This document shows, in pieces, positions 1 to 64,000 of a stretch of 64,000 nt of DNA; within the stretch, counting starts at the first letter, position 1, and the number at the start of each line of letters is the position of its first letter. The position numbers were made by a program, and so were the translations under genes. This DNA comes from Treponemataceae bacterium. GTDB lineage: Bacteria; Spirochaetota; Spirochaetia; Treponematales; Rectinemataceae. Location: assembly GCA_963677895.2 (NCBI GenBank), contig CAXXGJ010000006.1, positions 384,001 to 448,000 on the forward strand, given 5' to 3'. Under the pieces are notes generated by a model that did not search any database, was not told the origin of the DNA, and worked only from the letters and a program-made list of their open reading frames with translations.

Positions 1-359
1 TGAGTGAAGGGAGACTCGTCGCCGTTCAGGGTTTTTAGGAAGGGGAATACCTTCGTCTGCACATGATTGAGCATTTCCTCGGCCGGCATCCTCTTGAAGT
101 AACTCCAGCGCAGAGTTTTCCTATCCACCTTTTGATCCGTTCCCGGTATGGTGAATTTGCCCGAGAATTTGGAAATGTACTTCTCTTCGGTAAACTTGGC
201 GTCAGCCATTCGTTTCAGATCCAAGTCATCCAGGCGCTTCATGAAAAGGAGATAGGTAATCTGTTCGATCGCCGTGAGGGGGTTGGCTATGCCCCCTGCC
301 CAAAATTTGTCCCAGAGCTGGCTGATCTTGCCCTTGATCGCCGAATTGTTCTGCAGCAT
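1..359 (-). CDS. hsdM: Type I restriction-modification methyltransferase subunit M, 5' part (runs off window start)
   Basis: Not in the ORF track. Manual translation from ATG at 359 gives MLQNNSAIKGKISQLWDKFWAGGIANPLTAIEQITYLLFMKRLD...LRWSYFKRMPAEEMLNHVQTKVFPFLK, an HsdM N-terminal signature; it starts 1 nt after the hsdR stop. Confidence 0.9.
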   Translation of the reverse strand, partial: MLQNNSAIKGKISQLWDKFWAGGIANPLTAIEQITYLLFMKRLDDLDLKRMADAKFTEEKYISKFSGKFTIPGTDQKVDRKTLRWSYFKRMPAEEMLNHVQTKVFPFLKTLNGDESPFT

Positions 360-360
360 T

Positions 361-3156
361 TTATGCGGCCACCTTTTTTGTCAGTTCGATAATTTCCCTG
401 ATTTCGGACTCCGTGAAAAGCCCCCGGATGCCCTGGGGATGGATCAGGGTAAAAGGTGATTCTATCAGGTCTTGTTTCCGCACCTGCTCTTTTTCAAGAA
501 TAAAGTCCTTCAACAGCACCAAAAAATCTAATTGACGTGACGACAAATATGAATGTTCATGGATGAACTGGTCAAAAGCCTTCTCGACCGTTTCCGGGAA
601 GCTTTCCAGAATCTCGAGGCCGAGGATGTGCCTGATGAACTGTAGAAACCTGGCTTTGCGGTTGTGATAGACATTCTTGAGCAGGTCTTCGGTGATATGG
701 GGATGCTCATCGTGCAAAAGCGTGGCCAGTTCCTCGGCTTCCGCCGCGCTTATTTCCTGGCCGAGTTTAATCTTCTGCAATATAGGATTGCTCAAGGTCA
801 ATTCCATGATAAGTTTTTCGACCATCTCGCGGTATTTCGAGACGCTCACCGCGGAATACTCAGGCCCGAATTCCACCATTTCCTTGGTTTTCACCAGGTC
901 GGTGAAGTCGAATTTGGCTGGTCCTAGTAGCTGATTCCCGTCATCCCGGAACTTCATCAACGTTGACAGCTTTTCATCCAATTCATCAAAGGTTCCATCG
1001 TCGGCCAGAGACCAGAAATGAGCCGTCTGGGCAATTTTGATGATCGCCTCCTCCCTGGCCACGGTGTTGACCGAAAGGGGGAGCTCTCCAATCATTTCGA
1101 CAATGTTGTCCTTGAGCGTTTCATACTTTTCCTTTTCATCCGCGAGCTTGGCCAAAGATGTTTCAAGGAGGTCTTTGCGAAAGCGCAAGGCCTTGAAATC
1201 GGTTTGCGACACTGTTCTGAAAAGCGGCTTTATCGTCGTTCGCAAAAACTCGATTTTTTCGTGAGTCAGGCGCGTCCAGAAGTTTTCGTCCACAATTTTC
1301 CCGAGATCGGCGGCCGCTTCCTGGATCAGCACCGAGTTTGCGGGCAGCTCTTCTATCTGCTTTCTAAGCTTTCCTATTTCCTTTTCCGCGATCTGCAAGC
1401 TCTGTATATCGATCGCTTTTTCGATCTTATCCAGCCTGAGACCCACGAAACGAACGGGAAGGGGAATCTGCGCGATGGCACTTTTCCCTTCGGGATTAAG
1501 CTTGAAGTATTCGAAGTTGTCCCAGCAATCCAGAATGAGGAATACATCCTTTTGGGTGCACCAGGGCTTAATCTTTTTAGGCTCTAAAAGACGAGTACCG
1601 CGTCCGATCATCTGCCAGAACTTGGTATATGAATAGACGGGCTTAGCAAATACCAGATTCACGATTTCATGGATATCTATGCCGGTATCCAGCATATCGA
1701 CGCTCAAGGCTATTCGTGGCATGTCATTTTTCTTGAATTGAGCGAGTAGGCCGCTTGGGCCATAGACTCGCGAGTCATCGGACACCAAGACTTTCGCCAG
1801 CTCTCCACGATATTCGGGATAGAGCGCGTCGAATATCTGTTCGATCCTCCAGGCATGGGACATGGAAGAACAGAAGAATATGGTTTTACCGGGAAGCACG
1901 CCGTTCGAATCCTTTATCGATTCTTCCATGAACTCCTTGACGATGAGCGCGTTCGTGCCGCGGTTGATGACGGTTTTCTCTATCTCGGTGCCTTCGAAAT
2001 TGATTTCCTCGACTTCTTTGCCTTCCAGGATCAGTTTTTTCTGATCTTCCAGGGAGATGGTCCTTTTGCTGATTCCTTCATCCTGAAATTTGGTGTGAAT
2101 TTTCATCACCTGGAAATTGCAGAGATAGGGCGGGACGTGGTTGACCGCTTCCTCATAGGTGTAGGCAAAGGTTGGCAGCCCGTCGTCGCAGTTGAAAAGC
2201 CTGAATGTATTGTGATCGATGATATCCGTCGGCGTCGCCGTGAGTCCAAGGCTGATTGCCTTGAAGTAATCCAGCACCTCGCCATAGGTGTTGTAGATGG
2301 AGCGATGGCTTTCATCGATGACGATCAGGTCGAAAAAATGCGGTGAGAGTGTATTCGCTTCATCCCTGATAATATTGAGCATCGTCGGATAGGTGGAAAC
2401 ATAGATACGGCGGTCTTTGGTTATGAGCTTTTCGCCTTCCTTGGGCCAGCGCGGCTCATTGGGCAGATGCTCCTTGAAGGCATTAAGCCCCTGGTCCCGA
2501 AGAGCGATTCTATCCACCAAAAATAAAACCCGTTCAACATATCCCGCCCGCATGAGCGCGTCGACGAGGGCGATGCAGGTTCGGGTTTTCCCTGTTCCGG
2601 TGGCCATGACAAGGAGGAAATTCCGCCTTTTCTTCTCAATTCCTTCCATCACCGAACGGATGGCGTGAATCTGATAATCGCGCCCGGCTATTTCGGTATT
2701 GATGAATTCATCGGCCAGGGGTTTTCTTCGTTCCCGAAGATTCCTGAATCGCTCCAAATCGTCCAGCGTCGGGAAACCAACGACTTTTCGGGGCGGATAA
2801 TTCTCCAGGTCCCAATAATAAATCTCGTAGCCGTTGGTATAGAAGCAGAACGGCAATTCTCCGCCATGCTGGTCTTTAATATGGTAACAATACTGCTTCG
2901 CCTGCTCGCGCCCGACCTCAGCGTCTTTGGATGTCTTTTTCGCCTCGACGACAGCCAAAGGGCGCGCATCCCTTCCGATGAGAACATAATCGCTGAACTG
3001 ATGGCCTTCGTAGGGAGTGCGCGGCTCAGCGACGGCTTCCGGCAATGGAACGGATATATCGAATTCTTTCGATACCTGGCTCAGGTTGTCCACATCCCAG
3101 CCCGCGGCTTTCAGCTTCTTGTCGATAAGTTCTTTTCTGGTATCGGCTTCGTTCAT
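361..3156 (-). CDS. hsdR: Type I restriction enzyme R subunit (EcoAI/EcoEI-like)
   Basis: 931 aa; nuclease motif SDYVL...VVEAKK, Walker A MATGTGKT, DESHR helicase box, LTATP, QMIGRGTR; followed by hsdM. Confidence 0.95.
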   Translation of the reverse strand: MNEADTRKELIDKKLKAAGWDVDNLSQVSKEFDISVPLPEAVAEPRTPYEGHQFSDYVLIGRDARPLAVVEAKKTSKDAEVGREQAKQYCYHIKDQHGGELPFCFYTNGYEIYYWDLENYPPRKVVGFPTLDDLERFRNLRERRKPLADEFINTEIAGRDYQIHAIRSVMEGIEKKRRNFLLVMATGTGKTRTCIALVDALMRAGYVERVLFLVDRIALRDQGLNAFKEHLPNEPRWPKEGEKLITKDRRIYVSTYPTMLNIIRDEANTLSPHFFDLIVIDESHRSIYNTYGEVLDYFKAISLGLTATPTDIIDHNTFRLFNCDDGLPTFAYTYEEAVNHVPPYLCNFQVMKIHTKFQDEGISKRTISLEDQKKLILEGKEVEEINFEGTEIEKTVINRGTNALIVKEFMEESIKDSNGVLPGKTIFFCSSMSHAWRIEQIFDALYPEYRGELAKVLVSDDSRVYGPSGLLAQFKKNDMPRIALSVDMLDTGIDIHEIVNLVFAKPVYSYTKFWQMIGRGTRLLEPKKIKPWCTQKDVFLILDCWDNFEYFKLNPEGKSAIAQIPLPVRFVGLRLDKIEKAIDIQSLQIAEKEIGKLRKQIEELPANSVLIQEAAADLGKIVDENFWTRLTHEKIEFLRTTIKPLFRTVSQTDFKALRFRKDLLETSLAKLADEKEKYETLKDNIVEMIGELPLSVNTVAREEAIIKIAQTAHFWSLADDGTFDELDEKLSTLMKFRDDGNQLLGPAKFDFTDLVKTKEMVEFGPEYSAVSVSKYREMVEKLIMELTLSNPILQKIKLGQEISAAEAEELATLLHDEHPHITEDLLKNVYHNRKARFLQFIRHILGLEILESFPETVEKAFDQFIHEHSYLSSRQLDFLVLLKDFILEKEQVRKQDLIESPFTLIHPQGIRGLFTESEIREIIELTKKVAA

Positions 3157-3361
3157 GGTGTTATCAATTCCGTGAGATCCTTGTTTTTATTTTTCCAGTC
3201 ATCAGTCAAGCACGGAGCGCCTGGGCAGTCAAGGAATTTCCCGAAGGGATCTTTTTTCTTGACAGGAGTCCGAAGCGCGGCAAATATGACACTGGCAAAA
3301 AACTCCATATAAAAAAGGGCTTGAGCCCTTTCGTTGGACTACAGGTCACAGGATGCGCGGA

Positions 3362-4642
3362 ATGGGAATCATGGACGGGAAAAAACCGAGTCTGCGGGAA
3401 AAATTGAGGGCGAGAAAGATCGGAAGACCGCCGCTGGTCCCTTATTTGGCGCTGGGGTACATCTGGAAGCTGCTGTTCGAGAAGAAACTCAACGTCCGCT
3501 ACGATTATAAAATCGACCTCAAGGACTACCGAAAGGGTCCCTATATCGTCGTGAGCAATCACGCGTCCCGCCTCGACTATATCTATACCGGATGCGCTTT
3601 CCTGCCATATAGGCTGAACTATGTCGCGGGCTACAACGAATTCTTCAGGTCGCATCTGGCCTTCATTTTCAGGATGCTGCAGATAATTCCCAAGAAGAAT
3701 TTCACGCCCGACCTCTACACGATCAAGGAAATGCACAGGATCATCGACGGGGGAGGCAAGGTCATCATTTTCCCCGAAGGGATGAGCTCTATTGGCGGCG
3801 GCAACCAGCCCTGCGCCATCGGTTCGGGCAAAATGCTGAAGCATTTCGGCGTGCCTGTCCTCGTGACAAGAATATCGGGCGGCTATCTCACGAATACCAA
3901 GTATTGCCTGGATGAACGTCACGGCAAGGTCGAGGTCGTCATCGATAAGCTTTTCGAGCCCGAGGAGCTCGAAAAAATGACCGAAGAGGAAATCGAGGAT
4001 AGGCTGCATAAAGCCATACGAAATGACGATTACGCCTGGAACAAGGCGGCGCGCGTGAAGTTCGACGGCAAGGGCCGGATGGCTCACAACATGCATCATC
4101 TCCTGTACTGGTGCCCGAAATGCGGCGCCGAGTTCGCGATGAGCGGCTCCGGCGACGTCATAAAGTGCCGCGCCTGCGGCAACGGCGCCACGGTGAACGA
4201 TTATTACGATCTGATTCCGCTGGACGATACCTGCGTGATTCCCGAAACCCCGAAAGTCTGGTTCGACCTGGAGCGGAAGAAGGAATACGGAGAACTGCTG
4301 AAGGACGGCTACGAACTTCGGGAAAACGTAAAGCTGGGTGTTCTGCCCGGCTTTGAGTTCTTGAAGGACCAGAAGACCTCGGAAATCGTCGGCGCGGGCC
4401 AGCTGAGGCTCGACAGGCAGGGGTTGCACTACGACGGCACGAGGGATGGCGGGCATTTCGAGATACATATGCCGCCCGCCCTGCTGCCGACTTACGGCAT
4501 GTGCACCGACGTGACTTTCTTCTCGACGTATTACAGGGACGAGTACTTCGAATTCATACCCGAGCGCGAATCCACCGCCAAGTGGCTGTTGGCCACCGAG
4601 GAGAACCATCGTCTCTCGGGCGGCAAGTGGCGGGCGTTGTAG
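3362..4642 (+). CDS. Lysophospholipid/1-acyl-G3P acyltransferase family protein with C-terminal Zn-ribbon
   Basis: NHASRLD (HX4D) and FPEG motifs; CPKC...CRAC. Start uncertain (3353/3362/3371). Confidence 0.8.
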   Translation: MGIMDGKKPSLREKLRARKIGRPPLVPYLALGYIWKLLFEKKLNVRYDYKIDLKDYRKGPYIVVSNHASRLDYIYTGCAFLPYRLNYVAGYNEFFRSHLAFIFRMLQIIPKKNFTPDLYTIKEMHRIIDGGGKVIIFPEGMSSIGGGNQPCAIGSGKMLKHFGVPVLVTRISGGYLTNTKYCLDERHGKVEVVIDKLFEPEELEKMTEEEIEDRLHKAIRNDDYAWNKAARVKFDGKGRMAHNMHHLLYWCPKCGAEFAMSGSGDVIKCRACGNGATVNDYYDLIPLDDTCVIPETPKVWFDLERKKEYGELLKDGYELRENVKLGVLPGFEFLKDQKTSEIVGAGQLRLDRQGLHYDGTRDGGHFEIHMPPALLPTYGMCTDVTFFSTYYRDEYFEFIPERESTAKWLLATEENHRLSGGKWRAL

Positions 4643-4675
4643 GGGGTTTTGTCCGCGGGAAAAGTTTTCGTTCAG

Positions 4676-6091
4676 CTATTTTTGCCGTTTTTCCATCGAT
4701 AGTTCTTCTATGCAGTGAACGAATTCGCGCTTGAGATCCTCGTCCAGGGATTCGATCGCCGCCTTTCGGTTGCGGCCGAAGGTCGAGAGGCGCTCGGTGG
4801 CGGGAATCGGTTCACCGACGATGACGGTCGCGCGCTTTCCCTTAATGCCGACGCGATCACTTATGTTGCCGCCTTTAAGGCGCGATATGAGATCGTAATA
4901 GTTCTGGGCGGTTTCGATATACCTTTCGAGAGGATCGTCTTCTCGCAGGCGCTCGAAGTCCAGGTAATACGCGAGGTCGACCAGTTCCATGTGGCGCGAA
5001 ACATACCAGGCTTCTCCGGCGACGCGGTCGGCCAGGGCTTTTTGGAGGCCGGGAAGGGTTTTGGGATCGGGAAGGTCTTCGCGGAAGATCCTGTCCCAGC
5101 CGGTCTGCCGGATCTTGTAGACGCGTCTGATCATGTCGCCGTCGGGTGTGAGGTGGAAGGCTTTTTCGGCTGTCGAGAGGGCGGCGCCGCAGAGGTCGTC
5201 GAGCCGCTCCTTTCTGGAGGGATTCCCCGGGCGGGGAAGGGTCGCTGCGTAAAAACGGGTGTAATGGCGTTCGGCGGCCTCGAGGATGGCGTCGGCGGCC
5301 GCCGAAAGGCGGCTGAAGCGCGAACCAAGCCGCGATGTCCCGGCGACTGGGGCGTCGGCCGTCCCGCTGGCAGTCCCGGTGGCCGGCGCGGCGATGCCGC
5401 ATTCCTGCTCAATCGTCTCGATGAGGCGGTCGAGCCGTTTTTCGGCTTCCTTGTCCCATCGATGATGGATGGAAATGGGTAGAATCACCACCTTTTCGCC
5501 GCGCTTTTCCCTCGCGAGGTCGGCCGCGCACCACGCGCAGATGTGGGAAGTGCCCGACTCGAGGCGGGGGAGTCCATCGCTCGTGTAGGAAACCTGGCCT
5601 TCTGGCGCCAGGGCGAGCGGGTAATCGCCGTCCTTCATCAGCGAGCGTATCAGCTCGACGCTGCCGGCGTCGAACTTGGTATGGTAGACGGGAACCGCTC
5701 CCGAGCGGGGGAGTATCCATCGCTCGAAGGCGCCGGCCCAGAGGGGCACTTCGTAGCCATGGATGAAATGGGCATGCGGCTTTCGCGCGAGATGGACTCC
5801 CTGTTTTCTGGCTTCTTCGCCGACAAGCCTGCCGATGACGTAGGCCATGAGCTGGGCCTCGTCGCCGTAAGGGTGTCGGAAGGCGATGATGAGGCGGGTT
5901 TTCATGTCGAAGAAATCCCTGTAGGCGTCCACGATCCGTTCCGCGTGCCTCAGCTCGACGGAGCGGAAGCCGAGAGCGGCGCGGAGGTAGAGGGGCGAGA
6001 TGAACTTGAAAAATGAGACGATGGCCGGCCTGACTCCTGACGGGGCGAGGTTCCGCCTGGACCGGGCGGCGGCGATCGGTTTCGGGATCAC
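4676..6091 (-). CDS. Glycerolipid acyltransferase family protein
   Basis: RHPYGDE (HX3-4D variant) and LAPEGQ motifs; probable GTG start at 6091 overlapping the asnA stop (GTGA); the longer ORF extension to 6868 overlaps asnA in another frame. Confidence 0.75.
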   Translation of the reverse strand: MIPKPIAAARSRRNLAPSGVRPAIVSFFKFISPLYLRAALGFRSVELRHAERIVDAYRDFFDMKTRLIIAFRHPYGDEAQLMAYVIGRLVGEEARKQGVHLARKPHAHFIHGYEVPLWAGAFERWILPRSGAVPVYHTKFDAGSVELIRSLMKDGDYPLALAPEGQVSYTSDGLPRLESGTSHICAWCAADLAREKRGEKVVILPISIHHRWDKEAEKRLDRLIETIEQECGIAAPATGTASGTADAPVAGTSRLGSRFSRLSAAADAILEAAERHYTRFYAATLPRPGNPSRKERLDDLCGAALSTAEKAFHLTPDGDMIRRVYKIRQTGWDRIFREDLPDPKTLPGLQKALADRVAGEAWYVSRHMELVDLAYYLDFERLREDDPLERYIETAQNYYDLISRLKGGNISDRVGIKGKRATVIVGEPIPATERLSTFGRNRKAAIESLDEDLKREFVHCIEELSMEKRQK

Positions 6092-7122
6092 AGGAGGGGA
6101 ATGCCGGCGGCAAGGCAATCCTTGCGCATATCTTCGGGCCAGAGCCCTACCTGAATTTCGCCGATATGGGCTTTCCTTAGAACGTACATGCAGAGCCTCG
6201 ACTGGCCGATCCCGCCGCCGATGGACAGGGGCAGGCTGCCTTCGAGAAGGCGTCGGTGGAAATAGAGATTTTTTCTCGATTCCTGGCCGGTCAGGGCGAG
6301 CTGTCGTTCCAGGGCGGCGGGATCCACGCGGATGCCCATGGAGGATATCTCGAATGAGGCTCCAATGATGTCGTTCCATATGATGATGTCGCCGTTCAGG
6401 CCCTTGAAGCCGTCGGCCGTGGGCGTGCTCCAGTCGTCGTAGTCGGGGGCGCGCTTGTCGTGCGGCATTCCGTCGGCCAGGTTCCCTCCGATCCCGATGA
6501 GGAAGATGGCGCCGTACTCTTTCGCGAGGGCGTCCTCGCGCTGCTTGGGGCTCAGGCTCGGGTAGCGTGCGAGGGCTTCCTCGGCATGGATGAAGGTGAT
6601 CTCGTCGGGCAGATCTATGGGGAGGGCCGGGTAGAGGTCGTGCATGCGGAATTCCAGGCGCTTTATGGCCGAGTAGATCCGCTTGACGGTGGCCTTGAGG
6701 AAGCCCAGCTTGCGTTCGGAGTCGTCGATGACGCGTTCCCAGTCCCATTGGTCGACATAGAGCGAGTGGATGGGATCCAGATCCTCGTCGGCGCGGATGG
6801 CGTTCATGTCCGTATAGATTCCGAAGCCTTTCTTGAAGCCATATTCGGCAAGCGCGAGGCGTTTCCATTTGGCGAGGGAGTGGACGATTTCGGCTCTCGC
6901 GTCTCCCATGGCCTTGACGGGGAAGGCGACGGCCCGTTCCGTCCCGTTCAGGTCGTCGTTTATTCCCAGACCCGCGAGCACGAAAAGGGGAGCGGTCACC
7001 CGGGTGAGCTTGAGTTCGGTGGCGAGGCTGAGCTGGAAAAAATCCTTTATCTCCATGATGGCGCGTTCGGTTTCCCTGACGCCGAGGAGAGGTTTATACC
7101 CCGCGGGATAGCTGTAGCGCAT
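6088..7122 (-). CDS. asnA: Aspartate--ammonia ligase (asparagine synthetase A)
   Basis: VHSLAKWKR, YVDQWDWE, RAPDYDDW, SIGGGIGQSR motifs; GGAGGA RBS before ATG at 7122. Confidence 0.97.
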   Translation of the reverse strand: MRYSYPAGYKPLLGVRETERAIMEIKDFFQLSLATELKLTRVTAPLFVLAGLGINDDLNGTERAVAFPVKAMGDARAEIVHSLAKWKRLALAEYGFKKGFGIYTDMNAIRADEDLDPIHSLYVDQWDWERVIDDSERKLGFLKATVKRIYSAIKRLEFRMHDLYPALPIDLPDEITFIHAEEALARYPSLSPKQREDALAKEYGAIFLIGIGGNLADGMPHDKRAPDYDDWSTPTADGFKGLNGDIIIWNDIIGASFEISSMGIRVDPAALERQLALTGQESRKNLYFHRRLLEGSLPLSIGGGIGQSRLCMYVLRKAHIGEIQVGLWPEDMRKDCLAAGIPLL

Positions 7123-7262
7123 GTATCCTCCTGAAAGGAATATAGTCGGGGAAAAGGCCGTACATGTCAATGAAGGCGTTCGATGGTATATATAGGAAAG
7201 CCGTGGTACAATGGCGCAAATAGCATCTACCTTAATTTTCCCTTCGAGAGGCTGGATACATC

Positions 7263-9194
7263 ATGACCGAATCCAAGATCGTGGCGATATTGCCCAATAG
7301 CATCATTGTCGAAAAACTGCGCCAGGTGCAGCTGCGGTCGGGTTTCGACTTTCCCGTCTACCAGAAACAGGTGGGCGACGCGCTGGAACTGGCCAGGAAG
7401 TGCATCGACGAGGGCGCCAAGGTGATCATAAGCAGGGGGCTCACCGCGACCTACCTGCGCAATTATCTGGACATTCCCGTCGTCGAGGTGGAATACGATT
7501 TCTTCCAGTTCGCCTACGCCCTGCGGAGCGCCCTCGAGTTTTCCGATAATGTGGCGATCGTCGGTTTCATCGATGCGTACAGGCTGGCCGAGCGCGCCAT
7601 CGAGTTCGTCGCTAAAAAAGGCGAGCAGGTGCGAGTCAGCATCCTTTCGGATGCCGCCTATGTGGAGCAGAAGGTCAGGCAGCTGGGCGAGAGCGGTGTC
7701 GGGGTTTTCATCGGCGGGAACACGGTGGTTCTGAACGCTTTCAAGCAGGGGTACCAGGGCGTCTATGTCGAGCCCGACGACAAGGTGCTCGAGGCTGCCG
7801 TGGCGAAGGCGGTATACGAGCTCCGCATTTATCTTGACAGGGAAGAAAAGTACGAAATGATCCAGGCCATCCTCAATTGCGCCTCGAACGGCATTTTCGC
7901 CGTGGACAGCCAGGGCGCCATTTCCGTGGCCAATCCCCTCGCGCGCAAGTATTTGCAGATTACCGGCGCCGATGGTTCCGGCAAGTCCATAAAAGAGCTT
8001 CTGCCTCAGTCGAAACTGCTCAGCACGATCGCGACCGGCCAGCCCGCCGCCGACGATTTCATCAGCATCGGGAATGTGGAGCTTGTTATGAACTCGGCCC
8101 CGGTGATCGTGGACGGGGAGATCATGGGAGCGGTGGCGACGGTCCAGGAAGTGGGGCAAATCCAGGACCTGGACCGCAAGATCAGAAAAAAGATGCTTCA
8201 TAAGGGTCATACCGCCCAGAAAACCTTCGCCGACATTATCGGATCGAGCGCGGTGATGAGGGAATGCAAGAAGGTGGCGCAGAATTTCGCCAGGGTGGAC
8301 AGCACGATTCTGATTCTCGGGAAAACGGGCACGGGCAAGGAAGTTTTCGCGCAGAGCATACACAACGCGAGCAGGAGGGCAGCCAATCCTTTCGTGGCGG
8401 TGAACTGCGCCGCCTTGCCTTCCAGCCTGCTCGAGAGCGAGCTTTTTGGCTATACGAAGGGTGCCTTCACCGGCGCGCGCAACGAGGGGAAGGCGGGCAT
8501 TTTCGAACTGGCCCATACGGGTACGATTTTCCTGGACGAGATCAGCGAGATTCCGCCGGATGTGCAGGCCCGCCTTCTCCGCGTCGTTCAGGAAAAGGAG
8601 ATTACCCGCATCGGCGACGACAAGGTCATTCCCGTGGACCTGCGCATTCTGGCCGCCACCAACCGCGATCTTTTGAAAGAGGTCAGGGAAAACCGGTTCA
8701 GGGAGGATCTTTATTATCGATTGAGCGTCCTGGAACTTCATCTTCCCGAGCTGTCGGAGCGGCGGGAGGATATTCCGGATCTCGTGCGGCATTTCGTGAA
8801 GACTATCTGCGCCAACGCATCGCTGCCGCCCGTCCGCGTGACCGAGGATGCCCTGGCGACCCTCCAGAACATGACGATGAACGGCAATGTCAGACAGCTC
8901 TGCAATATCGTCGAAAAGGCTCTCGTCATCTCGAATTTCGGGACTTTTAACGGCGAATGTCTGGCCAAGACGGTGCGCGTCCATGAGAGCGGCGGCGAGG
9001 CCGCACGGGCCGCCGCAACGACGCGGACCGCCGCTTCGGCGCCGATGGGCAGCACTATCGTGGCCATGGAGCGCGACATGATCGTCCAGGCGCTGGAAGA
9101 CTGCGGCGGAAACAGGGTGGCCGCGGCCAAGCGGCTCGGTATCAGCTCGACGACGCTCTGGAGAAGGCTGAAGGAGATGGGACTCTGCCCTTGA
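7263..9194 (+). CDS. Sigma54-dependent activator, PrpR-like (PrpR N-domain, PAS, AAA+, Fis HTH)
   Basis: IISRG N-terminal motif, GKTGTGKE, ESELFG, intact GAFTGA, FLDEI, FREDLYYRL, C-terminal AAKRLGISSTTLWRRL. Confidence 0.93.
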   Translation: MTESKIVAILPNSIIVEKLRQVQLRSGFDFPVYQKQVGDALELARKCIDEGAKVIISRGLTATYLRNYLDIPVVEVEYDFFQFAYALRSALEFSDNVAIVGFIDAYRLAERAIEFVAKKGEQVRVSILSDAAYVEQKVRQLGESGVGVFIGGNTVVLNAFKQGYQGVYVEPDDKVLEAAVAKAVYELRIYLDREEKYEMIQAILNCASNGIFAVDSQGAISVANPLARKYLQITGADGSGKSIKELLPQSKLLSTIATGQPAADDFISIGNVELVMNSAPVIVDGEIMGAVATVQEVGQIQDLDRKIRKKMLHKGHTAQKTFADIIGSSAVMRECKKVAQNFARVDSTILILGKTGTGKEVFAQSIHNASRRAANPFVAVNCAALPSSLLESELFGYTKGAFTGARNEGKAGIFELAHTGTIFLDEISEIPPDVQARLLRVVQEKEITRIGDDKVIPVDLRILAATNRDLLKEVRENRFREDLYYRLSVLELHLPELSERREDIPDLVRHFVKTICANASLPPVRVTEDALATLQNMTMNGNVRQLCNIVEKALVISNFGTFNGECLAKTVRVHESGGEAARAAATTRTAASAPMGSTIVAMERDMIVQALEDCGGNRVAAAKRLGISSTTLWRRLKEMGLCP

Positions 9195-9199
9195 TGAGG

Positions 9200-9250
9200 A
9201 ATATTTCAATTTGAAATATTCAATATGAAATAGTGATTTCATATTGAAAT
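9200..9250. promoter_or_regulatory. Putative upstream activator sites (three TTCA-N3-TGAAA palindromes)
   Basis: AATATTTCAA-T-TTGAAATATT (9200-9220, perfect); TTCAATATGAAAT/ATTTCATATTGAA form a perfect 13-bp inverted repeat (9219-9248); about 110-160 bp upstream of a sigma54 promoter. Confidence 0.75.
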
Positions 9251-9358
9251 GTAGCGATTAATAAATTCTAAAATTATCGATAACCATTCGTGATTTTAAA
9301 TATATTCGGGACATATAATTATCGGTTGAAAAATTTGACATTAAATATTGCCAGGTTT

Positions 9359-9374
9359 TGGCACGTATCCTGCT
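9359..9374 (+). promoter_or_regulatory. Sigma54 -24/-12 promoter
   Basis: TGGCAC-GTATC-CTGCT matches TGGCAC-N5-TTGCW with correct GG/GC spacing, 33 bp before ATG at 9408. Confidence 0.85.
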
Positions 9375-9407
9375 AATACTATCATATATGATACTCAAGG
9401 ATTTTTT

Positions 9408-10391
9408 ATGCCGAAAACCCTGACCCTCGCGGGGCCATACCCCGAAGAGGTGTTCGGGCTTCTGAGAAAGGAACTCCCTGAATCGCTGAACATCAGGGTT
9501 GTGAAGGACCAGGCCTCTCTCGACAGTCTCAACGATATGGAATTCGTGATCCTGAGGACGCTCAGGATGGATGGCGCCCTGATCGAGGCCAATCCCTCGC
9601 TCAGGCTGATTCAACGCTGGGGCGCCGGCTTCGACACGGTGGACATAGAGACGGCTGGCAGGCGAAACGTGCCCGTGGCGGTGGCCTCCGGCGTGAATTC
9701 CAACGCCGTCGCCGAACACGCTCTTCTCCTCATGCTGGCTTCCTATCGCCATCTGACGGCGCTGGACGCCTCCACGAAGAAGGGCGGCTGGGACAGGACA
9801 ACCTTTGCCTCCCAGTCATTTATGGTCAGCGACAAACTGGTCGGTCTTCTCGGCTGCGGGGCGATTGGCAAGTTGGTGGCCCAGAAGGCAGCCGCTCTTG
9901 GCGCTTATGTCCAGTACTACGACGCTTTCCGTCTGCCCGCCGAGGAGGAAAAACGCCTTCATCTTAGTTATGTCGATTTCGGTACCCTCCTGGAGACGAG
10001 CGATATCCTGAGCCTCCATCTCCCACTCATTGAGAGCACGAAGCTCATCATCGGGGAGAAGGAACTGGGCAGGATGAAGAAGGGCGCGGTACTGATCAAC
10101 ACCTCGCGCGGCGGTCTCATCGACGAGGCCAGGCTCGCGGCGGCACTGGAGGATGGAAGGCTCATGGCCGCGGCTCTGGATAGCTTCTCGGAGGAGCCTT
10201 ATCCCGCCGACGGCCCGCTCCTCGGCGTCGATAACCTGATCATGACGCCTCACATCGGAGGAACGGTCGTGGACCTCACCCTCCCGATGGTAAGAAAGGT
10301 GGCCGAGAATGTCATGCGCGTCCACGAGGGGCAGCCATTGCCCAAACGGGACCTGGTCAACGCCGCTTGGTGCGGCTACCCCGTCGCCTGA
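9408..10391 (+). CDS. D-isomer-specific 2-hydroxyacid dehydrogenase
   Basis: GAGFDTVD, GLLGCGAIG, SLHLPL, INTSRG, EEP, TPHIGG (Arg/Glu/His triad). Confidence 0.92.
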   Translation: MPKTLTLAGPYPEEVFGLLRKELPESLNIRVVKDQASLDSLNDMEFVILRTLRMDGALIEANPSLRLIQRWGAGFDTVDIETAGRRNVPVAVASGVNSNAVAEHALLLMLASYRHLTALDASTKKGGWDRTTFASQSFMVSDKLVGLLGCGAIGKLVAQKAAALGAYVQYYDAFRLPAEEEKRLHLSYVDFGTLLETSDILSLHLPLIESTKLIIGEKELGRMKKGAVLINTSRGGLIDEARLAAALEDGRLMAAALDSFSEEPYPADGPLLGVDNLIMTPHIGGTVVDLTLPMVRKVAENVMRVHEGQPLPKRDLVNAAWCGYPVA

Positions 10392-10407
10392 AGCAAGGAT
10401 ACATAAA

Positions 10408-11559
10408 ATGAAAAGAGATTATTTATCGTTCGCCTGTTCCATCATTCGGGGAGGCACGAGCAAGGGCCTCTTCCTGAAGGGAAACGAACTGCCCGAGGCG
10501 GGCGAGCTGCGCGACAAGATTATCCTGAGGCTTCTCGGCAGCCCTGACCTGCGCCAGATCGACGGCCTGGGCGGCGCCAACTCCCTCACCAGCAAGGTGT
10601 GCGTCATCGGCCCCTGCGAGAGGGAAGACGCCGACGTGAACTATACCTTCGGCCAGGTTTCGGTGGACAAGGCCAAGATAGACTGGCAGGGCAACTGCGG
10701 AAACCTGACCTCGGCCGTGGGCGTCTTCGCCGTAAACCAGAATTATGTCATTCCCCGGGAACCGGAAACCACGGTCCGCATTTTCAACACGAACACGTCC
10801 AAGATCATTCATGTCAAGGTTCCGGTGCAGACGGGCAGGGCGCGGTGTACGGGCGGCTATTCGATTCATGGCGTCCCGGGAACTGGCCCCAAGCTTGAAG
10901 TGGAATTTTTCGACCCGGCGGGCGGCGTGACGGGCAAGCTGCTTCCCACGGGGAAAGCTCAAGACATCATCGATCTCGGCGAAAAGGGCAAGTTCACGAT
11001 CTCCGTCGTGGACGCCGTCACGCCTGTCGTTTACCTGCGGGCCGCCGAGCTGGGCCTCAAGGGCACGGAGCTCCCCACCGAAGTGGAGGCCATGCCGCGC
11101 GTTCTCGCCCTCATGGAGGAGCTGCGCTCGGTGGCGGCCGAAATGTCCGGCATCGTGAAGAAAAGCGAGGAAGCCACCGATAAAAGTCCAGCCTTTCCCA
11201 AGGTGGGTTTCGTGAGTCCCCCCTGCGACTACCTCAACCCCGAGGGCAAACTGGTCAAGGCCGAGGATATCGATATCGTAGCCAGGCTGGGATCGATGCA
11301 GAAAATGCACAGGGCGTATATGATCGGCGGGGCGGTGAGCACCGGCGCCGCGGCCCAGATACCGGGCACGGTGGTCTGGGAGGCGTTGAGCGATCGCGCC
11401 AGGAAGGACGGACGGAGCCTGATCATCGGCCATCCCTATGGGCCGATGGAAGTGGGCATCGAGAGCGGAGGAGGCGAGATCCGCAAAGTGACCGTTTTCC
11501 GCACCGCGAGAGTGTTGATGGATGGTATCGCCTATATACCCGAAGGGACGTTGGCCTAA
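10408..11559 (+). CDS. PrpF-family isomerase/tautomerase
   Basis: RGGTSKG, QIDGLGGANSLTSK, GNCGNL, HP.G, RTARVLMDG. Confidence 0.93.
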   Translation: MKRDYLSFACSIIRGGTSKGLFLKGNELPEAGELRDKIILRLLGSPDLRQIDGLGGANSLTSKVCVIGPCEREDADVNYTFGQVSVDKAKIDWQGNCGNLTSAVGVFAVNQNYVIPREPETTVRIFNTNTSKIIHVKVPVQTGRARCTGGYSIHGVPGTGPKLEVEFFDPAGGVTGKLLPTGKAQDIIDLGEKGKFTISVVDAVTPVVYLRAAELGLKGTELPTEVEAMPRVLALMEELRSVAAEMSGIVKKSEEATDKSPAFPKVGFVSPPCDYLNPEGKLVKAEDIDIVARLGSMQKMHRAYMIGGAVSTGAAAQIPGTVVWEALSDRARKDGRSLIIGHPYGPMEVGIESGGGEIRKVTVFRTARVLMDGIAYIPEGTLA

Positions 11560-11600
11560 GCCCCGGTTTTTTGAACTTTATTGCGCGAAAGGAGAGCTGA

Positions 11601-12095
11601 ATGGAAAAAAAATATGGAGATCTGCGGTCCGGGTTTGTCTTGCTGGTTCTATGCTTGATAGCCTATTTCTGGCTTATTCCGACACAGATAAAAGTGAAGG
11701 AAGACGTGGCTATCGGCCCTGACTTCTTTCCTCGCCTGATGGTGATCTGCTGCGGACTCTGCGCGGCGGGAGTATTTCTTCAGGGTCTGCTCGGGCTGAA
11801 AAAAGAAGGGAAGCTGAAGGTGTCGACATTCAGGAATTCTCCCTACAAGGTGAACTTCAAGGCCTATCTTCCGCACGGACTCTTTCTCCTCTCCGCCCTC
11901 GCCTATCTCCTCGCGATGCCGTTCGCGGGATTCGTGTTCAGCAGCATACTCTTTCTCACCTTCCTCTTCTGGTTTTTCGGGCATTCCAAAATCGCGTGGA
12001 ATGCTTTGGTATCCGTCATATACGTGGGGGCGATCTTCCTGATCTTCACCTACGCATTCAAGATCAGCTTTCCCAAAGGTCCCTTAGGATTCTGA
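11601..12095 (+). CDS. Tripartite tricarboxylate transporter small subunit TctB
   Basis: Four TM segments, GPDFFP motif, C-terminal FKISFPKG. Confidence 0.85.
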   Translation: MEKKYGDLRSGFVLLVLCLIAYFWLIPTQIKVKEDVAIGPDFFPRLMVICCGLCAAGVFLQGLLGLKKEGKLKVSTFRNSPYKVNFKAYLPHGLFLLSALAYLLAMPFAGFVFSSILFLTFLFWFFGHSKIAWNALVSVIYVGAIFLIFTYAFKISFPKGPLGF

Positions 12096-12113
12096 AAAAC
12101 CGGAGATATCATC

Positions 12114-13640
12114 GTGAACTTACTACTTGAAACAGCAATTCAATTCGTTTCCATACAAGTGATCCTGGGAATCGTCGTGGGTGTCATAATGGGCATCATT
12201 GGCGGGGCGCTGCCCGGCATCAGCCCGAGCATGACGATTGCCCTCCTCCTGCCGGTGAGTCTCTACCTGCCGACGCCGGTCGCTATCAGCCTTCTGATGG
12301 GCGCGTATCAGGGTGCCATGTTCGGCGGCTCCATCACGGCCATCCTGATCAATACGCCGGGAACGGCGAGCGCGGCGGCGACGACCATCGACGGTTACCA
12401 GATGGCGCTCAAGGGTCAGTCCGGCAAGGCGCTCAAGATGGCGCTCTACGCCTCCTGCACCGGCGGCATCATCGGGACGATCATCCTTCTCGCGATGGCG
12501 AAACCCTTGTCGACGGTCGCCCTCAAGTTCGGGCCGCCTGAATACTTCGGACTGATGCTCCTCTCCTTGGCCCTGATAGCGGGTATCTCGGGCAAATCCC
12601 TCCTGAAAGGGCTCGCCTCGGCCTGTATCGGGCTTCTTCTCGCGATGGTCGGCATGGACCCGATCTACGGTACCCGGCGCTTCACCTTCAAGAACATCAA
12701 CCTAGCCGATGGAATACAGACCCTCTCGATATTCATCGGGGTTTTCGCCCTGTCGGAGATCCTCAACCAGCTCTCGCAGGGGCGCAAGGCTCTCTATAAG
12801 AAAGCCGATCCCCTCGCCATCGTCGACAACCAGCTGTCCTTCAAGGAATATTGGGGTCAGCGGGGGAACATGCTCAAATCAAGCGTCATAGGCGCATTGA
12901 TCGGGGTTCTCCCGGGCATCGGCGGAAGCACCGCGTGTTTTGTGGCCTACGCCGAGGCGCAACGGCAGTCGAAGCATCCGGAGAAATTCGGAACGGGCAT
13001 CCTGGACGGAATCGCCGCCCCCGAGTCGGCCAACAACGCCGTCTGCGGCGGGGCGCTCGTGCCCTTACTCACGCTGGGAATTCCGGGCGACGTCGTCACG
13101 GCCATCCTGGTCGGAGCCCTCATCACGCACGGGATCAAGCCGGGCCCTCTGCTATTCATAGAAGACATGGGCAGCGTGTATACGATATATATCGCGCTCC
13201 TTCTGTCGGTCATCGTCCTCTTCTTCGTCGGCAGGCTCGGCAACCCGATGTTCGCCAAGATCGTCAAGCTGCGCAAGGCGACCCTGCTGCCCATGATTTT
13301 CGTTATTTGCGTCGTGGGTGCCTATTCCAACCGCGGGAACGTCTTCGACGTGATCATGATGCTTTTGTTCGGAATCATGGGCTTCGTCATGAACAAGAAC
13401 AAGTTTCCCGTTCCGCCTCTCGTCATCGCCTTCGTCATCGGCAGCCAGCTCGAGACAAGCCTCAGGCAGAGTCTCATCCTCTCCGACAACAGCATCGCCA
13501 TATTTTTCACGAGGCCGATCTCGCTTGCCCTGATGGTCATATCGATCGTGTTCTGCGCTTTTATGGTCCGCCGCAACAAGAAAGCCGCGGACAAGGTCTC
13601 CATCGTCATCAACGACGCGGGGGAAGAGGAAGAAGAATAA
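12114..13640 (+). CDS. Tripartite tricarboxylate transporter large subunit TctA
   Basis: GALPG, NTPGT, DGY, FGPPEYF, APESANNA, LTLGIPG. Confidence 0.95.
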   Translation: MNLLLETAIQFVSIQVILGIVVGVIMGIIGGALPGISPSMTIALLLPVSLYLPTPVAISLLMGAYQGAMFGGSITAILINTPGTASAAATTIDGYQMALKGQSGKALKMALYASCTGGIIGTIILLAMAKPLSTVALKFGPPEYFGLMLLSLALIAGISGKSLLKGLASACIGLLLAMVGMDPIYGTRRFTFKNINLADGIQTLSIFIGVFALSEILNQLSQGRKALYKKADPLAIVDNQLSFKEYWGQRGNMLKSSVIGALIGVLPGIGGSTACFVAYAEAQRQSKHPEKFGTGILDGIAAPESANNAVCGGALVPLLTLGIPGDVVTAILVGALITHGIKPGPLLFIEDMGSVYTIYIALLLSVIVLFFVGRLGNPMFAKIVKLRKATLLPMIFVICVVGAYSNRGNVFDVIMMLLFGIMGFVMNKNKFPVPPLVIAFVIGSQLETSLRQSLILSDNSIAIFFTRPISLALMVISIVFCAFMVRRNKKAADKVSIVINDAGEEEEE

Positions 13641-13713
13641 TCGCTGGTTTCATTTCGAACCGCCGATGGCTTTGGCCGTCGGCGGAATGATTCGCTATAA
13701 AGGAGACAATCGA

Positions 13714-14676
13714 ATGACAAAGAGAAATCTGGCGACATGCCTGGTTCTGCTCATGGCCTTGCCCGCGATGGTTTTCGCGGCGCCCGGCTACCCCGCCAAG
13801 TCGGTGGAAGTGATCGTCGGCTTCGCCGCCGGCGGTGGTACCCACCTCGCCGCCGAACTCTTGAGCCCCGAAGCCACGAAATTCCTCGGACAGCCCATCC
13901 AGATAACCTGCAAGGCCGGCGCCGGCGGCGCCATCGGCGCGACCGCCGTGGCGACCGCGAAAGCCGACGGCTATACGCTGCTGTACGCCACGATGTCCCT
14001 CCCCATCTCGCTCTACATGGACTCCGTCGACTTCACCGAAAACGATTTCGTGGGCATAGCGATGGCGAGCAACGTAGCTCCCTTGCTCGCGGTTCGCGCC
14101 GACGCTCCCTACAGCAACGCCAAGGAAATGAAGGCCTGGATTCTCGCCAACCCCGGCAAGTTCTCCTGGTCGCATCCCGGCGTGGGATCCACGCTCCATG
14201 TCCTCGGCGCGAACATGCTGTACGCCATGAACGTGACGAAACAGGTCAAGGAAGTGCCGTTCAAGGGAACCAACGAGGGCATCAGCGCCGTGCTCGGCGG
14301 CCATGTCACCGCGGTCTCTTCTTTCCCGGCCACCGTCCTCGAGCAGGTCAGGGCGGGAAAAATGAAGATTATCGGCGTTTCGAGCCCGGCGCGCGTTCCC
14401 GAGCTCCCCAACGCCCCGACCTTCCTGGAACAGGGATTCAACGCGACACTCACTTCGACGCGCGGCGTATTCGCCCCGGCGAAGACCCCCAAGGACGTGC
14501 TCGCTTACCTCGACACAGCCTTCGGAAAAATCATCCAGAGTCCCGACTTCGAGAAGCGCGCCATCACCCTCGGCGAACCGGCCGTCTACGCCAACGCCGC
14601 CGAGTTCGACAAGATGTATCGTGAGCAGTGCGTCATGATCAAAGCTCTCCTGAAAGAGATCGGACTAACCAAGTAA
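13714..14676 (+). CDS. Tripartite tricarboxylate transporter substrate-binding protein TctC (Bug family)
   Basis: Signal peptide; YPAKSVEVIVGFAAGGGT, GAGG, ADGYTLL, VPFKG; AGGAG RBS. Confidence 0.93.
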   Translation: MTKRNLATCLVLLMALPAMVFAAPGYPAKSVEVIVGFAAGGGTHLAAELLSPEATKFLGQPIQITCKAGAGGAIGATAVATAKADGYTLLYATMSLPISLYMDSVDFTENDFVGIAMASNVAPLLAVRADAPYSNAKEMKAWILANPGKFSWSHPGVGSTLHVLGANMLYAMNVTKQVKEVPFKGTNEGISAVLGGHVTAVSSFPATVLEQVRAGKMKIIGVSSPARVPELPNAPTFLEQGFNATLTSTRGVFAPAKTPKDVLAYLDTAFGKIIQSPDFEKRAITLGEPAVYANAAEFDKMYREQCVMIKALLKEIGLTK

Positions 14677-14687
14677 GATCGTTCGCG

Positions 14688-14718
14688 GAGCCCCGCCTTT
14701 CATGACGGGGCTCATTTT
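14688..14718 (+). terminator. Stem-loop after tctC (terminator or mRNA stabiliser)
   Basis: GAGCCCCG...CGGGGCTC followed by ATTTT. Confidence 0.6.
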
Positions 14719-14758
14719 AATCCAAGAAAATCCAACATTCAGCCACAAGGAGATATCA

Positions 14759-15433
14759 ATGCCCAACGTCGGTTTTCGCGTATTCACCGCCATCCAGAGG
14801 CCGGACAAAGCACTCGTCGAAAAGTTCCGCGATGTTCCCGTCGCGAACATTTGCGACAACATGGGAAGAATCTACTCGGTAGACGCTTCCATAAAGCCTT
14901 ATAACAACGCACGGCTCCTCGGAACGGCCCTGACCGTCAAGGCGCCGCTCGGCGATAACCTGATGTTCCACAAGGCCATGGAGATGGCCCAGCCCGGCGA
15001 CATCATCGTCGTCGACGGCGAAGGCTGCATGGACCACTCCCTCTGCGGCGAGATCATGATGCGCACCGCCATGAAACGCGGAATCGCCGGCTTCCTCGTC
15101 AATGGCTGCATCAGGGATGTGGAAGCCCTGCGCGACATGGACTTCGCCGTCTACGCCAAAGGCGTCCAGCCTAAAGGCCCCTACAAGAATGGCCCAGGCG
15201 AGATCAACGTGCCCGTCTGCATCGGCGGCCAGGCTGTCCTTCCGGGCGACATCATCGTCGGCGACGCCGACGGTGTCGTGATCATCCGCCCCGCGGACGC
15301 GGAGGATGTCTACGTCAAGGCCGCCAAGCACCACAGCATGGAAGCCGAAAAATTCAGGAAGATCGAGGAAGGCACGCTGGACAAGTCCTGGATCGCCGAG
15401 ACGCTGACCAAGAAGGGCTGCGAGATCATCTGA
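14759..15433 (+). CDS. RraA-like / 4-hydroxy-4-methyl-2-oxoglutarate aldolase family protein
   Basis: GTALTV, GDNL, GDIIVVDG, GEIM, G.IRD, PGDIIVGDADGVV. Confidence 0.9.
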   Translation: MPNVGFRVFTAIQRPDKALVEKFRDVPVANICDNMGRIYSVDASIKPYNNARLLGTALTVKAPLGDNLMFHKAMEMAQPGDIIVVDGEGCMDHSLCGEIMMRTAMKRGIAGFLVNGCIRDVEALRDMDFAVYAKGVQPKGPYKNGPGEINVPVCIGGQAVLPGDIIVGDADGVVIIRPADAEDVYVKAAKHHSMEAEKFRKIEEGTLDKSWIAETLTKKGCEII

Positions 15434-15462
15434 AACCGTGAGGGTAGGGAGCGACGAGGCAC

Positions 15463-17424
15463 ATGAACATAGTCGAAAAAATCATATCATCGCATCTGCT
15501 CGAAGGCGAACTCGCCGCGGGAAGCCAGATCGCGATCCGCATCGATCAGACGCTGCTTCAGGACGCCCTCGGCACGATGGCCTGTCTTCAGTTCGAGGCT
15601 ATGAAAATGGAACGTGTCCGGACCGAGCTCTCTATCCTCTACGTGGATCATAATACGCTGCAGACAGGCTTCGAGAACGCCGACGACCACTTGTTCTTGA
15701 GAACCTTCTGCAAAAAATACGGTCTGCGATATTCGAGGCCGGGCAACGGCATCTGCCACCAGGTTCACCTGGAGCGCTTCGGCGCGCCGGGGAAGACTCT
15801 CCTCGGTTCGGATTCGCATACGCCCACTTCTGGCGGCTTGGGGATGCTCGCCATCGGGGCGGGCGGTTTGGACGTGGCCGTCGCCATGGGCACCGCTGCC
15901 TATCACCTCACCATGCCCTCGGTCATCAGGATCGAACTGAAAGGAAGGCTGAGAGGTTCCTGCGCGGCCAAGGACATCATCCTCAAGCTTCTCGGGATTC
16001 TCAGCGTGAAAGGCGGGGTAGGGAAGGTAATGGAATACGCGGGCGAAGGCCTGGATGATCTTTCGGTGTATGAGCGGGCGACGATAGCGAATATGGGCGC
16101 GGAACTGGGCGCCACTTCGTCGGTATTCCCCTCGGACGCGCAGACGAAACGTTTTCTCGAGGCTCAAGGAAGAGGCGAATCCTTCGCGGAACTCCATGCC
16201 GACGCCGACGCTACCTACGAGCGGACGATCACCATCGACCTGGACGAACTCGAGCCTCTCGTCGCCGTCCCGCACAGCCCCGACAACGTCGTTCCTGTCT
16301 CCGCGCTGCGGTCGGTGAAGGTGGACCAGGTATGCATCGGTTCCTGTACCAACTCATCCTACTCCGACATGATGCGGGTAGCCTCGGTGCTCAAGGGGCG
16401 GACGGTGCCCGCCGACGTCTCCCTCGTCATTTCGCCGGGTTCCAAGCAGGTCCTCAACCTCCTCGCGAAGAACGGCGCCCTCTCCGACATGATCTCGGCG
16501 GGCGCGCGCATCCTGGAGAGTGCCTGCGGTCCCTGCATCGGCATGGGTCAGTCGCCCGCGAGCGGAGCGGTGTCACTGCGCACCTTCAACCGCAACTTCG
16601 AGAAACGTAGCGGGACGGCCGACGCGAAAGTCTACCTTTGCAGCCCGGAGACCGCTGTGGCTTCCGCGCTCCTCGGCCGAATCAGCCCGTTGGAGGCGGT
16701 AGGCGAGACTCCGCGCGTTCCGATGCCCGAGCGTTTCCTCGTGGACGACAATCTGATCGAGTTGCCTCCGGAATTCTCGGCGAAGAGCCCGACGAAAGGC
16801 TCGGCCGAAGGCTCCATGGAAGGGCTCGAGGTGATCCGCGGCAAGAACATCAAGCCCTTTCCTATGTTCGATGCCATGGCGGAATCCATCTCCGGCGTCG
16901 TCCTCATAAAGACGGGAGACAACGTGACCACCGACCATATAATGCCGGGCGGCGCCGATGTCCTTCCCTACCGCTCCAATATTCCGTATCTCGCGAAATA
17001 CTGCCTTGTCCGCTGTGATCCCGATTTTCCCAAGAACGCGGAGAAATACGGCGGCGGATTCATCCTGGGCGGCGCCAACTACGGCCAGGGTTCCTCGCGC
17101 GAACACGCGGCGCTTACGCCCGTATGGATGGGCGTCAGGGCAGTCATCGCGAAAAGCTTCTCCAGGATACACAAGGCCAACCTGATCAACTCGGGCATCA
17201 TCCCTCTGGAGTTCGCCGACCCCGCGGACTACGACCGCGTCGAAAAGCTGGACGAGCTTGCCTTTGAAAACATCAGGAACGCCCTGCTGCAAGCCGAAAC
17301 CGTTGATGGATATGATCGCACGAAGGGATTCTCTTTCCTTCTGAAATGCGACATTTCGGAACGCGAGCGCGGAATCCTGGCGGCGGGCGGCATGGTGAGA
17401 TACGTGCAGTCGGGGGGAATTTAA
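15463..17424 (+). CDS. Aconitase-family hydratase (fused large+small domains, short AcnA type)
   Basis: GSDSHT, IGSCTN, ACGPCIG (three 4Fe-4S Cys), NRNF, TTDHI, GSSREHA. Confidence 0.93.
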   Translation: MNIVEKIISSHLLEGELAAGSQIAIRIDQTLLQDALGTMACLQFEAMKMERVRTELSILYVDHNTLQTGFENADDHLFLRTFCKKYGLRYSRPGNGICHQVHLERFGAPGKTLLGSDSHTPTSGGLGMLAIGAGGLDVAVAMGTAAYHLTMPSVIRIELKGRLRGSCAAKDIILKLLGILSVKGGVGKVMEYAGEGLDDLSVYERATIANMGAELGATSSVFPSDAQTKRFLEAQGRGESFAELHADADATYERTITIDLDELEPLVAVPHSPDNVVPVSALRSVKVDQVCIGSCTNSSYSDMMRVASVLKGRTVPADVSLVISPGSKQVLNLLAKNGALSDMISAGARILESACGPCIGMGQSPASGAVSLRTFNRNFEKRSGTADAKVYLCSPETAVASALLGRISPLEAVGETPRVPMPERFLVDDNLIELPPEFSAKSPTKGSAEGSMEGLEVIRGKNIKPFPMFDAMAESISGVVLIKTGDNVTTDHIMPGGADVLPYRSNIPYLAKYCLVRCDPDFPKNAEKYGGGFILGGANYGQGSSREHAALTPVWMGVRAVIAKSFSRIHKANLINSGIIPLEFADPADYDRVEKLDELAFENIRNALLQAETVDGYDRTKGFSFLLKCDISERERGILAAGGMVRYVQSGGI

Positions 17425-17472
17425 GGCTTAGGCTAAAGTTGGGCTAAGGCCGCGGGGTGCGCGGCGCCCCGA

Positions 17473-17856
17473 TCACTTGGGGTTGCCCTTGATGGTACCG
17501 TAAGGCCATGCCTGTATGCCCCCAAGATCCAGCACTTTTTTGTAGCCGAGGGCGACGAGAGATGCCGCGGCCGCCGCGCTTCTCCGCCCCGTGCGGCAAT
17601 AAACAATCACCGTTCTGTCCTTGGAGCCGATGATCTGGGCGGCGCTTTTGGCCGTGATCTGGTCGTAGGGCAGGAGGACCGAGTCGGCTATACGCCCCTC
17701 GAGGAATTCTTCCTGGGTTCGAACGTCCAGAAGCAGGACATCCTTGCCGCTCGCCAAAAGCTCCCTGGCGGCCTTCGGGCTTATGAGAGAAGACTGGGCG
17801 AAGGCGGAAGCCGCCAGGGCGATCCACAAAAGCATTGCTATGCCGATTTTTCTCAT
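17473..17856 (-). CDS. Secreted rhodanese-like domain protein
   Basis: Signal peptide; LLDVRT.EE, YCRTGRRS, DLGGI.AW. Confidence 0.88.
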   Translation of the reverse strand: MRKIGIAMLLWIALAASAFAQSSLISPKAARELLASGKDVLLLDVRTQEEFLEGRIADSVLLPYDQITAKSAAQIIGSKDRTVIVYCRTGRRSAAAAASLVALGYKKVLDLGGIQAWPYGTIKGNPK

Positions 17857-17959
17857 ATTTGGCCTCTTTCGTAAGCGATAAGATACCTATGAATAGGGGC
17901 GATCGCCAAAACCGCTAAGATCGCCATTGGCCGAATAGGAGAAGGTCGATGAGACCGCG

Positions 17960-17990
17960 GTTCGCGGGCCGTAGACTACGGACCGCGAAC
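17960..17990. terminator. Inverted repeat downstream of the Opp/Dpp operon
   Basis: GTTCGCGG-G-CCGTAG-A-CTACGG-A-CCGCGAAC; no clear U-tract. Confidence 0.5.
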
Positions 17991-18006
17991 TGGTAGCCCG
18001 TGGCAT

Positions 18007-18975
18007 CTATTCCGGATTTTTCCTATTGAGGGCGTGGCAGGCGCAGAAGTGCCTCTCGCCGTACTCGAGCATGGGCGGCTCCTCGCGTTTACAGAGGTCG
18101 AAGGCGTAGGCGCAACGAGTGTGGAACCGGCAGCCAGCCGGCGGCGAGACAGGTGAGGGCGCGTCTCCCTCAAGCAGTATCCGCTCTTCCTGTCTGTCGG
18201 GATCGGGAACGGGAATGGCGGAAAGCAGTGCTTGCGTATAGGGGTGCAGAGGCTTGGCGAAGAGCGCCCGCTTGTCGGCTGTCTCGACGATTTTTCCCAG
18301 ATACATGACGCAGATTCTGTCTGATATATGCTTTACGACCGAAAGATCGTGGGCGATGAAGAGATAGGTGAGCCCGCAGCTGCGCTGCAGATCCTTGAGG
18401 AGATTTATGATTTGCGCCTGAATGGACACGTCCAGGGCGGAGACGGGCTCGTCGCATATGATGAGTCTCGGTTCCACGGCAAGCGCGCGGGCTATTCCGA
18501 TTCTCTGACGTTGGCCGCCCGAAAATTCGTGAGGATAGCGATCGGCATGAGACACGTCGAGACCGACCATCTTCAAGAGTTCCTGGACTCTTGTCTTCAT
18601 CAGGTTTCGGGCGACGAGGTTATGCACCAGAAGCGGTTCGCCGATGATTTCGCCCACCGTCATTCGCGGATCGAGAGACGCGAATGGGTCCTGGAAAACG
18701 ATTTGCACCTTTCTCCTGAAGGCCTTCATGTCGCTTTTCTGGATCGCAAAAATGTCCTTGCCCTCGAAGCGCGCCGACCCCGATGTCGGGTCTTCTAGTC
18801 GGATCAGCACTTTTCCGGTCGTCGATTTTCCGCAGCCGGACTCTCCCACCATGCCGAGCGTCTCGCCCTCAAGGATGCCGAACGAAATGCCGTCGACCGC
18901 TTTCACCGAACCGGCCGGGGAAGGAAAGTGTTTGACAAGATCCTTGACTTCCAGTATCGCCGCGCCTTCCTTCAT
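18007..18975 (-). CDS. Oligopeptide ABC transporter ATP-binding protein (OppF/DppF-like)
   Basis: [33 protein letters not shown]. Confidence 0.95.
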
Positions 18976-20018
18976 TTCGCTATTCCTCCATCCATCGATG
19001 CGTTCCCCGTATCGCTCATCGCGACGGATGCATCTGTCGCCGCGTTCCAGCATGCCACGGCGCGTTTTCCCGCGGCGAAAGGTTCCAGTGGCGGCACCTC
19101 AGTCATGCAACGCTCCGTCGCGCGGACGCAGCGCGGACAGAAGGCGCAGCCTGGGGGCATCTCCTGCTGGTTCGGCACGACTCCCTCGATCGCTTGAAGT
19201 CGCTCAACCTCCTGGTCGATGCGAGGAATGGATTGGAGCAGGCCGATGGTATAGGGGTGTCTCGCGTCCTTGAAGATATTCCTGACATCGGCTTTCTCCA
19301 CGATTTTTCCCGCGTACATGACGACGACATCGTCCGCGAGGCCGGCGACCACGCCCAGATCATGGGTGATGAGGATTATGGAAGCGCCGAATTCCGACCG
19401 CATTTTCTTCATGAGGTCTATAATCTGGGCCTGTATGGTGACATCGAGGGCCGTCGTCGGCTCGTCGGCGATGAGGAGCTTCGAGTTGCACGATAGAGCC
19501 ATGGCGATCATCACTCGCTGGCGCATGCCGCCTGAGAGCTGATGCGGATAGGAGTCCATGCGCTTTTCGGGAAGGGGAATGCCCACGCGCGTGAGCATTT
19601 CTATCGCCTTTTTCCTGGCATCGGCAGCGCCGATCTTCTGGTGCAGGAGTATGGCCTCCGATATCTGGGTTCCAACCTTCATGATGGGGTTCAGGCTCGT
19701 CATGGGCTCCTGGAAAATCATGGAGATGTCGTTTCCCCTGATTCCGCGCATCTGTTTTTCGGTTTTCGCTAGCAGATCTCTGCCTTCGAAAACGATGCTG
19801 CCGCTCACGATCTTGCCGGGCGGGTTCGGGATCAGGCGCATGATCGAAAGCGATGTCACGCTTTTCCCGCAGCCGGACTCTCCCACGATGCCCAGGGTCT
19901 TTCCTCTTTCGAGGTTGAAACTGATGCCGTCCACGGCTTTTACGACACCTTCCTCGGTCCTGAAATATGTCCTCAGGTCCTTCACTTCGAGCAAATTGTC
20001 GGCCACGATCCCCTCCAT
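18972..20018 (-). CDS. Oligopeptide ABC transporter ATP-binding protein (OppD/DppD-like)
   Basis: [35 protein letters not shown]. Confidence 0.95.
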
Positions 20019-21367
20019 CAGAGCCCCAGTCCATTGAGCACGGCCAGGAGGGCGCCGTACTGAATCTGGACGAGATCGCGTATCGCGACGGTGCCATAGT
20101 CGAGCGCTTTTCCGATCTCGTCCATCATGGCGTCGATCTTCGCGTCCAGCGTTTTGTAAGCCTCTTCGATGACTGGATTGTATTCCTTGGCCAGCTGAGC
20201 CTTGAGCGCCCTGCGGTACATCGAAATGATGATCCCCTGATAGAAGGGAGTGATGTAGAGGGCATGGGCTTCCTGTGCCACCGTCGCTTCCTCCTCCATG
20301 ATTTCCTTGGACATCGCCCAGGCTTTTTCGCCGTCCATCCTGTTCAGCATCTGCCCAATGAAGCTGGCGGAAGCGTCGCGCAGCACGGGTTCCTCGGTGA
20401 GCAGCGCCAGAGTGTCGTCCACCACCTTTTTGGCGAAGGTCAACAGGGCGCGCGAGCGCTCGATGCCGTCTAGCACCACGGCTCCGCGCTTCTTGCCCAC
20501 GGGGCTCGTGTCGGCGATCTTGGCGGTCTTGAAATAGGGAACTTCCGCGATGAGGGTGAAAGGCTTGCTGACCGTTTCAGCGTAATCCCTCGAGGATCCG
20601 CCGCCGAACATATACTTCGCGGGATCGCCTTTGCCGAATTTTTCGAAATAATCGTACGCGTCGCTGGCGAAGTTGGTGGCGTAGACGGCGGGATAGAGCT
20701 CCTTACAATAAGGGGCCTCGGGCTCTCCAAGGGAAAGCGACAGCCCGCGTTCGGTGGGCAGGCGATGAAAGTCGGCGTAGGCCGACTCGAGCGGCCGCGA
20801 AATATAGTAATAAGCGCCGCCGAAGCCGGAATTGTGAAGCGAGTACATGACCGCCGGCCTTGTGATGTCGATGGCCTTCATGAGCGCCTTTGTCTCGGGT
20901 ATCGGCTTGTCGAATTTGAAGGTCTTGTATTCCACGGGGAAGGTCCATTCGGCCTGGTCGTCTCCCCTCGGCCTGTAGAAATCGCGGGCATAGTTCTTGA
21001 GCGTGTAGGGCCCCTTGAACCAGCCCTCGTTGCGCCTCGTGCCGTCAGGGTCGATGCAGGGAATGATGTTCCAGGTCCTCCCCTCGCGCATTTCGGGGCT
21101 GGTCGCGAGTTCGTCGAGGAGGAAATAGGCCATCATCGCGCCGATAGGTTCGTTCGGATGGGGCGAAGCGAAAAGAAGTATGGAAGTCGGGCCATTTCCC
21201 ACCGTGACCATGGGGATCTTCTCCCCGTTTTTGGATTGGCCGACATAGGTCAGGCGGCAGAAGCCGGGATTGGCCTCTGCCACATGTATCGCGTGGCCGT
21301 AAAGCTCGTCGGTTCCGTAGAATTGGGTAAAGGCGGGCACGCGGGAAAGTCTTTCGTCTATAGTCAT
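20018..21367 (-). CDS. M14-family zinc carboxypeptidase, cytoplasmic
   Basis: HPNE (HxxE), IDPDG..RN, SLHN, EVPY; no signal peptide. Confidence 0.85.
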   Translation of the reverse strand: MTIDERLSRVPAFTQFYGTDELYGHAIHVAEANPGFCRLTYVGQSKNGEKIPMVTVGNGPTSILLFASPHPNEPIGAMMAYFLLDELATSPEMREGRTWNIIPCIDPDGTRRNEGWFKGPYTLKNYARDFYRPRGDDQAEWTFPVEYKTFKFDKPIPETKALMKAIDITRPAVMYSLHNSGFGGAYYYISRPLESAYADFHRLPTERGLSLSLGEPEAPYCKELYPAVYATNFASDAYDYFEKFGKGDPAKYMFGGGSSRDYAETVSKPFTLIAEVPYFKTAKIADTSPVGKKRGAVVLDGIERSRALLTFAKKVVDDTLALLTEEPVLRDASASFIGQMLNRMDGEKAWAMSKEIMEEEATVAQEAHALYITPFYQGIIISMYRRALKAQLAKEYNPVIEEAYKTLDAKIDAMMDEIGKALDYGTVAIRDLVQIQYGALLAVLNGLGL

Positions 21368-21377
21368 GGAAGCGCTC

Positions 21378-22250
21378 CTATTTAAGCTGTTTCGAGAGTC
21401 GGGGGTCGAGCGTATCGCGCAACGCGTCGCCGATGAAGTTGAAACTCAGCACGACCAGGAAAATGCATAGTCCCGGCCAGAGAATCATGTCGGAATTGAG
21501 AAGTATGTAATCCTTGCCCTCGTTCACCATAGAGCCCCATTCGGGCGTCGGCTGCTGGACGCCGAAGCCGAGAAAGCCCAGCGCCGCGGAGGAAAGGATC
21601 GCTCCCGGAATTCCTAAGGTCGCCTGCACGATTATGGGGGTAATGGTGTTGGGCATTATGTGCCTGAATATGATGCGCGCGTCGCTGCAACCTGTCGTCT
21701 TGGCCGCCTGGATATACTCGATATTCCTGAGCGAAAGCACTTGGCCTCGCACGAGTCTGGCATAGCTGGGCCAATGCACGAGCCCCAGCACCCACATGAC
21801 ATTGAAAATGCTCGGTCCGAGTATGGCCATCACCGCGATGACGAGGATGAGGAAGGGAAAGGAATAGAACACTTCCACGAGACGCATGACGGTGAAATCC
21901 ACCCATCCGCCATAGTAGCCGGAGAGGAGTCCCAAAATTGTTCCGACAACGGCGGCCAACGTCACGACGACGATGCCGATGAGCAGGGAGATGCGCGCTC
22001 CATACGCCAGCCGCGACAGGGTGTCCCTGCCGAAATTATCGGTGCCCAGCAGATGCCCGCCGCTTCCTGCCGGCACGAAGGCGTGTTCCAGATCCATGGT
22101 ATAGGGATCGAATCGCACCAGCACCGGGGCGAATACAGCGATTACGATAAAGGCGGACAGCGCGATCAGACCGACAATGCCCAACTTATGACGGGCGAAA
22201 ACCTTGAGGAGCCGCGGCGCGCCGGAGAATATAGTGTTCCGTTTTTTCAT
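21378..22250 (-). CDS. Oligopeptide ABC transporter permease (OppC/DppC-like)
   Basis: HLLGTD.FGRD, ARLVRG, RHIMPN, PEWG, GDALRD.LDPR. Confidence 0.95.
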   Translation of the reverse strand: MKKRNTIFSGAPRLLKVFARHKLGIVGLIALSAFIVIAVFAPVLVRFDPYTMDLEHAFVPAGSGGHLLGTDNFGRDTLSRLAYGARISLLIGIVVVTLAAVVGTILGLLSGYYGGWVDFTVMRLVEVFYSFPFLILVIAVMAILGPSIFNVMWVLGLVHWPSYARLVRGQVLSLRNIEYIQAAKTTGCSDARIIFRHIMPNTITPIIVQATLGIPGAILSSAALGFLGFGVQQPTPEWGSMVNEGKDYILLNSDMILWPGLCIFLVVLSFNFIGDALRDTLDPRLSKQLK

Positions 22251-22251
22251 A

Positions 22252-23199
22252 TCAATCGTACCTGATCCTCGGATCTATGAAGACATACAGAATATCCACG
22301 ATGAGCATGACCGCCACGAAGCAGACCGCGAACACGAGCACCGTCCCCTGGATGAGCGGGAGGTCCCTGAACTTTACGGCGTTCATGGCCAGCATGCCGA
22401 GTCCGGGCAGGGAAAATATCGTCTCTATGATGACGGCGCCGCCCAGCAGCGAGCCGAACTGCATACCGAAGGTCGTAAGTATCGGAAGGAAGGCGTTCGG
22501 AAAAGCGTGTTTGAAAAGCACGCCCATTTCGCTCTGTCCCTTGGCTCTGGCCGTCCTCGCGAAATCCTGGCCCAGCGCTTCGATCATGGTGGCGCGCGTG
22601 AGCCTCGTGAGAATGCCCGCCATGCTGCTCCCCAAGGTGATCGAGGGCAGAATGAGATAGCGTATCTGTTTCAGGAAGGTCGAGTCGTAGGTGGGAAGTC
22701 CGCGTATGGGGAGCCAGCCCAGCCTTAGGCCGAAAAAGAGTATGAGGAGAAGCCCCAAATAGAACGAAGGCATCGAAACGCCTACCAGCGCTATGGCCGT
22801 GGCGGAATAATCGAAAATGGACCTGCGCCGCGCCGCGGCGAGCACTCCCAGAGGGATGGCGATGCACAGGGAGACGAGGCAGGAAAAAATGGTCAACTTG
22901 AAGGTGTTTCCGATTTTTTCGCCGATCATCTCGGCCACGGGCCGGTTGAACTGCACGGATCGCCCCATGTCGCCTTTTACGAGTTTTCCCATGTACGACA
23001 CATACTGAACATACCAGGGGCGATCGAGTCCGAGTTCAGCCTTCAGCTTCGCCACATTTTCAACGTTGACCGTTTCATTGCTCAACATGAGGCTTATCGA
23101 ATCGCCCGGGGCGAAAGAGACTAACGCGAAAACGATGAAGGAGATACCGACGAGAACCGGGATGGTCGTCAGGATCCTTCGAGCGAGGTATTTACCCAT
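22252..23199 (-). CDS. Oligopeptide ABC transporter permease (OppB/DppB-like)
   Basis: LGLDRP, GDMG.S, TARAKG, ETIF..PG.G, DPRI. Confidence 0.95.
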   Translation of the reverse strand: MGKYLARRILTTIPVLVGISFIVFALVSFAPGDSISLMLSNETVNVENVAKLKAELGLDRPWYVQYVSYMGKLVKGDMGRSVQFNRPVAEMIGEKIGNTFKLTIFSCLVSLCIAIPLGVLAAARRRSIFDYSATAIALVGVSMPSFYLGLLLILFFGLRLGWLPIRGLPTYDSTFLKQIRYLILPSITLGSSMAGILTRLTRATMIEALGQDFARTARAKGQSEMGVLFKHAFPNAFLPILTTFGMQFGSLLGGAVIIETIFSLPGLGMLAMNAVKFRDLPLIQGTVLVFAVCFVAVMLIVDILYVFIDPRIRYD

Positions 23200-23226
23200 T
23201 CTTCCTCTCCAAGCCCGAGGACCCGC

Positions 23227-23250
23227 CCCGGGCTGTCAATACAGCCCGGG
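23227..23250. terminator. Stem-loop between binding-protein and permease genes
   Basis: Perfect 10-bp stem CCCGGGCTGT-CAAT-ACAGCCCGGG. Confidence 0.65.
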
Positions 23251-23271
23251 ATCGAGCCTATGGAAGTTTTT

Positions 23272-24852
23272 CTATTTATTGAGCCAGACGTTGTTTTCCG
23301 TTGAGACGAGGGTCAAGCCGCCCCACGGAGGCACAAAGTCCACCACTTTCTTGCTTGACACCGCGTAGCTGTATTCGAAATAGAGAGGTATGCCGACAGT
23401 GTCCTTGAATACAAGGCGCTGGGCTTTCTTCCAGAGGGAAGAAAGCTCGTCGAACTTTACCTTCGTCAAGGCTTCGTCCAGGAGCTTGTTGACTTCCGGA
23501 TTGTTGTAGAAGTGCGTGTTCGCGGCTCCGATCATGCTTCCGTGGAAGAGCGAATGGAATCCGGTGGTGCCCGCGAAGCTGTAGTCGAAGAAGACGGTGG
23601 TGTTGCCTTTGAGAAGATCGTCCGCCCAGACGGCCGTGTCCTGGGTGAGCACGCTCGCGTTGATGCCCTTTTCGCGCAGCTGGGTCGCGAGAATGGTGAG
23701 CGCCTTGACCTGCGAACCGGCCAGCGTCTTGATCTCGATCTTGAAGGGTTTTCCGTTGAGATCGAGGAAACCGTCGCCGTCCTGATCCTTGAAGCCGTTG
23801 GCGGCCAGGATCTTGAGGCCTTGAGCGGGATCATAGCTCCAGAGGTCTTTCAGCGAGAGGTCATAGCCGAAGGGTACCCAGGGCGGAACCTGTCCGTAGG
23901 CGCGTTCGCCGTGGTCGCCGATGATCGCTTTGTAGGCGGTATCGATATCCAGAAGCATGGAGAGGGCTTTTCTGACGGCCGGGTTGCTGTAGGGGGCGAC
24001 TGTCGTATTGAAGCCGAGACCGCGGTACGAACCGCCGCCCGATTTCACTACGTTGAATTTGGGATTTTTCTCGAAGCTGTCGGCCATTTCGAGGTTGAAA
24101 AGATGCTTGATCACATCGATTTCGCCCGACTGGAGCGCGATAGACTGGGCCAGAGGATCGGGAATGACCACGAATTCCACCGCGTCGAGATACACGGGCA
24201 GGCGATAGAAGGCGTTTTTGACCAGGAGCAGGCCGGAGTCGGGGGAGAAGCTCTTGAATTTGTATGGCCCGCTGCCGATCGGATGTTTCGCGAAGCCGTC
24301 TTCGCCCAGCTTGTCGATGGCTTCCTTGGGAATTATGCACATGCGGCAGAGCCTGTTGGGGTCGTTGACCAGGAAGGGCTGGGGTGTCTTGGTGGTGATT
24401 TCCACGGTATAGCGATCGAGCGCCTTCACGCCGGTGATAGGGCCGAGGGTGTAGGCGGTGCTCGTCTTCTGCATGAATTCTATGGAGTAGACCACATCGT
24501 CGGCGGTGATTTCCCTGCGAGTGCCCTTCGGGAAGATCGGGTTGTCGTCATGGAAGAGAACGCCCTTCTTGATCGAGAAAACCCAGGTGAGCGGATCGGG
24601 ATTGGTCCATCCTTCGGCGAGCGAAGGTATCGGCTTGAAATCGTCCTTGCTGAGAATGAAGAGCGTGTCGAAGATGACGCTTTGGGAATCCGTGATATCG
24701 TTCGCGGCGGTCTTGTAGAGCTGGAGGCTCTGAAGGCTTGACGCGGCAACCTTCAATGTGCCGCCCGACCTCGGCGTCGCCCCGAAGGCGGCTGTAGCGC
24801 CTCCGAGAAGCAGGGCCGTCATTACGATTGCTGCAAAGGTTTTTCTGAACAA
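23272..24852 (-). CDS. Oligopeptide ABC transporter substrate-binding protein (family 5)
   Basis: TTG start after AGGAGG; signal peptide; PSLAEGW, ITADDVVYS, PIGSGPYK. Confidence 0.92.
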   Translation of the reverse strand: MFRKTFAAIVMTALLLGGATAAFGATPRSGGTLKVAASSLQSLQLYKTAANDITDSQSVIFDTLFILSKDDFKPIPSLAEGWTNPDPLTWVFSIKKGVLFHDDNPIFPKGTRREITADDVVYSIEFMQKTSTAYTLGPITGVKALDRYTVEITTKTPQPFLVNDPNRLCRMCIIPKEAIDKLGEDGFAKHPIGSGPYKFKSFSPDSGLLLVKNAFYRLPVYLDAVEFVVIPDPLAQSIALQSGEIDVIKHLFNLEMADSFEKNPKFNVVKSGGGSYRGLGFNTTVAPYSNPAVRKALSMLLDIDTAYKAIIGDHGERAYGQVPPWVPFGYDLSLKDLWSYDPAQGLKILAANGFKDQDGDGFLDLNGKPFKIEIKTLAGSQVKALTILATQLREKGINASVLTQDTAVWADDLLKGNTTVFFDYSFAGTTGFHSLFHGSMIGAANTHFYNNPEVNKLLDEALTKVKFDELSSLWKKAQRLVFKDTVGIPLYFEYSYAVSSKKVVDFVPPWGGLTLVSTENNVWLNK

Positions 24853-25163
24853 TTCGAGACCTCCTGATAGTCGATATATGCGGCGATACACACCGCGCAA
24901 AGCCCGAAGGATATACTTTGCCATTGAATAACCGAAGTGTCGGGGTCTATGCCTGACCGAATATTTATCCAACGGCTATATGCAAATCAGCATATATTTA
25001 AAGTTATGCGATTAAAGAACAAATCTTATCGAATATATTCTACCAGAAGATTCTACAATGCAATAGAAACCAAGCGAAAAGCTTATGGTTTACATCATCT
25101 ATTTTGCATTTTTATGAGGAAGGGGAAATTGTCCGAGACAGAGAAAGGACATTCGGCGGCCGC

Positions 25164-26453
25164 CTAAAATTTCGCGTGGCTGTAGCTGAAAAGATAGTCG
25201 AGATACCTCGATTTCATCTGCCTGCTTGCCAGTATCTGTTTGGCGGGGGGCAGTTTCAGGATTACGCCGAGTATAGCCGCCATCGCGCGGTGGCTGGCGA
25301 GAGCCTGGTTGTCGAAGATGAGGTTCTGCAGTTTTCCCCGCTCGATCGCCATGATGACGGTCCTGTGCGCCCCGTTGACCGGCGTGATGACGCGTTTTTC
25401 CCGCGAGACGAGCGCAATGGACTTTGTCGGGCAGGCTCTCGCGCAGAGGCCGCAGCCCAGACAGATCTCAGCGTTGAGCCGGGCCTTTTTACGTCTGGCG
25501 TTGTGGGGATCGCCGGCGCTCACGAGGCTCATCGCCTCGACGGGGCAGACCTCGGCGCACTTGCCGCAGCCGGAGCAGGCGCCAGCGTCGACGGCTGGCA
25601 GGAAATTCGTCGTGCTGATGGGGTTCAGGACGGCGAAACGCTTCGCGGCGAGCATGGCTTCGCAGCAGCAGCCGCAGCAGTTGCAGATGAACGACACCGA
25701 CTGGCGTACGTTCTCGCCGAACTGGACGAGGTTGTGCCCAACGGCCGTGTCGAGGAGATCGAGGCCTTCCTGGACGTCGACGCTGCGCGCGACGCCGTGC
25801 TTTACAAGCGATTCGGCGGCGCCGCCGAAGGTCATGCAGATTTCCAGAGGAGCCTCGCAGGCCTTCCCGAGGTGCCGCATCTTGTGGCGGCAATAGCAGG
25901 TGCCGATTCCCCGGTGGCTGGCCGTCTTTATCACCTCGCTCGCCTTTTCGTAATCCAGGACGTGGAGACAATTCTCTTCGGACAAGGATGGCTCGCTGAC
26001 GAAGACGCGGCCGAGCTGCGTCTCTCCGCCCGCGAAAAGGTTCTTTATGAAGTCTTCCTCGACGTTGAGGTACCGGTAGTACAGCTCGGCCAGCAGCCTC
26101 TGGTCGTAGCTTCCGCCGATCCGCATCATGGAAAACTCGAAGAAACCCGCCATGGGCGGCGGCATGCAGAAGATCTGCTTTCCCTCGGGATTTTCCGTGT
26201 CCAGGATCATCCCGCGATCGGCGAGGGCTTCCAGGGCTGTTCTCGCCTCATCCTCGGTCGTTTTCCAGTTTTTCGCCGCGGCCGCGGCCGTGAAAGGCCG
26301 CAGAGGGAGGAGGGCGATGCGGTCGGCTTCCTTTTCGGAGAACAGCACCGCGAGGATCTTGTAGAGGAGATCCTCGACGGGCGCGCCCTGAGGCATGAGG
26401 TTGATGTGTTCGGCGAGGTGGCTGTAACCATTCTTCAAGGTATGGTGTGCCAT
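25164..26453 (-). CDS. Cys-rich 4Fe-4S-binding protein of unknown function
   Basis: CYCR, ICNCCGCCC, and two CxxCxxCxxxCP ferredoxin motifs. Confidence 0.85.
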   Translation of the reverse strand: MAHHTLKNGYSHLAEHINLMPQGAPVEDLLYKILAVLFSEKEADRIALLPLRPFTAAAAAKNWKTTEDEARTALEALADRGMILDTENPEGKQIFCMPPPMAGFFEFSMMRIGGSYDQRLLAELYYRYLNVEEDFIKNLFAGGETQLGRVFVSEPSLSEENCLHVLDYEKASEVIKTASHRGIGTCYCRHKMRHLGKACEAPLEICMTFGGAAESLVKHGVARSVDVQEGLDLLDTAVGHNLVQFGENVRQSVSFICNCCGCCCEAMLAAKRFAVLNPISTTNFLPAVDAGACSGCGKCAEVCPVEAMSLVSAGDPHNARRKKARLNAEICLGCGLCARACPTKSIALVSREKRVITPVNGAHRTVIMAIERGKLQNLIFDNQALASHRAMAAILGVILKLPPAKQILASRQMKSRYLDYLFSYSHAKF

Positions 26454-26593
26454 GATGCCCAAACGATAGCACCCCTATATCGCGCCTGCAAGATTCGCCT
26501 GACGCCGCTCTCGACCGGCAATCCGTTATCGGGGCGAGAAACAGTTTCGTCTGACTTTTTTTGTGGTATCATTCTATGGGAGAAGGAGAGTTC

Positions 26594-27295
26594 ATGAAAA
26601 AGTTGGTGCTTTTCATATTCGTCGCGGTCATGATGGCGTCCTGCTCGACGACCAAAACCCTCGTCATGGAGATCGACAGCATCGGAAGGGATGCTGTCCC
26701 GGAGAAACGCAACTATATTTTCGTTCCGACGGATTCCAGCATAAAAACCGGCGACCTCCGTTTCGAGAAATACACGGGCTATATCGAAAAGGTCCTTTCG
26801 AGAAAAGGGTACAGGAAGGTTTCGGCCGCGGAAGACGCGAATATCATTGTCTATGTGATGTATGGCGTCGGCGAGCCGCAGGAGCATCAATATGCGTACC
26901 GCGTACCCGTGTTCGGCCTTGTCCCTTCTATACCGAAATCCCCGCCTCCTCCGCCTTACGGCCATAACCCGCCGCCGCCCTATCCGCCGTACCCGCCCAT
27001 CAGGTCATACAGTCCGACCTTTGGGATCATCGGCTCCTCGACGCATTACGAAACCTACACGACCTATTTCCGCTACTGCAAGATCGAAGCCTTCGATTTC
27101 GACTTGCTGCGGGAAAACAATGTCGAAAGGCAGCTCTGGTCCACCGTCATAACGAGCACTGGACGAGACGGCGATCTCAGGCAGATTATGCCCTATCTGA
27201 TCGCGGGAGCGGAGGACTATATCGCCACCGATACGGGCCGCAAGATAGAGATCCAGGTCGACATCGACGACGAGCAGATCCAGGAGTACCACTGA
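26594..27295 (+). CDS. Lipoprotein (DUF4136-like) with Pro-rich insert
   Basis: MKK + hydrophobic stretch + MAS-C lipobox; AGGAG RBS. The domain call is tentative. Confidence 0.7.
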   Translation: MKKLVLFIFVAVMMASCSTTKTLVMEIDSIGRDAVPEKRNYIFVPTDSSIKTGDLRFEKYTGYIEKVLSRKGYRKVSAAEDANIIVYVMYGVGEPQEHQYAYRVPVFGLVPSIPKSPPPPPYGHNPPPPYPPYPPIRSYSPTFGIIGSSTHYETYTTYFRYCKIEAFDFDLLRENNVERQLWSTVITSTGRDGDLRQIMPYLIAGAEDYIATDTGRKIEIQVDIDDEQIQEYH

Positions 27296-27313
27296 CAACA
27301 CGGATCCGCGCTC

Positions 27314-28204
27314 TCATGACTCCGGGAGATGCCTCGCCAGAAACGCCGCGATCTCCGTTCCGCGATCGATGATGACGTGCCCCTTGTCCTCCAGCACGTG
27401 GATTTCGGCCTGGGGCAGAAGCGCGGAGAGCCTGCGAGCGGTTGCCCTCGTGTCGAGAAGGGCGTCGTGGACTCCGCCGAAGTACTGGATGGGCATGGTG
27501 AGCCGCCGCAACTCGTCGTCGCTGAAGATGGGGATCGGTTCAGTGAGCGGCGTGAAGTTGGCCGTGACCAGCGCCTGGAAATCGTGGATTTCCTCCGGCA
27601 CTTCGGTATTGTAGTAGATAGCCTTGTTCATGAGCGCCCGTCCCCTTTCCCCGAGAAGCATGAAAAACATCATTTTGGGCAGGAAGCTGGATTTTTGGGC
27701 CGCGATGCCTCCTGGTACGAGAAGGGAGAGGGCGCTGACCCGCTCGGGGTAGGCTGCCGCGAAGCTCAACGCGTAGAAACCGCCGAGACTCATCCCCAGC
27801 AGCGCCGCGCTTTTCAGCCCGAGCCCGTCCAGGACCGAGCCGAGCCAGTCTGCCGGCTGGCTTGAATTGAGCGGCATCCTTACAGGCTCGCTCAAGCCCG
27901 GCTCTCCGGGAATGTCGACGCAGTACAATGAAAACGATGTCGCGAATTCCGGTATCATGCCCAGCCATGTGGCGCTGTTGGCCATGGAGCCGTGAAGCAG
28001 GATGAGCGGCGGTTTCGACGGATCGCCGCAGCCGACGATATGCGTTCTTCCCGGCGGCGTTGGGACATGGAATCTCTTCAGCGGAATTTGCGTGTACGAA
28101 TCCAAGGCCTTCCGGTAATAGCTTTCCACGGCGGCGCGCCCTTCTTCCGATTTGTAGACGCCCCGGCGCGTGGCGGCGTCTCGCGGCGCGATGCCCGATT
28201 TCAT
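27314..28204 (-). CDS. Alpha/beta-fold hydrolase
   Basis: LLHG, DIPGEPGLS, GMSLGG nucleophile elbow, HD, GH. Confidence 0.92.
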   Translation of the reverse strand: MKSGIAPRDAATRRGVYKSEEGRAAVESYYRKALDSYTQIPLKRFHVPTPPGRTHIVGCGDPSKPPLILLHGSMANSATWLGMIPEFATSFSLYCVDIPGEPGLSEPVRMPLNSSQPADWLGSVLDGLGLKSAALLGMSLGGFYALSFAAAYPERVSALSLLVPGGIAAQKSSFLPKMMFFMLLGERGRALMNKAIYYNTEVPEEIHDFQALVTANFTPLTEPIPIFSDDELRRLTMPIQYFGGVHDALLDTRATARRLSALLPQAEIHVLEDKGHVIIDRGTEIAAFLARHLPES

Positions 28205-28208
28205 GTCG

Positions 28209-28673
28209 TCATTCCTCCTTCTGGGCGGCGAGAAGATCAAAGGTGCCGAGCACGGCGGCGATGAACTTCGGACTGCCGTAGAGGACGTATTTCGCCTTCC
28301 GGATTTCGGGGTAGTAGAAGAAGTCGAAGCGCGTCTTGCCCCAGGAATTGTCCTTGCCGTTGAGCATGGCCATGAGGGAATTGGAAATCCGGCTCGCCTC
28401 CTCCGAATTCTCTTCGTCTATCTCCACCACCGCCGACACGGCGATTCTCTCCGCGAGATTAGCGGAGTCCGTTTTGTTCGTTTCCTGGCGGGGTTTTTCC
28501 TCGACGGCGAATTCGCTGTGGGCGTATTCCTTGAGTTCGTCCCGGCTGACCATCCAGGATCGGCCTATTTTGCGCGCCTTGATTTTCCCTTCGTGAATGA
28601 AACGCAGGATTGTTTTGGGGTGAAGCTTGAGGATATCCGATAAATCGGCGATGGAATACAGTTTATGTTCCAT
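28209..28673 (-). CDS. Excisionase-like (HTH_17) DNA-binding protein with C-terminal domain
   Basis: LYSIADLSDILKLHPKTILRFIHEGKIKARKIGRSW. Confidence 0.85.
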   Translation of the reverse strand: MEHKLYSIADLSDILKLHPKTILRFIHEGKIKARKIGRSWMVSRDELKEYAHSEFAVEEKPRQETNKTDSANLAERIAVSAVVEIDEENSEEASRISNSLMAMLNGKDNSWGKTRFDFFYYPEIRKAKYVLYGSPKFIAAVLGTFDLLAAQKEE

Positions 28674-28677
28674 AATG

Positions 28678-28714
28678 CTCCCTAAAATAGACAGTAATTA
28701 TCTATTATGGGGAG
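28678..28714. promoter_or_regulatory. Inverted repeat between -10 box and RBS of the HTH gene (candidate operator)
   Basis: CTCCCTAAAATAGA-N9-TCTATTATGGGGAG, 12/14 complementary; minus-strand TTGACA-N18-TAAACT immediately upstream. Confidence 0.55.
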
Positions 28715-28774
28715 TTTATGGTAATATGTTGAAAGTTGTCAAGAACTAAAAGTAATAATAAGGAACATTTCTTA

Positions 28775-29770
28775 TCAGGCCATCGCGCTTTTCCATCGGC
28801 CGAGAATTTCCTCCATCTCCCTGTTCATCGTCGGATCGGGAACTTTGAGCTCGGGGCGCGCGTCATACCAGGCCAGAGCGCGGCGTATTCCCTCGGGGAA
28901 TGAGACGGAAGGGTGGAATTCCGGCACGAATCGCCTGATCTTCGAGTTGTCGAAGAGGACGCTGACCGCCTTGTCGCCTAGAAGGCCGGCTCCCCGTTCG
29001 TGATTGATCCGGGCGATGTACTCCGAGGGGATGCGGACGAGCCTTGGCTCGACGCCTAGGGCTTCCGCGGTGATGGCGTGGATGGCGGACCAGGTCAGGT
29101 GGTCGTCGGAGGTGATGTGGAAGGCTTCCGAGAGCGCCGCCGGATTTCCCAGCAACCCGACCAGGCCCACCGCGAAATCGGAGGCGTGGGTGAGGGTCCA
29201 CAATGACTGTCCGTCGCCGGGCACGATCACTTCCTTCCCTTCCTTGAGGCGCCAGGCGAGGCCGTAGCTGCCCGATCCGAAACAGCCTGGTATCCATCCG
29301 TCGCCGTAGGTGTGCGAGGGGCGGATGATCGTATAGGGAAAGGAGCGTTCCCGCGCCTTGGTCGTCAGAATCTTTTCGCAGGCGATTTTCTGCCGCGAAT
29401 AGTCCCAGAAGGGATTTTCGAGGGGCGTCGATTCGGTGATGACGGGGCTGAGCGATGGTTTTTGATACGCCGAGCAGGTGCTTATCAGCACATACTGATC
29501 TGTAACGCCATCAAACACATCCATGTCCGCTTCTACGTGTTCGGGACGGTAAGCGAGGAACTGCACGACGCTGTCGAACCTGAGCCCCGCGATCGCCGCC
29601 TTCACGGTTTCCGGATTCCTGATATCGGCCTTGAGGACTTTTGCGCGCGCGTTTTTGCGCTCAGGCCTGCTTCCCCGGTTCAGATGGAACACTTCGAAGC
29701 CTTTTTCCAAGGCTCGCTCGCTGCAGGCCGAGGAGATGTTGCCGGTGCCACCGATAAAAAGTACGCGCAT
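28775..29770 (-). CDS. NAD-dependent epimerase/dehydratase (extended SDR)
   Basis: GGTGNIS, NRG, ST..AY, YSRQK (YxxxK), RPSHTYG. Confidence 0.9.
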   Translation of the reverse strand: MRVLFIGGTGNISSACSERALEKGFEVFHLNRGSRPERKNARAKVLKADIRNPETVKAAIAGLRFDSVVQFLAYRPEHVEADMDVFDGVTDQYVLISTCSAYQKPSLSPVITESTPLENPFWDYSRQKIACEKILTTKARERSFPYTIIRPSHTYGDGWIPGCFGSGSYGLAWRLKEGKEVIVPGDGQSLWTLTHASDFAVGLVGLLGNPAALSEAFHITSDDHLTWSAIHAITAEALGVEPRLVRIPSEYIARINHERGAGLLGDKAVSVLFDNSKIRRFVPEFHPSVSFPEGIRRALAWYDARPELKVPDPTMNREMEEILGRWKSAMA

Positions 29771-29799
29771 TGGATCACCCCTTGGGTTTCGCTTTTTTC

Positions 29800-29854
29800 T
29801 TGACAACTGACGTCTTACAACTTAAGATTATGAACAAGTACAGTGGTTTGTCAA
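29800..29854. promoter_or_regulatory. Overlapping divergent sigma70 promoters
   Basis: Plus strand TTGACA(29800)-N17-TAAGAT; minus strand TTGACA(29854)-N16-CATAAT. Confidence 0.7.
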
Positions 29855-29880
29855 GGAAGATAGCCGGACAAGGAGCGTCG

Positions 29881-30987
29881 ATGTTCGAATTTGTGCCCGA
29901 AGAGATCGAGGAAAAGAAGCGCCGAGTCAGAACCCTCCTCGAGAAGCTCGAGCTGGACGCGATCTACCTGAAGAAGAGCGCCAATTTTTCCTGGGCGACG
30001 GGAGGCGGCTACAATATCGTGGGCATGGCGACCGAAATCGGCATCGCCGGCATTCTCATCACCGCCAATCGGGAATATGTCGTCTGCAGCAATATCGAAG
30101 CGGCGCGGATGGAAAAGGAAGAGCGCCTCGTCGAACAGGGTTATGAAATAGTCAGTTTTCCCTGGAACGACGATCAGGAAGCGGCGATCGTCGGATCACT
30201 CGGGGGGCCAAGGCTCGGCGCCGACCACGGTCTGGCTGGCGCGACGGACATCTCGTCGAAGATACAGCCCCTCCGATATTCGCTGACTCCATGGGAGCTC
30301 GTCCGTTACCGGAAGCAGGCGCTCGACACGGCGCGCATCGCCGAGGAAACCGCCATAGGCATAAGGCCGGGCGAGGAGGAGAGGGCCGTGATCGGCAGAC
30401 TTTCCGAAAAACTGTGGAAGAGCGGAATGGATTTCATCATCGCTTTTTGCGCCGCCGACGACCGCATCGCCCGCTTTCGCCATCCCGTAGCCACGGACAG
30501 GAAGATCGACCGAAGGGCGATGATCAGCGTGAATTCCAGAAAACGCGGCCTGATCGTATCCATCACGCGTTTCGTGCAGTTCGGCAAGGTCCCCGCCGAT
30601 CTCAGGCGGTTGTATGAAGACAATGTCTACGTTGACTCCGTCATGATGGCCGCCACCCTGCCCGGACGCCCGGCCGCGGAAGTCTATGACGCGGCGCTTC
30701 GCGCCTACGCCGAAAAAGGCTATCCCGAGGAGTACAAGCTTCACCACCAGGGCGGTTCCATCGGCTATGCGGGCAGAGACTACAAAGTCACCGCCGCGAC
30801 GAAGGAAATCATACAGGAAAATCAGGCATTCACGTGGAATCCATCCATTACGGGAATGAAGAGCGAGGATACGATGCTCGCCACGGCCAAAGGTCCGGTT
30901 GTCCTGTCAGAACCCGCGCTTTTCCCCGTTCTGACGATGGAGAAAGACGGTTTCGCGTTCCGAAGACCAGGGATTCTGGAGTTGTAG
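29881..30987 (+). CDS. M24/creatinase-fold protein with degenerate metal site
   Basis: Creatinase-like N-domain (NFSWATGG); SITR, HHQGG, WNPS, KSEDT. Confidence 0.8.
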   Translation: MFEFVPEEIEEKKRRVRTLLEKLELDAIYLKKSANFSWATGGGYNIVGMATEIGIAGILITANREYVVCSNIEAARMEKEERLVEQGYEIVSFPWNDDQEAAIVGSLGGPRLGADHGLAGATDISSKIQPLRYSLTPWELVRYRKQALDTARIAEETAIGIRPGEEERAVIGRLSEKLWKSGMDFIIAFCAADDRIARFRHPVATDRKIDRRAMISVNSRKRGLIVSITRFVQFGKVPADLRRLYEDNVYVDSVMMAATLPGRPAAEVYDAALRAYAEKGYPEEYKLHHQGGSIGYAGRDYKVTAATKEIIQENQAFTWNPSITGMKSEDTMLATAKGPVVLSEPALFPVLTMEKDGFAFRRPGILEL

Positions 30988-31030
30988 GACGGGGAAACCG
31001 TCCTCCGAACCAATCAATAGGAGGCTTTCG

Positions 31031-32002
31031 ATGAAGATGAAGAGACTGGTGCTTCTCGTCTCCGCGTTCGTTCTTTTCGCTGCGCTCAATGTCGGGGCCC
31101 AGCAGAAGAAATTTCCCGAAAGGGAGCTCGAAGTCATGGTGCCCTGGGCCGCCGGCGGAGCGACCGACGTCATGGTGCGCATCTTCGCGCCCGTCATCCA
31201 GAAGTATTTGGGCGTTCCTCTCCTCGTCACCAACAAACCGGGCGGGGCGGCAGTTCCGGGCTACGTCGAGGCGATGACGAAGAAGAATGATGGCCACTAC
31301 CTCGTCGCCTGGGCGACTCCCTCCCTCACGGTCACCCATATGCAGAAAACGCCCTACGACGCCAACAGTTTTGAACCCGTCATCGACGTCGTCATGGCGC
31401 CGGTATGGTTCCTGGCTCCCGCCAATTCGCCCTACAACAACCTGAAGGATCTGGTCGAGGACGCGAAGAAGCGCCCCGGCATGGTCAACCTGGGCAACGC
31501 GGGCGCCGGCGGCGGCACCCATATGATAGCCCTGGCCTTCGAATCGGCCGTCGGCGTCAAGTTCAATCACGTTCCGCACGCGGGCGGCAACCCGGCGGTG
31601 ACGGCGGCGGTCGCCGGCCAGGTGGACGCGATCACCTGCGGGCCGCCCGAAGGCGTGCCCCAGCTCGCGGCTGGCCAGCTGAAGTGCCTCGGCATCTTCT
31701 CCGAAGCCCGTCTCAAGGAATTCCCCAACTACCCGACAGCCGTGGAATTGGGCTACGATTTCGCCATGGGCCAGTGGAGGGGAATCGCCGCGCTCAAGGG
31801 CACCGATCCCGCTAAGATCAAGATCCTGCACGATGGCTTCAAGGCGGCCATGGCCGACCCTGAGTTCATAAGGCTCGCGGCTCAGTCGGGTCTTCTTCTG
31901 GATTACCGCAATACCGAGGACTTCAGGAAGCTCATCCAGAAGGAAGACGCCTACTACGAGAAGGTCGTGAAAGACAACAAACTGGGCAGCAAGTACAAAT
32001 AA
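31031..32002 (+). CDS. Tripartite tricarboxylate transporter substrate-binding protein TctC
   Basis: Signal peptide; FPERELEVMVPWAAGGATD, NKPGG, DGH, HVPHAGG. Confidence 0.93.
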   Translation: MKMKRLVLLVSAFVLFAALNVGAQQKKFPERELEVMVPWAAGGATDVMVRIFAPVIQKYLGVPLLVTNKPGGAAVPGYVEAMTKKNDGHYLVAWATPSLTVTHMQKTPYDANSFEPVIDVVMAPVWFLAPANSPYNNLKDLVEDAKKRPGMVNLGNAGAGGGTHMIALAFESAVGVKFNHVPHAGGNPAVTAAVAGQVDAITCGPPEGVPQLAAGQLKCLGIFSEARLKEFPNYPTAVELGYDFAMGQWRGIAALKGTDPAKIKILHDGFKAAMADPEFIRLAAQSGLLLDYRNTEDFRKLIQKEDAYYEKVVKDNKLGSKYK

Positions 32003-32505
32003 TGGGCAAGATTGATGTCATATGCGGCCTCCTCGCGGGGGCCGTTTCCCTGCTTTTCTACATCGGAACGCTCTCCTTCCCGGACATGAGCATAGGCATC
32101 AACCCGAGAGCCTACCCCATCGTGATCATCGTCGCGGCCTTCGCGCTTTCGGTGCTTCTCATCGTTCAGGGGGCGATGAAGATGCGGAGGGAGAAGGCTT
32201 CCGAAAAGGGTTTGAGAGGTGAGGCCGAGGGAGCTGCAGAGATGGCCGCGGCGCGGACCCTGCCCAGGGGCAAGACCGCGTGGTATCTCGTCATTCTCGC
32301 CGTGGGTATGGTGCTCTATGCGCTGACCCTCGAAGGCTTGGGTTACGTCATCGTGACGCCTTTCCTCACCGCCCTGACGATGTATCTTTTCGGCGAGCGC
32401 AGACCGTTCAGGATCATCCTTGTGTCGGTCCTCGTCTCGATCGTCCTGTATTGGGTATTCCGGAGCGTCTTCCGCGTTCCTCTGCCCCGTTCGTTCATCT
32501 GGTGA
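32002..32505 (+). CDS. Tripartite tricarboxylate transporter small subunit TctB
   Basis: Four TM segments, NPRAYP, FRVPLP. Confidence 0.88.
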   Translation: MGKIDVICGLLAGAVSLLFYIGTLSFPDMSIGINPRAYPIVIIVAAFALSVLLIVQGAMKMRREKASEKGLRGEAEGAAEMAAARTLPRGKTAWYLVILAVGMVLYALTLEGLGYVIVTPFLTALTMYLFGERRPFRIILVSVLVSIVLYWVFRSVFRVPLPRSFIW

Positions 32506-32518
32506 GAGGAGGACAATC

Positions 32519-34001
32519 ATGACAGGAGTACTCGAGGCATTGGTGTACGTCCTCAGCCATATTCATTTTCTTATCGTCGGCGTAGGGGCGGGCATCATCG
32601 TGGGAGCGATTCCGGGGCTCTCGGGATCCACGGGCATCATTTTGATGCTTCCCTTCCTCATCTACATCGATCCATCGGCGGCCCTCATCATGATGAGCGG
32701 TCTCTTCTGCGGGTCTATGTTCGGCGGTTCCATCGCGGCCGTCCTCATCTCGACGCCGGGAACGCCCTCGGCCGCCGCGACCGTCCTGGACGGTTATCCG
32801 CTCGCGAAAAAAGGTCAGGCTGGCAAGGCCTTGGGTGTGGCTTTGGTCGCTTCCACGGCTGGGGGAATCATATCCACGCTCTGCCTCATCTTCCTCGCTC
32901 CGGAGCTGGCCAAGATCGCGCTGAAATTCGGACCCTCCGAATACTTCGCCCTCATGATCTTCGGCCTCACCATCATGGCGAGCGTGTCTTCGGCCTCGCT
33001 CACGAAAGGACTTCTTTCGGGCTTTTTCGGCCTCCTGTTGTCTATGGTCGGCCTCAACCCCACCCTGGGCACGGAGCGCTTCACTTTCGGCATCACCCGC
33101 CTTCTCACCGGTTTCTCCATGATGCCCGTGCTGATTGGTGTTTTCGCGATTTCCGAGGTTCTGGCCCAGCTGGAGCTTTTCAACGAAGGCAAGATCGTCA
33201 GGCTGTCCAAGAAGCACAAGATCGGGGAAATCATGCCGACGCGGAAGGAAATGAAGGGGCTCTGGAAGGTCATTCTCGGATCTTCGATTCTCGGGACTAT
33301 CATCGGGATAATTCCCGCGACGGGCGGCGCCATCGCTTCCTTCATGGCATACAATGAGGCCAAGCGCTTTTCGAAGGACCCGGACTCGATTCGGCAAAGG
33401 CAATCTGGCGGGAGTAGCGGCGCCTGAGTCGGCCAACAACGCCACGACGGGCGGGGCGATGATCCCGCTCATAACCATGGGCATTCCCGGCGATGTGGTG
33501 ACCTCCGTCATGCTGGGCGCTCTGATGATCATCGGCGTACAACCCGGTCCGCTGCTTTTCACGCAATCGCCGCAGATCGTCAACAATCTCTTCGTGGGTT
33601 TCATGCTCGCGCAGTTTCTCATGCTGGGCATGGGCTACCTGAGCATCCGCGCGTCGAACATGATTCTAAGGGTGCCGCTCGCCATACTCTATCCCATCAT
33701 CCTCTGTCTCTGTCTTTTGGGCGCCTACTCCCTGGGGAACAGCGCCTACGACGTCATGCTAGCGCTTATTTTCGGCGTCGTCGGTTACTTCATGAAGAAG
33801 TATGGCTTCTCGGCGCCGTCGGTTATCTTGGGGCTCATCCTGGGGCCGATCGCCGAGCAGGAGCTGGGCAGGGCGCTGATCATATCGCACGGCGACTGGA
33901 CGACGCTGTTCACGTCGCCTCTATCCATCATGTTCTATGTCTTTGCCGTCCTGTCGGTGGCATATTCGCTGGGGCTGTTCAGAAAGAAGAAGGTCGCGTG
34001 A
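32519..34001 (+). pseudogene. TctA, frameshifted (+1 near 33389; real lesion or sequencing error)
   Basis: GAIPG/TPGT/GPSEYF in the first frame and FGKG...APESANNA in the second; removing the A at 33389 restores SKDPDS-FGKG. Confidence 0.85.
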
Positions 34002-34052
34002 GGGGCGCGGGGCGATGAGCGCGTGGGATGAGAGCGGGGCGATGAGTAGTGT

Positions 34053-37006
34053 TTATAAGCGCGAGCCGAGCCGGGCGCCAGCGTCGGCCGGGGCTGAATC
34101 TGTCAGTTCCAGGAGTCCTTTCATATCGATTGAGCCGTCGTCGCGTGGCTCGGGCTTCATGCTTGTGTCGGGGCTGACGAATATGTCGGCGCTCAGGCTG
34201 CGGTCTTGGGAGTTGACGCTCTTCGCGCCGTTCCAGAAGTAATTGTCCGCCGACGCGAGCTCGGGCATTTCCCTGTAGAGATCACCCGCGCCTCCCGCCA
34301 TAGAGATGACGCCGCTCGCCCTGAAGAGCCGGGCGCCGTCGCCCTTCCCGTACAGGCTTATGTTCACGCCCTTGTTCCATAGGAAGTGCAGCGCTCCACG
34401 ATAATCGCCGGGTTGGAATTGCTGGTGATTCCGCTGGTGCCGTTGATCCAGGCCACGCTATTCCGCAGGATATGGGGCACGGCGATCCCGTCCCCGCCCA
34501 GCTTGAAACCGTTGCCGTCGCCATTGCCCGAGCCGTCGGAGAGGGAGCCGTTCCCCCAGGCCGCGCAGTCTTCGATAAGTACGGCGCCGATGGGTCCAGT
34601 CTCGATCTTGCTGAAGAGATCCCAGCCGTCGTCGATGTTGTGGTAGGCCAGGCAGCCCCTGAACACGTTGCCCTCGCCGACGGTGAGTTTGGCGGCGAAG
34701 CCGTCCGCGTTGTTGGCGGCCGGGTCGCTGTTGTCGTGCGAGACGCAGTTCTGGATCAGATTGTCCCGCGGCCACTTTTCGGCCGGTTCCGCGCTTGAGC
34801 CGCTGATCTGCAGGCCCGTATCGCCGCAGCCGTAGGTTCGCAGGTTCCTGACGATATTGTTGTTCCCGGCCACCTGGAGGCCTTTGACGTTATCCGGCGT
34901 GTTGCGGATATCGATGCCCTCGATGGTCCACCAATCGCCCGACAGCAGCATGCCGCCCGAACTCGAGTAGCTAAAATCGAAGATTGCCCGTTCTCCGGGC
35001 GCCGACATCAGGACCTTGCGCAGCGCCGCAGTCCCGTTGTTGCCGCGTTCGATCGTCACGGATTTGGGGGGATAGTAGACGCCTCCCATAAGGAGGATCG
35101 GCTGTCCGGGCTTCGCGTAATACAGGGCCGAGGTCAGATCCAGGGGCGATTCCATTGAGCCGTCTCCGAAAACCGAACCGTCGCGGGACACATAGAGCCC
35201 GTCGCCCTCGATCGTCCGGTAGATCACGGTATGGCTGAGGGAGATGGGCTCGGAGCTCTCCACGTATTTCCGAAGTTCCCTGTCGTAGCGCGCTATGGCC
35301 ATCTTTTCGCCGGGCCGGAACCCGGGATCGGGCGTGAAGGTGAGGAAGAAGTCGTTGATGCCCCAGGCGAGCTCGATGTCGGCGGTGAAATCCTCGAGCG
35401 CCGTGACGCGGGCACCGTCGATGACGAGGTTGCGGTCCTTGTCTTTCATGGTGAGTCGGCCGTCGGCGTTCGAAGTGAAAACGAAGGGATAGGATGGCGT
35501 CGTATACGAGGAGGGGGAGTCCACCATGGCGACGAGGGGGACGAGCTCTGGAGGCTCTTTTTGCGCCGGCGGATCCGTCCTGGGATCGGTGACGGTCATC
35601 GAGACATCGCTGACGGTTGCGTTGCAGCCCCTAGCCACCGAAAAGCCGACATACAGGTGGTCGGGATCGAGCTGGAGCAGCTTTTCGGGGCCGTACATGA
35701 TGTATTCGGTGACGGTTTCCTCCGTCGCGTAAGGTTTTTCGAGGATGGCATGGTAGCCGGTGTTGGTCTTCTTCAACGTTAGCGTGAAGCGGTCGCCGAC
35801 CCTCACGAGGTCGGAGCTGTCGTAGCTGTAGGCTCTCGACAGGCTCGTGCCGTTCCGCGCTATGCCCGCGTCGCCGGAGGCGATGATTTCCTTCGTCAGG
35901 CCCGAGACGAAGCGCGCCCCGAGGGTGTCCTTGCTCGTCTTTTTGACCCCGTCGATCGTCTCCTCGAACTTTGTGGCGATGATGCCGGCCGAGTTCGTGT
36001 AGTGGTTGGCCGAGCTGACGCCGTGGGCGCCCAGGCTGTCCAGGGCGAGGAGGCCGAAGCCTTCCTGGCCGTCGGCCGTGGGATTGATGTAGTCGATGGT
36101 GAAGGTGGCCTTGAGCTCGAAATTCTCGGTTTCGGGATCGATGACCGTATAATAGAAGGAAATTCCGTCGTGGAAGGCGGTGTACTTGCCGCCTTTCTGG
36201 TCGATCTGGAGGTCGGCCGGGTTGAAAGAGCAGGATTTGAGCCTGAAGACGAACTTGTCCGCGTCGATCATCTCCATGCTGTTCAGCTCGGCCTTGCTGG
36301 ATTGGCCGAACCAGGTGAAGAACCACTCCCTTTCCGCCTCGGCCTTGGCCAGCTTGAGGAGGGGTTTCGAGGGCGAAGTCTCCTTGCCCCGGATCGCCGA
36401 AACGGCGAAGGAGTAGCGTTGGCCCGGGATGAGGCCCGATACGGTCGCATTTAGCCGCGACGCGCCATCCGTCGGGGCGACGAGGCTTGTGTTTGGGCTC
36501 GAGCCGCCCGCCGCGTCCTCGCTCCAGGATACCAGGTAGCGCTCAGCTTCCAGAACAGGCTCCCAGCCGATGAGCATCATCCCCTTGCCCATGTTCCTTG
36601 CCTGGATTACGGGTTGCGCGAGGGGGAGGGAGAAGTCGAAGGATCTTGTATCGGAAACCTTCGTCTCCGCGACGCCGGTTCTCGACGCGACGATGGAAAA
36701 AAGATAGGTGCCGCTTTTGGGCGGCTTGAATTCGGCGGTTTTTATCTCCCTGGACGATCGGCCCAGCAGTTTCGTCTCGAGCTTGCCGCCGACGGCGTCC
36801 ATCATGGTCACCGCGGCCCGGTCGGCTCCCTTGGCGCCGATCTCCAGCCTGAAGGCGACGAGCAGGGTGTCGGGACGATCCGGCGCGAGGCTCAGCGAGA
36901 TGAATTCCGGCCCCGCGACCTTGTCCCAGGCTGGGCGAGTGTCCTGCGCCAGGCAGGGCATGGCCAAGGCGAGACAAGATAACAGGACCATCAACCCGTG
37001 TTTCAT
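34053..37006 (-). pseudogene. Secreted PL9 pectate lyase (PelX/exopolygalacturonate lyase-like), frameshifted near the C-terminus (~34375)
   Basis: Signal peptide, FN3-like segment, GGKY...DGISFYYT domain, PL9 motifs NADGFAAK, DDGWDLF, GNGFKLGG; adding one A restores TSYG-NKGVNISLYG. Confidence 0.85.
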
Positions 37007-37049
37007 GGGCGAGCCTTTCGGGACGAATCCGGCCATGGAGGGCTACGCT

Positions 37050-37562
37050 TTACTTGATGAAAATCTGGTAGATGTTGATTCCGCTACCCTTGGAGAACAG
37101 GACATACTCGCCGGCCGCGGGGAGGCTGGCCTTCGCGAGACCAGCGTTCTTTTCGTCGTCGGGGGGAGCCACAAGCTCGGCGACCACCGCTCCGTCGGCA
37201 AGCTTCGCCAGCACCAAGGTGCGGGCGTCGGTCTTGCTGGAACTGTTGGTATAGATGAGAACTTCGGTCGCGCCGGCGGCCGTGAAATGAATCGAGCGGT
37301 AATCGGCCGCGCCGCCGCCGTTCAGCTTGATCCGGTTGTTGAAGATTTCTCCGTCGGCCGCAACGCGGGGCGCCGACATGGCTTCGATGGTCACGCCCTT
37401 GTCGCTCTTGGCGAATATGGCGAAGCTGCCGAATGCCTTGGTCGCTGTAATCTGGGCGGCCTCGAGATCGTTCGCCGTGAAGAATTCCTCGGCGCCCAGC
37501 GTGGCTGCCGTGAACAGACCGGCCATAAGGCAGAACAACAAGAATCCTTTTTTCATGGTCAT
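37050..37562 (-). CDS. Secreted stand-alone carbohydrate-binding module (CBM77-like)
   Basis: Signal peptide; RIKLNGGG...RSIHFT...SSS...RTL...AGEY..FS.GSGINIY pattern resembles CBM77 as I recall it; AGGAGG RBS. Confidence 0.7.
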   Translation of the reverse strand: MTMKKGFLLFCLMAGLFTAATLGAEEFFTANDLEAAQITATKAFGSFAIFAKSDKGVTIEAMSAPRVAADGEIFNNRIKLNGGGAADYRSIHFTAAGATEVLIYTNSSSKTDARTLVLAKLADGAVVAELVAPPDDEKNAGLAKASLPAAGEYVLFSKGSGINIYQIFIK

Positions 37563-37696
37563 CGGTATGCCTCCTGAGAGTACCAGGCGCCCCGGCTTTG
37601 ACGGGGACTGCCCGCGGCGAAACCGCCTGCCTCAGTATACCTTCACTTTCTTACACAAAACAGGCGGATTTTTGGACAAAGGCGACATGATAAGCC

Positions 37697-38417
37697 TTAA
37701 CGTACTTCTTCCGGCTCCAGGGAGGCCGATTGCTTTGTCAGGGTGCGCCGGTAGCTCGCGTCGAGATGGCTGTGCATGGCGTTGAAGGATCGCTCGGGGT
37801 CGCGGGCGGCTATCGCTTCGTAGATGACTCTGTGTTCCTCGAAGGCGTGGCGGTGGTCTTCGCTCGTGCGCGGGGCGTCTTTGTAGGTCTTGACGATCGA
37901 ATCCATTATGATCGGTATAAGGCGGATGATGACGGGATTTTTGGTCGCCTCGGCGATGCTCCGATGGAAATTGAGTTCGACGTTTATTCCCACCTTGCGC
38001 TGATAGACGATTTCTTCCATGTCGCGGACGCAGGCGGCGATTTTCTCTATATCCTGGTCGTCGGCCGTTTGCGCGGCCAGCCGGGCCACCCCGGGCTCGA
38101 TGATGAGACGGGCCTGTATCAGGGCGAGGCGCAGATTGGGACTCATGATGAAATCAAGGCCTAGGGGGTCTTCGGCGATGCCGGGCATCTGTGAGACATA
38201 GGTGCCCTTGCCCCTGTGGATTTCGAGGACGCCCTGGGAAGCGAGCGTCTTGACCGCTTCGCGGATAGTCGGTCTCGAGACCGAAAAGAGGGAGCATAAG
38301 CTCCAGCTCATTCGGAAGCTTGTCGCCCGGCTTGAGCTTTTCGTTGAGGATGAGTTCCTTGATATGGGCGGCGACTTCCTGCGAACGTCGTTTTCCCGTA
38401 GACAGATTGGTGTACAT
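37697..38417 (-). pseudogene. FadR/GntR-family regulator, frameshifted (+1 near 38297)
   Basis: LKPGDKLPNELEL in one frame joins CSLFSVSRPTIREAVK...GKGTYV and the FCD domain (FH, N, EH, H) in another. Confidence 0.85.
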
Positions 38418-38541
38418 GATACCTCGTGCCCGGCCGAAACCTTGCGTAATCTGATGTCTTACCTTACTACGTCCGCGCCCTTGCCGCAAGATCGAGCATC
38501 GCGTCGCCCCTGGAGGGCGGCGCGTGGATCTCCGCGTCCGC

Positions 38542-40536
38542 TCAGCCCTGGTTGATCCATACGCGCATTTCGTTCCTGCCTCGATTGGCCCAGGCGTAAT
38601 AGGGAATCGCCTTTACCTTGATCGGCCTATAGTCGAAATCGGCTTCCCTATAGAGTTCGTCGCGCCAGCCGCCGTCACTGTCACTGCCGTCACCATTGCC
38701 GCCACCGCTGCAACTGCCGCCGCCGCGGAAAGCTTTTCCCTCGATACAGGTGACGCCGCCGAGCAGGCCCGGTTCGTAGCGGGTCTCGAAATCGGGTTCC
38801 CTGGCGAGCGTGATATCGGAGAGGAGGGGACCGTTGTCAGCTTCCTCGAGGCAGTAGACTTGGGGACCGCGCGTCAGCGCCACCTTGCCGGCGTCTTCGC
38901 GCACGAGCGGGTTGGCCCTTATGCGGCGCACGGACATCGGCAGGTTGAGCTCCACTCGGTCGCCGCGCTTCCACTCGCGGTCTATATTGAGATAGCCGTC
39001 CTCGATGACCATCGGCGCCGCGACGTTTTCGGCGCCCCCCGAAGCAAGGCGGACGATGGGGGACCTTCCGCCGCCGCACCAGCCCGGCACGCGAACCGAA
39101 AGCGTGAAGCGGACGGGCCTCTCCGGCGAAACGGCGATGGACATGCAGCCATCGCGCAGATAGTCGCCTTCCATCGTCACTTCGACAGGGACGCCGCCCA
39201 TCGCGACTTTCGCGCTCGAGGCGATGAAAAGCTGCGCCGCGAGCCGCCTTTCGTCCGCTGAATAGATATATCCGCCTAAAGAGGCTATGAGACGGGCCAG
39301 GTTGGGCGGGCAGCAGGCGCAGGGGAACCAGCCGCGCCGCGTCGCGCCCGAGTATTCGGTGTCCAGCCTCGCTTCAATTTCCTCCGGCACGGCCTCGAGA
39401 AGGTTCGTGTAGAAATAACTCTTGCCGTCCAGCGCGAGGCCGGAGAGAATCCCGTTGTAGAGGGCGCGCTCGGCCACGTCGAAATAATCGCCCTTCAGCT
39501 CGAGCCGGCTCATCCTGGCCGCCCAGAACATGAGCCCGATGGAGGCGCAGGTTTCGTTGTAGGGGGTGCCGTTCGGCAAGTCGTAATCGCGCGAAAAGCC
39601 TTCCCACCATTCCATCTGGCCGATGCCGCCCGTGACGAACATCTGCCGCCTCGTCACGTCTTTCCAAAGCGCCCCGCAAGCGTCCGCCAGCCCCTCGTCG
39701 CCGGAGAGGGCGGCCACGTCAGCCATGCCCGAGTACATGTAGACGGCCCGCACCGCGTGGCCTACCGCCGTTTTCTGTTCGCGCACGGGCAGATGCGACT
39801 GATTGTACTCGTACATCTTAGGACCGAAGGGACCCAGGTTGCCGGGCTCCCCGCGCGCGGCCGCCTCCAGCTCGTAGAAATGCGGCTTCCTGCCGCGCTC
39901 GTCCAGAAAATATTTCGCCAGGCGAAGATAGCCCTCCTCGCCCGTGACTTCGTACAGCTTCGCGAGCGCCATCTCGATCACCTGATGGCCGGGATAGCCG
40001 TGGAGCTGGCCAGGTTCGGGGCCGAACATCGCGTCGATATGGTCGGCGTTCCTTTTCATAATATCGAGGAAACGGCGCTTGCCGGTCGCGCGGAAGTAGG
40101 CGACGGCGGCTTCGATCAAGTGCCCCGCGATATAGAGCTCGTGGCTCTCGCGCTCGTTCGTCCAGCGTTCGCCCTTCTTCGCGAGGGTGAAATAAGTGTT
40201 GAGATAGCCGTCGGGCCACTGCGCCTCGCCTATCGTCTCGATCAGGTCGTCGGCCAGGGCTTCAAGACGCTGGTCCCGCTTCGTCGCCAGGCAGTAGGCG
40301 ACGGCCTCCAGCCATTTCGCCACATCGCTGTCCTGGAAACGCTTGCCGTAGAACTCGCCCGATTCCCTGCCCGCGGCGATCCGGAAGTTGGCGATCGCGT
40401 GGCTTTTGGCCACGCCGGGCACGCGGTCGTTCATGACCTCCCATTGATAGGGAACGATGACGTCGCGAACCAGCTCGATATACCGATTCCAGAAAGCGTC
40501 GGTGACCTTCACCGCTCCGACATCCAAAGGCTTCAT
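38542..40536 (-). CDS. GH127 beta-L-arabinofuranosidase (HypBA1-like), cytoplasmic
   Basis: FQDSDVAKW.EA, HELY.AGH, GHAVRA.Y, EGF..DYDLPN, YNETCAS, CACCPPN, IPYYAWANRG; no signal peptide. Confidence 0.93.
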   Translation of the reverse strand: MKPLDVGAVKVTDAFWNRYIELVRDVIVPYQWEVMNDRVPGVAKSHAIANFRIAAGRESGEFYGKRFQDSDVAKWLEAVAYCLATKRDQRLEALADDLIETIGEAQWPDGYLNTYFTLAKKGERWTNERESHELYIAGHLIEAAVAYFRATGKRRFLDIMKRNADHIDAMFGPEPGQLHGYPGHQVIEMALAKLYEVTGEEGYLRLAKYFLDERGRKPHFYELEAAARGEPGNLGPFGPKMYEYNQSHLPVREQKTAVGHAVRAVYMYSGMADVAALSGDEGLADACGALWKDVTRRQMFVTGGIGQMEWWEGFSRDYDLPNGTPYNETCASIGLMFWAARMSRLELKGDYFDVAERALYNGILSGLALDGKSYFYTNLLEAVPEEIEARLDTEYSGATRRGWFPCACCPPNLARLIASLGGYIYSADERRLAAQLFIASSAKVAMGGVPVEVTMEGDYLRDGCMSIAVSPERPVRFTLSVRVPGWCGGGRSPIVRLASGGAENVAAPMVIEDGYLNIDREWKRGDRVELNLPMSVRRIRANPLVREDAGKVALTRGPQVYCLEEADNGPLLSDITLAREPDFETRYEPGLLGGVTCIEGKAFRGGGSCSGGGNGDGSDSDGGWRDELYREADFDYRPIKVKAIPYYAWANRGRNEMRVWINQG

Positions 40537-40607
40537 GGGCGACCTCCGAATATATAATTACTGTGATATTCAGCTTTTACTATCTTTTTACGACAGCGAA
40601 AATCCGC

Positions 40608-40654
40608 TTGACACCGAATTTCGATGGGGTATTATGCATCTATTGATATATCAG
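40608..40654 (+). promoter_or_regulatory. Sigma70 promoter plus GntR-type operator
   Basis: TTGACA-N16-TATTAT, then TTGATATATCAG at 40643-40654. Confidence 0.7.
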
Positions 40655-40672
40655 ATTTCCCAAGGAGGCACA

Positions 40673-41884
40673 ATGACACGGTTTACAAAAATCGGCGCGA
40701 TTCTGCTCATCGTCGCGCTCTCGCTCGCCGGCCAGGCGGCGTTCGCCCAGGCCAAGTATCATATCGGCGTATGCACCGAGACCGTCTCACAGGCCGAGGA
40801 CGACCTCCGCGGCGCGCAGCAGCTGATCAAGGAATATGGCGCGGTCTCCGACGGCGGCATCATCCAGCATATCACCTACCCCGATGATTTCATGTCCCAG
40901 CAGGAGACGGTCATCTCCAACCTCGTCGCCCTCGCCGATGACCCCCTCATGAAAGCCATCGTCACCTGCAACGCCCTTCCCGGCGTCTCCGAAGCCTACA
41001 AGCGCATCAGGGCGAAACGCCCGGACATCCTCCTTCTCGCCGCCCTGCCCGCCGAGGATCCCCTCGTCATCCAGCAGGCCGCCGACGTGGCCGTCGACCT
41101 CGACTTCGTGTCCCGCGGCTACACGATCGTCTGGGGCGCCAAGCAGATGGGCGCGAAGACCTTCGTGCACATTTCCTTCTCCCGCCATATGTCCTACGAA
41201 TCCCTGGGCCGCCGCAGGGCCATCATGGAACAGGCCTGCAAGGACCTCGGAATAAAGTACGCCTTCGAAACCGCCCCCGACCCGACCTCCGACGTCGGCA
41301 TTCCCGGCGCCCAGCAGTTCATCCTCGAGAAAGTTCCCCAGTGGCTCCAGAAGTACGGCCCCAACGGCGAGAAAGTGGCCATGTTCTGCACCAACGACGC
41401 GCAGACCGAACCGCTCATCAGGCAGCTCATCGCGTCCAAGAACGGCATCTTCGTCGAGCCCGACACCGCCTCTCCCCTCATGGGATTCCCCGGCGCGCTC
41501 GGCCTGGACCTGACCGCGGAAAAAGGCGATTTCCCCGCCATCATGAAGAAGATCGAGAAAGCCGTCGCCGACAAGGGCGCTTCCGGAAGAATGGGAACCT
41601 GGGCATACAGCACCGGTTTCTCCCTGACCGCCGGCATGGGCGAGCACGCCAAGCGCGTTCTCGACGGAAAGTCCAAGATCACCAGCATGAAGGACATCTA
41701 CGACGCCATCGGAAAGTACACGCCCGGAGCCAAATGGAACGGCGCTTTCTATACCGACATGAGCACCGGCGTCAGGGCCAAGAACGAGCTTCTCGTCTAC
41801 ATGGACACCTATGTGTTCGGCAAAGGCTATCTGGGTTCCACGGCGCAGAAGATCGCGGACAAATACTATCGGATAAAGAAATAG
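40673..41884 (+). CDS. DUF3798 periplasmic binding-protein-like protein
   Basis: Signal peptide; HIG..T.TVSQ.EDDLRGA, TFVHISF.RHMSY, APDPTSDVG..GAQQFILE, FCTNDA; AAGGAGG RBS. Confidence 0.85.
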   Translation: MTRFTKIGAILLIVALSLAGQAAFAQAKYHIGVCTETVSQAEDDLRGAQQLIKEYGAVSDGGIIQHITYPDDFMSQQETVISNLVALADDPLMKAIVTCNALPGVSEAYKRIRAKRPDILLLAALPAEDPLVIQQAADVAVDLDFVSRGYTIVWGAKQMGAKTFVHISFSRHMSYESLGRRRAIMEQACKDLGIKYAFETAPDPTSDVGIPGAQQFILEKVPQWLQKYGPNGEKVAMFCTNDAQTEPLIRQLIASKNGIFVEPDTASPLMGFPGALGLDLTAEKGDFPAIMKKIEKAVADKGASGRMGTWAYSTGFSLTAGMGEHAKRVLDGKSKITSMKDIYDAIGKYTPGAKWNGAFYTDMSTGVRAKNELLVYMDTYVFGKGYLGSTAQKIADKYYRIKK

Positions 41885-41921
41885 TCGCCGTCGCGATTGT
41901 TGGCCGATTTTCATGGCCATC

Positions 41922-41996
41922 CGGCCGCGATCCCGCGCGGATCCCAGGCTCCTTCCGGAGCTTCGGCTTCCGGCGGGATCGCGGCCGTTTTCTTTT
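41922..41996 (+). terminator. Intrinsic terminator/attenuator with branched loop
   Basis: Perfect 15-bp stem CGGCCGCGATCCCGC/GCGGGATCGCGGCCG, 36-nt loop with an inner TTCG hairpin, then TTTTCTTTT. Confidence 0.7.
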
Positions 41997-42070
41997 CCCT
42001 TGCGTCGCTTCGGTTTTGCTGGCACCATTGCATCCGACACCGAAGGACATTAACCTTGAGGAAGCTTAGT

Positions 42071-43594
42071 ATGGATAAAAACCATGGACAGAAACAGCCG
42101 CTAGCGGGAGCCGACGCGGGCGCAAACGCGGGCGCGGGAGCCGACGCTTTCGGCATGTTCGACGCGAGCGTTTATATCGACAGGCGGGAAGCCTTGCGGA
42201 CTTCGCTACTTTCGCGAGGCGTTTCCGAGGGCATTGTTCTCTTCCTGGGCAACCGCGAAAGCCCCATGAACTACGCCGACAACGCCTATCCTTTCCGTCA
42301 GGATTCCAGTTTCCTCTACTTTTTCGGCATAGCCCAACCCAGTCTCGCGGCGACCATCGACATCCAGACCGGCCGAACGACCGTTTATGGCGACGATGTT
42401 TCCATGGAGGACATCGTGTGGACGGGACAGGTGCCCGCGGTCGCGGAATTGGCCGCGCGCTCCGGCGTGCGGAATATTGCCCCTCGGGCGGCGCTGGCCG
42501 GAGCCGCGGCCCGCGCGGGCTCCGGTTCCGGTTCGCTATCCGGCTCCGGCGCGGGCCAAGGTCCCGGAGCCGCGAAGCTGCTCTTCCTTCCGCCCTACCG
42601 CGCCGACAGCCGCGCCGAACTCGCCGAGCTTCTCGGGATTTCCCTCCACGAAGTGGATTCCAGGGCATCGCTGCCGCTCATCGTGAGCGCCATAGCCCTG
42701 CGCGAGATAAAACAGGCTCCCGAGATCGTCGAGATTGAACACGCCGTGGCGGTATCGGTGGAAATGCACCGCAGCATCATCGAATGCGCCAAACCGGGCC
42801 TGCGCGAGGCGGAATTAGCCGCCCTGGCTTCGGGGATCGCCCTCGGAAGCGGAGGCAGGCTGGCCTTTCCCACCATCGCGACGACGCGGGGAGCCGTGCT
42901 GCACAATCACGATTACTCGCGCGTCCTCCATGAGGGAGGGCTTTTTCTCGTGGACGCCGGCGCCGAGACCGTCTCGGGATACGCGGGAGACTTGAGTTCG
43001 ACCTTCCCGATCTCGCCGCGCTTTTCGGAGAGGCAGCGCGCGATCTACGAAATCGTCCTCGCCGCGCAGGAAAAGGCCATTTCCCTTCTGAAGCCTGGAA
43101 GGCCTTTCATCGACGCGCATTTCGCGGCGGCGCGTGTCATCGTCGAGGGCCTGAGCGGTCTCGGCCTGATGCGGGGAGATCCCGACGAAGCCGTTCGGCA
43201 GGGCGCGCACGCGATGTTCTTCCCCTGCGGCGTCGGCCACCAGATGGGTCTCGATGTCCACGATATGGAGAATTACGGTGAAGTATGGGTCGGCTACGAT
43301 GGCGCGCCCAAGAGCAAACAGTTTGGCCTCGCTTCCTTAAGGCTCGCGAAACCTCTGCGCGCCGGCATGGTGCACACGGTCGAGCCCGGCATCTATTTCA
43401 TCCCCGAGCTGATCGCCCGATGGAAGGCTGAAAGGAAACTCGAGCGTTTCATCGCCTACGATCGCCTGGACGAGTGGCTCGATTTCGGCGGCATGCGCAA
43501 CGAAGAGGACTGGCTCATCACCGAAGGCGGGGCGAGGCGATTGGGTCCCGAATTCGACAAAAGCGCGGAGGGAATGGAAGCGAGTCGCGGCTAA
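42071..43594 (+). CDS. pepP: Xaa-Pro aminopeptidase (M24B, PepP-like)
   Basis: FRQDSSF.YF.G, LHN, DAGAE..GYAGD, GH.MGLDVHD, TVEPGIY, RNEED. Start could be 42155. Confidence 0.9.
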   Translation: MDKNHGQKQPLAGADAGANAGAGADAFGMFDASVYIDRREALRTSLLSRGVSEGIVLFLGNRESPMNYADNAYPFRQDSSFLYFFGIAQPSLAATIDIQTGRTTVYGDDVSMEDIVWTGQVPAVAELAARSGVRNIAPRAALAGAAARAGSGSGSLSGSGAGQGPGAAKLLFLPPYRADSRAELAELLGISLHEVDSRASLPLIVSAIALREIKQAPEIVEIEHAVAVSVEMHRSIIECAKPGLREAELAALASGIALGSGGRLAFPTIATTRGAVLHNHDYSRVLHEGGLFLVDAGAETVSGYAGDLSSTFPISPRFSERQRAIYEIVLAAQEKAISLLKPGRPFIDAHFAAARVIVEGLSGLGLMRGDPDEAVRQGAHAMFFPCGVGHQMGLDVHDMENYGEVWVGYDGAPKSKQFGLASLRLAKPLRAGMVHTVEPGIYFIPELIARWKAERKLERFIAYDRLDEWLDFGGMRNEEDWLITEGGARRLGPEFDKSAEGMEASRG

Positions 43595-43674
43595 GGTAGA
43601 CTTTACTTATTCAATGGAGCCGCGAAGACCTCTTGTCAAGCGTAAAATTATGGTCTAGAGTGATGAAAGATATT

Positions 43675-43686
43675 CTGATATATCAG
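43675..43686. promoter_or_regulatory. GntR-type operator
   Basis: Perfect palindrome CTGATATATCAG 14 bp upstream of the GntR ATG; 11/12 identical to the site at 40643. Confidence 0.75.
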
Positions 43687-43700
43687 TTTGGGAGCGAGGG

Positions 43701-44393
43701 ATGAAAACATCCAATCAGCCGCGATACATGTCGCTTCGCGGTCAGGTTTACGATTACCTTCACGACGAACTCATGAAAGGTACGCTGAAGGCCAGTCAAC
43801 GAGTCAATCTGGACGCTTTGGCCGACAGCATCGGCGTGAGCCGAACCCCTCTGCGCGAAGCCTTGATCATCCTGGACGCCGAAGGCTTCGTCACGATTCT
43901 TCCGCGCAGCGGAATCCTCATCAACACCCTCACGCTCGAGGATATCCGGAATCTCTATGAGATTATCGGCGCCCTCGAAGGCGCCGTTCTTTTCGCGGCC
44001 AAGGGCGCCATGAAGACCCCAGCCATCGATCGAATGGCCATACTCAACGGCGATATGTCGCTCGCCCTCGATACCGAAGACTTCGACGGTTTTTATCGCC
44101 TCAACCTCGAATTTCATGGGGTATTCCTGTCATTTTCCAAGAATCCCGCGCTTTTGCGCAGCATCGATCTCGCCAAGCGGCGTCTCTACGATTTTCCGAA
44201 GAAGAAGGGTCTCCTGACCGAATGGGAGAGGGCTTCAATCCTGGAACACGCCCGGATCGTGGATTTTCTGAAAATGGGGGACTTTCGCGCCGCGGCCGAG
44301 TATGTCCGCGACATACATTGGTCCTTCGAGGTCCAGGAGCATTTTATCCAACGATACTACGAGCTCCCCGGCCAGTTGCCTCGAGCCCAGTAA
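43701..44393 (+). CDS. GntR-family transcriptional regulator (FCD)
   Basis: GVSRTPLREAL..L.AEG, N..FH, EH..I. Confidence 0.93.
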   Translation: MKTSNQPRYMSLRGQVYDYLHDELMKGTLKASQRVNLDALADSIGVSRTPLREALIILDAEGFVTILPRSGILINTLTLEDIRNLYEIIGALEGAVLFAAKGAMKTPAIDRMAILNGDMSLALDTEDFDGFYRLNLEFHGVFLSFSKNPALLRSIDLAKRRLYDFPKKKGLLTEWERASILEHARIVDFLKMGDFRAAAEYVRDIHWSFEVQEHFIQRYYELPGQLPRAQ

Positions 44394-44403
44394 GGGAGCC
44401 TTC

Positions 44404-45363
44404 GTGTATATCCAGGGAACAGTCTTCAATGTCGCCCGCTTCTCCCTCCACGACGGGCCGGGTATACGCACGGTCGTATTCCTGAAAGGCTGTCCCCTGT
44501 CCTGCGCCTGGTGCCACAATCCCGAGGGAATGAGCGCGAGACCTGAGGTTTTCTTTCGCCCCGACAAATGCGTGGCCTGCGGACGCTGCGCGGCGGTTTG
44601 CCCGAGACTGGCGGCGGCAACGGCAGCGCCTGCCGCGACTGCTGCCGCTGCCGCTGCCGCTGCCAAGACGGCTCCCTTCCCCGACGAAGCCTGCCCCCCT
44701 GGCTGCCAGGTCTGCGCCGGCGCCTGCCTCGTGGGCGCGCGGGAGGCGGTGGGGACCATCTGGGATCTGCCGAAGCTTCTGGACCTGGTCCTGGCCGACC
44801 GCGCCTTCTATGAATCCTCCGGCGGCGGTGTGACGCTCTCGGGCGGCGAGCCTCTGACGCAGTCCCGCTTCGCCACGGCCTTTCTGGAAACCTGTGGCCG
44901 GGCCGGCCTTCACCGAGCCGTCGAAACCTCGGGTTTCGCCCCAGAGCGGGTCTTTCTCGATCTGGCTGAGCAGGCCGATCTTCTTCTCTACGACATAAAA
45001 CTGATGGATCCCGACGCGCACAAGGCATGGACCGGCGTCGACAACGCCCTGATATTGAACAACCTGAGGGCCGCCACCCAAGTGGCCGCCACAAAGGTAG
45101 CCGGCAAGGAGATTCGCATCCGCCGGCCCATGATCCCCGGCGTCAACGACGGCGTGGATGAAATGCGCGCCCTGGCCGCTCTCGCCCTCGAACTCAGGTT
45201 GGGCGTCGACTTGCTTCCCTATCACGCCGACGCCGAAGACAAGTACCTGAAGCGGCGAAAACCGTACCGGCTCGCGGGAATGGCGGCGCCCGAAGCCTCT
45301 AGCGTCGCTGAATGCGCGAAAATTTTGTCCGGCCTGGGCGTCCAGGCGCGGATTGGAGGATGA
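44404..45363 (+). CDS. Glycyl-radical enzyme activating enzyme (radical SAM with ferredoxin insert)
   Basis: HDGPGIRTVVFLKGCPLSCAWCHNPE, CVACGRCAAVCP, GGVTLSGGEP; GTG start. Confidence 0.95.
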   Translation: MYIQGTVFNVARFSLHDGPGIRTVVFLKGCPLSCAWCHNPEGMSARPEVFFRPDKCVACGRCAAVCPRLAAATAAPAATAAAAAAAAKTAPFPDEACPPGCQVCAGACLVGAREAVGTIWDLPKLLDLVLADRAFYESSGGGVTLSGGEPLTQSRFATAFLETCGRAGLHRAVETSGFAPERVFLDLAEQADLLLYDIKLMDPDAHKAWTGVDNALILNNLRAATQVAATKVAGKEIRIRRPMIPGVNDGVDEMRALAALALELRLGVDLLPYHADAEDKYLKRRKPYRLAGMAAPEASSVAECAKILSGLGVQARIGG

Positions 45364-45364
45364 G

Positions 45365-47785
45365 ATGAACGAGCGGATTGCGCGGCTGAGGAAGCGAAGC
45401 TTCGATGCGAAACCCCGGATTTCCATCGAAAGGGCCTTGATCCTCACCGCCTTCTATAAGGAAAACGCCGGCAAGTTCTCGGCTCCCCTGCTGCGCGCCA
45501 TGGCTTTCCGCGAGCTCTGCGAAAAGAAAACCATCTATATCGGCGCCGACGAACTCATCGTGGGCGAGCGCGGTCCAGAGCCCAAGGCCGTATCGACCTT
45601 TCCCGAACTCACCTGCCACTCCAGCGAGGACCTTCGGATCCTCAATTCCAGGCCGATGACGAGCTATTCGATAGGGGAAGCCGAGATCGAAACCTACGCC
45701 CGCGAGGTGGAGCCGTACTGGCGGGGCCGCTGCGTGCGCGACCGCGCCTTCGCCGACATGCCCGCCGAATGGAGGGGGCTCTACGAAGCCGGCGTATTCA
45801 CCGAGTTCATGGAGCAGCGGGCGGCGGGACACACCGCCTTGGACGGCGCCATCTACGCCAAAGGTCTGGACGACTATCGCGCCGAGATAGCCGAGGCGCG
45901 GGCCGCCATCGACTGGAGCGGCGATCCGGAAGCTTACGACAAGAACGAGGAGCTCACCGCCATGGATATCGCCTGCCAAGCGGCGATCATCTTCGCGCGC
46001 AGGCACGCCAGGCTCGCCGAATCCATGGCCGCGGCCGAAACCGATCCAGCCCGCCGCAAGGAGCTGCTAGCCATCGCGGCTATCTGCAACAGGATACCGG
46101 CCAAGGCACCCGAAACCTTCCATGAAGCGGTGCAGACCTACTGGTTCACCCATCTCGGCACCATCACCGAACTCAACGGCTGGGACTCGATGAGCCCCGG
46201 CCACTTCGACCGCCATCTCGAGCCTTTCTACCGGCGAGATCTGGCCGCCGGCAGGATCGACGCCGAAAGGGCGAAGGAGATCCTCGCCTGCTTCTGCGTC
46301 AAGGTGAACAATACGCCCGCCCCGCCCAAGGTGGGCGTGACGGCGGCCGAGAGCGGCACCTACAACGACTTCACGCAGATCAGCCTGGGTGGCGTGGACC
46401 GCGACGGCGAAGACGCTTCCGGCGCCGTGTCGGCGCTGCTCCTCCAGAGCCTCGACGAACTCCACCTCCTCCAGCCCCAGCCTTCCGTCCACGTGTCGAC
46501 GAAGACGGCCCAGCCCTTCCTGAAGTTAGCCGCCGAGGTGGCGCGGAAGGGGGCCGGCTACCCCAGCTTCTTCAACGCCGACCTCATCGTCCGCGAACAG
46601 CTGCGCGCAGGAAAATCCCTCGAGGACGCCCGGGAGGGCGGCACCTCGGGCTGCGTCGAGACGGGCTGTTTCGGCAAGGAAGCCTACATCCTCCACGGCT
46701 ACCTCAACGTGCCCAAGATCCTCGAACTGGCGATGAACGACGGCGTCGATCCCTTGAGCGAAAAGCGCGTCGGGCCGGCCACCGGCCGCGCCGAATCCTT
46801 CGGCGATTTCGAGGCCCTCTACGCCGCCTTCGAGACCCAGCTGCGCTACGCTGTGGACTGGAAGATCCGCGTGGACAACAAGCTCGCCCGGATCTACGCC
46901 GAGAACGTGCCCGCGCCCTATCTCTCCGTCCTTATCGCCGACTGTGTCAGGAACGGCCGCGACTACTACTCGGGCGGCGCGCGCTACAACACGGACTATA
47001 TCCAGTGCTGCGGTATCGGAACGATCGCGGACAGCCTCTCGGCGATCAGGATGATGGTGTATCGTGATCCCTCGCACCGCGAGGGATCACGCGGCGAGGG
47101 CGCGCCTGATATAGGAGCGCGCGGCAAAGGAAGCATCTCCATGAAGGAGCTGATGGCCGCCCTCGCCGCCGACTGGCAGGGCTATGAAGCGCTGCGCGAG
47201 ACGATATGGAACAGCGTTCCTTTTTATGGAAACGACGACGACAGGGCTGACGATCTGATGAGGCGCGTATTCGCCTCGGAGCTGGCGGCGATCGAGGGCA
47301 AGTCGAGCACGCGCGGCCCCACCTATCGCGTGAACATGCTCTCCACCACCTGCCATATCTACTTCGGGACCAAGCTGGGAGCCACGCCCAACGGCCGCCG
47401 CGCCCATACGCCTGAATCAGACGGCTCATCTCCCTCGCAGGGGGCGGACAGGAAGGGTCCCACGGCGGTGATGAAATCGGTGGCCAAGATGGATCAGGTG
47501 AGGACGAGCGGAACCCTTCTGAACCAGCGTTTCCTGCCCTCGACGCTTGCCGGTAATCGCGGCGTCGACGCCCTGGCGGGCCTCGTGCGGGGCTACTTCG
47601 CCCTCGACGGCCACCACGTGCAGTTCAATGTCGTCGACACGGCCACACTCAGGAAGGCGCAGGCTCACCCGGGTGAGTATCGCAACCTTCTCGTGCGCGT
47701 GGCCGGCTACAGCGACTATTTCGTCGATCTCGACCTGCGCCACCAGGAGGAGATCATCGCGCGCACGGCGCAGGAAGGGATCTGA
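45365..47785 (+). CDS. hypD: Glycyl radical enzyme, trans-4-hydroxy-L-proline dehydratase
   Basis: VRVAGYS Gly loop, SGCVE Cys loop, plus HypD-type motifs FTEFMEQRA.GHT, ELN.WD, PAPPKVG.T..ES.TY.DF, TGCFGKEAY.L.GY, ML.TTCHIYFG (compared from memory with C. difficile HypD). Confidence 0.9.
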   Translation: MNERIARLRKRSFDAKPRISIERALILTAFYKENAGKFSAPLLRAMAFRELCEKKTIYIGADELIVGERGPEPKAVSTFPELTCHSSEDLRILNSRPMTSYSIGEAEIETYAREVEPYWRGRCVRDRAFADMPAEWRGLYEAGVFTEFMEQRAAGHTALDGAIYAKGLDDYRAEIAEARAAIDWSGDPEAYDKNEELTAMDIACQAAIIFARRHARLAESMAAAETDPARRKELLAIAAICNRIPAKAPETFHEAVQTYWFTHLGTITELNGWDSMSPGHFDRHLEPFYRRDLAAGRIDAERAKEILACFCVKVNNTPAPPKVGVTAAESGTYNDFTQISLGGVDRDGEDASGAVSALLLQSLDELHLLQPQPSVHVSTKTAQPFLKLAAEVARKGAGYPSFFNADLIVREQLRAGKSLEDAREGGTSGCVETGCFGKEAYILHGYLNVPKILELAMNDGVDPLSEKRVGPATGRAESFGDFEALYAAFETQLRYAVDWKIRVDNKLARIYAENVPAPYLSVLIADCVRNGRDYYSGGARYNTDYIQCCGIGTIADSLSAIRMMVYRDPSHREGSRGEGAPDIGARGKGSISMKELMAALAADWQGYEALRETIWNSVPFYGNDDDRADDLMRRVFASELAAIEGKSSTRGPTYRVNMLSTTCHIYFGTKLGATPNGRRAHTPESDGSSPSQGADRKGPTAVMKSVAKMDQVRTSGTLLNQRFLPSTLAGNRGVDALAGLVRGYFALDGHHVQFNVVDTATLRKAQAHPGEYRNLLVRVAGYSDYFVDLDLRHQEEIIARTAQEGI

Positions 47786-47851
47786 ACATCGGGGAAAGAC
47801 TAGCCTTTTTGGATGCCTCCGAAATATAGCGATTCCGGAACTTCTCCAAGG

Positions 47852-48562
47852 TCAGGGTTTTTGGCCGTAATAGGCGCCCGCGCCGTGTTTGCGCCGCCAG
47901 TGCTTTTCAATGATATAGTCAGGCAGTTCTCCCTGCGCGGGGTTGATGACGCGCGTGTAGAGCGCCATCCTGCAGAGCTCCTCGAGGATGACCGCGTTGT
48001 GGAGCGCCTTGTCAGCCGAATCCCCCCAGGTGAAAGGACCATGTCCCGCCACGAGAATCATCGCCGTTTCCGCGGGATCTAGCCTAAGTTCGGCCATCGT
48101 CGTCACGATCAGCTTCCCCGTTTCCAGCTCATAGTCGCCTCGCACCGCTTGCCTGGAAAGATAGGCCGTGCAGGGAATCCGCGACGTCGTCTGGTCGGCG
48201 TGGGTCGTTCCCAAGAGAGGTAGGGGCGAGCAAGCCTGGGCCCAGCCCGTGGCATAGGGGGAGTGCGTGTGTACGACGCCTTTCAGCGCGGGCCAGGCGC
48301 GATAGAGGGCCGCGTGCGTCGCGGTGTCCGACGAAGGACGCATCTCCCCTTCCACTACCTTGCCCTCAAAATCGACGATCACCATCGACGCAGCGCTGAG
48401 CGCTTCGTAGGCTACCCCCGAGGGTTTTATGGCGAATACGCCAGCGTCTGGATCGGCCGCCGAAGCGTTGCCCCAGGTCAGGATGGCGAGACCGCGTTCC
48501 GAAATCCCCATATTGGCTTTATAGGCTTCCTCGGCGAGGCCGGCATACTTCGATTTTGGCAT
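47852..48562 (-). CDS. araD: L-ribulose-5-phosphate 4-epimerase
   Basis: TWGNAS, IKPSGV.Y, PSSDT.TH, HTHS, GTTHAD, HGPFTWG, RKHG..AYYGQ. Confidence 0.95.
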   Translation of the reverse strand: MPKSKYAGLAEEAYKANMGISERGLAILTWGNASAADPDAGVFAIKPSGVAYEALSAASMVIVDFEGKVVEGEMRPSSDTATHAALYRAWPALKGVVHTHSPYATGWAQACSPLPLLGTTHADQTTSRIPCTAYLSRQAVRGDYELETGKLIVTTMAELRLDPAETAMILVAGHGPFTWGDSADKALHNAVILEELCRMALYTRVINPAQGELPDYIIEKHWRRKHGAGAYYGQKP

Positions 48563-48593
48563 GACATTCCTTTGTATTAGGGCAAAATTTGAC

Positions 48594-48640
48594 GCGTGAA
48601 CGTTCACATCGATTGTAAATGGCGCCTTTTCGGCTGTCAA
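48594..48640 (-). promoter_or_regulatory. araD promoter with LacI-type operator
   Basis: Minus strand TTGACA-N17-TACAAT; palindrome GCGTGAACGTTCACAT at 48594-48609. Confidence 0.8.
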
Positions 48641-48716
48641 CGAGTCGCTGGAAACATGAAAATCCCATCCAATACTTTACTACTCAAGTAACAAATGTAA
48701 TTTGTTTAAAATTTAT

Positions 48717-48771
48717 TTGACAAAAAGTGAAAGGCCTGCTAGCATTGTTTTTGTAGCGTGTACGTTAACGC
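48717..48771 (+). promoter_or_regulatory. Transporter operon promoter with LacI-type operator
   Basis: TTGACA-N17-TAGCAT; GCGTGTACGTTAACGC at 48756-48771. Confidence 0.8.
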
Positions 48772-48822
48772 ATCTATTGTCATACCGAATTTTCTGCCAC
48801 TTTCGAGCACAGGAGCGTGGAA

Positions 48823-49467
48823 ATGAAGCATTCACGGACAATGGCGATGGTCCTGTTCGCTTTTCTGATCATGTCGCCAGGTTTGTCCTTCGCCGCGGAC
48901 GCGAAAGTCGCCTCCTTAACCTGCGTCGGCATCTACTCCGAAACGAGCGCCGGCTATATAAGCTATCGGAACGCCGGCAAAGGCGAATGGATCGTCGTCA
49001 AGGTCGGCGACCTGATCCCGACGAGCGCCGAGATCCGCGTCAACGTCGACAGGGACTGGATAGAACTGATCCAGGCGGCCAAGCCCAATGAAGTCTACGA
49101 GTTCACCGGCAGCGAGAAGGGCGAGGTAATCGCGAAGGTCGCCGACATCATCAAGGCCAAGCCGCGCGCCGTCAGCTTCCCCAAGGGAACGGCTGCCAAA
49201 CCCGACGCCGCCTTCAAGGACAAGCTCGTCGTCACCCAATACCTGGGAAGGCAGGTGTACAGGGCGGCCAGCGGGGAATCCAAGGACATAAAGTACGGCG
49301 ACGTCCTCGACATAAAGGGCAAGGTGAAAATCATCGCCATCAACAACACCCTCACCCTCATGAACGCGTCCGGCGCCGTGACCACGGTCATCGGCCCGCT
49401 CAATTTCAACGTGGAACAAGTTCTCAACAATAAAAGTCTCTACAAGTATCTGAATGTCCAGAAATAG
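48823..49467 (+). CDS. Secreted hypothetical protein with two internal repeats
   Basis: Signal peptide (SFA-AD), AGGAG RBS, host-like codon use; no family recognised with confidence. Confidence 0.8.
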   Translation: MKHSRTMAMVLFAFLIMSPGLSFAADAKVASLTCVGIYSETSAGYISYRNAGKGEWIVVKVGDLIPTSAEIRVNVDRDWIELIQAAKPNEVYEFTGSEKGEVIAKVADIIKAKPRAVSFPKGTAAKPDAAFKDKLVVTQYLGRQVYRAASGESKDIKYGDVLDIKGKVKIIAINNTLTLMNASGAVTTVIGPLNFNVEQVLNNKSLYKYLNVQK

Positions 49468-49545
49468 GCGAAAGGAGGAGGCGACCCGGAGAAGGGGAAG
49501 GCGCATGACGTCATTGCGACGAAATTCAATACATGGAGGGTTTCA

Positions 49546-50523
49546 ATGAAAAACTGGAAAAAAGTCCTAGTACTGTTGCCGGCGATGCTGTTGATCTTCT
49601 CCGCATCGGCCTTCGCGGCTCCGCCCAAGACATGGGTCGTCGGTTTCGCCCAGATCGGCTCCGAGAGCGAGTGGAGAACCGCCGATACGATCTCGGTGCA
49701 GAATGCCTTCAACGAGGATGAGAGCTTCATCCTGATCTATTCCGATGCCCAGCAGAAGCAGGAGAACCAGATCAAGGCGCTGCGCTCCTTCATCGCGAGA
49801 AAGGTGGACTGCATCGTGTTCACCGCCCTCGTGGAGACCGGCTACGGCCCCGTGCTTCAGGAAGCGAAGCGCGCCGGCATCCCCGTCATCATGATCGACC
49901 GCGACGTCCAGGAATCCGACAGGTCCCTGAGGCTCACGATCATGGGATCCAACTTCATCACGGAAGGCGAGAAAGCGGGCAACTGGCTCGCCGCCTACCT
50001 CAAGCAGAAGGGCTTGGACGACGGCAAGAAACCGATCAATATCGTGGAACTCCAGGGCACGACGGGCTCCGCCCCTGCCATCGAAAGGAAGACCGGCTTC
50101 GCGAACATCATGAAGCAGCATTCCAACTGGCAGCTCACCCGCTCCCAGACGGGCAACTTCACGAGCTCCGAGGGCAAGGCCGTCATGGAAGCCTTCCTGA
50201 AGGCCGACAAGACGATCCAGGTCCTCTATGCCCATAACGACCAGATGGCCTTAGGCGCCATTCAGGCCATCAAGGAAGCCGGACTGAAGCCGGGCAAGGA
50301 TATCATCATCATCGGCGTGGACGCCGTCAAAGGCGCTTTCGAGGCCATCGTGGCGGGCGAGATGAACTGCACGGTCGAGTGCAGCCCATTGCTCGGACCT
50401 CAGGCTGTACAGGCCGTGACCGACCTGCGTGACGGGAAGAAACTCCCGGCCCGCATCTACACGATCGAAGGTCTCTTCGACGAGACCAACGCCGCGGCGG
50501 CCCTGCCGTCCAGGCAGTACTGA
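49546..50523 (+). CDS. Monosaccharide ABC transporter substrate-binding protein (YtfQ-like)
   Basis: VGFAQIGSESEWR, DAQQKQENQIKALRSFIA, ELQGTTGS, HND.MA.GA, ECSPLLGP. Confidence 0.92.
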   Translation: MKNWKKVLVLLPAMLLIFSASAFAAPPKTWVVGFAQIGSESEWRTADTISVQNAFNEDESFILIYSDAQQKQENQIKALRSFIARKVDCIVFTALVETGYGPVLQEAKRAGIPVIMIDRDVQESDRSLRLTIMGSNFITEGEKAGNWLAAYLKQKGLDDGKKPINIVELQGTTGSAPAIERKTGFANIMKQHSNWQLTRSQTGNFTSSEGKAVMEAFLKADKTIQVLYAHNDQMALGAIQAIKEAGLKPGKDIIIIGVDAVKGAFEAIVAGEMNCTVECSPLLGPQAVQAVTDLRDGKKLPARIYTIEGLFDETNAAAALPSRQY

Positions 50524-50562
50524 CCTGCGTATTGATTTAGCGATGTATCGATAGTATATCCT

Positions 50563-50616
50563 GAAGGGACAAGGTTGCCTCTCGCCGCAAGGGCGATGAG
50601 GAGGCTTTGTCCCTTC
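50563..50616 (+). terminator. Stem-loop after the binding-protein gene
   Basis: GAAGGGACAA...TTGTCCCTTC enclosing an inner TCGCC-GCAAG-GGCGA hairpin. Confidence 0.6.
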
Positions 50617-50648
50617 GTTTGCGGACTGTTTCAGCGGGAGGCATCCAA

Positions 50649-52211
50649 ATGTCCGACAACGCCCCAATCGTCGAGTTGAAGACGATAAGCAAAACTTTTC
50701 CTGGCGTGAGGGCTTTGTCCAGCGTGGATTTTCGCCTTTTCCCGGGCGAAGTCCATGCCCTCATGGGGCAAAACGGAGCGGGCAAATCCACCCTGGTAAA
50801 GGTGCTCACCGGCGTGTATCGCCAGGATTCAGGAGAGATTCTCCTCGAAGGCAAGCCGATAAGGCCGGATTCGCCCCTCGCCGCCCAAAGACTGGGAATC
50901 AACACCGTCTATCAGGAAATCAACCTCTGCCTCAATCTCTCGGTGGCTGAAAACATCTTCATCGGCAGGGAGCCGAAGCGCCTAGGCAGGATCGACTGGA
51001 AGACCATGAACGGAAAAGCCGTGGAAGTCCTGAAGCGGCTCAACATCGGCATCGACGTGACGAAGATTCTGTCTTCCTATTCGATCGCCGTGCAGCAGAT
51101 GGTGGCCATTTCCCGCGTCCTCGATTCGTCCTCCAAGGTTCTCATCCTCGACGAGCCCACGTCGAGCCTCGACGAGACCGAAGTCGCCCAACTTTTTAAG
51201 GTTATAAAGAAGTTGCGCGACGAAGGAATGGCCATCCTTTTCATCACGCACTTCCTGGACCAGACGTACCAGATTTCCGACAGGATCACCGTGCTGAAGA
51301 ACGGCGAATTCGTGGGGGAATACGAGACGGGGAACCTGCCCAAACTGGAGCTGATCGCCAAGATGCTCGGCAAGGAACTCTCCGAATTCAGCTATACGAC
51401 GAGCGGCGCGCGGGAGAAGAAACACGGGACCGCCGACGATACGGCCGCCGAGGATACGGCCGCCGACGATACGGCTGCCGGGACGACGCCCCTTCTCGAG
51501 GCGAAGAGTCTCGGCCTGCGCGGCTCGATCGCCCCCTTCGACATCGCGCTTCGCGAGGGCGACGTGCTTGGTTTCGCGGGGCTCCTGGGCTCGGGGAGGA
51601 CGGAGACGGCGAGACTTCTCTTCGGCATCGACGCCGCCGATCAGGGCGACTTGGCCGTGAAAGGGAAGAAAGCCGGCATCAGCTCGCCGAGGGGCGCGAT
51701 GATGGCCGGCATGGGCTTCTGCTCCGAGGATAGGAAGAACGAGGGGATTTTCGCCGAACTCTCTATACGGGAGAACATCATCCTCGCGCTCCAGGCGAAG
51801 ATGGGCGCGTCGAAATACCTTTCGACGAAAAAGCAGCTGGAGATCGCCGAGGAGCTCATAGCGTCGCTGAGAATCGTCACGCCGAGCGCCAACGGCGAGG
51901 CCAAGCAGCTCTCCGGCGGCAATCAGCAGAAACTGCTGCTGGCTCGCTGGCTCTGCACCAATCCCATAATCCTCATCCTCGACGAGCCCACCCGCGGTAT
52001 CGACGTGGGCGCGAAACTCGAAATCATGGAGCAGATACTCAACCTGAGCAGAAAAGGCCTTGGGGTCATCTTCATCTCGTCGGAATTCGAGGAAGTGCTG
52101 CGCTGCAGCACGAAAATTGCCGTTTTCAGGGACAAGGTGAAGATCGCGGAACTCGAGGGAGAGGACATGAACGAGAGGACCATCATGCAGACTATCGCGG
52201 GAGGCAGATGA
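50649..52211 (+). CDS. Monosaccharide ABC transporter ATP-binding protein (double ABC, YtfR-like)
   Basis: GQNGAGKST, LDEPT twice, LSGGNQQK. Confidence 0.95.
   Translation: MSDNAPIVELKTISKTFPGVRALSSVDFRLFPGEVHALMGQNGAGKSTLVKVLTGVYRQDSGEILLEGKPIRPDSPLAAQRLGINTVYQEINLCLNLSVAENIFIGREPKRLGRIDWKTMNGKAVEVLKRLNIGIDVTKILSSYSIAVQQMVAISRVLDSSSKVLILDEPTSSLDETEVAQLFKVIKKLRDEGMAILFITHFLDQTYQISDRITVLKNGEFVGEYETGNLPKLELIAKMLGKELSEFSYTTSGAREKKHGTADDTAAEDTAADDTAAGTTPLLEAKSLGLRGSIAPFDIALREGDVLGFAGLLGSGRTETARLLFGIDAADQGDLAVKGKKAGISSPRGAMMAGMGFCSEDRKNEGIFAELSIRENIILALQAKMGASKYLSTKKQLEIAEELIASLRIVTPSANGEAKQLSGGNQQKLLLARWLCTNPIILILDEPTRGIDVGAKLEIMEQILNLSRKGLGVIFISSEFEEVLRCSTKIAVFRDKVKIAELEGEDMNERTIMQTIAGGR
51430..51480 (+). 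repeat. 15-bp coding tandem repeat in the ABC linker
   Basis: ACGGCCGCCGA(C/G)GAT, about 3.4 copies, encoding TADD-TAAED-TAADD-TAAG. Confidence 0.9.
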
Positions 52212-53236
52212 ACATGGCGTGGCTGAATACCCTGACGCGCAGGAAAATCTTCTGGCCGCTGGTCGCCCTCGCCTTCCTTCTCGCCTTCAATCTATTCTTC
52301 ACCCCCAACTTCTTCAGCGTCGAGATAAAACAGGGCCACCTCTACGGCAATGTCATCGACATCCTGAAGAACGGCGCGCCGATCATGCTTCTGGCCGTCG
52401 GCTTGACCCTCGTCATAGCGACGAAGGGCATCGACATCTCGGTGGGATCGGTGGTGGCCATTTCGGCGGGCGTCGTGGCCATGCTGATAGGCGGCGACCT
52501 CAAGGGCAACCCCAAGTATCCCATCGCCTTCGCGATGTCGGCAGCCGTGCTCGTGTCGATCGCCGCGGGGATGTGGAACGGCATGCTCGTCTCCTGGGTG
52601 GGGATGCAGCCGATCATCGCGACCCTGATCCTCTCCGTGGCGGGGCGCGGCATCGCGATGGTCACCACCAACGCCATGGTCGTCTGGCTCTACGCCAAAC
52701 CCTTCGCCCTCCTCGGACAGGGCTACCTGCTGGGTCTGCCCTTTTCGATCTATATGGTGGCCGTCCTTCTTTTGATGACATGGCTGGCCACGCGGCGGAC
52801 CGCCCTCGGCCTCTTCATCGAGGCTGTGGGCATCAACCCGACCGCCTCGCGCTTCGCGGGCATCAACGCGAAAAACCTCATCTTCTGGGTCTACGCCTTT
52901 TCGGGCTTCTGCGCGGGCGTATCGGGCCTCGTCGTCTGCTCGACCGTGATGAGTGCCGACGGGAACAACGCCGGCCTCGGCTACGAGATGGACGCGATAC
53001 TGGCCGTCGTCATAGGCGGAACCTCCATGAACGGGGGGAAATTCTATCTTTTCGGCTCCATGGTAGGCGCGCTGATCGTCCAGACCCTGACGACGACCAT
53101 CTACGCCTTCAACGTTCCGCCCGAGATAGCACAGGTGGTGAAGGCTCTCGTCGTGTGGACTGTCAGCCTCCTTCAGTCGGCCACCTTCCGCGCCAAGGTC
53201 GCCAGCCTCTTCGGCAAGAGGGAGGTGGCGGCATGA
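52208..53236 (+). CDS. Monosaccharide ABC transporter permease (YtfT-like)
   Basis: GIDISVG, QPIIATL, GRGIA, E.DAILAVVIGGT. Confidence 0.93.
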   Translation: MNMAWLNTLTRRKIFWPLVALAFLLAFNLFFTPNFFSVEIKQGHLYGNVIDILKNGAPIMLLAVGLTLVIATKGIDISVGSVVAISAGVVAMLIGGDLKGNPKYPIAFAMSAAVLVSIAAGMWNGMLVSWVGMQPIIATLILSVAGRGIAMVTTNAMVVWLYAKPFALLGQGYLLGLPFSIYMVAVLLLMTWLATRRTALGLFIEAVGINPTASRFAGINAKNLIFWVYAFSGFCAGVSGLVVCSTVMSADGNNAGLGYEMDAILAVVIGGTSMNGGKFYLFGSMVGALIVQTLTTTIYAFNVPPEIAQVVKALVVWTVSLLQSATFRAKVASLFGKREVAA

Positions 53237-54231
53237 AGCTGAAATCCATATTCAGCCCGAAAAACCTGCCCACTATCGTGACCCTCGGCCTTTTCATCCT
53301 CATGTTCGGCCTGGGGTCGGTCTCCTTCAGAGGCTTCTTTTCCCTTCAGAATTTCCTCAACCTCTTCATCGACAACGCCTACCTCATCATCATCGCCGTG
53401 GGGATGACCTTCGTCATCATCTCGGGGGGCATCGACCTTTCGGTCGGTTCCATGCTCGCCCTCTCCACGATGGTGACGTCGAGCCTCCTGGAAAAATCCC
53501 GCTGGGATCCCCTCTACGTCATCCCCGTCGTCCTCTTGATGGGCGTGGCGCTGGGGCTCTTCATGGGCTGGCTCATCCAGACCTTCGACATACCGCCCTT
53601 CATCATCACGCTGGCGGGGCTCTACCTCGCCAGAGGGCTCTGCTACGTGGTAAGCATAGACACGATCGGTATCACCCACCCCTTCTGGCAGGCCATGGCG
53701 AGCTCCGCGATCCCGATCGCGGGGAACAGCTTCATCTCGCCGAGCGTGATCATCGCCGTCGTCATCCTGATAGCGGGAATGTACGTTTCGCGCTTCACCA
53801 AGTTCGGGCGGACGGTCTTCGCCATAGGCGGAAACGAGCAATCGGCCGTGCTGATGGGCCTGCCGGTGGCGCGGACGAAAATCCTACTCTACGCATTCTC
53901 GGGCTTCTGCTCGGCGCTGGCGGGCATCGTCTTCACCTTCTATACGCTCTCTGGCTACGCCCTGAACGGAAGAGGCATGGAAATGGACGCGATCGCGACG
54001 GTGGTGATAGGCGGAACCCTTCTCTCCGGTGGCGTGGGAAGCGTCTTGGGCACCCTTTTCGGCGTCTTTGTCTACGGGACGATCCAGGTGCTGATCGTCT
54101 TCCAGGGAACGCTCAACTCCTGGTGGACGCGCATCGCGATCGGTTTCCTGGTATTCGTTTTCTGCCTGCTGCAGAGGCTGTTTGAGGTGAGGAAGGGGGG
54201 CAAGCGGCGGAAGAGTTCCGCCGCCGCCTGA
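53233..54231 (+). CDS. Monosaccharide ABC transporter permease (YjfF-like)
   Basis: ATG overlaps the previous stop (ATGA); GGIDLSVG, FIITLAG, AIGGNE.SA.LMGL, LNSWW. Confidence 0.93.
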   Translation: MKLKSIFSPKNLPTIVTLGLFILMFGLGSVSFRGFFSLQNFLNLFIDNAYLIIIAVGMTFVIISGGIDLSVGSMLALSTMVTSSLLEKSRWDPLYVIPVVLLMGVALGLFMGWLIQTFDIPPFIITLAGLYLARGLCYVVSIDTIGITHPFWQAMASSAIPIAGNSFISPSVIIAVVILIAGMYVSRFTKFGRTVFAIGGNEQSAVLMGLPVARTKILLYAFSGFCSALAGIVFTFYTLSGYALNGRGMEMDAIATVVIGGTLLSGGVGSVLGTLFGVFVYGTIQVLIVFQGTLNSWWTRIAIGFLVFVFCLLQRLFEVRKGGKRRKSSAAA

Positions 54232-54243
54232 TGAATTATTATC

Positions 54244-55734
54244 TCATGACCAAACGCTGTCGTTCCATTGAAGCATGGATTCCAGCATTCGCGGGTCGCG
54301 TTCCTTGTTGATCTCGAAATATTCAACGCCGGCGATCCTGGCGTAATCCTCCAGCATTTCAGCGCTCACCTGCGTCGAGAAGCCGGTGTGATGGGCGCCG
54401 CCCGCGAGGATCCAGAGCCTCGCCGCGTCCTTGAGGGAGGGCTCCGGCTTCCAGAGCACCCTCGCCACGGGCAGTTTCGGCATCGGGGCGGGCAGGCTTA
54501 CGGACTCGATGAGGTTCGAAAGGAGCCGGAATCGCCCTCCTAAATCGAGCAACGTCGCGACGATGGCTTTGCCGATCCGCGTCTCGAACACCGCGCGCGC
54601 GGGGGCGGCCTTGCCGCCTATGCCGAGCGGATGCACTTCGATCCTGGGCTTGCCGTTCGCTATGCTGGGGCATACCTCGAGCATATGCGCGCCCAGTATG
54701 AGTTCGTTTCCGGGCTCGAAATGGTAGGTGTAGTCTTCCATGAAGGAGGTGCCGCCAGCGAGGCCTTCGCCCATCACCTTCATCGCGCGCACGAGGGCCG
54801 CGGTCTTCCAGTCGCCCTCGGCGCCGAAGCCGTAGCCGTCCATCATGAGGCGCTGCGACGCCAGTCCGGGAAGTTGTGCGAGCTTGCCAAGGTCCTCGAA
54901 GGTGGTGGTAAACGAACCAGCGTTATGCGATTCAAGAAATCGGCGGATTCCCCGCTCGATGCGGGCCTGTTCCCGCACGCTGGCCATCGCGGCCTCGCTG
55001 CCCGAGACTTCGGGGGCGAAATCGAAGAGCCCGCGATATTCGTCCATGGCTTTGTCGAGTTCGGCCTCGGTCACCGCCTCCACTTCCCGGACAAGATCCC
55101 CTATCCCGTAGCCGTTGACCGACCAGCCCAGCTGGATCTGCGCCGATACCTTGTTGCCCTCCGTCACCGCGACATCGCGCATGTTGTCGCCGAAGCGGAC
55201 CACGGCTTTCTCCTGGCCGTCGGCGAAGGCGCAGGCCGCGCGCATCCAGGCGCCGACGCGCTGCCGCACTTCGGGATCCTGCCAATGGCCGACGACGACC
55301 TTGCGCGCGATCTTCATCCTCGTCTGGATGAAGCCGTGCTCCCTGTCGCCGTGCGCCGACTGGTTCAGGTTCATGAAATCCATGTCGATGGTGGCCCAGG
55401 GGATATCCCGGTTGAACTGCGTGTGCAGATGGAGCAGCGGTTTATGGTTGACGGCGAGCCCCGCGATCCACATTCTCGATGGCGAGAAGGTGTGCATCCA
55501 GGTGACGAGGCCGGCGCAGGCCGGAGAGGCGTTCGCTTCCCTGAATAGGGCAAGAATTTCTTCGGAGCTCTTCGCCACCTTCTTGAAAACGAAGGGCGAA
55601 GGGAGGGCCGGATCAGCCGCGAAACCGCCTGCCATGGCGCGCGCGTGCTCCTCGACGGTCTTCAGGACTTCGGGGCCGTAGAGGTCCTGGCTGCCCACGA
55701 CGAACCAGAACTCATGTTTTTTGAGCGTGTTCAT
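54244..55734 (-). CDS. araA: L-arabinose isomerase
   Basis: GSQ.LYG, WMHTFSP, DMDFMNLNQSAHGDRE, GAEGDWK, FMEDYTY, GAHMLE, GGAHH. Confidence 0.98.
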   Translation of the reverse strand: MNTLKKHEFWFVVGSQDLYGPEVLKTVEEHARAMAGGFAADPALPSPFVFKKVAKSSEEILALFREANASPACAGLVTWMHTFSPSRMWIAGLAVNHKPLLHLHTQFNRDIPWATIDMDFMNLNQSAHGDREHGFIQTRMKIARKVVVGHWQDPEVRQRVGAWMRAACAFADGQEKAVVRFGDNMRDVAVTEGNKVSAQIQLGWSVNGYGIGDLVREVEAVTEAELDKAMDEYRGLFDFAPEVSGSEAAMASVREQARIERGIRRFLESHNAGSFTTTFEDLGKLAQLPGLASQRLMMDGYGFGAEGDWKTAALVRAMKVMGEGLAGGTSFMEDYTYHFEPGNELILGAHMLEVCPSIANGKPRIEVHPLGIGGKAAPARAVFETRIGKAIVATLLDLGGRFRLLSNLIESVSLPAPMPKLPVARVLWKPEPSLKDAARLWILAGGAHHTGFSTQVSAEMLEDYARIAGVEYFEINKERDPRMLESMLQWNDSVWS

Positions 55735-57383
55735 GAGAGCTCCTTTTCGATGAAGCGGCCGAACTCCACATACTTCTTGTACCGCTTATCGTAGAAAGCC
55801 GCGCGCGCGGGGTCCGGCTCGACGCTGCGCTCGACGGGCGGAAGCATGCGCCTCTGCGCCTCGGCGACCGTCGGATGAATTCCGGCGACGACGGAGGCGA
55901 ACATGGCCGCGCCCAGGGCGACGGATTGGTCGCCGGAGGCGATGTCGATAGGCATGCCGAGCACGTCGGCGACGATCTGCATGACGAGCGGTGATTTCTT
56001 CGCCACGCCGCCGATGGCGACGATACGGTCTATCTTCACGCCCTCGCTCCTGAAGCGTTCGACGATGGCGCGGGCGCCGTAGGCGGTGGCCTCGATGAGG
56101 GCGCGGTAGATCATGGGCGCCGTGGTGCCGAGCGTGAGCCCTGAGATGGCCCCTTGCAGAAGCTGGTTGGCGTCGGGCGTCCGGCGGCCGTTGAGCCAGT
56201 CGAGAGCGAGCAACGTTGAGCCGGCGGGGTCGATCAGCGCCGCTTCTTTTTCAAGCGCCGACATAATCTTCGCGCTTGCTTCTTCCGCTTTATCGGGCAG
56301 GATCGTCTCGATCGGCCAGGATAGAATCTTTTTATACCAGGCGAAGACATCGCCGAAGGCCGACTGGCCGGCCTCATAGCCGAGCATGGAGGGGATGATG
56401 GAACCGTCGACTTGGCCGCAAATGCCTCCGACGAGCCTTTCGTCGGAGACCGGGAGGGGGCCGACCGTCATGTCGCAGGTGCTCGTGCCCATGACCTTGA
56501 CGAGGACTCCCTCCCTCACGCCGCCGCCCACGGCGCCCATGTGCGCGTCGTAGGCGCCCACGGCGACGGGGATGCCCGCCGTCAGGTGGAGCCTTTCAGC
56601 CCATTCCCCCGTGAGGGGGCCGCAGGTCCTGTCGCTCGTCCAGGTTTCTTTCCCGAGCGTTTCGCGGATTCTGGAGAGTTCCGGATGGAGGAGGTTCAGG
56701 AACTCAGCCGCCGGGTAGCCGCCGAACTCCGCGTGCCACATGGCCTTGTGACCCATGGCGCAGCGGCTGCGCTTCACGGTCCGCACGGCTTGGGTTCCGG
56801 TGAGAAGGGCGGGCATCCAGTCGCAGTGTTCGACGAAGGAGTAGGCCGCCGCCGCGACGCGCGGATTGACCTTGAGGACGCGCATGACCTTAGCCCAGAA
56901 CCACTCTGAGGAATAGATTCCGCCCTCGTATTTCGTGAAGTCCTCGCCGCCCCAGCTTTTCGCCGCTCTGTTGATGGCGGCGGCCTCGTCGACGGCGCTG
57001 TGGTCCTTCCACAGGATGAACATCGCGTCCGGGTCCTCGGCGAATTGGGGCAACAAGGCCAGCGGCCTGCCCTCGGCGTTCACCGCGCAGGGCGTCGAAC
57101 CTGTCGTGTCGATCGCGATGCCCTTTATGGACGCGAGGGCTTCCTTTCCTATTTGGGCCAGCAGTTTGCCCATTACCGATTCCATTGACTCTATGTAGTC
57201 CAAAGGATGCTGCCTAAAAATATTCTTCCCTGGCGCGTTGAAACGTCCCGCCGCCCAGCGTGGATAGGCCGTCACCGCCTCGGCGATCTCCCGTCCGTTG
57301 CGCGCGTCGATGACTACGGCGCGACAGGAATCTGTGCCGTAGTCGATGCCGAGGACCGGCGTTCCGCTCAATTCTTGCGACAT
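55731..57383 (-). CDS. araB: Ribulokinase
   Basis: GIDYGTDS, DTTGSTP, LWKDH, YSSEWFWAK, MGTSTCD, EAGQSAFGD, LDWLNGRRTP. Confidence 0.96.
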   Translation of the reverse strand: MSQELSGTPVLGIDYGTDSCRAVVIDARNGREIAEAVTAYPRWAAGRFNAPGKNIFRQHPLDYIESMESVMGKLLAQIGKEALASIKGIAIDTTGSTPCAVNAEGRPLALLPQFAEDPDAMFILWKDHSAVDEAAAINRAAKSWGGEDFTKYEGGIYSSEWFWAKVMRVLKVNPRVAAAAYSFVEHCDWMPALLTGTQAVRTVKRSRCAMGHKAMWHAEFGGYPAAEFLNLLHPELSRIRETLGKETWTSDRTCGPLTGEWAERLHLTAGIPVAVGAYDAHMGAVGGGVREGVLVKVMGTSTCDMTVGPLPVSDERLVGGICGQVDGSIIPSMLGYEAGQSAFGDVFAWYKKILSWPIETILPDKAEEASAKIMSALEKEAALIDPAGSTLLALDWLNGRRTPDANQLLQGAISGLTLGTTAPMIYRALIEATAYGARAIVERFRSEGVKIDRIVAIGGVAKKSPLVMQIVADVLGMPIDIASGDQSVALGAAMFASVVAGIHPTVAEAQRRMLPPVERSVEPDPARAAFYDKRYKKYVEFGRFIEKELS

Positions 57384-57400
57384 TGCTCAACCTCCATTCA

Positions 57401-58474
57401 TCAGGGAAGATTTTCCCTCACGTATATATCGATAGGTACGATGATTTCCTTTTCGATGGCCTGCTGAAGCACCACATGGCTGTACAGCAGGTAGATGCCT
57501 TCGTATGCCTGATATTCAGGCCGCTGCGAGAGGATGCAGTCGATCGTACCGGCCCGCAGCTGGCTCTCGTTGTCCGGCACCAGATCGTAGCCGACCACCG
57601 CGATGTGCTCGCCTCCTTTGTCGTTGACAAAGGAGGCGACGCCGTGTACAGAAGCGTTTGTGACAAAGATGCCGCCGGGAGCCGGTATTTCCGCGAGCAG
57701 CTTCTGAAGAAAAGCCTCGCAGGTCGCCTTGTGCTCGATGTCGCGGCATTCGAAGATACGGATCTGGCGCGCCAACCCTGGCGCGGCGGCGCCCGGGTTG
57801 GCCGGCGGAACCACGCTCGCACCCAGCGAGTCGAAATAATGCAGGAATCCGTCGATTCTTTTTCTGATATGGAAATCTTCGCTGTGGGCGCTCACGACGC
57901 AAAAGGGACCCTCTCCCGCCGAGAAGGCGTCCAGAAGGCGGCCGGCCAGCACCCCGCTCTGGAACGCGTTCTGTCCGATTCTGGACAGGGGCGGAAAGTC
58001 GGGAAGCTGGGCATCGAAGAACACGACGGGGAATTCCGCCGGCATGGTTTTGAGCAGGAGGGAGCTCAGCTCGGGCTGAACCGGCGCCATGAGAAGCCCG
58101 TCGAAATGCCCGTCTTCCAGCTGCCGGCGAATGTTCTCAAATAATGGAAGAGGATCGTAGCGGTTGAATTCGATCTTTCGGATGTCCACGCCGAAGGTCT
58201 TCAGCTCCTTGGCCGCTTTCTGTATTCCCGCGTACGCGATTTTCCAATAACCGGAGTCATCGGTCGTGTTCGGCAGGAGGGCGGCGAAGGTATATTTCTT
58301 GTTGAGCTTGAGGTGACGCGCGATGGGGTTGGGCTTGTAGCCATGCTGCTCGATGAGAAATTCGATTTTAGCCTTGGTTTCCGGAGACACTCTCCCCCGA
58401 TTGTGCAGAACCCTGTCCACCGTTCCGATCGAGACATGGGCCGCTTCGGCTATTTCGCGCAGTGTCATTGGCAT
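57401..58474 (-). CDS. LacI-family transcriptional regulator (probable ara repressor)
   Basis: TLREIAEAAHVSIGTVDRVLHNRG HTH plus sugar-binding domain; first gene of the lacI-araB-araA run. Confidence 0.93.
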   Translation of the reverse strand: MPMTLREIAEAAHVSIGTVDRVLHNRGRVSPETKAKIEFLIEQHGYKPNPIARHLKLNKKYTFAALLPNTTDDSGYWKIAYAGIQKAAKELKTFGVDIRKIEFNRYDPLPLFENIRRQLEDGHFDGLLMAPVQPELSSLLLKTMPAEFPVVFFDAQLPDFPPLSRIGQNAFQSGVLAGRLLDAFSAGEGPFCVVSAHSEDFHIRKRIDGFLHYFDSLGASVVPPANPGAAAPGLARQIRIFECRDIEHKATCEAFLQKLLAEIPAPGGIFVTNASVHGVASFVNDKGGEHIAVVGYDLVPDNESQLRAGTIDCILSQRPEYQAYEGIYLLYSHVVLQQAIEKEIIVPIDIYVRENLP

Positions 58475-58502
58475 GCTCCATCATGGATGGGAGAATGTGA
58501 TT

Positions 58503-58549
58503 GCGGTAACGTACACGCATATTGTATTGCAGGTCGCCAAGGCTGTCAA
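58503..58549 (-). promoter_or_regulatory. LacI/araBA promoter with operator
   Basis: Minus strand TTGACA-N17-TACAAT, then GCGTGTACGTTACCGC (58518-58503). Confidence 0.8.
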
Positions 58550-58617
58550 ACATTTTCGCCGCGCGCGGGGGATCTCGTGCGCGCGGCTTTTCGCCCAAAG
58601 ACTCCTTGAGCCTCGAG

Positions 58618-60771
58618 TCAGGAATAGTTCCCCGTGGTGAGGCCTTCTTCGGCGGTTGGGGGGATAGCGCCGCTCACGATCTCGTACATGGAGGGCGCCA
58701 GGCGCTCCAAGGCCGAGCTGAGTTCGGGGTAGGGGACATTGCAGAGGCTGATGAGGCCGTGCTGCATGCATTCCCCGTCGAAGCGGCCGAGGACGGGCTG
58801 GTCGTTCCACTCGAAGTAATGGGCGCCGACGCTCGCCCTGTGGGCCATGGCCCGCTCCATGAAATAGAGGCAGGCTTTCGTCCGCTCGTCCTGGGTCGGG
58901 GAGTAGACGAGGCCGGCCGCGAGGTTGCGCATCTCGTATCCCGCCACGTGCCATTCGCCCACGAGGCCCGGGCGTTTGTCGAGCTTGTCCACGATGTCGA
59001 ATTTGGGCAGGGGATCGGGGCGGTAGCAGTTGAACGAGCAGATGTCGAAGGCGGCGTTTCCGGCGAATTCGTTGGGCGTGAGCTTGTTGTAGCGCATCCC
59101 CAGGTTGAGGTGGTCGGGATCGACAGCCTTGAGCGCCTCCGAGGGCACCGAGCTGTACTTCGCGATCAGGATGTCGCGGAAGGCTTCGAGGTCGGCGCGG
59201 GATTTCGCGGTCAGCTTGTCGGCGTTGGCCAGCGGTTTATGCAGATCGGCAAAATCCCCGAGAAGGATTCCCCACGCGTCGTTCAGCGCGCCGACGTCGC
59301 TCCTATATCTGGCGCGCAGGAAGGCGATGAGGGCCGTCTTGCTGTGGAGGCTGCCTTCGTGCGCGAGAACGCGTTCGGCGGGGTTCACCGATTCCTGGAA
59401 GAGCCACTCCGGCTCGTTCGTGATGAAGTAGCCGATCATGAGGGGGTTGTCGGCGAAGGGGGCCAGCTGTTCGCGCGCGAAGCGTTCAGCGCCCGCCGCG
59501 TATTCGGGGCTGAAGACATCGGGGAAATCCCTGTAGATGCAGGGTTGCGTCAGCGGGAAGTTCTTCAGGGTGACGACGAAGGGGATTTTCGCCTTCGCGA
59601 GGAAGTCCATGACGCGTTCGTCGACGTAATTGTTCACACCGACACCGATGGTGTTGATGCCCCAGCGGCGCATCCGCGCCGCGTTGATCGTCACCCAGGC
59701 GTCCCACCAGCCCTCGGGACCGAAGGCGCGGATCATGTTGGCGCGCGGGAAGTTGAACATCATGCGGCCCTTGCCGCTCGCGGCGCCGTTGCGCTTAGCG
59801 AATTCGGGTATCTCCGAGGCTTCCGTCCAGCAGTCCTTCCAGGTCTTGTCTTCCTTCGGGGGGAGCCAGTCGAACATCGCTTCCATGCGGTCGACGAAGC
59901 CGTGCACGCCCATGCGGCTGCCGTAGCAGACGCCATTGCTATAGAAGGCGTAGCCCTCTGGGTCGACGAGCCACCAGCGCTGGCCGTCGTGGTGGGTGCG
60001 GAAGAAGCCCGTGGCGTCGAAGCGCAGCTTTTTCCAGCCGCCGTAGCGGCTCCAGTCAGCCGGGTAGCCGCCCGTTGCGACGGGGGCGCAGGAGGTGCCC
60101 TCGGTGGCTTCGGCTCGCGCCGCGGCGAGCTCCGAGCGCAGGTAAGTCGTCATTTCATCCACTGAATGCATCTTGCCCGGCCATTCGTAGCCTTTGCGCT
60201 GGCCCATCTCGTCGACCAGCGGCTCGCCCGAGATCGCCATATCCGGCAGACCGTCGGAGACTTCGAGGCCGTAGAGCCGGAAGCCGCGGCAGGAGTCGTT
60301 TTTCCTGAGGCGGATGCGGATCTCGTCGATCCTATCGATGTGGGTGGGCTCGCCTTCGACGTGGCCCTTGAGCGTTCCCGGGTAGGTGGGCAGGAAAAAG
60401 CGGTGGGAATCCAGCTCCGAGAGCTGTACCGTCATCTTCACCCTGCGCGTCGGAATCATGAAGTAGCGGATCGAAAGGACGCGTTCCGTGCCGGTGCCCC
60501 GCTCCGCCCCGTCGCCTCGCCCCACGCTCTCGCCTCGCTCCACGAAATCGATGTGCATGACAGGCATCCTGTCCATGTCGATTTCCATGTCGACGGTGAG
60601 GAAGTGCTCGGGCGTCCATACGATGCCGACCGTGGCGCCGCCAGCCGAGGCTTTGTCTAGGGAGAGGCAGAAGGAGCCGTCTTCTGCCGGCAGGATAGAA
60701 AGGCCGCTGGCGCTGTGTTCGGCGCGTCCGGCTATGATTTTCAGCAGCGCGAGATCGATCCGTTCTTTCAT
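58618..60771 (-). CDS. GH50-like (clan GH-A) glycoside hydrolase, cytoplasmic
   Basis: ATGFFRT....RWWLVDPEGY, FPDVFSP, GYF..NE, GEWH, VGAHYF...DQP..GRFDGE; no signal peptide. Confidence 0.8.
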   Translation of the reverse strand: MKERIDLALLKIIAGRAEHSASGLSILPAEDGSFCLSLDKASAGGATVGIVWTPEHFLTVDMEIDMDRMPVMHIDFVERGESVGRGDGAERGTGTERVLSIRYFMIPTRRVKMTVQLSELDSHRFFLPTYPGTLKGHVEGEPTHIDRIDEIRIRLRKNDSCRGFRLYGLEVSDGLPDMAISGEPLVDEMGQRKGYEWPGKMHSVDEMTTYLRSELAAARAEATEGTSCAPVATGGYPADWSRYGGWKKLRFDATGFFRTHHDGQRWWLVDPEGYAFYSNGVCYGSRMGVHGFVDRMEAMFDWLPPKEDKTWKDCWTEASEIPEFAKRNGAASGKGRMMFNFPRANMIRAFGPEGWWDAWVTINAARMRRWGINTIGVGVNNYVDERVMDFLAKAKIPFVVTLKNFPLTQPCIYRDFPDVFSPEYAAGAERFAREQLAPFADNPLMIGYFITNEPEWLFQESVNPAERVLAHEGSLHSKTALIAFLRARYRSDVGALNDAWGILLGDFADLHKPLANADKLTAKSRADLEAFRDILIAKYSSVPSEALKAVDPDHLNLGMRYNKLTPNEFAGNAAFDICSFNCYRPDPLPKFDIVDKLDKRPGLVGEWHVAGYEMRNLAAGLVYSPTQDERTKACLYFMERAMAHRASVGAHYFEWNDQPVLGRFDGECMQHGLISLCNVPYPELSSALERLAPSMYEIVSGAIPPTAEEGLTTGNYS

Positions 60772-60791
60772 GATGGCGGTCCTTTGAAAAC

Positions 60792-60878
60792 GAGGGCCTT
60801 CCCACGGCCTTGCGGTCGGCGTGAAGGCCCTCTTCATGGCATGCTTGAATGTACCGGATAACGTAGGTTACCCGGTAC
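60792..60878. terminator. Two stem-loops between the binding-protein and hydrolase genes
   Basis: GAGGGCCTTC...GAAGGCCCTC (60792-60832) and GTACCGGATAAC-GTAG-GTTACCCGGTAC (60851-60878). Confidence 0.55.
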
Positions 60879-60884
60879 GGATCG

Positions 60885-62372
60885 TCATTTCGAAGCCTTT
60901 ACCTGGGCAGCCCAGGCCGCGGTCGCTTCCTTCTCGTACTCTAGACCGCCTTCCTCGTTCCAGCGCTTCACGAAGGTCGCGTACTCCGTCTCGATGTTGC
61001 CCTTGCTGACGATGAGCTGGGCGAAGGCTTCCTTGGTGATGTTCGCCAGCTGCGGGCCGTACTCGCTCGTCGTCTTGAGATTCTTGATGATCTTCGGGTA
61101 CTCGATGCTGTTGTCGCGGGCGAATGCCTGGCCTTCGCGCGTCTGCTTGTTCATGGTCCGGACTTCCGTATTGAGGAGGGGGAACATCCTGGCGTAGACG
61201 TAGGCGCCGTCGGCGCGGTAGGTAGCCTGGTCGGTGAACTTGCCGAGGAGCTTGTATTTACCGTTGTCCTTGTCCACCCACTCGTAGTGCAGACCCTCGA
61301 TGCCGAGATAGGTGAGCTCGTCACCTTCGGTGCCGTACAGATAGTTGAGGTACTCCATCGCCTTCTCGGGGTTCTTGCAGGTGGAGGAGATGCAGTTATA
61401 GTAGGTGTAGCGCGGGTACTGCTTGATGGCTCCGCCCTTGCCGCCGGGACCGGCGATGATCGTGAAGCCGAAGGTCGGTATTGGATTCTTTTCGGTGTAG
61501 CGGCCGGGCATCCAGTTGTTCGTCGTGCCGACGTTCTGGAAATCGAAGATGCCGGTGCGTCCGGTCCAGAGTTTTTCGAAGGCGCTCATGAGGGGGATGG
61601 TGACGAAGTCCGGATCGAGGATGCCATCCTGGTAAAGCTTGCGCAGGTATTTGATCGCGTCGAGATAGGCGGGAGCCTTCATGTAGGTCGTCACCGTGCC
61701 GTTCTTCTGGAGGTAGGGTTTGTCGACAGCGATGCCGTAGGCGCCGAATATGTGCTCGAAGGTGCGCATGTTGGCCATGGTGCCCACATAGCCGACCGTG
61801 TCTTTCTTGCCGTTGCCGTCGGGGTCGCCGTTCGTGAAGGCGGCGAGGACCTTGTACAGCTCGTCGAGGTTGGTCGGCATCTTCAGCTTGAGCTTGGCGA
61901 GCCAGTCCGTCCGCACCGACAGGTTCGATGTGTAGTCGAGCGAGGCCGGGATGACAGCGTAGATGCCGTCGCCCTTGTTGAGCGGGGCGTTCTTGAGGAT
62001 GGAACCGACTTCGGCCACGATGTTAGCCCCGTCGCTCTTGAGGAGGCTGTCCAGCTTCGCGATCATGCCCTGGTCGCGGAATTCAACGGCGTCGATCGCG
62101 TTGCCGTCGACCCAGAAAATGTCCGGCAGGGTGCGGCTCGCGATGAGGGTGTTGAGCTTGGCCGCGTAATCCTTCTCCGGCACGTAGATGTAGGTGAGGT
62201 CGACGCCGAGCTTTTCCTCGAGCGCGCGCTTCACCGAGTTGGTGGGCGTCGGCGTGTTGTCGCCGAACATCATCACCGTGAGCGGAACGCGGCCCGGCGC
62301 GGCTCCCGCCCCGGCGACGAGGCAGAAGAGGGCGACAGAAACCAGAATTCCGGACAAGATTCGCTTTTTCAT
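60885..62372 (-). CDS. Oligosaccharide ABC transporter substrate-binding protein (LplA-like)
   Basis: Signal peptide; LPDIF, VRTDWL.KL...P, DPDGNGKKDT, GIEG.HY. Confidence 0.9.
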   Translation of the reverse strand: MKKRILSGILVSVALFCLVAGAGAAPGRVPLTVMMFGDNTPTPTNSVKRALEEKLGVDLTYIYVPEKDYAAKLNTLIASRTLPDIFWVDGNAIDAVEFRDQGMIAKLDSLLKSDGANIVAEVGSILKNAPLNKGDGIYAVIPASLDYTSNLSVRTDWLAKLKLKMPTNLDELYKVLAAFTNGDPDGNGKKDTVGYVGTMANMRTFEHIFGAYGIAVDKPYLQKNGTVTTYMKAPAYLDAIKYLRKLYQDGILDPDFVTIPLMSAFEKLWTGRTGIFDFQNVGTTNNWMPGRYTEKNPIPTFGFTIIAGPGGKGGAIKQYPRYTYYNCISSTCKNPEKAMEYLNYLYGTEGDELTYLGIEGLHYEWVDKDNGKYKLLGKFTDQATYRADGAYVYARMFPLLNTEVRTMNKQTREGQAFARDNSIEYPKIIKNLKTTSEYGPQLANITKEAFAQLIVSKGNIETEYATFVKRWNEEGGLEYEKEATAAWAAQVKASK

Positions 62373-62417
62373 GGAAGGCCTCCTTGGAAATATGTATTCA
62401 TCGTTCTTGGCTTTCTT

Positions 62418-63335
62418 TCATTCTTTTACCGCGCCCAGGGTTATTCCCCTCGTGTAGTAGCGCTGGAGGAAGGGGTAGATGATGAGGATGGGGATGATCG
62501 ACACGGCTATCGTCGCCATCTTCATGCTTTCTTCGCTCAAGGAGGCCGCGGCGCTCAGATTGCCGACCACCGAAAGCGAGCCCAGGGTGCCCGTGGAGGC
62601 GATGAGCTTCCGCAGGTAGACCTGCAAAATTTCGAGCTGCGGCTTGTTCGTGTACAGTATGCCGTCCATGTACTCGTTCCAGTTGGCGACGCCGTAGAAC
62701 ATGGCCACGGCGGCGATGGCGGGCTTGGAGACGGGGACGAAAATCCTGAACAGGACGGTGAAGGAATTCGCGCCGTCCATGTGGGCGCTCTCTTCCAGGG
62801 AATCCGGGATCGACTTGAAGTAGTTGCGCAGGATGAACATGTTGTAGGCGCTCATGGCCGAGGGCAGGACGAGGGCCCAGAACTTGTCGATGAGACCATA
62901 GGACTGGACGATGAGGTAGGTCGGGATCATGCCGCCCGTGAAGAGCATCGTGAAGAAGAACATCATCGAAAGGCCGCCGCGGCCGCGGAGCCTCCGCCGC
63001 GACAGAGGGTAAGCGGTGAGGATGCTCAGCATGATGCTCAGGCTGGTGCCCACGACCGTGCGCATGATCGTGTTGGCGTAGGCCACGAAGATCTGCGAGG
63101 TCTTGAAGATCATCTCGTAGGCGAGGAGGGTCGGCTTGCGCGGCAGGAAGAAGAGACCGCCGGTCATGGCCGCGTTGGAGTCGCTGATGGAGTACATGAG
63201 CACGTGCCAGAAGGGGTAGGTCGTGCTGAAGCAGAAGAGGAACAGAAAGAGACAGATGAAGAAATGCCCGATGTCTTCGGATCGCGACTGTCGGACCTTG
63301 CGCTGTCTCGCGTTTTTCATCGTTGGGATCTTCAT
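62418..63335 (-). CDS. Carbohydrate ABC transporter permease (CUT1, LplC-like)
   Basis: GGMIPTY, IPDSLEESA.MDGA, YPFLQRYY..G...GAVK; ATG at 63335. Confidence 0.93.
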   Translation of the reverse strand: MKIPTMKNARQRKVRQSRSEDIGHFFICLFLFLFCFSTTYPFWHVLMYSISDSNAAMTGGLFFLPRKPTLLAYEMIFKTSQIFVAYANTIMRTVVGTSLSIMLSILTAYPLSRRRLRGRGGLSMMFFFTMLFTGGMIPTYLIVQSYGLIDKFWALVLPSAMSAYNMFILRNYFKSIPDSLEESAHMDGANSFTVLFRIFVPVSKPAIAAVAMFYGVANWNEYMDGILYTNKPQLEILQVYLRKLIASTGTLGSLSVVGNLSAAASLSEESMKMATIAVSIIPILIIYPFLQRYYTRGITLGAVKE

Positions 63336-64000
63336 CACATGATCCCGCTGTCGGGGTCGAGTTTCTTGGCCACGGCGTTCGTGGCCAGGACGAGGACCAG
63401 CCCGATGACCGATTGGAAAAGTCCCGCCGCGGCGGCTTCCGCGAATTTCTGCTGCTCCATGCCCAGCGTATACGCGTAGGTGTCGATGATGTCGGCCTTG
63501 GAAATCACGAGGTAATTCGAGATGGCGAATATCTGGTCGAAACCCGCGTACATCATCTCGCCGACGCGGAAGATGAGGAGGATGACGATGGTTGGCCTCA
63601 GGCTCGAGAGCGTTATGTGCCACATCTGGCGGAAGCGCCCCGCCCCGTCTATGGCCGCGGCCTCGTAGAGCTGCTGGTCGATGCCGACGATGGCGGCCAG
63701 GTAGACGATCGTGCCCATGCCCGCGCCCTTCCATACATGTGAAACGATGATGACCCAGAGGAAGGATTCCTTCTGGTTCATGATGTTGTTGATCGTCCCG
63801 GTATAGCCCAGTTCCCTCAGGAGCCCGGGGATGGCGCCGCCCGTCGTGTTGAACATGGCGAAGAGGATGCCGTTGATCACGATCCAGGAGACGAAGTTGG
63901 GCAGTATGACGAGAGTCTGGGCGAGCTTTCTGGATTTGCGGCCGCGAAGCTCGTTGATCATGAGGGATAGGATGATCGGGAAGGGAAAGCCGCACACGAG
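63335..64000 (-). CDS. Carbohydrate ABC transporter permease (CUT1, LplB-like), 3' part
   Basis: LP.FVSW, IVYLAAI.GID..LYEAA.IDGA, DIIDTY.Y; runs off the window end. Confidence 0.93.
   Translation of the reverse strand, partial: LVCGFPFPIILSLMINELRGRKSRKLAQTLVILPNFVSWIVINGILFAMFNTTGGAIPGLLRELGYTGTINNIMNQKESFLWVIIVSHVWKGAGMGTIVYLAAIVGIDQQLYEAAAIDGAGRFRQMWHITLSSLRPTIVILLIFRVGEMMYAGFDQIFAISNYLVISKADIIDTYAYTLGMEQQKFAEAAAAGLFQSVIGLVLVLATNAVAKKLDPDSGIM

Follow-up and report, generated by a model that had tools for sequence, protein, structure and literature searches.

Separate hydroxyproline and arabinose modules beside a GH127 gene in one Rectinemataceae genus: a possible locus for arabinosyl-hydroxyproline

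The hypBA cluster of Bifidobacterium longum consists of the GH127 enzyme HypBA1, the GH121 enzyme HypBA2, the GH43 enzyme HypAA and a beta-Ara2 ABC transporter. It recovers the sugar, and the parts of its description drawn on here name neither a peptidase nor HypD. In the aerobic plant bacterium Xanthomonas euvesicatoria (XeHypBA1/BA2/AA), XeHypBA1 is a GH146-type enzyme that prefers Ara-Hyp, the cluster has a prolyl-oligopeptidase gene as its neighbour, and no HypD is named. Clostridioides difficile carries a hypD-activase-proC cluster. HRGPs have already been proposed as a source of both sugar and Hyp for HypD bacteria, with no locus named in the sections of that paper used here; the same sections call it an open challenge to find the enzymes by which Hyp is released from plant glycoproteins or collagen and made available to HypD anaerobes (PMC6219649). 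The locus described below lies in a stretch of 64,000 nucleotides, hereafter the window (Table 1). Compared with hypBA it is of a different type, having no linked GH121, GH43 or oligosaccharide ABC importer within the locus, and having a prolidase and HypD. With the C. difficile cluster it shares an activase and a HypD with all catalytic residues, but it has no linked proC; its additions are a prolidase, a DUF3798 protein and a regulator of the GntR type that comes with a palindromic operator.

Table 1. Features of the locus, in window positions.
Feature	Position	Strand	Basis or remark
GH127 beta-L-arabinofuranosidase	38542..40536	-	Pfam PF07944/20736/20737
Divergent intergenic region, 136 bp	40537..40672	.	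ORF layout
Sigma-70-like promoter TTGACA-16-TATTAT, facing DUF3798	40608..40635	+	
GntR-type operator TGATATATCA, predicted; between -10 box and DUF3798 ribosome site	40644..40653	.	
DUF3798 substrate-binding-type protein, own permeases absent	40673..41884	+	Pfam PF12683; PDB 3qi7
Terminator-like hairpin with U tract	41922..41996	+	-58 kcal/mol, z -6.96
Prolidase-type M24 peptidase	42071..43594	+	Start 42071 or 42155; Arg398 equivalent at 43340-43342
GntR-type operator TGATATATCA, predicted; upstream of gntR-activase-hypD	43676..43685	.	
GntR/FCD regulator, predicted Hyp-gene repressor	43701..44393	+	Pfam
Glycyl-radical activating enzyme	44404..45363	+	TIGR02494 above cut-off; NF043069 278 bits, cut-off 425
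HypD, trans-4-hydroxy-L-proline dehydratase	45353..47785	+	NF043068 1077.5 bits; PDB 6vxc E 8e-265
araD, convergent with hypD	47852..48640, likely start 48562	-	NF006047 above cut-off
LacI-type operator at araD promoter, predicted	48594..48607	.	
LacI-type operator upstream of 216-aa gene and ytfQRTF, predicted	48756..48769	.	
216-aa protein, signal-peptide-like N-terminus, family-less	48817..49467	+	
YtfQ/YtfR/YtfT/YjfF-like monosaccharide ABC transporter, four genes	49546..54231	+	Best NCBIfam models
araB and araA	54244..57383	-	NF003154 and NF002795 above cut-off
LacI-family regulator, predicted arabinose repressor	57401..58474	-	Pfam
LacI-type operator upstream of lacI-araB-araA, predicted	58505..58518	.	

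The gene order is common to all three genomes of the genus as one contiguous 20-kb block, with local differences: in G001 the ara part is interrupted by 6.7 kb inserted between yjfF and araA, and araD is absent from the corresponding position in G002. Mean column identity of the 136-bp intergenic region was 97% over four sequences of the genus or genus-like. The original prediction, in which GH127 shares this gap with a DUF3798-peptidase-gntR-activase-hypD series, was confirmed in both genes and order. It had araD, the transporter, araA and araB following directly; all of these are present, but it is the minus strand that carries araD and lacI-araB-araA, and an additional gene, encoding the 216-aa protein and absent from the earlier list, heads the transporter operon. 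No Pfam or NCBIfam match was found for this protein, and its nearest Atlas clusters are nameless and mostly from Spirochaetota. With araD and hypD facing each other tail-to-tail, a common transcript of hypD and the ara genes is excluded. The YtfQ, YtfR, YtfT and YjfF models score best for the four transporter genes, the cut-off being reached by YjfF only. The strong terminator-like hairpin separates DUF3798 from the peptidase gene. A PL9-like lyase and a GH50-like hydrolase border the locus; fadR, a 170-aa protein and the PL9-like lyase are found on the other side of GH127.

Two palindromic operators divide the locus into Hyp genes and ara genes, which do not form one regulon. TGATATATCA occurs twice in the window, upstream of DUF3798 and upstream of gntR. 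This gntR was linked to hypD in 23 of 80 hypD loci; within 200 nt before gntR the exact motif was present in 16 and a relaxed form in 22 of these 23, and the exact motif was found in 0/57 hypD loci without this gntR. The DUF3798 site, which was outside the training set, was the second-best matrix match genome-wide, and the same site precedes an 87% identical DUF3798 orthologue in a second genus (G019). The hydroxyproline-dipeptide regulon, under predicted GntR control, is regarded as solid and is apparently undescribed. The LacI palindrome is found at three ara promoters (araD, ytfQRTF and lacI-araB-araA), conserved in G001, G002, G005 and G019, and the ara genes make up an ordinary arabinose regulon under predicted LacI control. 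An earlier candidate for the LacI motif, TGNAACGTTNCA, matched no better than chance and was discarded for this palindrome. The start of GH127 itself has neither operator, the GntR site in the gap being located on the DUF3798 side of the DUF3798 -10 box. A single co-regulated locus, as originally proposed, with one operator common to the glycosidase, Hyp and ara genes, was not what was found, since each module has its own operator.

All ten HypD residues looked for are kept, namely H160, D278, S334, D339, F340, C434, E436, Y450, T666 (=T645) and G785 (=G765, which we take to be the HypD numbering). The score on NF043068 was slightly below the cut-off of 1100 bits and the next family reached 588 bits; the structure PDB 6vxc was matched with E 8e-265. 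The earlier identification as HypD is borne out by its active-site residues, as far as sequence can tell. Catalytic roles of most of these residues are described in the sections of PMC7077986 used here. Within the locus no P5C enzyme was found; proC and two P5C-dehydrogenase-like genes are located on other contigs of the genome. Proline racemase gave no match, and a search with PF09338 (proline reductase) was blank, but equally blank in all controls.

The M24 peptidase had been called aminopeptidase P. Human prolidase matches better (E 5e-50) than E. coli aminopeptidase P (E 3e-38), and the peptidase keeps the M24B metal ligands and the loop Arg (human R398, PepQ R370), known as the dipeptide-selecting residue (PMC4213023). 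By its 153 bits on the PepP model PRK10879 (cut-off 465) and its loop Arg it falls outside PepP; on the prolidase model PRK13607 (cut-off 339), a model of the E. coli type, it reached 134 bits. The protein is, judged from these features, a prolidase-type Xaa-Pro/Xaa-Hyp dipeptidase. In common with human PEPD and E. coli PepQ it has the metal ligands, His255, His377, Trp107 and the loop Arg398/Arg370; unlike them, it is a second, accessory copy within a Hyp regulon, and its Xaa-Hyp activity is a prediction. The linkage of the peptidase to hypD recurs elsewhere, with a prolidase adjoining hypD in 10 of the 80 loci (eight Bacteroidota, one Gemmatimonadota and one of the window genus), in three phyla. 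Prolidases linked to DUF3798 or GH127 fall on one side of a tree branch, with weak support (61/87). The DUF3798 protein is a predicted binder of Hyp or of Xaa-Hyp/Pro dipeptides, because of the TGATATATCA operator upstream; on contig C12 a paralogue is the first gene of an ABC operon. None of three papers mentioning DUF3798 dealt with its ligand, judged by title or start of the abstract. We consider it highly probable that the DUF3798 protein, prolidase, activase and HypD form a Hyp module under predicted GntR control.

The GH127 protein has all three Pfam domains, the Cys3-Glu zinc site, the Cys nucleophile, the Glu acid/base and the Araf-binding residues H142/Y145/H194/R273 of HypBA1. Residues H132, Y135, H184, R263, E312, E328, C330, C408 and C409 correspond to H142, Y145, H194, R273, E322, E338, C340, C417 and C418 of HypBA1, to which overall identity is 40%, with a different acid/base loop. 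The closest solved structure is Ara127N of Geobacillus stearothermophilus (PDB 4QJY; E 4.7e-230, 54% identity, TM 0.93), an enzyme presumably located in an arabinan cluster. Compared with Ara127N and the AraR-type arabino-oligosaccharide cassettes, the loop reads GQMEWWEGFS against GSxxxGExFT, and neither GH51 nor an oligosaccharide transporter is linked. The enzyme belongs to a Rectinemataceae subclade with the loop GQxxxWEGFS (clade support 100). As the clade-mates in G006, G023 and G071 share this odd loop, it is not an adaptation to Hyp; their genes belong to sugar ABC cassettes, two of which include AraC and one GH31. The possibility raised earlier of an aceric acid hydrolase was tested and ruled out: the score on NF049879 (BT1003 type) was 452 bits against a cut-off of 950, and BT1003 matches far more weakly than Ara127N. 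No signal peptide was seen on GH127. Neither a further PF07944 gene (GH146) nor a set of exported enzymes for cleaving extensin was linked to the locus. Proximity of GH127 to araBAD is ordinary, other Rectinemataceae carrying AraR-ABC-GH127 cassettes with GH51.

The hypD survey covered 80 GTDB loci, none from Firmicutes, and in 39 of them each flank measured 5 kb or more. GH127 was found within 10 kb of hypD in a single locus, from the same genus as the window. In the converse survey of 80 GH127 loci, only 34 of which reach 10 kb, HypD was found in none and prolidase in one (a 91%-identical contig). A glycyl-radical enzyme fragment near GH127 in locus L208 (35% identity over 117 residues) was not counted as HypD. 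Only one Rectinemataceae genus shows GH127 and hypD in tight adjacency. In the 94% complete genome G005, HypD is 93% identical and tail-to-tail with araDAB, and no GH127 match was found; hypD adjoins ara in G017 also, without a linked GH127. GH127 cassettes were located 8-35 kb from hypD in G075, G073, G006, G011 and G004, belonging to another subclade and the AraR-ABC-GH51 type, with an RRM-rny-ymdB housekeeping block in between in four of the five; they reflect shared synteny and are weak evidence at most. A regulator first called ROK was instead a GntR-HTH plus LacI-effector (AraR-type) protein. Among 50 further hypD genomes, 27 had GH127/GH146, within 20 kb of hypD only in G362, which is about the chance expectation for 112 genes in 27 genomes by a hand estimate.

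The GH127 of G019 is the sister of the window enzyme (weak support, 81). It lies beside ytfQRTF, directly upstream of a same-strand prolidase and 14 kb from the operator-bearing DUF3798 orthologue, so that two genera retain GH127 close to a prolidase, with differing orientations. In parts, the region is made up of shuffled 84-91% copies of window-genus genes, and the assembly may therefore be chimeric there; the GH127-prolidase pair has only 69-73% DNA identity. The ORF after this prolidase had no Pfam or PDB match, and its galM label was dropped.

In Bacteroidales, G200 carries GH127-SusC-SusD-lipoprotein-DUF6055-P5C dehydrogenase-M64-prolidase-hypD on one strand, the front part of which was found again in G373. 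G209, of the same genus, carries GH127-GH51-CotH-M61-GH27-DPP-IV-P5C dehydrogenase-zinc peptidase-prolidase-hypD; its enzymes would make an extensin-matched set acting on beta-Araf, alpha-Araf, alpha-Gal and Xaa-Pro/Hyp bonds. The two GH127s belong to different subclades. A GH127 match was found in 12/12 hypD genomes of this genus against 32/139 without hypD, counts that include non-independent kin. Same-type hypD loci in the Bacteroidales G304, G247 and G203 have no GH127. Absence of the adjacency in relatives had been named as grounds for abandoning the original prediction, and here the outcome was mixed: one locus in 80 and a G005 without GH127, yet recurrence in Bacteroidales, where the joining of GH127 to prolidase-hypD gives the concept outside support.

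The reading we prefer, at about even odds, is that the GntR Hyp-dipeptide module and the LacI arabinose module are both fed by the adjoining GH127, acting on imported arabinosyl-hydroxyproline scraps. Other microbes would free small Araf-Hyp or Xaa-Hyp(Araf) fragments, and these would be imported, the DUF3798 protein perhaps borrowing the permeases of its paralogue. A cytoplasmic GH127 would take off Araf, by known family chemistry on a presumed substrate, and the prolidase, whose family chemistry is also known and whose Arg398 motif is present, would free Hyp. HypD, with its residues in place, would turn Hyp into P5C. From P5C, ProC would make proline or P5C dehydrogenase would make glutamate; the genes for both lie outside the locus. 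The arabinose regulon would be induced by arabinose itself, which would then pass through AraA, AraB and AraD, the modules being induced separately by one inducer each. It is possible, if just short of an even prospect, that the locus is a spirochaete member of a group of undescribed anaerobic glycopeptide loci, in which GH127/GH146, proline-directed peptidases, prolidase and HypD ferment both halves of arabinosyl-hydroxyproline, with G200 and G209 as SusC/SusD-type members, TGATATATCA and GntR as an unreported hypD regulon and a Hyp-related ligand for a DUF3798 subgroup. The hypD-adjacent prolidase of three phyla, the GntR operator defining a hypD regulon, the DUF3798 protein and the Bacteroidales runs are all assayable candidates. 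If the GH127 link is true, anaerobes of sediments, digesters and herbivore guts draw Hyp from plant cell-wall protein as well as from collagen.

That GH127 links the two modules through arabinosyl-hydroxyproline is itself a claim that could fall either way. A quite conceivable, though somewhat less probable, alternative is that chance alone put these genes side by side in a catabolic island, with the Hyp module serving collagen or algal Xaa-Hyp dipeptides and free Hyp, and GH127 belonging with the pectin genes and trimming beta-Araf from scraps of pectic arabinan, rhamnogalacturonan or xyloglucan. The separate operators, the relatives in which hypD adjoins ara but no GH127 is linked, the kinship with Ara127N and the sugar ABC cassettes of the clade-mates all agree with this, as do the flanking PL9-like lyase and GH50-like hydrolase; beta-Araf also caps arabinan and RG-II, according to the sections of PMC10850190 used here. 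Accident accounts less well for the GH127-prolidase pair in two genera in different orientations, for the recruitment of two GH127 subclades to Bacteroidales prolidase-hypD runs, one with GH51, GH27 and DPP-IV, and for a source genome whose arabinan kit is thin, with one GH43 (on contig C2) and no GH51 match to open arabinan.

Linkage through arabinosyl-hydroxyproline does not need the single inducing signal for GH127, Hyp and ara genes that was first proposed. Such a co-induced HRGP regulon would suit the contiguous block in all three genomes and the GntR operator in the common gap, 108 bp from the GH127 start, but is improbable given two unrelated operators, each limited to its own module, ara genes convergent with hypD and an ara part that is split in G001. 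It is more improbable still that GH127 is stranded, having lost an AraC activator and ABC importer and being barely expressed, so that only the flanking modules work. No consensus promoter facing GH127 was found, the AraC of the clade-mates had no match in the source genome (G000), and the dN/dS of GH127 was the highest of seven genes tested. However, its value of 0.17-0.18 indicates purifying selection, and the reading frame and catalytic set are intact in all three genomes of the genus.

Every gene named in the original prediction was found at its place in the window, and the 136 bp between GH127 and the DUF3798 gene was confirmed as the distance between their start codons. GH127 (-) is followed by DUF3798, the peptidase gene, gntR, the activase gene and hypD (+), araD (-), a 216-aa gene and ytfQRTF (+), and araA, araB and lacI (-); hypD and araD are convergent, tail-to-tail. 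The block is located on contig C6 of a 3.5 Mb genome bin (93% complete, 5.5% contaminated), presumably of an anaerobic Rectinemataceae spirochaete, and is also present in both other genomes of the genus, with a 6.7-kb insertion ahead of araA in G001 and with araD absent at this position in G002. The genes are real and form two regulons, not the single co-regulated locus proposed: the Hyp and ara genes carry unrelated palindromes, and a motif and promoter scan of the GH127 start revealed neither palindrome and no consensus promoter. Among the neighbouring features, the GH50/ABC transporter block was found in G002, with proB-proA in its place in G001. The 170-aa protein before the lyase presumably resembles a pectin-binding module, and the nearest Atlas clusters of the 216-aa family are unnamed spirochaete proteins.

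Features of the window and gene runs of other loci
Feature	Position	Strand	Remarks
TctA-like tripartite transporter gene	window 32519-34001	+	Two frames here; frameshift or assembly error
PL9-like pectate lyase, long N-terminal region	window 34364-37562	-	Preceded by 170-aa protein without Pfam family
fadR-like regulator	window 37697-38417	-	After GH127; one-base insertion here, intact in G001, G005 and locus L155; preceded by conserved GTAAGACATC motif
216-aa family	window 48817-49467		Within arabinose regulon; also precedes ytfQ in G019
GH50 (agarase-like) hydrolase and own sugar ABC transporter	window 58618-63997	-	Directly upstream of lacI
G200 run (Bacteroidales)	L236:822-19459	one strand	GH127-SusC-SusD-lipoprotein-DUF6055-P5C dehydrogenase-M64-prolidase-hypD-activase
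G209 run (Bacteroidales)	L241:2742-18747		GH127, GH51, CotH-like lipoprotein, M61, GH27, DPP-IV, P5C dehydrogenase, zinc peptidase, prolidase, hypD
Run without GH127, genus of G200	L242, L243, L246, L248, L256		SusC-SusD-lipoprotein-DUF6055 (HEXXH motif)-P5C dehydrogenase-zinc peptidase-prolidase-hypD; parts on shorter contigs
Bacteroidota hypD locus	L079:416-8895		Prolidase, proline racemase, ornithine-cyclodeaminase-like gene and a POT peptide transporter oriented divergently to hypD

Regulation through putative GntR and LacI palindromes is the main new result of the analysis. Two copies of the palindrome TGATATATCA are present in the window, at 40644 and 43676. This gntR was present in 23 of the best 80 GTDB hypD loci; the exact palindrome lay within 200 nt upstream in 16 of the 23 and a relaxed form in 22, the remaining locus beginning at a contig end, and none of the 57 loci without this gntR had an exact copy. 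An operator matrix trained on 31 gntR sites, with the window gntR site included and the DUF3798 site excluded, gave the two window sites the top two ranks genome-wide, and detected no site in the 136-bp gap besides that at 40644. The latter is situated downstream of the -10 box of DUF3798 and ahead of its ribosome site, which is where a repressor of this gene would act. In other Rectinemataceae, the DUF3798 gene of G019 (87% identical, about 440 kb from hypD) carries the exact palindrome and that of G023 one with a single mismatch; such a site was absent from that of G006. A second, unrelated palindrome, GCGTG(A/T)ACGTT(A/C)(A/C)C, marks the araD, transporter and lacI-araB-araA promoters, and is kept in G001, G002, G019 and the close relative G005. 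From position and conservation, GntR and LacI are predicted to bind their respective palindromes. A Hyp regulon with operator, prolidase and DUF3798 is well supported and apparently undescribed so far: among the matches listed by full-text literature searches, which took in few subscription journals and no supplements, there was no account of such a locus or regulon, and no paper was, by title, about the operator string. A divergent AraC gene stands beside three clade-mates of the window GH127; this AraC had no match in the window's genome.

The window HypD scored 1077.5 bits against NF043068 (cut-off 1100) and matched C. difficile HypD with an E value of 8e-265. Residues H160, D278, S334, D339, F340, C434, E436 and Y450 and the equivalents of T645 and G765, with catalytic or substrate-binding roles (PMC7077986), are kept. 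The presumed aminopeptidase P, 'PepP', is of prolidase type by sequence: its match to human prolidase is stronger than that to E. coli aminopeptidase P, and one of its arginines aligns with human R398. Its scores are below the NCBIfam cut-offs of both models. A loop arginine of the R398 type holds the carboxylate of the dipeptide and shuts out longer peptides (PMC4213023), and prolidase acts on dipeptides with a C-terminal Pro or Hyp (PMC8438212). The gene is a second copy in its genome, with matches of E 1e-80 or better in 63 of 69 family genomes, and a prolidase gene adjoins hypD in 10 of the best 80 loci (Bacteroidota 8, Gemmatimonadota 1, window's genus 1). GH127 is nearest to Geobacillus Ara127N, followed by HypBA1; assignment as an aceric acid hydrolase can be discarded, the score being far under that cut-off. 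By sequence comparison, the HypBA1 residues that coordinate zinc, act as nucleophile or acid/base, or bind Araf (PMC10850190, PMC8106489) are retained, and no signal peptide was seen at the N-terminus. The dN/dS ratio was 0.17-0.18 against G001 and G002. In the tree, 8 of the 41 rows form a Rectinemataceae subclade with support 100 that includes the enzyme and is marked by a distinct loop ahead of the acid/base glutamate.

The expected linkage of GH127 to hypD held in the window's genus and in the Bacteroidales G200 and G209, and failed in G005 and most of the best 80 of 572 hypD loci (10-kb range, no Firmicutes, 5 kb on both sides in 39). GH127 was within 10 kb of hypD in one of these 80 and araA/araB in two, all close kin of the window. 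The 93%-identical HypD gene of G005 adjoins araD-araA-araB, and no GH127 match was found in that genome. Among 80 metagenome GH127 loci, 34 of them reaching 10 kb, HypD was found in none, DUF3798 with prolidase in one (91% identical, same order) and sugar ABC permeases in 26-30. Counted by eye, 38 of the 69 Rectinemataceae genomes have hypD, 19 GH127 and 18 both, on one contig in 9 of the 18; the distance is about 5 kb in the three genomes of the window's genus, about 450 kb in G019, and 8-35 kb in five genomes whose GH127 belongs to another subclade. Fifty further hypD genomes of the 80 were searched (the others being 9 Synergistota, 12 family members or other spirochaete short contigs, 4 short contigs and 5 Bacteroidales searched separately). 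GH127/GH146 was present in 27, on the hypD contig only in G362 (14 kb; GH146 type, separated from hypD by a prolidase, galM and an M1 peptidase) and G364 (56 kb); a hand estimate puts the chance expectation for closed genomes at roughly one case of this kind. In G019, whose assembly may be partly chimeric, a prolidase gene comes immediately after the GH127 that groups, with weak support, as sister to that of the window; ytfQRTF, lacI and the DUF3798 gene with its operator are nearby.

An arabinosyl-Hyp link is plausible in the window, its chances being about even, and is more convincing in the Bacteroidales loci. GH127 was present in each of five Bacteroidales genomes with prolidase-hypD that were searched, and in one of the five, G200, it shares a run with them. 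The G200 run exceeds the reach of the 10-kb survey, which missed its GH127; in 151 genomes of its genus, GH127 matched in 12 of 12 with hypD versus 32 of 139 without, these being kin. The enzyme set of G209 fits the extensin bonds beta-Araf, alpha-Araf, Xaa-Pro/Hyp and alpha-Gal-Ser, the last a known linkage of extensin. G373 (L262) has a further such run, in which the front part of that of G200 recurs. The GH127s of G200 and G209 are in different subclades, so that their joining to HypD looks like two recruitments. G304, G247 and G203, of G200's genus, have the same SusC/D-peptidase-prolidase-hypD run with GH127 absent, and the conserved GH127-less run is a candidate locus for the use of collagen or Hyp peptides. 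The G200, G209 and G373 runs are candidate extensin glycopeptide utilisation loci and stronger cases than the window. HRGPs have been suggested as a source of sugar as well as amino acids for HypD-bearing Bacteroidetes, the Hyp-releasing enzymes being called unidentified (PMC6219649), and Hyp use has been tied to collagen (PMC13450708). No paper combining extensin, PUL, GH127 and peptidase was found by full-text search.

The window locus most likely has a scavenger's layout. No exported HRGP enzymes were found linked to it, and in the genome PF07944 is represented by a single gene, GH43 by one, and GH51 had no match; the organism would therefore take small fragments made by others. Prolidase would cut Xaa-Hyp dipeptides and HypD dehydrate the Hyp, P5C passing to ProC or P5C dehydrogenase, encoded on other contigs; no proline racemase match was found in the genome. 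Arabinose would be handled by the separately induced regulon. GH127 might supply both modules from Araf-Hyp, which we regard as an even bet.

The third-best GntR-operator-like site of the genome (C6:253433, score 20.1) lies 95 nt before a 327-aa ORF. In some spirochaete loci (L035, L037, L038, L061, L077) hypD directly follows gntR; no activase match was found in the last four, and an M20 peptidase with DUF5058 is upstream in four of the five. Between its araA and ytf transporter genes, G019 (L122, L144) has an array of alpha/beta-hydrolase-like paralogues, about nine genes of 630-650 aa, and a LacI-operator variant precedes some of them.
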